Source: Kondoa subrosea
Lineage: Eukaryota
Assembly (NCBI GenBank): GCA_039545335.1
Contig: BCIN01000003.1
Coordinates: forward strand, 1,949,615 to 1,986,064
Direction of reading: 5' to 3'
Length of the DNA: 36,450 nucleotides
The notes beneath the pieces were generated by a model. It had not been told where the DNA came from. It made no database searches and saw only the letters and a list, made by a program, of their open reading frames with translations. Both the position numbers and the translations under genes were made by a program. Below, piece by piece: positions 1 through 36,450 of the stretch (its first letter is position 1; every line of letters begins with the position of its first letter).

Positions 1-26
1 GTAGTTGTTGGCTGTAGCTGACTTCA

Positions 27-97
27 AAGCCAATCGAGAATCTCCTTTCATCGTTTCACCGAAGCCAACCGAGAATCTCGTTGCATCTCGTTCATCG
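27..97. repeat. Degenerate ~35-bp tandem duplication
   Basis: aagccaatcgagaatctcctttcatcgtttcaccg (27-61) is followed by aagccaaccgagaatctcgttgcatctcgttcatcg (62-97). Confidence 0.6.
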
Positions 98-107
98 TTC
101 ATCTCGT

Positions 108-861
108 TCATGCGGCGAGTACAGAGGAATGTAAGGCGGTGTTTGGCCGACAAGCTGTCCACGCATTGTTAGGTAAGAAAGAGGAATGACGAGGATGTCC
201 AGCGATGTTGGCAAGAAGCGTACAAAGACGTAGGGCACTCTATCCGGCCCATATTCTCTGTCAGATCTCGGTAAGCGCTCAATCGCCCAAGCAGAAAGCG
301 TTGCAAGGACTGACTTTCCGATATCTTTGAAATCGAAATTGCCAGTAAAGCCGCCTATCATCGACCTGAAAGTGATAAGAAGCTTTGCTAAAGGCGGACG
401 CACGTCCCATACAAGGGATCAGCGTCATGTTCGATATCTGCTACTTGTCGGACGAACCATAAAGAACCGCTGGTTGAGTATTTTGTGGCCATTCCGCCAA
501 AGTGTACTTCGTCAAAGATGCAGCAAGCCAAGAAGAGCACCACGCCCAACAAACTGTACGTTCAGCTGTACCTAAATCCAGGCCTCTGAAGAAATCTATC
601 GGTCTTACTGCGGTTTTCGGCTCCTTCAACAACAAAAAAGCTGATGCAGCCGGTACTGTTCCTTTGGCCAAGAGTCCATCTGGTTGAATCCATGATATAG
701 CAGAGAATAAACTTTCAGAGTCCTTTGACTCTGGTGCTAGAGGTCTCGACGATCTCAAAAGATTGGAAGACGAGTCCTTCTATCAAGCGCGTATTGATCT
801 TCGCGTCGCCGGCCCGAGCTGATGCTAATGGTCTTCGCGCTCTACGAGCTGTAATGCTCAT
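108..861 (-). pseudogene. Degenerate 5' fragment of a dolichyl-phosphate-mannose:protein O-mannosyltransferase (PMT1-type)
   Basis: FDEVHFGGMATKY starts at 516. After a frameshift near 477 it reads NQRFFM, then an intron (457-407) whose acceptor is TGG, then DVRPPLAKLLIT..GGFTGNFDFKDIGK, an intron (314-258), EYGPDRVPYVFVRFLP..LVIPLSYLTMRG, a second frameshift and CRPNTAL..stop. This matches the PMT motifs FDEVHFGGF/DVHPPLAKLL/FDFKDIG/VPYV. The 5' boundary (ATG 861) is tentative. Confidence 0.8.
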
Positions 862-1351
862 CTTTGTCCAACCAGTTGGTAACAAAAGCGAGATTCAGAT
901 CATTGGCAAGAAAACCAGATAGTCACGCAAAGCTGCTGCACTCGAGGCAGAAGCCTTCGAGAAGATCATGAGACATCAGACCCATCAAATGGCCTTGATA
1001 CTGTATATTGTACTACGAGTGCGCCTTGTCGGAAGGTGTTGTACATTTGTTTGCTTTCTGGCGAGCATGATATTACACACGACTCTTCAGTGACGCTTCC
1101 AGCAGGCCCAACCAAGCTTGCTGATCGTGCACAAGTCCAGACGAATGTAGGCGTATAAGGCACTCAACACAGAGCAGCGAAAGTGAATCCAACGAGAAAG
1201 TGAATGGACAATTGAAAGCCAAGACAGGTCATCCAGCATTATCACTGCGATAATTAGATGCTCTACAGGCCTCTTGGAGCACCAATAACTGTTACGAGTT
1301 GGATCACCTCGCTGCTCAGAACCAAAAGATATTTTCTGCATTGAACCACGG

Positions 1352-2927
1352 ATGGCCACCAATGCAGAAGCGCAAGCAGACGAGATTGAAGTGCTGAGAT
1401 CCATCTATCCAGAGCTTCAAGTCCTGCAACACAAGCAAGAAACTCGGCTGACATTGGCAGTGGATTTGGAATTGGGTCATACTCGCAGCATCACTGTACA
1501 GGAAGCATCGCAAGACAACACTGTGGCAGAGATTTCCACTCTTCTCCAGCTCGATCATCTTCCTTCTCTTCTTCTCGAAGTATTGCTTCCTTCGACTTAT
1601 CCCTATGACACTCCGCCGATAGTGAAGATTCGTTCTTCTTGGGTTCTGGTCAATGATCAATGGCTAGATGATATTGTTCAAGATCTGCAAGCTCGTAAGT
1701 CCTGCACCTCTCGCCGCTATTCAGCCACTAATGCGCAGACCAGTATGGCTCAACGATTCTACAATTTATTCTATCATCGACACACTCCAGCACATTCTTC
1801 CACCTACTACTTCTCTTCTCCTTCGACCTTCAAAGAAACATCGTTCCAGTAAAACTTCCTTGTCAAATGCTTTAGCAACTTACGATCAAACTCGTTCTTC
1901 TTCCCTCTTTGCGTCCGATTCTTTCGATTGCTGTATCTGTCTAGAAACACGGAAAGGCAATCAATGCATCAAATTATCGAAATGCAATCATGTTTTTTGC
2001 AGAACTTGCTTGCAAGGCTATTTCTCCATATCAATACATGAAGGTGTAGTCAAGAATGTTCATTGTCCAGATTCAGAATGTGTACAAGCGAGAGCGAAAG
2101 CCATCAAAGACGCGCAGCAAGGTGTTTTGCCTGGAGATGTAGATGAACAAGAAATTGCACCTATAGTCGGTCAAGAGATGTTGGCTCGATATAGAAGGTT
2201 AAAAGAGAAGCAAAGAGTGGAAGCGGATCCTTCTATATGTTTCTGTCCTAGATCAACATGTCAAGCTGCTGTGGAAAAGGATAGAGAGGAAGCCTATGCG
2301 AAATTGAGGACTTGTACAAAGTGTGGTCTGAGCTTTTGTGTGTTTTGTCGAAGGACGTGTAAGCTTATGCTTCTGTACGCAACGATTCGTACTAATTCAA
2401 CGATTGTCAGGGCACGGAACAATGCCTTGCGCGATGAAGAACTCAGACAAGATCGTCGAGCGCTATCTTCAGGCAGACAGTCAAGAGCGAGCGTTATTGG
2501 AGCAGCAATATGGCGCAAAGACTGTGCAGCGCTTGATGGAGCAGTATGAAGAAGACAAAGCGAATAACGAGTGGAAAGCAGAGCACTCAGTATGAACACA
2601 GTTTGTTCAGCTTGGACACTGCTGATTTTTTCTGTAGATGCCCTGTCCTGGTTGCGAAATTTCTGTCGAGAAGAGTCATGGCTGTTCTCACATGACATGC
2701 CAGAAATGCGGCGTACATTTCTGCTATAGGTGTGGTCAAAGATTGCCGAGCATAGATCCTTACCGGCATTTCTCGACTTCTGGGAGTTGCTTCAATAAGC
2801 TGTTTGATTGTAAGGGTTCTGCGTTGCTCGGATAGATTAGTCTGACCATGACATAGATGAGCCTGAGGCTCCCGTGGATGAGAATCTTTTGTGGGAAGCT
2901 GTTGGACAGATATTAGACGAGGAGTAG
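1352..2927 (+). CDS. ITT1: RWD-domain RBR (RING-IBR-RING) E3 ubiquitin ligase, RNF14/Itt1 family
   Basis: RWD (DEIEVLRSIYP..LPSTYPYDTPP), RING1 (CCICLE..CNHVFCRTC..CPDSEC), IBR (CPRSTC..CTKCGLSFCVFCRRTWHG), RING2 (CPGC..EKSHGCSHMTCQKCGVHFCYRC). Introns 1695-1743, 2359-2410, 2590-2637, 2810-2856. Confidence 0.9.
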
Positions 2928-3134
2928 AGCATGGTCTGCATTATATTGCCATTGTACTGTTTCGCAGTGTACAGTATGGCCATTTCACTGTGCAACATGA
3001 AAAATAGTCAGCTAAGCTTCATGCCAGATAAACCAAGCCCTCTCTGTAATTGAGAAAAAAGAGATCGGCCGCGAAAGGCACAATGAGAGAAGGGACTGCA
3101 TAGACTTTATATACTGCTAAATATCCGCATACCC

Positions 3135-5141
3135 CTAATGAGACAATCGCAACGCATGTGCTCGTTGCTGCTCCCATTCGGCATGGAAGCTCTTGTAGGC
3201 AGCCTGTCGCGCGATGAAGCCTCGGAGAGTACTTCGAGAACATGCTTAAACTCACCATAATAGCTTGTTCACTCCACTGATTATCCAAGGGTAGCAGCAG
3301 CCTGCTCAATTCGTGCAGTTCATCTGCGCTCAGGCGTCCTGAGTCGTCCAGCTGTTCCAGATAGCTTTATTAATGTACATCACAAGAAAGCGCTAAAAGA
3401 TCGTACGTGTTTATGGAAGATGTCTTTCACTTCTTGCGTCAAAAACTGCGCGTCAGTTTGGCTCAGCTTCTAGCAGGTCAGTTAGAACCAGGTTGTAACC
3501 TACTGGGTGAGTTATTTGGCCGGTCCCTGGGCTCGATGATACAGAATATACAGAAGTAGACGCGGGTGCCTTGCCTTTGCCGACATATGCAGAGCTTGAA
3601 GGGGCAGCAGAAGACGAAGGTGCGCCTCGTAGCGGAGGAGCTGAATAGGGTGCGATTCGAGAGACACCAGCATTGTGGACTGGTTTTCTAGCGGCAGGCC
3701 CAGCCATATGCAAAGTATGCTGCTGTGGAGTGATGGTCGGGTGGACAGATGCAAGGGTATTATGTTGGAACATCAATTGCTGCATCTGGAGAGCGCCTTG
3801 AGCAGGCAACATATTGGGAATATATGATTGCGGATGAGTTGGTAACATATTGGGAACAAATGATTGCGGCTCTCGCGTTGTTGGTCTAGGAGTATAAGAA
3901 TTGGGAGTAACAGGAGTATGAGGAGCATATGTCTGTTGTGTGGCATACGTTTGATAGTTTTGCGTTGGATTTGCCGTCTGATAGTAATGCATTGGATCTG
4001 CCGTTTGGTAATACTGGAGTGTATTTGCGGTCTGCTGGGACACTTGAGATATATGAGGCATTTGAGGCTGGAACTGGTTCACAGAAGGTGATAGCCAAGA
4101 CTGTGTTGGACCTGGATGAGCATTCGTATTTATGCCTGGCGATGCCGAATTCCCTAGCGAGCTTTGCGCAGGTGCGCGCTGAGCTAGAGGATGAGCCAGT
4201 ATATCAAAACTTTGGGCTGGTGCATCAGCCTTTGGGTAAACTCCCTGCCACAGGGCTTTTCTAGAAGTCCAAACAGAACGATGGTAACGGCCTTCATCTG
4301 CCTAGACTGGGAATAAGCCAGTCAATCCACCGCAGGGCATGATTTTACCTGGAAAGCATCGACATTTGAGTACAGAATGAGACGTGATCCCGTTATGCCT
4401 GCGAGCATTCCATTGGCTGCGTCCATGAGGGCAATCCATTGCTCAGATGCCAACAAGCTCTTTCGGAAGCTAGACAAATTCTGACGTTGAGACTGCAATG
4501 GTTCTCAATTAGCTATCCTATACAAACTGAAGAAACTTGCAATTTGGGCAAAAATATGTTCACAGCGCAGCTGTATCCAATGTATTTAGCAGACGAGATC
4601 AGAGAACATCAAAGATAGGTACGCACTATCCGCGGAGTTATATCTCTGGGCTGAGGCAGAGCAGGACGACGATGAGCCGCTAGTAGCTAGCCTTTGGACG
4701 AAAGCATACCACATCATTGCGATCCTTGTAGCGCTGAGCCAATCTGGCCTGGTGTTGTGAATGATGAGCAATTTCGCGAGCCTGGCCGTTGCCCAGCTTA
4801 CATATGCTTCCGATTCCGTGATGTACTTGAAGTCCAGCTTGTTCTTGACTTTCTCGATCTCACTCATGTCGAGAATGCCTAAGAAGAAAAGATGTCCGAT
4901 CTGTTCATTCAGATGATTTGATTTAGCAATGGTACCATATTTAGCTTGAGAGTCGTTGATCTACAATTCGAGTTGACCAATTTGAGCATTTCAAACCGAA
5001 AATTAGAGCGGACTTACAAATTCATTGAGGTTATTCGCAAACACCTCCGGCTGTGTTACGAATGTCTAAGCATAGACGAATTAGCTCGATGTGCTCCAGC
5101 GCATGACCAGAACTCACTTTCTGCGGTGGTTGAGTAGCCAT
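3135..5141 (-). CDS. Uncharacterised ~497-aa protein (orphan family member A): unrecognised N-terminal domain, Q/P-rich linker, HTH-like C-terminus
   Basis: Exons 5141-5118, 5065-5018, 4960-4802, 4748-4710, 4650-4627, 4570-4541, 4492-4349, 4301-3504, 3469-3407, 3351-3256, 3203-3135 splice into one open frame. The model is corroborated by the paralog at 27279-28676. Confidence 0.8.
3804..4020 (-). repeat. Coding tandem repeats in the Q/P-rich linker of orphan A
   Basis: 36-bp unit x2 (PQSFVPNMLPTH/PQSYIPNMLPAQ) and ~30-bp unit x3 (QYYQTADPM/HYYQTANPT/QNYQT). Confidence 0.7.
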
Positions 5142-5713
5142 TTGTTGTCTCTCGAAATCAGGAGTATCAGAAAGGTCTGACAAAGAGATAGATATAGCGA
5201 TTGGAATAATCAATGTCGAAGATGAGAGAGCAAGATCAAGAGAGAAACCAAGCATTTTGATAGCTCTCCGCATCGCCTAAGTTGTCGCAAAACATCAAAA
5301 TAGCAATCAAAGGGAAAGAACGTTTCAGAGTCAAGCTCTTCGATACGAACGATGATCATTCGCAGTACAGCAGCACTGTTGTAAGCCTTTGCGAAGAGGT
5401 CCCCATAGCAGACGATGAAAGAGGATCAAGTATGGCACAGCCTATGCGAGAACATAAGGCAAAGGCTCTAGTAGTCTGCGTAGATGATGATTGTGGACCA
5501 AAGAAGCGCCAGAAGAAACAAAGCATTAAACTTGTGACCTCTAGAACAGCATTTGCGCGTCAACGCCCTTTATCCCACTGATGTTCCTTTGGCTTTGAAA
5601 AGATTACGTTGCAAGCAGAATGAGAGCTGATACCCTGCTGCTGAGGCTCTGACCAAAAGACTCATTACTTGGTCGGTCGCTGCTCTCCAAGCTAGTCTTT
5701 TCCAAAGTCAACG

Positions 5714-6054
5714 ATGTTCCTCCGACCTCTACTTCGTTCGGTGCCTACTCTAGCAAGATCAACACCTTCTCTACTTCCAGCACCATTACTGCAATCAAAT
5801 GTCTTGTTGGCTGGTCCAGCAATCCGGACAATGAAAGTTCGAGCAAGCGTTAAGTTGTTATGCAGCGGTTGCAAAGTTACTAGAAGGAAAGGGAGGATTT
5901 ATATCTATTGTTCCAAGGTTCCTTGCTTTTGCTCAGCTAATTGGATAAGATCAGCGCTGATTGCAAACGAACAGGATGCGAAACATAAGCAGGTCAGCCT
6001 ACAAGGACGGAGAAAGTGTATGATCTGACCTCGAATATACAGCGACAAGGTTGA
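5714..6054 (+). CDS. RTC6: Mitochondrial ribosomal protein bL36m precursor
   Basis: Arg/Ser/Leu-rich presequence, then MKVRASVKLLCSGCKVTRRKGRIYIYCSK|DAKHKQ|RQG*. Introns 5918-5974 and 5993-6042. Confidence 0.92.
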
Positions 6055-6349
6055 GAGATGAAGAAGGAGCTAGATTGACTACTCGACAAGGATTAGGGTT
6101 GCTAGAGACTTGCATTGACAACCGGTCGGTACATTCTCTGTTCGGGCTACATGGGCGGCTGCCTGAATTGTGCGCAGCTATCTGTCGAGGAAGATGCATA
6201 GAAGAAGATCATAATTGTACAGCTTTAATTGTAAAAATGTAATATACAAGGCAACTCATCGAATACTTCATACATGTCCTCATTCCACTCTTGCTTATTG
6301 AGCCCTCTCCCTGACATGAAGCCCTTCCATTCTGACACTTCTCGGCTGA

Positions 6350-7316
6350 TCACCAAGAAGCATCGTGCAATCTTTGCCTAAACACGACCAGATCAGCGAA
6401 TTGTTCTGCAACGCGGTGAAGACACGCACATCATATCGGTATTCAATTCCCACTGCTCCAACTCTTCCTCATTCTGTAATCTTGATTCATCATGCATGAC
6501 TTCAATCGCATCCCTCAATTCTGAGAAACTCATAGCAGCTTTCTTCTTCTTTTTAATTCTTTCTTGAAAATAATCTTCTCTTTCCTTCATCATTTTAGCA
6601 GAAGGAGGTAATTCACCAGATGAATCCATACTTGGTGATAAAGGATTAGAAAGTAAAGGTGGTGAAAAAGGTGTAGTAACTGAAGAATCTTCCATTGCGT
6701 CACCCACTGGAAAATCAGCAGCAGAAGCAAAAGTCAAAGAATGGGAAAGTTGATCATGATATGCATCTTCCAATTCGTCCAATTCATCTAAATCGTTTGA
6801 AGAGTTTGATAATGGGTAATGTAAGGAAGGGATCAGATCTGGTTCTTGTTCAGAGAAAGAGGAGTGTCTTTGTAGTGCTGTAGGTGAAGTTGATCTTTGC
6901 ATAGGTGGATTGAAGGAAGGCATTCGTTCCCGAGAAGGTTTCCTGGGTCTGCATTGTAGTCAACAGATCCGAGCATTTTTCCTCAGTTGCATGCACTCAC
7001 GGTACTTCATTCAAAGGCAACCAATTACTACTGCTCTGAGCCTTCATCGGTACTCTGAGATTCACATTCAGCATGAAACCTCAATCCCAAAGAGAGTGGT
7101 TACTCACATAGGTTCATTCAAAGGTATCCACAAAGGCGCTTCATCATAGTCTCCTTCTTCTGCAGTATCCTTTCTGCTATTGCCTCGTCCTCTACCACCT
7201 CGGTACACTTGCTTCATATCTTGGTAATCCTGATGACCCAAATGATCCTCTTCAGCGAGCGAAGATGTGAGATCCATCAATGCTGCTGATGGTGGTGGTG
7301 GTAAAGAGTAGCTCAT
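6350..7316 (-). CDS. Uncharacterised ~269-aa acidic, Ser/Pro-rich protein
   Basis: Exons 7316-7108, 7054-7001, 6948-6430, 6377-6350, with three canonical phase-2 introns, join two ORF-track fragments into one frame. Contains a KKKKK basic patch; no domain recognised. Confidence 0.7.
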
Positions 7317-7664
7317 ATTGTGCGAGATGAATGAATATCAGCTCAACACCCCAAAAACAGAATGCCGGAGCGGTTATCTTCTTTTGGGTTGTAGCCCTTT
7401 GTGCGATGTTCTGGCTATGCTCGTCCTGGGTTTAGCGTAATGTTAATGCTGTGTGTGTATATCGAGCACAGCACGTTTCGAGCGCTGGCCGTATTCGACA
7501 AGGGAAACCGCAAAACATCCCACCACCATTGAAAATAGGATAATTCACATGGATCAGCCGAAGTTCGCAAAGAAGCACAGAATAGTATTGCATAGCGGTA
7601 TTTACATGTAAAGAGAGAGAGAGAGGAGACACAGAGAACGTGCATATACTTTTTAATTTCCTTT

Positions 7665-8733
7665 TTATAAACCAGCAGCAAGCAAACGAGCTTCAGCTTG
7701 CATTGCTCTTTCTTTCCATTCATCTCGTTCGTCTTTCAATCTTTGCAACTCTTCTTGCTTCCTCTGTCTAGATCGACGAGCAGCAACCGTGTTCTGGACT
7801 GTAGCACCCCGGAAACTTCGCATCAATAATCATTTGATAAACTGCTCAAGAGGAACTCACGTCGCTTTTGTTTGACGGCATCAACAATTTCTGGATCCAA
7901 TTGACCAGTAACCTCATCTCCACCTTTCTGAATAGCAGCAACATCATCTTTTTTGCCCAACTTGCGTTTCTTGATTTGTCTTTGAATCAAAACAGGTACT
8001 TCTTTTCGACTAGTTGCAGAAGGTAAAACGTAATTTCTGTGAGAAGATTGCACGCGCTCAGCTCGAATCAGCTTGGAGTCGTGTGAAGATGCTCACCTTG
8101 CTGCAATAGGAGCATCAATAGCAACAGGTTGGACTGAAGTGTTTCTGAAACCGGTGAATTTGCCTTCTTTTCTCTTGCGTTTACCGCGACCAGTTTCCTC
8201 CTCTTCTACTTCGTCTACTTGAGGTAAAGAGGTAGGAAGCAAATCGGTAGGAGAAGGGAGCATGCCGAAAGGTGGAGAAGAAGGTGAAGGTAATCCCAAT
8301 TCCTGAGGACTGCAGGTACCCATCATCACATTGTTGTCTTGACCGCCAATGTAAGAAGGGTCGAAAGAAGAAGGGAAAAGGGAAGTGAAATCGGTGCTGA
8401 GGTAAGGTAGAGCGAAACCAACAGAATCAGGAGTTGCTTCATCTGAAGGAGAGGGAACCAGATCATCAAGTACCAGACCAGGAGTGGCTAATTGGTGAAC
8501 GGTTTCATCATTGACCAATTGGGAAAAGTCGAATACTGGACCATCGAAAAGAAGACCATGTTCCGGAATGGCGGCAGAAGGAACAGCGGTGTCCTTGATG
8601 ATTTCAGCATTGAGAAGTTGACCAAAGAGATCAGAGTCAAACTCCGAAGTCATATCTGCACACCGAACGGTCAGCAAAACGGGTAAATCGGTCCGCCGAC
8701 GCGTCAAAACTCACCGAATGACTCGAACTTCAT
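7665..8733 (-). CDS. GCN4: Gcn4/Cpc1 bZIP cross-pathway control transcription factor (~295 aa from the AUG)
   Basis: Exons 8733-8715, 8655-8097, 8036-7861, 7798-7665. Basic region KRLQNTVAARRSRQRK; basidiomycete Cpc1-type motif IDAPIAARNYVLPSATSRKEVP; acidic/Phe-rich N-terminal activation region. Confidence 0.9.
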
Positions 8734-8932
8734 GTTTTTTAATTGAATCTGTTTACGTGAGTCTTGAAGCGAACAGATTTGAGCGGGTGTGAAATGTTGC
8801 TTGAGCAATTGATCGATTTCTTGATCTTCCACTAGAGTAGTATTTGTAACAGAAGGAAACAGAGGTACTGAAGATAAATCACCGAATACAGAAGAATAAG
8901 AACTGATAAGAGGAGATTGAAAAGTAAAGGTG

Positions 8933-9064
8933 TTAGCCGAGAGGGAAGGCTGCTGTTGTATCGAAGGATAGACAACAGCAGGCGGAGTACGTTTGTTGGG
9001 ATTGCTCTGTGCTACTGAATGAGACGAGCTGGGTTGGGCGAGGGGAGGCCATGATGGAAAACAT
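8933..9064 (-). promoter_or_regulatory. uORF2 of GCN4/CPC1 (43 codons)
   Basis: accaaaATG in strong context; MFSIMASPRPTQ...AAFPLG*; out of frame with the main ORF and ending about 200 nt before the main AUG. Confidence 0.8.
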
Positions 9065-9116
9065 TTTGGTGAGTGTTCAAGATTTCCTTGAAGGACGCTG
9101 GGTGCGACTGAAGAAT

Positions 9117-9128
9117 TTAGGCAGACAT
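9117..9128 (-). promoter_or_regulatory. uORF1 of GCN4/CPC1 (ATG TCT GCC TAA; MSA*)
   Basis: First AUG of the leader, 3 sense codons, A at -3. Typical reinitiation-permissive uORF1. Confidence 0.85.
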
Positions 9129-9503
9129 TCTGATTTATACTTGAAGAATGTAAGTTTGGCCCAATGCGAATTGTAGTTGAAAGCTGGGGAAAGGCGCTCG
9201 AGGCGTGTAGTAGGACTTGTTGTAGAGAGTGTTAGCGGAGGTCTTGATAGAAGGAAAGTGTTTGAGAAAGAGAGGGCAGAGACAATTTTCAGAGCACGGA
9301 ACGTTACACCGGTTCAGATCGGCTGTGGAATTCGCGGTTACGAAATAAAGCTATGCTACAATGTGATCCGTGTTTCGTTACGTAGTAGTACAAAAGTATA
9401 AAAGACCGAAAACGAGAATGCGAAATGACGAGAGAAAGGAGAGAAATGTCCGTTCAATTTCGACCGCTTATCCAGCTCTGATGCTAGGCAGTCCTGCGAC
9501 CGC

Positions 9504-11851
9504 CTAAACAGCGCTTGAACCATCGTACCACCAGAAGGAGAGAGCTGAAGCGCGAGAGATTAGTAGTGAGCCAAACCCCAAACAAGGCGTGCGTACCGAT
9601 GATGAGGTAGACAGACATGAGCGTCAATCCTTCCAACCAACTATTACGCGACTGAATGAGCATATGTATTTAGTTGATGGAACATTTAACTTACTTTGTA
9701 CGATCATCTTGGATAGCCCAATTGACGATAACGATCGAGATGAATAGAGTCAAAGTCTCAAAGATGTCGAAGAACATAGACAGAGGTTGCCCGATACTGT
9801 GTGTAAAACGTCAGCAACACCTCCTTCCAGAAATGCCTGCACAAAGACTCACGCCCAACCCAATAAGATGAGAACGGGTAAAACGAATAGCGAAATTTGA
9901 ATAGAAGAGCCAACAGCGATAGCAACTATTATAATCTGTCAGCCAACCATCCTTCTTTGACTATAGCGATGTACAACTCACTTGACAAATCCAATCGACC
10001 TTTAACCGCAACCGTGACAGCAGCAACATGTTCCGCAGCGTTACCAATCAAAGGAAGCAAGATGAAACTGATCCAGATCTTGGAAACACCTCTTGATTCA
10101 GCTAAACCATTGATACTGCTAACGAGCCATTCTGAAGTAACACCAGCAAGAGCAGCTAAGAGAAGAACCCGGTCAGAGACTGTTGCGCTTTGTATAGCAT
10201 GTAGAGCGGTGACGTACTGACTGTGAGAAGCAGAACGAAAGCAGCGCTGACTTTGAGTTTGGGTTGATGAACACCATCGTCGTTCGAAGAAGAAGAGGAA
10301 GTTGAAGAAGCTGATTCATCGGCTTCGCCATCGTCAGAACCACGGGAAGAGGAGCTTCCGTGCCAAGATGGAACACGGAAGACGTTGTCTCGCTGAGGAC
10401 GGTTGATGATGATTTCACCATCTGCAGTCTCTTGCGGTTTGTAGTAGAAGCTGTGAGTGAAGAGTTGGAAGACGAGGTAGCTACATAGACGAGTAAGCAT
10501 AGCATGAATAGTCCAAGGAACAAATCCCTTACGCTACATAGATGAATAGCAAGATGAATGCTACACCTCGGCTGAGCGACAGAATGTTGCGTTGCTATGC
10601 ATCAAGTTAGGTATTGTCTTGGACTGCATTGAAGAATAGCTCACAGTCTCGGCATCTTGGGCCGCATTCTGCTCAGGCGTACCACCATTCTGATCTTGAT
10701 AGAAACCAATAGCGGTGTCTGCAGCCAATTAGTCGGCAAGTATATGGCATCAAGACGAAATGACGTACGGAAAGCAGCAGGAATAACGATCGCATGAACC
10801 GATAGACCAAGCATAGAAATGTTGAGCTGAGTATTGCGGACGGAGTAGGGCTGATCATAGTAGCGAAGACCACCAGCAAAGAAGCTACAAGTAACAGTCG
10901 GTCAAATACATCTAAAAGAGACAGATCTCGCTTACCAGCATCCGAGAACCAGTAAAGAGTTTGAAATGATACTTCCCAGCATAGCAGCTTGCACGATAGC
11001 CAATTCGCCCTTGACGAGCCTGTGATCATCATTAGTATTATTCTAGCTAGAGGTGCGAAATCAGGACTCACGCAAGAATGGCCACAATCAATTCGATTGC
11101 GTTACTGAGTCAATTGTCAGCAAAACCCGAGCAGAGAAGAGCAGTAGCATACCCAAACGTAGCATTGAGAAGACCGCCAGCAGCATCACCAACGCGAACA
11201 GCTAATTCTTCGGTAGCGAAAGACAGTAGAGCAGCGCAAGGAATAATAGCGAGAGCCGAGGTGATGAAAACAGCAGTATCGCCAACCTTTGCGAAGTTCA
11301 GGGCCCAACTAGAAGAATCGTTCTTAGCTAAGACACCTTCCGAGTTGAAATTGATAGATTACCTGATGGGAATGCTAGATTAGGCGATGAGATGAGCCGA
11401 CACGTCAGAAGATGCAACGGTTTAGACTCACAAGACCAGTAAGATGTTGAGAGGACTGTAACGAACAGCATTGAGAAAGCAAGCCTTCCAAGCTGATCAC
11501 GAAGATTAATTTCCACAATGTCACGCGATTAGGAGAGCAAATCTTACTTGGCGGCGGTTTGAGAGCTTTCGCTGGTCCGAAGACAGGTTTCTCGAATAGG
11601 GGAGGTTTGCCAGTAGCGTGAGTAACGAAAGCGGGTCTTGCAGGTAAAGGATCTGTGTTGGATCGTTGCAAGGTAGGTGCACCTTCAGCCTGAGCGAAGT
11701 CGCGCACATTCACAGCGTCTGAGCTGCGAGAAATGCGCTTTTCCAAGAGAATTGGGTCTAGTTTGTCGTTTACATTGCCAGCCTTGTCTGGAGACAGGCC
11801 AGCGCCTGATGTTATTGAAGCATGATTAGAGGTTTGAGAAGAATTTGGCAT
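9504..11851 (-). CDS. Ca2+/H+ antiporter (CAX/Vcx1 family)
   Basis: Multi-exon membrane protein with alpha-1 repeat (GLLNATFG..IVAI..ASMLGS) and alpha-2 repeat (LLPLIGNAAEHVAAVTVAVKG). Also LFQLFTH-like YLVFQLFTH, an acidic loop, and a C-terminus WAIQDDRTNWLEGLTLMSVYLIIALSFWWYDGSSAV*. Start codon less certain. Confidence 0.88.
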
Positions 11852-12628
11852 TCAATGTAGTAGGTTGCTCTGTTGCAGGCACTGTCAGACGTGTGCGCGA
11901 GCAAGGCAGCGAAGGTCGACTCACTTGGAAGCGTGGTGGTCGAGAAAGAGCTGAGTTCGGGAAGCACACTCAGAGTGTGAGATGTGGCAATTGCTTGGCA
12001 GTGCATCATGATGATAACGTGATAACACCTTTAACCGTGGTGCAGTGCAAAGGACTAATGAGTTGTGCGAGCGAAGCTGCGTTCGCAAGCCTCCTATGGC
12101 AAAATCGCAATGTTTGCGCTTCCTTCCAGTTAGAGGCACTTGCTCGTTAGTCGTTCGCCAAACTTCAGGACGCAGCTTTGTAGCATGGCACAGTTACCTT
12201 CGGGGCTTTCTCTTATATCATCTCGCCTTCTTGTCTTCTGGGAGCTGGCTTGCGAATTTCATGCGCTTTTCGCCGCACTGCCATTGTGCCATGAAGGGAC
12301 TTCTTATTCTGTACTGCTGAACAGCGCAGTCACAGCCAGAATAGACCTCACTATATTAAACTCAGCTGTCTGAGGCCTCCTAATTCTTCTCGGGCGATGC
12401 TTAGTTAGTACTGTTTGTCGCGACTGCGATGTCTAATTCGATTCGCAGAAATATATGTACACGCTGCACGTCTTCCTCTGTAGTCTGCGCTATGTTAAAA
12501 ATCTAGCCTAGTGCATCCGGTATGAAAATCTGCGATTGTCATACGAGAAGCTTCTTCTTTTGTAGAAGAATCTCTTCTATATATGAGTGACGCTCGTCTT
12601 CGATTGACGTCGCTCTTCGATTCGCGCC

Positions 12629-12635
12629 TATAAAA
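12629..12635 (+). promoter_or_regulatory. TATA box of the secreted-protein gene
   Basis: TATAAAA followed by a CT-rich tract and an A-rich caaaATG context at 12710. Confidence 0.65.
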
Positions 12636-12709
12636 GCAGTATTTTCATCTTTCTCTCCTTCTCTCTTCACCATACCTTCCCTTACTTCACTCACTACAAC
12701 ATAAACAAA

Positions 12710-13746
12710 ATGAAATTCCTCTCTCTCCTCTCCACTGCAACTCTCTTTGCTGCTTCTCTCTCTTCATGCTCAGCTCTCAGCATCGAAGACCGCTCTCTTG
12801 CAGCTCGCACTACTTCTTCTCAGCAATGCACCCAAATCTCAAGCTTGAAGGCAGATTTGCTCGAGCTCAAAGCTGAGCTTGCTACTCCACTGGCCGCTCT
12901 AGCTGTTGACATCAAGCTCGTGAGTGCTCTCATCTCTTTCTTTTTCTTCTATTTGACTGACAACATTGTTGTGCAGATCAAGGCCGGTAGCCTCACTGTT
13001 CCAGTCAAAGTCACCCTCGATCTTCAGGCCATTATCGCTATCTTGAACAAGCATGTTCTCTCTATCCAAGCTATTGTCAAAGTCAAGATTGCCAAACGTG
13101 AAACCTCTACTTCTACCAAGAAAATCACTTCAACCTCCACTAAGAAGGTCACCTCTACTAGAAAAGTCACCTCGACTCACGCTTCTTCAACTCACAAGTC
13201 TTCCTCCGCTGCCGCTCCTTCGGCAACCAACTGCGCTTCTCCTTCCCTCATCAAAGAAATCGCTGAAATTAGTTAGTCCAATTCCATCCTCATGCACAAG
13301 CATAGCTCATGTTTAACTCCCATTAGTCGCCGAAATCATTGAGGAACTCGTCTCCGTAATCATCCTGCTGTTGGTTGCTTTGAAGAAGTCGTAAGCTCTT
13401 TCTATCCTCTTTCTAGCTGTACACCTGACAGACTTCCCTACCTTCAGACCTCTTCTCAAATCAATCTTGGCTCCTTTGTTGAAGCAAATCGATTCCGCTC
13501 TTGGTATGATCCTCGTCAGCCTTCTTTTCATTACTTTGCAGTATGGAACCAATTCTGAGACATTTGGGGTTAGGCTGGTGTCGCCTTGATCTTGAAGGGT
13601 GTTCTCGTTCTTGTCGGCGATTTCGTTGCTGACTTGGCTTCAACTCTCAAGGTGAGTTCTTTCCCCATCATCTCAATGTTTTACCGATTGGGTTCTTGAT
13701 ATAATAGGGTTTGGGATCTGTCGTCCCAGGTCTCTTGAACTTGTAA
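12710..13746 (+). CDS. Secreted SC15-like amphipathic protein with Ser/Thr-rich linker
   Basis: Signal peptide MKFLSLLSTATLFAASLSSCSA, Leu/Ile/Val-rich helical blocks, TSTSTKK repeats. Spliced C-terminus LAPLLKQIDSALGMIL|AGVALILKGVLVLVGDFVADLASTLK|GLGSVVPGLLNL* resembles the basidiomycete SC15 family. Confidence 0.7.
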
Positions 13747-14053
13747 GAACTCGGCTTGTAGCACCTCAAAAAAGATACTAGATCCACATATACGGGATCA
13801 TTTTTAAACTAGACAATGCATGCACTTCGTTTCATTCTGATACACAACACAAGTGCTACATTTTACTGCTTGTTTCGTCTGCTTAGATTGACTAGTCCTT
13901 ATATCTTAGTCACGCATGCAAAGAAACAATTAGGCCCCCCCTCCTTATCAATATTTCATTCCGTATGTGAGAAAAGTTTATCATAGTCCGTGTATCCATT
14001 TCTCCCTTCTTCTTCTGTGATATTCCCTGACAGATTGTACCTCTTAACTCATG

Positions 14054-16135
14054 TTACTGATAAGCAGGAGGAGGAACCCTGCCAGTCGAACTAGTCATAC
14101 TTCCACCAGCAGCTCCACCACTATATCTTTGGAAATTGCTCTCCACTTCTTCTCTCCTTGCTTCCTCATCTTTCGTTGTGGTTGAGGATTGGCCAGAAAG
14201 CGAAGGTGCATGACTCGCTCCTACTGCTGGACGGAGTTGACCTTGTGCAGGGCCTGGATCACCAGAAGCGATTGGTCGACCAGTTTCAGCTACTGTTGGA
14301 TCTTTGTAAGAGCCAGATAATGGGTCAACCTGCAAAGAAACAAGCTTAAAAGATGCCTCAACAAAGATATTTCGCGGACATACAGGATGAGCGACGGGTA
14401 CGGGAGGTGATAGAGGTGCGCCGCTGGTCAAGTTAGGGCTAGTCATTGGCAAGGCGGAAGATGATGGTGCAAAGTTGAGCGAATTATGAGTTTGCGGAAC
14501 ATCATGAGCGAACGCAGGCTTGTCGCTAGCGTAAGCGGAAGATGGGATAGGAGGAACCGAATGATGGTCAGCGAAAGGAGATTGATCTGTGTTGCTTCGG
14601 ACTGGAGAAACTGGTCCATGAGAAGGCTGATCTGCTGGATGACGAGATGGTAGAGGAGGTCCGGGATGAGCGACAGAGTGTACAGAAGCGGAAGAAGATT
14701 GCACAGGATGAGTTTCCGAATAATGACCGGGCATCGCGGAAGTGGTGTCGTGAAGTTCAGGTTGGTGATCATCAATCCTAGCCAATTCGTTTGCATGAGT
14801 GTCACCGAAAGAAGATCTGTGCATCACATGAGCAGATTCACTCCCCGATCGAGAGACAGACATACCCAGCGCGGATAGACACGTTGTCCTGCTCAGCGTA
14901 GGCTTCCAGTTGAGGTGCGCGGATATGTGGCGAAGTAGGTGAGTAAGCCTTAAGCGCTTGTTCTGCTTGTTCTTTGATGGCTTCGGTGCGAGCATAGCCA
15001 GTGTACTTCTGAGGGTGAGGATGAACAGCGGATGTAGCTTCCAAACCATCAAGTAGCAATTGACCATAGCCAGCTCTACAAAGGAAACAACTTCACTTCG
15101 TTGTCCGTAGTCGGATGATATTCCAACTCACAAGATTGACAGCTTTTCGCCCATTGTCTTCAATCCAGAGAGTTGCAATTCATAACACTCCTTGAGCTTT
15201 TGCCGTTTCATAGCTTCAACAGAAGCTTCGGAAGCAGCATCGTTAGCTTCGAGATGTTTCAATTCGCTTTCCAGAGCCTATCAAAGCAAATTAGCGCTAT
15301 ATAACTATACGCTTCGACGGAGACTGACCATGATCTTTGCAGCTTCAGCTTTCTTAGCAATCAACTCATCCATTCTTCGCTTTGTGTCAGCACGTTTGTC
15401 ACGAGATGGACGCAATTTCTGTCAAGGTTACTCTTAGCGATGCAAAGACTGTATGAGAAAGATTCACTTACATCCTCGAAATTGCGAATGTCTTTGAGCG
15501 CTTGACGAGATTGTTCCAAAGTCTTTGCATAAGCGTCATGAATCTCGCCTTGTTCATAAGCGACCCAAGCTAGACGATCAGTCGTATCTTTGATATCGGC
15601 AGCGGAATCGACGGTTTGATCAGAGCCCCAAGTGTATCTGCATTCATTGTGAGTTTTAAAAGTTATCAAGACAGGATAACTCACAAGTGCTTCGAATACG
15701 TCTTGTTCTCTCTGGCAGAAGCTTCCGCGTCGTAGCTGACACCTCGAGCGGCCTGGCAGAGATATTAGCCAAGTCTTATGTCATCATACGCCCGACCGCA
15801 CCTTGATAACGAGCTGAAGCTTCTTAGTATGTACAGATTGGTTAGGGTTGTATTGAGCAGCGCTATTCTTCCTCATCAGCAAGCATTAGAGCTACTTTGA
15901 AGATCAAAGCTCACGCATTTCGCAAGTCATGGCGCATGCTTCCCAATGAGAACGCAGAGGCTCGACCAGGTGAACCAGGAGATCCAGCTACTGAAGGAGC
16001 AGGTGTACCGTCGTGCGTGGTAGTGTCCTGTCCGTGTTGAGCTTTATAACGTTCGCTTTGCTGGTCATAGATTGTTTTGGCTTGATTGGCAGCCTGCGTT
16101 GCTCCAGCTTTGACTTTCTCGAATAGTCCACTCAT
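14054..16135 (-). CDS. Pil1/Lsp1-like eisosome BAR-domain protein with a long disordered tail
   Basis: YTWG..DIKDTTDRLAW..YAKTLEQSRQALKDIRNFED and EAMKRQKLKECY match the Pil1 BAR pattern. Multi-exon; Pro/Ser-rich tail ending PPPAYQ*. Confidence 0.75.
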
Positions 16136-16313
16136 ATCTGTCTTATTCTGGTTGAACAAGGTGGTTTGTCACAAGGGACGGAGGCTCAAACTCGCGAAGG
16201 TAACAAATGACGGAAGGCGGTGTCAACAAACAAGACATACGTGGCTCGGGGAAGCTGTGCAGCTGCTGTCGACCGAAGGCAAGCATCTATCCGTCTAGAA
16301 AGCATACAATGAC

Positions 16314-17366
16314 CTATCGCACCCTGATGATTTGACCATCGAAAGCTGGAACAATGCTATACTCTTGCTGATCCTTGCAACGCTTCTCTACATCCTCATG
16401 AGTAGTATGATGACCTGCACACAATCCTATCAGCTCAAGAAACAAGCAAAGCAAAACAGCGGCTCACTGATGTCCACCAGAAACACCCTTGTGTCCTTGC
16501 CAAACTTCAAAACTGGTTCTTGACCATATTGCTCACAGGCCATGATGACTATGGAAGGCTTAGCTTCTTGTAAAACAGTCTGAGCTTCTTCCAAGAGTAG
16601 ACCGGATGGAGAATTGATGAAAGCGATCTTGTTATCAATCATGTATCCCATGGAATGTATTGCTGATCTGCCCTTTTCGAAGACTGGAGACCTGATCAGC
16701 CGGAGTCATCGAGACAGGATGTTTGCTGACTCACTAGGTAAAGGCTGAATACTCAATCCTGCTACATCAAACGCTTCATAGTTTCCAATCGCATGAAAGG
16801 CCAATGCAGGAGGAAATCCGGCTATCGAAGTTTGAATGAGCCCCGGTACCAAGTCTGAAGTAATTGGACTCACTGGAACTCTTCTTCCGATCGACCAGAT
16901 ACGGCATTCTCGCCTCGAAGTCGTTCAAAGCTTCGTTAGATAAGTAGACATCCACATGATCTTGCAAGGCATGCTGAATTCCGCCTAGTGTCCAATTGTT
17001 GAGGCCATCTGTTCCATACATTGCTTCATCACTGTTGGTGACTAGAGCAGCATCGATAGTTGAAAGACTGATCAATTCGCGTCAGGCAATTGGCTCTACT
17101 AGGTAAAGGGATAGAATTTACTTGTGTAAAGGAAAGAGCGCACAGCTGGATTCATAAAAATCCATAGGTAAATCCAGAACAATGGTTTTCTTCTCCTCGT
17201 TGGGCAGAGTAGCAGTAACGACTACACAGGTTTCTCTTCTTCTGTCTTTGCTTCCGTGAAACTGTGCGAAACAGCATGCATCGCAAGCTTGTTCTTTCGT
17301 TAGGCAATTGATATCTGGTGTGCCTCTGTGGCCCGAACCAAGGATGAGGATTTCGTAGGAAGTCAT
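16314..17366 (-). CDS. PhnP-like metallo-beta-lactamase-fold protein with degenerate catalytic motifs
   Basis: EILILGSG..P..NCLT..CDAC..RRRETC..TIVLD..FP..IDAALVT..NWTL..MPYLV..PAFDG fit the fungal PhnP-like family. Five exons with canonical introns. Confidence 0.8.
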
Positions 17367-17748
17367 TATTGGGTAGATAAGGACGAGGATGAGAGATGAA
17401 CAGGCAAGCTGAGAGAAGGTTCGAAGATGCACACGAACGAGAACGCACTGCCTGGACAAAGGGCATAGCCAGGCTATGGCAAGATGTAGACGAGAGATAA
17501 CAAGGATATCAAAGCGCAGGGACAGCGCTACTTGACAAGGACGGTCTGTGCTGGCTGGCGCAGCTGGAACTTGCCAATAATGTTCATAATGTAAGTTCAC
17601 GCATCGCGTTGCAGCGTGAAGTTCTAAAATTCAGCTGCGATAATCGCTACAGAGACGTTGCAGATGACTGCTGGAGAATCTCGGCGAGAGTCGCAGATGG
17701 AGGCCAAGTATTAACAGCTCGTAACGTTAAATCATTACCGCCACGATC

Positions 17749-18126
17749 ATGATCATGCTGAACAGACTCGTTCGCCCTAGCTTGCTACAGCACAGCTCCC
17801 TCTTAACAGCAAGACATGCTTCTTCTTCTTCCTCTCGCTCGCCGTTAATGGAGCGACCTGGTCCACCACCTCTACCTAAAGATCAGCAAAAGGAATTTGA
17901 AGCCTTGCTCAAGAAAGTCAACACACCTCTAGCTGCCTCTTCTTCTAGTGAGACGTCAGAATCCAAAGTCGATGGACAGCAAGAGTATCATCCAGATATT
18001 AGACGAGGACCCAAACCTGAGTTTGAAGGAGATCGGAATCCAAAGACGGGCGAAATGGGAGGACCAAAGACTGAACCGGTGAAATGGAACGATTGGTCAT
18101 TCGGTGGTAGAGCTACGGATTTCTAG
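17749..18126 (+). CDS. SDH8: Succinate dehydrogenase assembly factor 4 (DUF1674)
   Basis: Mitochondrial presequence, PGPPPLPKDQQKEFE, and C-terminal EFEGDRNPKTGEMGGPKTEPVKWNDWSFGGRATDF. Intronless. Confidence 0.92.
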   Translation: MIMLNRLVRPSLLQHSSLLTARHASSSSSRSPLMERPGPPPLPKDQQKEFEALLKKVNTPLAASSSSETSESKVDGQQEYHPDIRRGPKPEFEGDRNPKTGEMGGPKTEPVKWNDWSFGGRATDF

Positions 18127-18498
18127 ATCGCTTGGATTTGATTGGACTTCGTCGCTTATTGGGTATGCCGTTCTTTCTTCTATGGCTTAGCTTGCCTGAT
18201 GATTTAGTCAAGACAGGCAGTCGCCTTCACTTAAGAAGACTGCTTCAGAGATGCCAATTCTCGAAACACAAAGCTGGAAGCGCCATCAGCTATTCCCCAA
18301 ACCGAGACTGTTGCTTTCTGGCAATGGCATCAGAAAGCATGTATACACCTTGTACAAGCAGCATTAGCATAGATGAATAATACTGTAATAAACATTGTCT
18401 GTCGCATTCATTGTGCAGAAGATTGACATGCGAAGGCCAGCTCTATATTGCAGCTCTAGATTATAACGATATAATATTATAATACATGCACAACCTCC

Positions 18499-21400
18499 TC
18501 ATCCCGCTTGTCGATCAGAGCCCACTATTCGATTTACATTAACTTAAGCATTTCTTTAAATGAAAGCCAAACTCACAAAGTAATGTAGAATAGAGACCAG
18601 CTGCTGATGCTTCCGTTTTGAGCTACATTACCAATCTTAGCAATGTATTCAAGCTGACGAGGAAAGGGGAAAGCGATCGTACCTGAATCATATAAACGAT
18701 TCCCGTTCTTGATCCAGCATCAGACAATTCAATAGCAATCCCAGTTTTCCCTACTCGTTCCACTCCATCCGTCAGAACGATAGTAGAGATCAGGATCGTT
18801 TTCCCATTCTTGCCAGAATCAACAACCAACTGTTTGGTATTGGTGGGAGTTTGTTTGTACAATTTTAGATTCGCTTGACCTAGAGATTTCCATTGCTGAT
18901 GACTGGTTTGCAAAAAGACTTTGCATTTCTCTTGAGCGATGATTTCACTTCGTACTGGTCCACTAGCTTTGACGGGCGAAGGTGGTGGGCTGTCATCTTC
19001 ACTCTGTCTAGGTTGAGATGAGGAAGCAAGAAGTTGAGTCGAAGGTGCTCGGTAATGCCTATCTCCGTCAGCTGAAGAAGAGCGAGTTGGCATATCGCCA
19101 AACTCATTAGGTGCTTGCAGTGACATGTTTGAACCATTGCTTTTGCCGGGCAAAGGCGGCGCCAAAGCTGCTGCTTGCGAAGCATCTCTTAGAGAGCCAA
19201 GTGATCGGGAAGAGAGATTTTGCCGCATCTGTTGACTTGCTGGCAAAGAATGATGGTGATTTGGCGGTGCGCGATGATGCTGTTGCTGCGAAGGCGAAGA
19301 ACCAAAAGACTGGAAGCTGTGATCAGAGAATGCAGAAGGCGAGACTAGTCCCGGAGACCGCTGGCCAGGTCGGTACGAATTGAAGTCTTGAGGAGCAGCA
19401 ATTGGCATCGAAGCACTGGATTGAGATCGCCACATCGCATCGGGTTGTTGATCTGGTAAAGAAGAGCGATATTGTCTTGCTGGATCTTGACGAGGATCTG
19501 GCCGTGCTAGAGGCTGCTGATACTGATCTGGAGGAAGGTGCGGATTCGAAGACATGGACAAAGCTGATTCCGAGCGAAAAGGTTGCTGAGCATATTGCGC
19601 GGGCACTGGACCAGAGAAAGACCGAGTTTGTTGCTGTTGTTGAGGCGGCCCGTAGCCAGGTTGATGATGTACGGGAGAAAATGACTGCTGTGACGGAGAA
19701 GGAGGAAGAGGAGATCTGGATCTAGGAGGTGCCATTGTCTGATTCTGGTTAGAGTATGAAGGTTGTCCATGTGAAGGAGAGGGCCCTCGAATGCCATGAT
19801 AGGACGCAGCTCCTCCAGGCGAAAGGGGACTAGGCGAAAGAACGCCACTTCGATTATCGCTATCTCGACGATTCTGATCTGTGCGTATACGAGGCAATTC
19901 TACTCAAGCTTGTTAGACCTCGGTCGTTAGACTGAATTATCGACTCACGATTATTACCAAAAGAAATGCAATCCTCGAATGCTGTCATCCACCTATCACG
20001 GTCCTCTCGACTTGGCGCGCGCATCAAGAGAGTTTCCCTCTTCATGATAACAATTTCGAAGTCCGTGCCCTCCGGATCGGACAGATCAGGCGAAACTTTA
20101 AGATGCTTTCCTGCCAAAGGAGGGAAGAGTAACCACATATCAGCACCTTCTTGCCCTTGTTCACCTTCGGCAAAGCGCTCGCAGACCAGGAAAAGATCAG
20201 TGAGAAGAAAGATGTGCGCATCAGCAATGTAGACTTCTTCTGGTGGCCCATTAGGAGAAGGAACAATTGAAGTTGGTCGGAAAGACATGTTGACATCTCC
20301 ATCATATCGAACATGTCGTACGTAGCTCAAGCCAGGTGGGTTCATCTGTAGCCGACATTTCTGCAACGTGAAATTGGCAAGCGTTTAGCTTTTCTGGCAG
20401 TTGCCAGAGAATTGAGCATCCCTCACCTTTGGTTTCATAGTGAATACATCCAAAGTTCTAGCCGTGTCCAGCCGTCTTTCCAGATCGGTGATATCGTAAT
20501 CACCAAATGATTGTTCCTGCTGTTTTGCTTTATTCGATTCGTTCCAGCTTGATGTACGACTATCCGTTCCAGTCGAGTTGGAATTACTCAAACCAGAAGT
20601 AGATCCTCTTGTGCCTTCGCCTGACAACGAAGTTCGAGTAGTGTTGGACTGATCAGTGTACCGTTGACTGCTAGCGGCACTTCCGTTTGTTCGATGTTGC
20701 GGGTTAGCTTGTTCTACAGGTTGACTGTATTGCGATTGCTGCTGCTGCTGCTCTAGGTCTTGCTTGGTTGGAGATCTCGGCGGTGTGGGGAGTGGAGAAT
20801 TTTGCCTTGAAGAGCTCGACTTTCTCGAGCGTAATTCTAAAGGTGCAGTTGGTGGCAATTGAGGCAAAGGGGATTCTGTGGAGCTTTCAGGTAGTTGTGG
20901 TGCTGGTTTTTGCGATGCGGGAGGAATAGCAACACCATCCGATATAAGTACAGATCGATCAAGTACTTCATCGCAAGATGCTATCAAATCATCCAGCTTC
21001 TCATTTGCGCCGACCAGTAGCCTATGATCTGATCGACCTTCCTGAGTCGACTTGAGTAAGCGCGAGTACAGCTTTTTATAATATCGCAAGCGGTTGTAGG
21101 GAAGAAGAAAGAGGGTATCCAAGGTGTTGAGATCTTCTGGTAGACCAGCCAAGATACGTGCTAGATTAGGGTTGCTTTGTACGGGTTGATAATCATCGAA
21201 AGAAGTTTGATAGGCGAGAGAATAGCGTTGATAAGCTGGTTCCAGATCATCGATCTAGCAAATCAAGTCAGCATACATATACGATTCTTCCTCTATCTAT
21301 GTTGTACTGACCCAGCGCATCAGGAGATCTCCTAAAGCTTTCGGCGAAGCTGGGTTTGGTCCTATGTCTTCTAGTTTTCCTAATAAGGTTCTATTGATCC

Positions 21401-21932
21401 TATAGACTGCTTCTATAGCACGAAACATTTGATCTAAGGCCGGCGGTGGGAAATTGCTTCTCGACCAAGCTGCAGCAACTTTTTTGATTACACTTGCTAA
21501 ATCTTCGACATAGATTCGTTCGGTGTCGATGAGATCCGTAAGAGGATTTGCTGGCTTCTTGCTACCTGAGCTCGTGGATGCTATAGGTGAAGACTCATTA
21601 GACTCGTTCTGCTGCTGATGCTGTTGCGACCTTGATGGGATGTTGTTTAAATTCATTTGCGACAAGTTTTCCGGCGGCATTGGCAGAGATTTGGGCTCAT
21701 TCGCTTCTCGGCCAGCTATTTGAGATGAACTCGATGGTACGTAGCCGGCGGAAGCGCTAGGTCCGCGTCCATCATTGGCTTGAGAATATGTTTGATGCGT
21801 TCGAGAACCTGGCCCAAACTGTTGCTGTTGACGAGCATAGCCTGGAGACGTTGGCCCTGGTGAACGAGGACTAGACAGTCCAGGCATGACAAACGTGTCG
21901 GAGCGCGGAATCGACGGCAGACTGAAGTTCAT
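18499..21932 (-). CDS. Rho guanine nucleotide exchange factor (DH-PH) with a C-terminal PH/RanBD-like domain
   Basis: DH start LTDLIDTERIYVEDL and end LFLLPYNRLRYYKKLYSRLLKST; PH motif HIFLLTDLFLVCE..RDRWMTAF; final domain CKVFLQTSHQQWKSLG..YMIQ|LKTEASAAGLYSTLL; last exon stop at 18499. Confidence 0.85.
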
Positions 21933-22428
21933 CTGTCGTATTCGTTAGGAGGGAAGTGTCAAAAGGCTTCCTGTCGCACGATTCGTGTCGTTACTTGCGC
22001 AGACGTTCTGCAAGTGTGGAAGGGTATCAAGAGCTGGGAAATCGATGGCAAGCCCTTCAATGGCGAAAGATGAGAGCAGTCCGAGCTGTCAGCGGAAAGC
22101 GTGGATCTTGGCTGAAGCTCCTCTCAGATCGTGAAGGTATGACTGTCTTGAGGAAGCAGATCACTCATGCAGATAGCATGACTTGAAGTAGCGGTTCGTT
22201 ATTGACCATGGGATGCTGTTTTCTTCCTTCGGGAGCACGGCGCGAAGTCACTCGTGCGGACCCGTGGTCTTCTGCTGTCGCGTCGCAATCACTGCCTTAA
22301 TCAATAACGATGCTAAATATGCCTATTTGATTGCAACATGGCATCTCCATATAACGATGTTTTCACCAAATTAAGTTTCCCAATGCCTGATTGACTTCAT
22401 CCCTCTCTTTCAATCTTCGAGACCCATA

Positions 22429-25400
22429 TCACCGCTGACCACGTAGCTCCATGATTTGTAAACGAGCTTTTTCCAAGTTTTCCGGATTTCCGACCAAAGC
22501 CAAAGTATCAGCATCTTTCCTTCCAAGCACTTCAACCTGCACATCCGTCTCTTCCCTGAGCAAAGTCAAACCGCTACCTCCTCTTCCAACAACTCGAGGC
22601 ATGAACGATCTCGGTACTTGCAAGTAAGCTAAATGAGTCGCTTTCTTCGCATGCTCCAAGCCAGCATTGACCAGTTCTTCAGCTTTTGTTACGCCTGCTT
22701 CGTTTCCTGATATGATCCACGGGATGGTTTCTTCTGATGAGGAAGAGTTTTCATCCATCAAAGGTAAAACTTCCCAAGCGAAATCTTCGCTTGCTTCATC
22801 GTCTTCCTCTTGGTCGATCCGTGCTGAGGAGGCTGAAGGTTTGCCATTGGCGAAAGGCTTAGGCCTTGCTGCGTTTTGAGCCGGAAGTGTAGCATTGCCA
22901 TGATTTATATTGGTGCCTAATAAAGCGTTAGAACTTGCTCTGGTATATTGATGATGAGCTTACCAGGTGGCAATCGACGGAATATCCTTCCTCCGTCTGC
23001 CACAGCGCGATGCAAGCTAGATGGGACTTCTATTGTCCTCGTCACTTTTCCTCCTCCAGATCTTCCTTGACCAGCATTGCGGCCATTTGCATCGATCTTG
23101 CCAGCTGATGCAGCTGTTTGCGACTGCACATGATGATGTAAGTCATGGTCCTCCATTGTATTGAAGAGGCTTACCTTGATCGCATCGGCGGCAGCTTGAC
23201 ATGCTTCTGCAGATCCCACAATACGAATCAGATCTTGCGCTTCCACATCTTTGACTTCTTCAGCATTGATGAATTCAGCCATGGCAGCGGCTTCCTTCCA
23301 GTTGGGGAAAACTATCTTGACATTGTGCTTAGACTGAAGTTCATTAACATTTGATCCACCTCGACCAATAATTGACGCATGAGAAGATTTCGGCACGCCC
23401 AAGGCATAAACAACTCGATCTTGCAATGCAGAGACTTCCTTCTGGATTTCGTCACGGAGCTTTTCGACTATACTTGCTTTGCCTCGGAGCACAATCAGAT
23501 CGGCTTCAGTATCGTTTGGTCTTGGGAAGCGAAGCATGTAGCCTTGCGAGCGAGAGTCAGTCGGACCTCCAACTTTAGCCATAAGATCACGAACTATACA
23601 CCTCAGTCAGCTAGAAAGGCTTTGGTCAGACAGGAAGACGTACTATTCTGACCACCTTTGCCAATAAGGTTCGACTGCAACGCTCTGTCTACGCGTACTT
23701 CAAGAACAGTCTCTTCATCAGTCTCCTTTGCAATGCCAGCAACGAGCTTCTTTGCGGCAGCAATGGCAGTCTTCGTTCCTCGGATAACGATGGTGTTCTT
23801 CTCGTCGTTTCGGTCAAGTTCAATAGTAGCACCGGTCTCGGCAGCAATTTCGTTGACTTGCATTCCTTGCTTGCCTAAGATGCGAGGAATAGCTTTTGAA
23901 GAAACTGCAATTGAAGTAGTATGGTTGTTTTCGCGTTCATATTCGATTAATTCCATGAGCTGCGAATCAATTTCAACACCCATAAGCAAAAAAAGCTTGG
24001 TAGAGATCAAATCCGCTCACCTCTTTCTTTGCAGAATTGACACCCTTGGAAGGTCCACGTATGCTGATCTCGCTCTTTGCATCTTCAGGTCGAGAGAAGT
24101 TGATCTTGACTTCATACTTGCTTTCGAGACGTTGAGCATACGAGCCTTGTTTACCAATCAGCAGACCACGATCGATACCAGCAGGAACCGGAATAGAGAT
24201 AGCAACTTCGTCAGCCTGAATACAGAAGGTGAGCTTCTGCGCCGAAAAGTTATGAGTGAGACATACAACTCGATCGGCTTGAGCCAGAATACGCTTCTTA
24301 GCTTCTTCCACATTGGCTTTACGGCCTTTGATGACGACTTGATTCCGAGGACGGGTAGATGCTTTCTTTTTGCTTGCAGTAGAACTAGTACCGTTCGCCT
24401 GTTCGACGTCAGAGAAATCGATGCGGACACCCAAATCTTCCTTCAATTTGTTGATGCCTGATCCACCTTTACCGACAATCTATTGCAATCAGTCGTAAGT
24501 ATGTGTTATCTGAGAGTAGAAAGTGCTCTCACATGTGCAACAACCCGGTTATCCACTTCGAACTCAATCTCGTAAGAAGCTTCAACACCTTCGATTTCAA
24601 TTTGTTTCACAGTCTCTTCCAGCTCTTTCTGAACTCGTTGCATCTCTGCTTTAGGTCCTCGGATCTGGACTTGTTCACCAGGACCAAATGAAACAGCTAC
24701 ATCCTTTTCATCCCCAATGATGTTGTTAATGGTCGAATTGTTTGGTCCTTGAACAGCTTTAAGGAGTTTGGAGGGAACAGTGATGATCGAAGTTGAGATT
24801 TCGCCTAAATCGCTGACGATCTTGGTCAAAGCGGCTTTGGCATCTGTATTTTGTATTAGCAAAGACCGGATAATGAGGTAGAGAGAACAACTGACCAATG
24901 ATAGCTCCTTTTGAAGCATTTGGCCAGAGAAGGAAGACAGCATCGCTCTCGTTAGTTTGTCCTCCCCAAGCATCTTCAGCCGGAAAAACCAATTCTAAAC
25001 CTTTATGGTTGTCTAACAAAGTCTTGATAGCTTTAGAGTCCTTGTTCGAGAGTTTCTTGTGTAATAGAGGATCAACAGTGGCAGTTTGGAAATATTGAGG
25101 TGTAAGAGGTTTGATGATCTTGGTAGCTGCTTCTTTAGCTTGAGCAATTGCAGCTTCATCTTCTGCAGTGATATCGATCTCCATTTGATGAGTTGCAATT
25201 TGTTGTTCGGTAGGTAGATGTATTTCAGCAGAAGAGGACACGTCGGAGAAGATATTATGAGCAGCAAAGTATCGACATAAATTTGCGACGTGAGCTTCTG
25301 GAGTAGGAGCAGGGTGGATGGATGTAATATCGATAGTGTCGACCTGAGCTGACTCGGCCTTTTCCATGACTAGACCCATCGCAGCTGTACGTGCTTTGTT

Positions 25401-26744
25401 GTCTCCAGTTCCTCTGAGAGTTATGGTTTCGCTAGCCGAAGCTTGAGGAGGTAGCTCAACGGAGAATCCAGTTTCTTGCAAAACAGCTTCAATGTTGTCG
25501 CCGCGAAGGAAACGATGTTGACGCTTTGGTAAGGAGAGATTGACCGTTCGACAGGTCTTTTTCTGTAAAGCTATGTCAGACGGGACTCAAAAGCTATAGC
25601 AGATGAACTTGCGAGCTCTTGATATGCCTGTTTGATTTTGTCAGCCCATTCACCAAGTTTCTCCTTCTCTACACCCTTGAGTGCAACGTTCCCGGAAGTT
25701 TCGTCAAATTGTACATCGACATCATCTTGTTCCCATTGCGAGTCCAAATTCTTGCGAATCAAAGGCCAGTATACAGCTTCGAAATCAGTTGAAGAGATAA
25801 TTTGAGAATGAGTGACTTGAACAGCTCGATCGCCAACAATTTCCTTGATTCGAGCTTTAGCCAAATCACAAGCATCTTGCGAACCTGAAATGGTGATCGT
25901 GATGGGTTGATCTTCCCCTTCTGCTGATAGATCCTCATTCGGGTCTCGAGGAGGAATAGTGATGTTTGCATTTGTCGCCTCTTGGATGGATTTGAGAGTT
26001 CGGCCTGTGAGTAGCATATTAGCAACGTTCCAAGTCTATACAGCGATCGCAAATTACCTTTGCTGCCAATGATATAGGCTCGGGTGGAAGCAGGAATCTG
26101 CATAGTATCGTGGACCTATTAATTCTTCGTCAGAGTCCTGTCACAATATGCAGCATTTGTCACACCTTTCTGACAATCCTTGCAGTCAGTTCTAGCCTCG
26201 CTTTCTGTATCGCATCATCTGTAGGACCACGTAGCAAGAAAGTAGTAGTCGCTTTACTTGTGCTTGCTTGAATCTGGACGGAAGGCACGACACGCTTGAC
26301 TTGACCAATAGCTTCTCCCAAGGTAGTAGGCGGAGGGTCTTCACCTCTTCTCCTTTGAACTTGAGCAGCTTGCTGAGGTGTGACTAACTGAATTGAAGCC
26401 GAGGCCAGGGAAAGAGTGTCAGAGCAGGCCAACTGAGTATTGACAGGTCTAGAGGTTGCTGCATAGCTGACAGCCGAGGCAGGTGTGCTAGCTCGAGACT
26501 GTTCATCATGTTGTGCAGTCAAATGCGAACCGTTCCAGTTGGCGTTGGCTGATTTCTTGCCTTTACCACCTATAGGTCCAGAGGAAGCTCCCAGGGAAGG
26601 GAAAGCAGACTCGGAGTCCAAGTCAACATTATTGCGTGTTGAAGCTCCGTTCACTCGAGCAGACGACGAGCCCTCTGCTGCGTTGGAGCTGCTGCCTGGA
26701 GCCTGATCTGTAGCGTGAAGGGCTTCGAGATAGGCTGCACTCAT
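22429..26744 (-). CDS. SCP160: Vigilin/Scp160 multi-KH-domain RNA-binding protein
   Basis: N-terminal SESAFPSLG motif and many KH GxxG loops (IIGSKG, IVGKGG, LIGKQG, ILGKQG, LIGKGG, IIGRGG, VVGRGG) across about 10 exons. Confidence 0.92.
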
Positions 26745-27278
26745 GACTGTTATCTGGCCTTTCGGTGGTCTCGTGTCAAAAGGATCAATGCTAATTCATC
26801 AAAGGGGTGGTGACAGCGGCTTGTAGCAATGCTTTACCATGCTCTTTTTGCATGCAACTAGCTTACTTAATCCTGCCGCGTCTGCAAAGTTTGCCAAATT
26901 TCGCATAATGATCAATGAGCGTTGGAGCATATACCTCACACTTATTGAGCATTCGAGTAGTCGCTTCTAGTCGAGACTATATGTCCTTACGCTGAGCGAG
27001 AGGTGAAAACGAAAGACAGCGAAAATTGAGCATTGCAAGTCTAAGGAATCCTTTCTACAATTACAGGATGGATGACATGCGAGACGTGCAGAAACCAGAT
27101 CCCGAATGCAAGAAAGAAGAGATAACACAGAGAGAAAAGCCTCAATCGCAGGAATCGGTAGGCAGAAACAGAGACAGTTATGATTTGATTGCCTTGACCG
27201 CAACTTCGGCTGACAAAGAGACGAGAATTTCTTATTGCTCATGACCGACAAGCTGTTTAAATGCTCTGGTTCTAGCCT

Positions 27279-28676
27279 TCATTGATTCGTTGCTCCTTGC
27301 GATTGCCTAAATTTTCGAGCTGCATGCCAAGCTTGCTGTAAGTAATGCTCATCACATTGAATGTTCCGCATATTAGGTATCTTGCCTACATACCATTGCC
27401 GAAGAAGGTGTCCAGTGGGAATCCACACGCTTCAGCTCTCCGAGCATGTCATTCTTCCAGCCAGACTCGTCATTATCTGAATGCCGCAACTAGGCCAAAG
27501 AATGTGCTCGGTGTTTTTGCACCAGGAGCTACTAGCCACTCACATATTTCTCAAAAATTCTGGGAGTCAAGTTCTAGATATGCACAAATTCAGCATCGGC
27601 GATATCGAGTATCGATTGACATACAGGACATGAGCTGGAAGATGCAACATCGGCCATTTGTAGGGGATGAAAGCTTGAGCTCGCGTGTGTCTGCATAGAA
27701 GAGGGATGAGTTACCGCAGCCATTGAAGCGCTGGTAAGAGAATGCTGAGCTGAAGATATCCTCAAATCAGCTAATTGAGTGGACGACTAGGGAGGAACCT
27801 TACGAGCCAAAGGGTGCGGTCTTACTGGGATCTTGGGGTAAAAAAACTCCCACAGATGTTTGCGGCCTGGCCAAAAGTCTTTGGCATAAATGTTGAGATC
27901 CTTCTGAGAGTGGATTTAGGCTTCAACGCTTAACTATATCTGAAAGTCTTACTCTAAAGCCATCGACACCAATATACTTCGGCAATCTACTGCCTGAGGT
28001 TGACGTAACGTCATGAAGCAGGTCATTGGCTGCGTCCTTGAAACGATCGTGGCTGAGGCCCGTATCACAACACTGATCTAGGGATAAGATCAGCTTCGAC
28101 TTGGGCCAGGAAACCACACACATATTGCGCAAAGACATGTTCGCATCGTAACTAATTTCATTAACAGTATACTGCTCGCAAAAGAAAGCACCTCACCATC
28201 CTTGGGGTGATACGCCTAAGCTATATAACATAAAGCTGAGAGAGCAGAAGGGCAACTTATAAGCGGGACTAACATCGACATGAATACCCTTGTGGTAGGT
28301 CACTAATCTCAGCTAACAGGGAGCTGATATAAGGGAGCTGAACAACTCCCGTTCGGAGCTACTTACGAATAAGTCGCTTGTAGTATGCTGACCAGGCCTC
28401 TCAGTGACGATATCCAGCTCTTGTACCATCGCTTGAAGCTGGTGAAGCGTGATGCTTCCCAAGAACAGATCGGCATGATTAACATTGATAGACGCCGCTT
28501 CAGAATGAAATTTGTTATACTGCATCATCGATGAATTGTCAAGCAGAGCGACATTGAAGTTTTGCCTTACATATCTAATAACTATTTGATCTACCATCTG
28601 TTGATGAACTTCAATTGTCTAGACAAAGAATAAACATAACGCAAAACAGATCAAGGCGTTTACGTACGTTTGACAT
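27279..28676 (-). CDS. Uncharacterised ~276-aa protein (orphan family member B), paralog of 3135-5141
   Basis: Exons 28676-28668, 28618-28571, 28519-28367, 28312-28274, 28220-28197, 28151-28122, 28072-27953, 27903-27804, 27749-27625, 27573-27544, 27489-27394, 27335-27279 give one open frame homologous to orphan A. First exon and the acceptor at 28073 are tentative. Confidence 0.78.
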
Positions 28677-29200
28677 ACCAGCAGATAGCTAATGGGCGAT
28701 ATAAGATGAAAGAAGTCAAGAAAGTCGGAATTGAGAACTTGACGAGCAAGAGCAAGAGAGGAAATCGATGATTGCTTCTTTCGTGTATCGCCCGAACCGT
28801 ATTGATATGCACCTCGCCATCATGAGTAATCGGCTGAGGCAATTCAGCTGTCGCCTCTGTCTTCTGTGTTGAAGACAGACGAGCAAGCGAGAGATGCTTG
28901 ACATGACAGTCGGCGGAAGCAAGCGAGAACATAAAATTGATAGCAAGCATGAAAGAGACAAGAGTTTCCGAGTATGACTATGCGAGACATCCGCATTCAA
29001 GCTGTCGAATGCCAAACCAAGCAAATTGAGCGATTCGTTCAAGAAGGTCACGGTGCAAGCAGGCATTGGGCCCCTTTGTCTGGCAGATTCATAGGCAGAT
29101 ACAGGTATATAAGATCTTCATAGCGCGGCCACCCATCACTGTTCTAGCAGCCTTAACATGACTGTTGCTCGACAAGCCAGAATTATTTTGAATTCAAGCG

Positions 29201-30168
29201 ATGACGGACTCGCCTCCGCGAAAACGCAGGCAAGCTCCATACAGCTACAGCTCCAGCATCGTTCTGATCATAGTGCACGCAGAAAGCTACGCGCCTTGAC
29301 TACTTCTCGTATTTCTATTTCTCCAAGTTCTCATTACTTTGAACTGATTCATCGGCGCAGCTGTCAAGAGCACTACTGTATCAGATGGAAGAGTGCGCGC
29401 TAAACCACACGTCCAAGGAGTCTGGCCTTCCCATATCTACTTGGAAGGTGAGCCAATGATCAGTAGACGGCGAAGGAGCTTGAAACCACCTTGAAATCGT
29501 CTACAGTCCCGCTATCACCCACACTAGGTCAAATTCTGAAGAAAGCAATCAGAAGCACAGCAGAAGACTTACCGATGGAGCTTCGGTCCTTCCTCGACGA
29601 CATGGATGAACCGCTACATCTAAGCATTTCGAGACCTCTTTACCCACGAACAAACGATAAGCAGTCTTTGGTCTTGGCTTGTCAATCAGTAGCGAAAGAT
29701 CTAAATTCGTGAGTTGACAGCTCAGATGATGTTTTCCAGCTGAAATCGCAGCCAGGATACCGGTTTCTTTTGCTGCTTTTACCTTTTTGCATAATGATGA
29801 GAGGACTCGATCCTTTTTGGCTTTAGAAATAGGCTTTGGACACAACGAAGTCGGTCCTTTGCTGAATAAGCCAAGACGTATGCTGACATCTAATAAAGTT
29901 ACGCAAGCTCACCGATGCTCTCAACAAACATCTCACTTCGCTTGGTTTACCGACGTACTATGATCCACCTCGATTTCACTGCTCAATAGCTTGGTTTCTA
30001 CCACCTCCGGTCGAGGAGAAAGACAGTCAAGTTTTAGTGGAAAGGATCTGCGGCGCAGTAATAGAAGACCTGAACAGGGATTCAGGAGCAGCAATTCGAA
30101 GTCATCAGTTGATATGTAACTCGCTTTGTGTGAAAATTGGGAAAGATGTAACGAAACTAGCATTGTAA
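29201..30168 (+). CDS. USB1: U6 snRNA 2H phosphodiesterase Usb1/Mpn1
   Basis: GRVRAKPHVQGVWPSHIYLE, two HxS motifs (LHLSISRP, RFHCSIAW), NDERTRSFLALE, VKIGKDV. First intron 29230-29282 is GC-AG. Confidence 0.9.
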
Positions 30169-30177
30169 CAGTATTGA

Positions 30178-32910
30178 TCACGACATAGGTGCACCATCTA
30201 TCTCTGCACCATCTACATCGTCCAGATCATCATAGAGGTCCTATTGGCACATCTGAGCCAGTCCTCGCAGCTGCAAAGACATCCACATACCGAGATCTCT
30301 TTCTGTTTGGCCATAGCATTGATAGGTTTGAACCCTCTCATAACCTTTTCATCTGTCGCATCACTCATCAAAGGTATACCATCAGCATCTTCTTCCATCG
30401 GTGTGCCTTCTTCATCATTTCCAGCTCCTTCAGCCAATTTCTTCGTGAACTCTTCAATAATACCAGGTGTGAAACAAAGCATCGCTTCCCAAACATTGAC
30501 CACAGCCATAATTTGATTCTTGAAAACTTCAGCTTTCATTCGACCTGGGAAAGATTTATAGATCCCGTTCAAATGTTCGAAAACTGCTCCTAGTTTAGGT
30601 TCGAAAGCAGATCGATATTTCCATGCTGAAGGAAGTGGAGCTGCTGAATTGGCCAGGATATCTGCTACGAGATGAAGACGAGCTAATTTGCGCGGGACAG
30701 GTGTCATTGGTAGTAAAAGTGAAGAAACGATCAGGTCGGAAATCTGTGCGTAATCCATGAGATTTCCTTAGCCTTAGACCATACGACACGTAGAATACTA
30801 GAGACGCACATCTTCGGCAGCTTCCGCATGCTCGATAGCGAAAGCCATGCATCTTGCAATCTTCTCTCGAGACGAAGTAATAGATCGAAGCATAGTCTCA
30901 AACCTTCGTCGAGCGAGTTTGCCGAGCACATCTTTGTCGCCCTTGTCTTTCTCATGTTCCTCTGCCGAGTCGCTCGAATAGACTTCTTGGTCACCCTGTC
31001 AAGTATTTTGGTGGGAATAAGTATTGAAACGCTACTTCTCCTGCCTTAACTGACCTCATCAGTAAATTCAGGTGCTTTATCAGGTGGCCGATAGTGTCGA
31101 TCGACAAGCATCATGAAGAAATGATAAGAAGGAAGCTGTAAGCGACGAATGCCTTAGCCGACAAAATCAGCTAGAAGGGAAGTATCAAAACCTACCTTCT
31201 TGTCCATAAGGAAAGCGAATTTAGGGTTTGTCTTCTCTCTGTCCCTGAGCATATCTTCAAACTTGCGACCGTGTTCCAAACATTTATCAGCAACGCTTTC
31301 AATGAAATCTTCCTCTTCTTTCGTTGCCAAAACAGGCCAACGACGAGGTGAAGGTGACCTGGATCGTCGACTCCTCTTTGCGTGGCGGTCATCATCTGAA
31401 GGTGAACGGGATCTTCTTCGACGAGATGAAGAATTTGGTGAAGGTGAGCGAGAACCAGCTTTCTTGTGCGAGTTACCAAAATCAAGAGGTTTCGAGCTAG
31501 CGACTGTACCCGGATCCTATTCAATCAGCTACTTTCAGCAGCAGAAGCGTAAAGGATCACGCACCAAAAGCAGGTCTAGGGGGCAGAGGCATACTTTTCC
31601 CCCAACCCAACCTGAGCACACAACCACCCCAATCGAAACCATCCAATTCCCTAAAAGCCTTCTCTGCAGATTTCCGATCCATCATAGCCACAAACCCACC
31701 CAAACCAGATTGTTTAGCTCGCCTTAAAGCATTCATACCTGCTCCAGCACCAGAATTAGGACCACCTTCATCTCTCGGCCACATGATTTTAACTGTTGCA
31801 ACTGATCCAAATCGGGCGAAGAAAGTGCCTAATGAAAGTTCAGAGACGTTGGCTGGTAAAGGATGAACATGAATATTGGTTGTAGCTGGGTCATCTGCTG
31901 CTGCATATTGTCCCGATCGTGCTTCCATGGCTGCCATGGCTGCGAGTGAAGGAGCGAGTTCTGTACAAATGTTTTCGCAAAATCAGATACTGATCAATCC
32001 GCAAAAACCGAACGCACCTCCGCCTCCACGTTGCTTGAAGCGCTCTTCTCGATTTGCTTGATCTCTGTAAGCAAATGAGCCGACATCTTGATCTCGTATA
32101 TAGAGCTACAAGCCTCTTGAGCTCTTCTAAGAAGCTATCCATATTCCGCTTCTTCTTGCCCGAAGCAGCTACAACAGGCGGCTATGGTACTTATCAGAAC
32201 AGCCCCTTATATGGAGATGGAAGACATCAGCGCACCTCTTCAGGCGCTGACATAGCCATAGCAGAAGGTCCACGCGGTTTTGGACCGGTTGGAATATTGC
32301 TACCTCTAGGTCCAGCGGGCACATTGAGGGGTTGAGCATAGGACCTAGATGTAGATGGTCCAGAAGGAGGGGCGAATGATCTTTCCGCCAAAGGATTGTA
32401 GGTCTCTGCAAGCCCTCAACATACAAGTAAGCATATGGCAATGCATTACCAGCACAGAGAGCTCGCCTCCAGTCCCACCAGCTTTCACAAAGCCTTTAGC
32501 GGCGACTCGTTTGCTTGTAGCACTGGGTCCAGCTCTGTTGCTACTGCCGCCGACGACTAGATCATCTTCGTCTTCACCTTCGAAAGCTTGTACGAATTCA
32601 GAATAAGCTTGAGCAGCTTCAAGCTCTTGTTGTTTTGCTTTCAATTCAGCTGCTTCCTTTTCCTAGATTGTTACAGCACCGCATGAGCATGACTTCGAAT
32701 TTGCTGGTCAACTGCCACGACACCTTTTGATATTTGGATTTCTTGACCGAAGAGAGAGCAGCAATTTTGCTACAGTACAGAAGGTGTCAGACCCATTGAA
32801 TCCTTATAAATCAAAGTGAAAGCAAAAGACGTTGCATCAAGTTCTTTCCGCTCAATTCGGACAGCTGAGTGATCCCCAAAACTCTCTGGTCGCAGTCTAC
32901 GAGCGTCCAT
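30178..32910 (-). CDS. U2SURP: U2 snRNP-associated SURP motif protein (SR140)
   Basis: EAAQAYSEFVQAFE, MDSFLEELKR, RRM (TTNIHVHPLP..VKIMWPR..GFVAMMDRKSAEKA..LRLGWGK), SURP (EHGRKFEDMLRDREKTNPKFAFL), CID (RKLARLHLVADILANS..AWKYRSAFE). Start at 32910 is tentative. Confidence 0.9.
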
Positions 32911-33645
32911 GCTGGCTTGTACAGTGCAGAGACAAGCCTGTAAAGAATGGCAAGATGGTGTATTAGGGTCAACCTGGGTCCAGCTCAGTCGGCGAAGAGC
33001 ATACAAGAGATCTGCTCCGAGTTATGCTCGCTCTGTATACGTACATCTTGTTCCCAGTCTGTTCTCAGTGTCTTTTCATTGCGTTGATTCCTTCGAGTGT
33101 TATTCTCACTTTATGACTTTTTGCTGCTGTATTTGTGATCGTGGCTATATCTGTTTGAGCACGTCTGCTTCTTAGGACGTTGCCTTACGAATGGTCTTCA
33201 GCAGCTTGCGATCAGGCCGTATCGTACACTAAGTCGACCAACTTCCGCACATCAAATCAGCAGTCAGAGGGCCTTCAAATTCACTTCGTGTTGTCATTTC
33301 CTATCAACACAACGACCACGTCAACGCTGTCTGGGAGTGATGCCCTGCAGTATATGTCGGAAGCCACGCCTTTGTTCAATGCGTTCGCTTTACTATCGAA
33401 GCCCTTCTTCTAGCTCTGGCGTGTTGCAGTTGGACTACCGTTGCTCAGTTCATCCAGTAGGTACATATACTCTACTGATTCGACGATTGATTAGCATATT
33501 CTCGTCATTGTTCTCTTGGAGAGAAGAGCATCGCTTGCTACTTCCTTCCTTTCACTTTGCCAAAGGCTCTGAGTAGAACTTGTTCTTCATCCCTGGAGAC
33601 TAAGTATGTCTAGACGAATCTAGAAGGCTAGGCTTTTCCGACCCT

Positions 33646-34188
33646 TTGTCAAGTTTACGTATTTTGCGAAATCCTCTATATTTGCTCTTTTCCTTCATTC
33701 GAAGTCTACCCACTTTAATATGGTTTGTCTGTCTCAAAAAACCAGCGCGAGGCTTACTTAGAGAGGTTCAACAGTCTGCGCCTCGCTTTGTTCACCACCT
33801 ACCAGATAACGCAGAAGAAGTATGTCATTGCCAGCCTCTATGCTGGCCTCGACCAATAACAGTCTGGAAAAAACCAAAGCCAGATCGTCCGGTTCCACTG
33901 CAGTCCCTGCCGAACCAGAACCAGAACCAGAACCTAAGGCAGTCTCTTCCTGAAGGCCTTCGCCGCCCACACCTTCCAGAACTTCCTGGCCATCAACAAG
34001 ACTTGGCTCATGAAGCGTCTGGTCAACAGGCTAGAGTAGAATTGGACGCCGAAAGACAAGCTATTCATATGATGGGGCAATCTCATCACGCACCGCCCGC
34101 ATCGACTCAATATCAGAATGCGACAAGCTATACTACTGGATCAAGTCATGTAGGCGCAGTCCACCACAGTGCAGGACAGAGCAACTAG
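33646..34188 (+). other. Possible last exon of a hypothetical or degenerate membrane-protein gene
   Basis: 180-codon ORF with a hydrophobic segment followed by a P/Q/H-rich tail. A plausible upstream intron (gtatgt at 33604 ... aag) links it to a stop-interrupted frame upstream. Confidence 0.35.
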
Positions 34189-34568
34189 TTGGGCCTGCCC
34201 TTTTGTAACATAGCTTCACGAATTCTTCTCCCCCTTATGTTCTGAACTTCACTTTTCCTTTTTCTACCGAAACTGTGAAGTCTATGATGGACGAGTCCTT
34301 GTAAGATGGCATCGAGCCAGTGTTAGTAGCGCGTCATACAGAAGGTTTGAAAATTCGGTAGAAGATCGCTGAACAGGTTTTGTTGATTTCTCGGAAAGCC
34401 TTTCTTCCTGAGCCTTCTCACCTTCACTCAAAGTCGACCTCTAGAGCGTTATACAGTCCTGTCCTTACACATACACCTTTAATAGCAGGCTCTGCTAACC
34501 TCAGCCTGCCTCGCTTCAACGAAAACCGTTAACAGGGAGTTTGTTTTTCTGTCAACCTATTCCAAGCT

Positions 34569-36450
34569 ATGGCAGCTCCTCCAAAGCCAATCAGGCGTCT
34601 CACGCTCATTGGCAATCATCCTGTCACCACAGCCTCGACTATGCTGGATTTGTACGAGCCATTGGATGTGATTGGCAGCGGAAGTTTCGGAATTATTGTG
34701 AGGGACACTTTGCAACGATCAGTGATACTCTTATTGATACCTGGCACAGCGCACGGTCAAACGAAAGTCTGATGGAGCTGTATGTTCAATAAAGTGAAGC
34801 AATCGAGAAGAATGGCTGACCCTGTGTCATTTCATAGATTCTTGCACGCAAAGAGCTCAATTGGCGCAAGATGGATGAACGAGATCTACGTCAACTGAAT
34901 GAGGAGGTGTAAGTATAATTTCCGGCGGAACTTTGATCTAGCTCACGTATGGACCGTAGCAACATCTTGCAAAATATGCCGCCCAACGAATACATTGTTC
35001 AATATCACGAACGTTTCTTGGACAAATCCAATTGCATGTTGCACATCGTTATGGAGTATTGCGAAAATGGAGATCTCACTCATGTCATTCAACGATGCCG
35101 CCAAGACAATCTGCTTCTACCTGAAGAAGTCATTTGGTCTTACCTTACACAAATCACTCTGGCTCTTCATGACTGTCATGCCGATACCGACTCGCAAGGT
35201 CGAAAGAAGACGGTCGTTCTGCATCGCGATCTCAAACCGGAGAACGTCTTCCTCTCAAAAGACAACATCCTCAAACTAGGCGATTTCGGTCTAAGCAAAG
35301 CCATGTCTGCTAATTTCACCAATACTTACGTTGGTACACCTTACTACATGTCACCTGAACTAATCAATGGTCAGCAATATGATGTCAAGTCCGATATTTG
35401 GGCTTTGGGTTGTTTGATTTACGAACTTTGCGCTTGGCATCCACCTTTCTCTCAAGCTCAAACTCAACCTGAATTAGCAAAGATGATCCGAGATGGCAAG
35501 ATTCCTTCTTTACCTCAAGGTTATACTTCCATGTTGAACCAAGTAGTCAAGTCCATGTTGAGACAAGATCCGAAACAACGTCCTACCACAAAACAAATCA
35601 TGACTTTGGATCAAGTGAAATTACAAATGCGAGCTTTGGATTTGAGGAGATTCAAGAATACTTTGTTAAGGGAGAAAGAAACTGTTGCGAGGGAGAAGCA
35701 AGCTTTGAATGATCGAGCCAATTTACTAGCTGAAAGAGAACAAGCAATTGCTGAAAGAGAAGGAGCGGTCATGGAATTGGAGCAAAGTTTGATTGATCGA
35801 GAAACGGCTTTGACAGAACGAGAACAGCAAATTGCGAATTCGGATCATCGGGAAATGGCTTTAAGTGAGAGAGAACGGATTTTGGAGAGTGAAGAGCAAA
35901 GAGTTCAGCAAGAAAGGGATAATTGGGTTCAGGAGAAGAACAGACTCGCTCAAGCTTTAGGCATTTCGCCTACTTTACTTCAAGGTCAAGGTCAATCTGC
36001 TTCTTCATCCTCATCAGATGGACGCAACAGTATGCAGAGCAGTTATGGCTACGAGGATTCGGATCAGTATTACCAGCATTCGAGAGACAACAGAATGCCC
36101 AGTCTTGGTTCGATAGCTTTGGCTCTACCGAATATGGGTGAAAAAGGTGATGCGGCGATACGAAGAGTTGCGAGTCGCCCTAGCTTGGTTCCTAGACCTC
36201 CTCTGGAAGAACGAAGAGCTAGGTAAGTTTCCCTCAACAGCTTCTTATAAGCAGAACTGATCTCCAGATGCAGCAGCCAAATCACTCGTCGCATCTCTAC
36301 CAACAGTGTCATGAGCTTGGACGACACACCTGTCAAATCACCTACCTACTCCTATCAACAGCAGCAATACCTCACTCGCGCATCACAAAACATGGGTTCT
36401 GCCGAACGATCTTGCCCACCCTCTTCAGAAAACCGTCGAAGAATGATCGC
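34569..36450 (+). CDS. NIMA/Nek2-family Ser/Thr protein kinase (3' partial)
   Basis: YEPLDVIGSGSFGII|RTVKRKSDG|ILARKELNW..EV|NIL, HRDLKPENVFL, KLGDFGLSK, TYVGTPYYMSPE, followed by a coiled coil (LAEREQAIAERE repeats). Runs off the window. Confidence 0.93.

Follow-up and report, generated by a model that had tools for sequence, protein, structure and literature searches.

Two old paralogous genes with shared predicted micro-exons in Kondoa subrosea

Genes A and B, two loci on the minus strand of Kondoa subrosea contig BCIN01000003.1 that are separated by 22.1 kb, are real, old paralogs whose similarity at the DNA level is gone: none is left in a comparison of the whole window, the full stretch of 36,450 nucleotides analysed here. 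They are probably two intact coding genes derived from an old duplication, each with about 11 exons and a product of three parts.

Evidence for paralogy

The relationship is evident before any splicing. When unspliced frames of A were compared with the whole window by tblastn, B was the top match outside A for three separate blocks (E 0.004, 5e-4 and 0.001), with strand and order identical, and each of the six peptide-block pairs given in the preliminary description was found where it had placed it, in minus-strand stop-to-stop frames. The gene ends also agree with it, A extending from an ATG at 5141–5139 to a TAG at 3137–3135 and B from an ATG at 28676–28674 to a TGA at 27281–27279. An alignment of the two spliced proteins, which that description had proposed, gave 82.0 bits by blastp (E 7.6e-22, 33% identity, 196 columns), against a mean of 16.6 bits (sd 2.0) and a maximum of 23.5 when B was shuffled 200 times. 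With blocks that match unspliced and a score of this kind, its claim of two paralogs about 22 kb apart stands. The C-terminal modules alone reach a local score of 45, compared with 24.0 +/- 4.4 in shuffles, a value attained by none of 1000, and A and B have 8 intron positions in common when mapped onto the aligned proteins, or 9 with the first introns included. The only other similarities in the window at E <= 0.01 are internal repeats, KH in one gene and IBR in another, and self-comparison of the window revealed no duplicated neighbouring genes around A and B.

As the splice modelling was done by eye, partly steered by the A–B similarity, and as both linkers are low-complexity, the resemblance might be ascribed to chance, to low complexity, or to splice sites picked to maximise similarity. 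Such an explanation is exceedingly improbable, because the three key blocks are top matches outside A before splicing and are free of low complexity, the observed score far exceeds the shuffle maximum, and a 14-residue motif pattern (the W..RK.LW...YPK block) occurs in the window in A and B only, with at least two matches in 0 of 100 shuffles.

Gene models

The splice junctions of both genes are predictions from hand-built models, and the frame is open across all of them. The features are as follows, all on the minus strand.

Gene A, 3135 to 5141, minus strand: refined hand model, script-checked; 11 predicted exons, 484 aa
5118 to 5141, minus strand: A exon 1, 24 nt, MATQPPQK; first ATG past a CT-rich tract, then a GTGAGT donor
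5018 to 5050, minus strand: A exon 2, 33 nt; acceptor ACACAG, donor GTAAGT
4802 to 4960, minus strand: A exon 3, 159 nt; conserved His and FFLG..LD, aligned to B exon 2; donor GTAAGC
4710 to 4748, minus strand: A exon 4, a 39-nt micro-exon proposed here, ARLAQRYKDRNDV; flanking introns 53 and 59 nt
4627 to 4650, minus strand: A exon 5, 24-nt micro-exon PRDITPRI; acceptor CCTCAG, donor GTGCGT
4541 to 4570, minus strand: A exon 6, 30-nt micro-exon LRCEHIFAQI; tblastn to B E 0.004
4349 to 4492, minus strand: A exon 7, 144 nt; DAAN...GSRL..Y..VD.F block; tblastn to B E 5e-4, 46% identity in the alignment
3504 to 4301, minus strand: A exon 8, 798 nt; W..RK.LW...YPK block, then P/S/Q/A/T-rich linker; tblastn to B E 0.001
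3407 to 3445, minus strand: A exon 9, 39 nt, FLTQEVKDIFHKH; aligned to B exon 9, with intron positions on both sides common
3256 to 3351, minus strand: A exon 10, 96 nt; aligned to B exon 10
3135 to 3203, minus strand: A exon 11, 69 nt including TAG; acceptor CGACAG; frame ends at 3135
Gene B, 27279 to 28676, minus strand: refined model; 11 predicted exons, 293 aa
28668 to 28676, minus strand: B exon 1, 9 nt, MSN, uncertain; ATG past a CT-rich tract, donor GTACGT
28367 to 28618, minus strand: B exon 2, 252 nt; conserved His and LFLG..LD
28274 to 28312, minus strand: B exon 3, a 39-nt micro-exon proposed here, LRLVTYHKGIHVD; flanking introns 54 and 53 nt; donor GTTAGT
28197 to 28220, minus strand: B exon 4, 24-nt micro-exon LRRITPRM
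28122 to 28151, minus strand: B exon 5, 30-nt micro-exon LRCEHVFAQY
27953 to 28072, minus strand: B exon 6, 120 nt; DAAN...GSRL block
27804 to 27903, minus strand: B exon 7, 100 nt; W..RK.LW...YPK...HPLA; end uncertain
27625 to 27749, minus strand: B exon 8, 125 nt; short S/A-rich linker
27544 to 27573, minus strand: B exon 9, 30 nt, NLTPRIFEKY
27394 to 27489, minus strand: B exon 10, 96 nt
27279 to 27335, minus strand: B exon 11, 57 nt including TGA

Predicted donors carry a G at +5 in 19 of 20 introns (9/10 in A, 10/10 in B) and are GT in 19 of 20, all ten in B, the exception being the 48-nt GC-AG intron after A exon 6 (GCAAGT...TTGCAG), for which GT-donor alternatives would remove the conserved DAAN block. 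Introns measure 47–67 nt in A and 45–58 nt in B, and 19 of the 20 are in phase 0; near their 3' ends, CTRAY is found in 6/20 (12% of random 35-mers) and a relaxed form of the motif in 13/20 (35% of random 35-mers). The junctions from A exon 5 to exon 6 and from B exon 4 to exon 5 each have a single open-frame solution. For the donor of B exon 7, the choice lies between 27803, which is preferred, and 27825; an end of the exon at 27804 with a 54-nt phase-1 intron, correcting the first model, is more likely, and it extends the A–B similarity through HPLA. The first intron predicted in B is 49 nt long with a pyrimidine-rich end.

Some boundaries have alternatives. The start of A is predicted only, with further in-frame ATGs upstream, and an acceptor at 5066 would lengthen exon 2 by 5 codons; in B, a Met within exon 2 is a possible start, and acceptors at 27745 or 27787 could serve exon 8 together with the donor at 27825. 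Alternative models also exist for the 39-nt exons and for the first exons. The neighbours of A and B in the window are ordinary housekeeping genes, and neighbouring genes have stop-free stretches of 130–430 aa.

In both genes, the reading frame of the model has the highest codon score of the three. On the earlier 10-exon models, the log-odds were +71.8 in frame and -133 and -134 out of frame for A (scored without the 39-nt exon 4748–4710), and -0.7 in frame and -50 and -112 out of frame for B (scored without the 39-nt exon 28312–28274 and with the older exon 7/8 boundary). A score near zero in B, compared with that of A, might indicate that one of the two duplicates, B being the likelier, is decaying or not expressed instead of being a working gene. 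This is improbable: at 33% protein identity with no residual DNA similarity, an unselected copy should show stops, frameshifts or lost splice sites, whereas the frame of B is open across 11 exons, its donors are all GT with +5 G, and it shares its conserved blocks with A in matching order.

Micro-exons

Each of the 146–151 nt "introns" in the first models of A and B very probably conceals a 39-nt micro-exon, judging from the sequence. Exactly one qualifying internal exon is present in each, both of 39 nt, and an equal-length pair of this kind arose in 5 of 5000 shuffles; in A, exon 4 is the sole internal open exon that yields flanking introns of 53 and 59 nt together with a donor with +5 G. 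Once a 39-nt exon is added to each gene, all introns are left at 45–67 nt. The two peptides, from A exon 4 and B exon 3, are identical at 3 of 13 residues. Micro-exons had already been noted in both paralogs, and predicted ones of 39, 24 and 30 nt do lie at matching positions. Overall, exons of 39 nt or less account for 6 of 11 in A (63 of 484 residues) and 5 of 11 in B (44 of 293 residues), and the N-domain of ~190 codons is interrupted by 6 introns in A and 5 in B.

The earlier proposal that these genes define a special "micro-exon gene family" is not sustained, as short exons are commonplace among intron-rich basidiomycetes; for Cryptococcus, PMC3990503 gives 5.7 introns per gene and exons as short as 1 bp. 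From the same source, Cryptococcus neoformans genes resemble A and B in having many introns of ~50–60 nt, GT-AG borders with a strong +5 G, and exons of a few bases overlooked by automatic annotation; A and B differ in the density of introns in their N-domains and in the phase-0 bias. The micro-exon genes (MEGs) of Schistosoma, as described in bioRxiv 10.1101/2023.06.21.545858, likewise contain runs of symmetric micro-exons, multiples of three, whose skipping would keep the frame, but they consist almost wholly of 3–81 bp exons, their introns can reach 5 kb, and their products are secreted. In A and B, by contrast, coding lies mostly in exons of ordinary size, including one of 798 nt, the introns are short, and no N-terminus resembles a signal peptide by eye. 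Identity with schistosome-type MEGs was thus rejected from the few residues encoded by exons of 39 nt or less and the short introns; the name alone is common to them, and there is no relation. In the fungal regulator Xlr2 of Trichoderma virens, inclusion or skipping of a micro-exon alters the protein, according to PMC11121469; A and B have no domain such as the one described there, and alternative micro-exon use in them is pure speculation.

Domain layout

The N-terminal domain previously described is indeed conserved, but its size of ~170 aa does not hold, being ~190 aa once the 39-nt exon is added. Its strongest block is ITPR[IM]-LRCEH[IV]FAQ, in which A exon 6 encodes the sole Cys of protein A by residue count, and a conserved His (H42 in A, H51 in B) lies 54 and 60 residues upstream of the Cys. 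By composition, the linker of A is a stretch of ~227 aa enriched in P/S/Q/A/T, in which Y-Q-T repeats occur, and that of B is ~38 aa rich in S/A. With this variation and the significant similarity of the C-terminal modules, the proposed layout of conserved N-domain, variable linker and C-module is upheld. The N-domains, of pI 8.6 and 7.8, are not strongly basic, and the predicted N-termini are not hydrophobic on by-eye reading.

Database searches and possible relatives

Single exons, of at most 84 aa or, for the linker exon, 266 aa, served as queries for family searches. With them, no named family for A or B was found in Pfam, PDB or Atlas, and no homologs in word-index searches, phmmer over 1.84 billion representatives or metagenome scans. 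Pfam returned nothing at E <= 1 for ORF fragments, nothing better than E 0.15 for exact exons, and nothing even at E <= 10 for the exons of 84, 53 and 48 aa. An EF-hand in A exon 10 was rejected (EF-hand_5, E 0.15, 12 bits against a cut-off of 25.9, at chance level); Pfam gave none in the exons of B, and the loop positions, inspected by eye, depart from the canonical pattern in both. Database searches often name nothing for proteins of poorly sampled fungi. In a host control, the top fungal database matches of a NEK kinase, from rusts and a microbotryomycete, were only 61–63% identical in the kinase domain, and because the nearest database relatives are so distant, blank searches are weak evidence. 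They are weakly consistent with an N-domain that would belong to no recognised family; the suggestion that the family is possibly lineage-specific is not supported, as the control shows no close relative of the host in the protein database.

One resemblance deserves consideration. In HRASLS (PLAAT)/LRAT enzymes, thiol acyltransferases of the NlpC/P60 superfamily (Pfam PF04970), a His...NCEHFV arrangement contains the nucleophilic Cys, and the triad includes two N-terminal His, or a His and a polar residue, upstream of the Cys (PMC4624172). A and B have H-x(3,4)-F-L-G followed 54–60 residues on by R-C-E-H-[IV]-F, in a domain of similar size, with Cys-Glu-His in both (LRCEHIFAQ in A, LRCEHVFAQ in B). 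Relative to what that source describes, however, Arg replaces the Asn before Cys, the following hydrophobics are in other order, and a second conserved His or polar residue is not apparent: 11–12 residues past the first His there is no conserved His/Asn, a His at +11 being present in B and not in A. Crude propensities place a helix after the His, not a beta-hairpin, and past the Cys come ~80 more conserved residues in place of a membrane anchor. In profile comparisons an LRAT-like identity failed: a PF04970 HMM, bacterial only (built from 76 bacterial sequences, 73 matching PF04970), gave full-length spliced B -0.7 bits with only CEH.FA..C aligned and listed no match for spliced A, and hhalign with a two-sequence query profile returned a probability of 0.06%.

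It is nevertheless conceivable, if rather unlikely, that A and B are real paralogs whose N-domain belongs to an already described family missed by exon-wise searches, in which case there is no new family; candidates could be a divergent permuted papain-like domain (LRAT / NlpC-P60 / PPPDE-type) or another known fold. The short conserved-domain queries, a top block split over exons of 8 and 10 codons that are too short for scanning, the isolation of the host in the control, and the HRASLS/LRAT-like motif all speak for this; the Pfam blank at E <= 10, within which no LRAT match to exon translations appeared in hmmscan, the poor HMM and hhalign results, and blank profile and sequence searches of PDB speak against it.

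A layout typical of transcription regulators had also been proposed, yet the searches turned up no named domain, DNA-binding or otherwise, to support it. That A and B are such regulators, built from a conserved domain, a linker of the disordered activation type and a helical part, is unlikely. The composition of the A linker is common in co-activators, and the N-termini look suitably non-hydrophobic; against this, no exon has a DNA-binding or transcription-related Pfam domain, no nuclear signal was identified in either protein, the N-domains are not strongly basic, and many proteins of adaptor, RNA-granule or endocytic type have a matching layout. Because the B linker is only 38 aa and S/A-rich, a long Q/P-rich tract does not characterise the family.

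Proposed origin and function

In the preferred reading, that of two intact paralogs, A and B would descend from one intron-rich ancestral gene through an old duplication at the DNA level, in a host that is a basidiomycete with rust fungi and a microbotryomycete as nearest database relatives. Both genes would have about 11 exons, among them three symmetric micro-exons of 39, 24 and 30 nt placed centrally in the N-domain, and their products, of ~484 and ~293 aa, would combine a mixed alpha/beta N-domain of ~190 aa, a fast-evolving low-complexity linker and a C-terminal helical module of 60–67 aa. The products are taken to be intracellular because their N-termini look non-hydrophobic by eye. Activity would reside in the conserved N-domain, with a putative binding or catalytic site around His...Arg-Cys-Glu-His; the A linker may make multivalent weak contacts, and the C-terminal helices may dock a partner.

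Read from composition and a few conserved residues only, a function as adaptor or co-regulator is a tentative suggestion, a thiol-dependent enzyme or redox switch seems doubtful, and some other role would have a nearly even prospect. The boldest version, in which A and B found an undescribed domain family whose invariant His...Arg-Cys-Glu-His would mark a thiol enzyme or redox switch with its core on a skippable 39-24-30 nt cassette, must be regarded as a long shot.

Significance

The findings have no bearing on any long-standing open question. A and B are mainly a lesson in annotation, as two intact genes that ORF-based or automatic calling would miss or fragment because the residues conserved best lie on exons of 8, 10 and 13 codons. 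They also offer data points on intron evolution, namely a conserved micro-exon cassette, a phase-0 bias of 19/20, and a GC-AG intron that faces a GT-AG intron in the paralog. If the thiol-domain reading were true, in-frame skipping of the cassette could give isoforms with and without the Cys/His site, and should the family turn out to be common across Pucciniomycotina, it would contribute a domain of unknown function that is conserved and carries a candidate Cys/His site.

Two diverged paralogs in a gene-dense window

Two predicted intron-dense genes of Kondoa subrosea, gene A and gene B, lie 22.1 kb apart on the same strand:

3135-5141, minus strand, gene A (ATG at 5141, TAG at 3135)
27279-28676, minus strand, gene B (ATG at 28676, TGA at 27279)

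The preliminary description, a reading of the sequence by itself, proposed them as paralogs on the basis of peptide blocks assembled by manual splicing, and every one of these blocks was recovered, in its place, in minus-strand stop-to-stop frames. When all frames of A were compared with the whole window by tblastn, the top match outside A was B for three blocks, with strand and order preserved, namely LRCEHIFAQ (E 0.004), DAAN...VDAFQ (E 5e-4), and the W..RK.LW...YPK block (E 0.001). Because these unspliced frames already pair the blocks, the similarity is independent of the choice of splice sites. Moreover, a degenerate DNA pattern for W..RK.LW...YPK matched the window at A and B only, and two matches occurred in none of 100 shuffles.

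The spliced proteins bear out the proposed paralogy, aligning over 196 columns with 33% identity (82.0 bits, E 7.6e-22), as compared with 16.6 +/- 2.0 bits (maximum 23.5) for 200 shuffled versions of B aligned to A. The helical C-terminal modules (67 aa in A, 60 aa in B) scored 45 on their own versus 24.0 +/- 4.4 for shuffles, a value reached by none of 1000. Similarity at the DNA level between the two loci is no longer detectable, and an HMM of A plus B found no third copy in the window. Apart from A and B, paralogy within the window is limited to repeats inside a KH-domain gene and inside a RING-IBR gene, the latter a single weak within-gene match. The lack of DNA similarity, together with the lack of other paralogy between genes of the window, argues that the duplication is old and that neighboring genes were not carried along.

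The surroundings are gene-dense fungal nuclear DNA of 42-51% G+C, in which tRNA and Rfam scans found nothing. Three of the neighbors are as follows:

1289-2835, plus strand, RBR-type E3 ubiquitin ligase gene (RWD, RING and IBR ORF pieces)
22432-26795, minus strand, multi-KH (vigilin/Scp160-like) gene in seven large ORF pieces
34937-36223, plus strand, NEK/NimA-like kinase, used as control query for the protein database

The ligase gene is convergent with gene A and ends ~300 bp from its 3' end. The remaining housekeeping neighbors encode mitochondrial ribosomal protein L36, a ZIP transporter, a Pil1-like eisosome protein, a DUF1674 protein, a RhoGEF-PH protein, and a CID+RRM protein.

Gene models and predicted micro-exons

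Both genes were rebuilt by eye from canonical splice signals, and all junctions are predictions. In the initial 10-exon models, every intron fell within 45-67 nt apart from a 151-nt one in A and a 146-nt one in B, which occupy the same position. On these earlier models, the in-frame codon score was the highest of the three frames for both A (+71.8 versus -133 and -134) and B (-0.7 versus -50 and -112). Each long intron was found to contain exactly one open internal exon that leaves flanking introns of normal range and has a donor with G at +5:

4748-4710, minus strand, proposed 39-nt exon of A (internal-exon enumeration)
28312-28274, minus strand, proposed 39-nt exon of B (internal-exon enumeration)

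In 5000 shuffles of both long introns, a qualifying exon arose in 7.3% (A) and 6.3% (B) of cases, in both introns in 0.5%, and with equal lengths in both in 5 of 5000, under criteria that were set after the data had been seen. On these grounds, the 11-exon models, predicting proteins of 484 aa for A and 293 aa for B, are preferred.

In the combined models, donors are GT in 19 of 20 introns, and G at +5 is likewise present in 19 of 20. A branch-site-like CTRAY was found in 6 of 20 introns, compared with 12% of random 35-mers, and a relaxed form of the motif in 13 of 20, compared with 35%. Mapped onto the protein alignment, eight intron positions are common to A and B, or nine with the first introns included, and each gene has one private intron. 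Nearly all exon lengths are divisible by three, and 19 of 20 modelled introns are in phase 0, an excess that may in part reflect bias of modelling by eye. The exceptional donor is that of A intron 6 (4493-4540, minus strand), a GC-AG intron with GCAAGT whose homologue in B (28073-28121, minus strand) is GT-AG with GTGTGT; the GC-AG form was retained because the GT-donor alternatives would remove the conserved DAAN block.

An exhaustive listing of alternative splice pairs gave a unique solution in both genes for the junction between the 24-nt and 30-nt micro-exons, and exposed a better donor for B exon 7, but was otherwise mostly uninformative, as deletions of conserved residues were permitted. 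Exon 7 of B probably ends at 27804 (donor GTAAGG, 54-nt phase-1 intron) instead of 27826, since with this end the match to A runs on through HPLA, and no 39- or 81-nt intron is introduced. The uncertain parts of the models are both first exons, an alternative acceptor at 5066, the exon 7/8 boundary of B, and the 39-nt exons.

Past its GTAAGC donor, A exon 3 could be read on without a stop for 52 more codons, through intron 3, exon 4 and intron 4 (4646-4801, minus strand), while exon 4 itself is read in a different frame. According to the model, this stretch must be spliced out for the conserved blocks to be reached; it could be due to chance (roughly 8%) or represent an intron-retention isoform ending at 4586. 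CT-rich tracts adjoin both predicted starts upstream (5142-5276 for A and 28677-28790 for B, minus strand). That of A is in frame, with two extra ATGs that would add ~38-44 hydrophobic residues; it is tentatively taken to be promoter or 5' UTR. Antisense to the low-complexity exon 8 of A there is a 117-aa open frame (3911-4261, plus strand), most likely a by-product of biased composition.

Such an exon structure resembles an extreme yet recognizable form of the intron-rich basidiomycete norm, as reported for Cryptococcus, where a gene has 5.7 introns on average, the median exon measures 194 nt, and exons can be as short as 1 bp and escape automatic annotation (PMC3990503). As far as they are characterized in one account, the micro-exon genes of schistosomes, composed nearly entirely of micro-exons and having long introns and secreted products, are unrelated to A and B (bioRxiv 10.1101/2023.06.21.545858). 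A functional micro-exon switch has been reported in a fungus, in Xlr2 of Trichoderma, where the micro-exon is used alternatively (PMC11121469); the micro-exons of A and B are predictions from genomic models, and their alternative use would be speculative.

Searches for relatives

Searches for relatives were made with single exons or ORF fragments of A and B rather than with spliced proteins. In Pfam, ORF fragments had no match at E <= 1, and exact exons reached a best E of 0.15; the signals, to EF-hand_5 and to Ribosomal_L6e_N, fell on two different exons of A and were no better than chance, and an EF-hand identity was rejected on this ground. PDB profile and sequence searches with exons of A and B were blank, as were word-index protein searches with the A exon 7 ORF (for longer proteins) and with a profile of B exon 2 plus A exon 3, and the ESM Atlas returned no usable match for two exons. 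Exon 8 of A (266 aa), the least conserved exon, had no phmmer hits among 1.84 billion representatives. In metagenome scans, an exon 7/6 profile gave 80 pattern matches, none of which was confirmed, and the W..RK.LW...YPK DNA pattern gave 16 loci, about the chance expectation, with similarity at the motif alone.

The control kinase ORF had 3876 protein-database hits, the closest fungal ones (61-63% identity) from rusts (Puccinia, Cronartium, Melampsora and Phakopsora) and a microbotryomycete, with Agaricomycetes at no more than 51%; one fish-labelled entry of 41% identity topped the listing. The database thus contains fungi, but none close to Kondoa subrosea. With this and the shortness of the queries, the blanks lend little weight to a new or lineage-restricted family.

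Layout and possible function

The products have a three-part layout, in which the N-domain is followed by a linker, computed as ~227 aa rich in P/S/Q/A/T in A and ~38 aa rich in S/A in B, and by the C-terminal module. As the linker of B is short and differently composed, the long linker of A appears to be a paralog-specific addition; its composition resembles that of co-regulators and of condensate-forming or adaptor proteins. Neither predicted N-terminus looks signal-peptide-like by eye, and the N-domain would be the functional core.

The best conserved block, ITPR[IM]-LRCEH[IV]FAQ, holds the sole Cys of protein A, and a conserved His in H-x(3,4)-FLG lies 54-60 residues upstream of this Cys. 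This order recalls the His...NCEHFV of LRAT/HRASLS thiol acyltransferases, for which an NCEHFV motif and a Cys113-His23-His35 triad are described in one account (PMC4624172). An LRAT HMM was built from 76 aligned bacterial ORFs fetched by motif, 73 of which match Pfam LRAT (PF04970; best E 8e-31). Bacterial LRAT-domain genes with an exact NCEHF...YG were found at at least 119 loci, frequently in Cupriavidus, Paraburkholderia, Pseudomonas, Treponema and cyanobacteria. Against the spliced proteins, the HMM gave -0.7 bits for B, with only CEH.FA..C aligned, and no reported match for A, and hhalign of the HMM against the A/B profile gave a probability of 0.06%. Membership in LRAT/NlpC-P60 is thus unsupported and was rejected at the profile level, and the likeness stays confined to three or four residues.

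The invariant His and the Arg-Cys-Glu-His may form a binding, catalytic or redox site. A thiol enzyme or redox switch is considered an unlikely function. An adaptor or co-regulator is a tentative candidate, well short of an even chance, and the remaining probability, the largest share, falls to something else. The transcription regulator suggested in the preliminary description is one option, without specific support. A and B represent an uncharacterized, possibly taxon-restricted fungal gene family.

Follow-up and report, generated by a model that had tools for sequence, protein, structure and literature searches.

The main reading frame of a likely Gcn4/Cpc1-type bZIP gene stays open for 166 sense codons upstream of its start codon and runs through two open reading frames located upstream (uORFs). 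The gene lies on the minus strand of the window (i.e. the whole stretch of 36,450 nt that was analyzed). The best explanation, and on balance a probable one by analogy with known leaders, is a 5′ leader of the Gcn4/Cpc1 type, in which uORF control by delayed reinitiation would be combined with a stop-free main frame giving longer isoforms. Such a layout has already been described for cpc-1 homologs of 100 Pezizomycotina and 32 Basidiomycota (Ivanov et al. 2017, mBio, PMC5487733), so that the locus appears to be a further example of the published AUG-less extension and not new in kind.

Gene model and 5′ leader

The bZIP gene likely occupies positions 9240-7665 of the minus strand, with four predicted exons encoding 295 aa from the ATG at 8733. 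Its parts are the following:

8715-8733, minus strand: exon 1, first in-frame ATG at 8733-8731, A at -3 (putative splice)
8656-8714, minus strand: intron 1, 59 nt, GTGAGT...CTGAC...CAG, predicted from splice signals
8097-8655, minus strand: exon 2, acidic and hydrophobic region, second ATG at 8653 (homologs P0001-P0003)
8037-8096, minus strand: intron 2, 60 nt (junction contiguous in P0001 and P0002)
7861-8036, minus strand: exon 3 (gene model, comparison with P0001 and P0002)
7799-7860, minus strand: intron 3, 62 nt (junction contiguous in P0001 and P0002)
7665-7798, minus strand: exon 4, basic region and leucine zipper, stop TAA at 7667-7665 (Pfam bZIP_1, below cut-off)

Exon 2 had only three homologs (P0001-P0003) near its length range in 5.8 billion protein clusters, all of them environmental records. 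Among longer proteins no homolog of exon 2 and no annotated extended form was found. The small number of homologs indicates a poorly represented lineage, so that the power of the searches to detect a conserved extension was low. Intron density and the layout of the leader point to a probable basidiomycete.

The bZIP domain of exon 4 matched Pfam bZIP_1 with an E-value of 7.5e-5 and 23.2 bits, under the cut-off of 27.6 bits; P0001 and P0002 share the same bZIP, and their scores were likewise under the cut-off. PDB matches of P0001 were exclusively GCN4 chains (four out of four distinct sequences, E 0.014-0.042). For exon 4 alone, GCN4 accounted for four out of seven matches, the remaining three being designed repeat proteins. 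Together with the layout of the leader, the sub-threshold bZIP scores and the GCN4 matches make a Gcn4/Cpc1 homolog the likely identity of the gene. A Pfam search of the extension and of exon 2 returned no family. We also noted that residues 1-30 of P0002 form a basic stretch of similar spacing where the window and P0003 have an acidic block (EFDSDLFGQLL type); P0002 could be a paralog, or its short contig could contain a frame error.

Introns 2 and 3 are confirmed: two environmental proteins, P0001 and P0002, continue without interruption at the exon 2/3 and exon 3/4 junctions. Splicing of intron 1 is predicted from its signals GTGAGT, CTGAC, and CAG. This intron carries the sole strong 5′ splice site within 9560-8640, and its removal restores the reading frame exactly. 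Much depends on it, as ATG 8733 and the extension are joined to the main ORF only if the predicted 59-nt intron is spliced. Were it retained, ATG 8733 would open a third uORF of nine codons with its stop within the intron, the protein would start at ATG 8653, and the 166-codon frame would be unconnected. The position of ATG 8653, directly before the block conserved in P0003, agrees with retention, and the splice is predicted from sequence rather than from cDNA. However, the signals and length of intron 1 match those of the confirmed introns 2 and 3, its removal restores the frame exactly, and with retention the long open frame would be left as pure chance. We therefore regard retention as very improbable.

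The leader comprises the following elements:

9232-9234, minus strand: bounding in-frame stop TAA, 5′ limit of the open frame (translation)
8734-9231, minus strand: 166-codon AUG-less extension of the main frame (translation and simulations; coding-like codon usage only at 8934-8734)
9169-9171, minus strand: in-frame ATT, candidate start, A at -3 (ACA before), 43 nt 5′ of the uORF1 ATG, 146 codons before ATG 8733 (codon scan)
9163-9165, minus strand: in-frame ATT, candidate start, G at +4, 37 nt 5′ of the uORF1 ATG, 144 codons before ATG 8733 (codon scan)
9136-9138, minus strand: in-frame ATA, candidate start, A at -3, 10 nt 5′ of the uORF1 ATG, 135 codons before ATG 8733 (codon scan)
9117-9128, minus strand: uORF1, ATG and two further codons, then TAA (MSA-stop), A at -3, in frame +1 with respect to the main frame (translation)
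8933-9064, minus strand: uORF2, 43 codons plus TAA, ATG 9064 with A at -3, in frame -1 with respect to the main frame (translation)
8903-8990, minus strand: weak candidate intron, 88 nt, GTACTC...CTAAC...CAG (splice-signal scan)

A very short 5′ uORF followed by a longer one is thus present (three codons from ATG 9128 and 43 codons from ATG 9064, both with A at -3). A second ATG in the frame of uORF2 lies at 9052, with A at -3 and G at +4. The uORF2 stop occupies 8935-8933, leaving 199 nt between the end of uORF2 and ATG 8733.

The preliminary description of this DNA had claimed a main frame free of stops and ATGs from 9231 to ATG 8733, bounded by the TAA at 9234-9232 and crossing both uORFs. 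Retranslation agrees: the 166 sense codons at 9231-8734 contain neither a stop nor an in-frame ATG, and the bounding TAA lies 103 nt from the uORF1 ATG. The absence of an in-frame ATG is uninformative and true by construction, since whichever in-frame ATG came first after the stop was taken as the start.

The positions and contexts given in the same description for ATT 9171, ATT 9165, and ATA 9138 were also reproduced. Over the whole extension, twelve in-frame near-cognate codons were counted: three 5′ of uORF1, one within the span of uORF2, and eight downstream of uORF2, with none between the two uORF ATGs. The best context among all twelve belongs to ATC 8817 (G at -3, G at +4). In-frame near-cognate codons within the 34 codons 5′ of uORF1 are to be expected by chance, and for this reason their presence adds no evidence. 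RNA folding downstream of the ATT codons was unremarkable (z = -1.18).

If the weak intron at 8990-8903 were spliced in at least some transcripts, ATGs 9064 and 9052 would be joined to the last 56 codons of the extension, and the long isoform would be AUG-initiated. The GT...AG pair comes with a CTAAC branch site and a pyrimidine tract, its removal restores the main frame, and its 3′ end falls at the start of the coding-like stretch described below. Against this, the 5′ site (GTACTC) has no G at +5, which all three other introns of the gene possess, frame compatibility has a probability of 1 in 3 by chance, and a uORF2 of 35 to 70 codons is reported as conserved in the family (PMC5487733). Such splicing thus seems most improbable. 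If it did occur, uORF2 would be either a translational brake or the exon with which the coding sequence of a long, AUG-initiated Cpc1 begins.

Chance and coding signal in the open frame

The length of the open frame was compared with first-order Markov simulations (4000 trials per composition), counting open runs of at least 166 codons. Such runs were obtained in 12 of 4000 trials with the composition of the leader, in 15 of 4000 with the G-poor composition of the extension itself, and in 2 of 4000 with that of the window. The open frame of 166 codons is therefore unusual at the level of about 0.3%. The other two frames of the same span contain five and four stops.

Possibly, the open frame is only a by-product of base composition in a leader that is poor in G and rich in C and T, and is neither meaningfully translated nor functional, with only the uORFs and ATG 8733 being of importance. 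The sense strand of the extension contains 12.7% G, which by itself lowers the frequency of stops, and stop trinucleotides occur at a frequency of 0.025 across the whole leader versus 0.040 in the window. Long open frames can arise in this window without being genes, as illustrated by an ORF of 269 codons without Pfam match at 23652-24461 on the plus strand. Located opposite a multi-KH-domain gene (22429-25586, minus strand), it is probably an antisense artefact of codon bias. A by-product would also accord with a codon signal that is weak over the extension and absent 5′ of uORF1, with a peptide lacking homologs, and with an AlphaFold2 single-sequence model of mean pLDDT 38.8. Arguments against it are the rarity of such runs even in the composition-matched simulations, the coding-like last 67 codons, and published data, in which the feature is reported for 132 of 132 analyzed homologs, with purifying selection in Pezizomycotina (PMC5487733). 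Overall, we consider a by-product unlikely.

Codon usage was scored with a table trained on eleven Pfam-supported exons of the window, with stop codons excluded from the score. The advantage of the main frame, given in bits per codon, is its score minus that of whichever other frame scored higher:

Whole extension: 0.059
34 codons 5′ of uORF1: -0.27
Middle part of the extension: 0.03
Last 67 codons (8934-8734): 0.257
Real exons, 498-nt windows: median 0.240, 10th percentile 0.105
Real exons, 201-nt windows: median 0.227

The whole extension thus falls below the 10th percentile of real exons, and codon usage gave no coding signal in the 34-codon stretch 5′ of uORF1, which contains the proposed starts. 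The value of the last 67 codons was reached by 0.6% of 172 windows from stretches without long ORFs (overlapping windows, small null set of 3.6 kb). Of the extension, only this 3′ part looks coding on its own, and the last ~67 codons are the likeliest part to matter as protein.

The 172-aa extension peptide had no match among the proteins of 94-301 aa in 5.8 billion clustered proteins, and a single one, P0004, among 1.84 billion representative proteins. P0004 was rejected as a homolog of the extension: it is a repeat protein of 1074 aa, in which matches of ~45 residues were summed over seven repeats. Two scans of metagenome contigs for orthologous loci returned no locus in one case and only L001 in the other; L001 was dropped, as it matches just the coiled-coil word KDERDEW in an unrelated ORF.

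A possible counterpart was found in P0003. The 31 residues preceding its conserved acidic block match residues 140-150 of the extension in the main frame with a score of 31, compared to scores of 16 and 20 in the other two frames. Of 3000 shuffles in each case, 79 attained this score against the whole extension and 7 did so against its last 60 residues, which were picked after seeing the match. As a weak match in a single pair, it suggests that the 3′ part of the extension may correspond to translated sequence in this relative.

These observations could also mean that only the 3′ part is coding and that translation starts downstream of uORF2, at ATC 8907, CTG 8862, GTG 8832, or ATC 8817. The resulting extensions of 28 to 58 residues would still be under the control of the uORFs. 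The codon signal is confined to 8934-8734, in-frame near-cognate codons are present there (with ATC 8817 in the best context of the twelve), and the P0003 motif match falls inside this part. Yet such a start would leave 99 further open codons across both uORFs unexplained, and the conserved codon reported for basidiomycetes sits 5′ of uORF1 (PMC5487733). We judge this reading improbable.

The AlphaFold2 single-sequence model of the extension showed no fold, with low-confidence helices at residues 136-165. On its own, this result is neutral and has no bearing either way.

Comparison with published cpc-1 leaders

The preliminary description had invoked Neurospora cpc-1 and filamentous-fungal homologs as a precedent for non-AUG extensions. 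This precedent is real and comprises the 100 Pezizomycotina and 32 Basidiomycota homologs reported by Ivanov et al. (2017). For Basidiomycota, their paper describes (i) a stop-free main frame from uORF1 to the main AUG in 32 of 32 homologs, with the nearest in-frame stop at least 77 nt upstream of uORF1; (ii) leaders with three to four upstream AUGs; (iii) a first near-cognate codon 5′ of uORF1, which in Agaricomycetes is mostly AUU and lies at least 31 nt 5′ of the uORF1 AUG; (iv) an extension of ~120 residues in Agaricomycetes; and (v) patchy conservation within the 50 residues before the main AUG (PMC5487733).

Every architectural feature listed in that paper for Basidiomycota cpc-1 homologs is present at this locus. 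The leader has three upstream AUGs, with a uORF1 of four codons (counting the stop) and a long uORF. From the main AUG, the stop-free main frame reaches back beyond 77 nt upstream of uORF1 (103 nt here), and AUU codons in favorable context are found 37 and 43 nt 5′ of the uORF1 AUG, as in Agaricomycetes. The coding-like signal near the main AUG parallels the published conservation in the preceding 50 residues, and an upstream neighbor gene is close by, as reported for Leucosporidium (PMC5487733). Two differences were noted with respect to this account. The possible extension of 135-146 residues exceeds the ~120 residues of Agaricomycetes, and uORF2 ends 199 nt before the main AUG, without overlap.

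In Pezizomycotina, AUG-less in-frame extensions are reported for 100 of 100 cpc-1 homologs, the shortest comprising 160 codons, and purifying selection is reported for them (PMC5487733). According to the same source, uORF1 has 3-6 codons and uORF2 has 35-70 codons, always in the -1 frame, and conserved near-cognate codons (CUG, AUU, ACG) lie between the two uORFs. The N. crassa extension is given as more than 700 nt, with its use shown in vitro; four near-cognate codons initiate in vitro, and the in vivo data are described as "consistent" (PMC5487733). The present leader resembles these in its two uORFs, which are within the size ranges, in the -1 frame of uORF2, and in its 166 open codons. 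A bypass of uORF2 by near-cognate initiation, as in N. crassa, is here only proposed by analogy. Unlike in Pezizomycotina, the candidates for such a bypass are all located 5′ of uORF1, with none between the uORF ATGs.

For S. cerevisiae GCN4, the paper describes four uORFs and no in-frame N-terminal extension (PMC5487733), and the open extension found here differs from that arrangement. Common to both are the C-terminal bZIP and, as far as the layout of the present leader suggests, uORF-based reinitiation control.

As the three homologs of exon 2 are all environmental, the gene may fall outside the 32 Basidiomycota species analyzed by Ivanov et al. (PMC5487733). That its lineage lies outside all those analyzed in 2017 and, in addition, sets the long isoform by splicing of 8990-8903 instead of by a non-AUG start alone is a combination to which we give very little credence.

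Proposed control of Cpc1 synthesis and neighboring genes

In the Gcn4 model, uORF1 is translated, scanning resumes, and ribosomes reinitiate at uORF2 and then leave the mRNA. Under starvation, ribosomes pass uORF2 and reach the main start. By analogy, most scanning ribosomes on the present leader would translate uORF1 and then uORF2 or, under starvation, proceed past uORF2 to ATG 8733. A minority would start before uORF1, at AUU 9171, AUU 9165, or AUA 9138, and would translate the main frame across both uORFs. The products would be Cpc1 isoforms that are 135 to 146 residues longer and whose synthesis escapes inhibition by uORF2. This mechanism assumes a transcript start upstream of 9171 and splicing of intron 1, both of which are presumed. 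The last-exon ORF of the upstream neighbor ends at 9504, ~270 nt from TAA 9234. Since this spacer must hold the Cpc1 promoter and the transcript start, transcription could also begin downstream of the ATT codons. Considering the likeness to published leaders, we find it reasonable to infer that a second layer of control by non-AUG starts may operate here.

If the longer isoforms are made, some output of the master regulator of the amino-acid starvation response would bypass the uORF gate, and the N-terminus of Cpc1 would be under-annotated in standard gene models. Since 2017, an output of this kind has been suggested for over 130 homologs in fungi, to which the locus adds one case and no new principle. 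Its practical value is that of an annotation caveat and, if the lineage is poorly sampled, of one more sequence for comparative tests.

The upstream neighbor (9504-11360, minus strand) is a multi-exon gene for a Na/Ca exchanger (CAX-like), an assignment confirmed in the protein atlas, with a GNAAEH-type motif in the exon at 9929-10315; the spacer between it and the Cpc1 leader is very short. A search of the whole window (1-36450) returned neither tRNA genes nor Rfam families at gathering score. On the plus strand, adjacent ORFs at 1289-2549 encode RWD (E 2.6e-13) as well as RING and IBR domains (IBR E 8.2e-9), a layout that is that of an RBR-type ubiquitin ligase. Finally, a protein kinase exon is located at 34937-36223 on the plus strand (Pkinase, E 5.4e-49), and its nearest protein atlas cluster is named Nek2-like.
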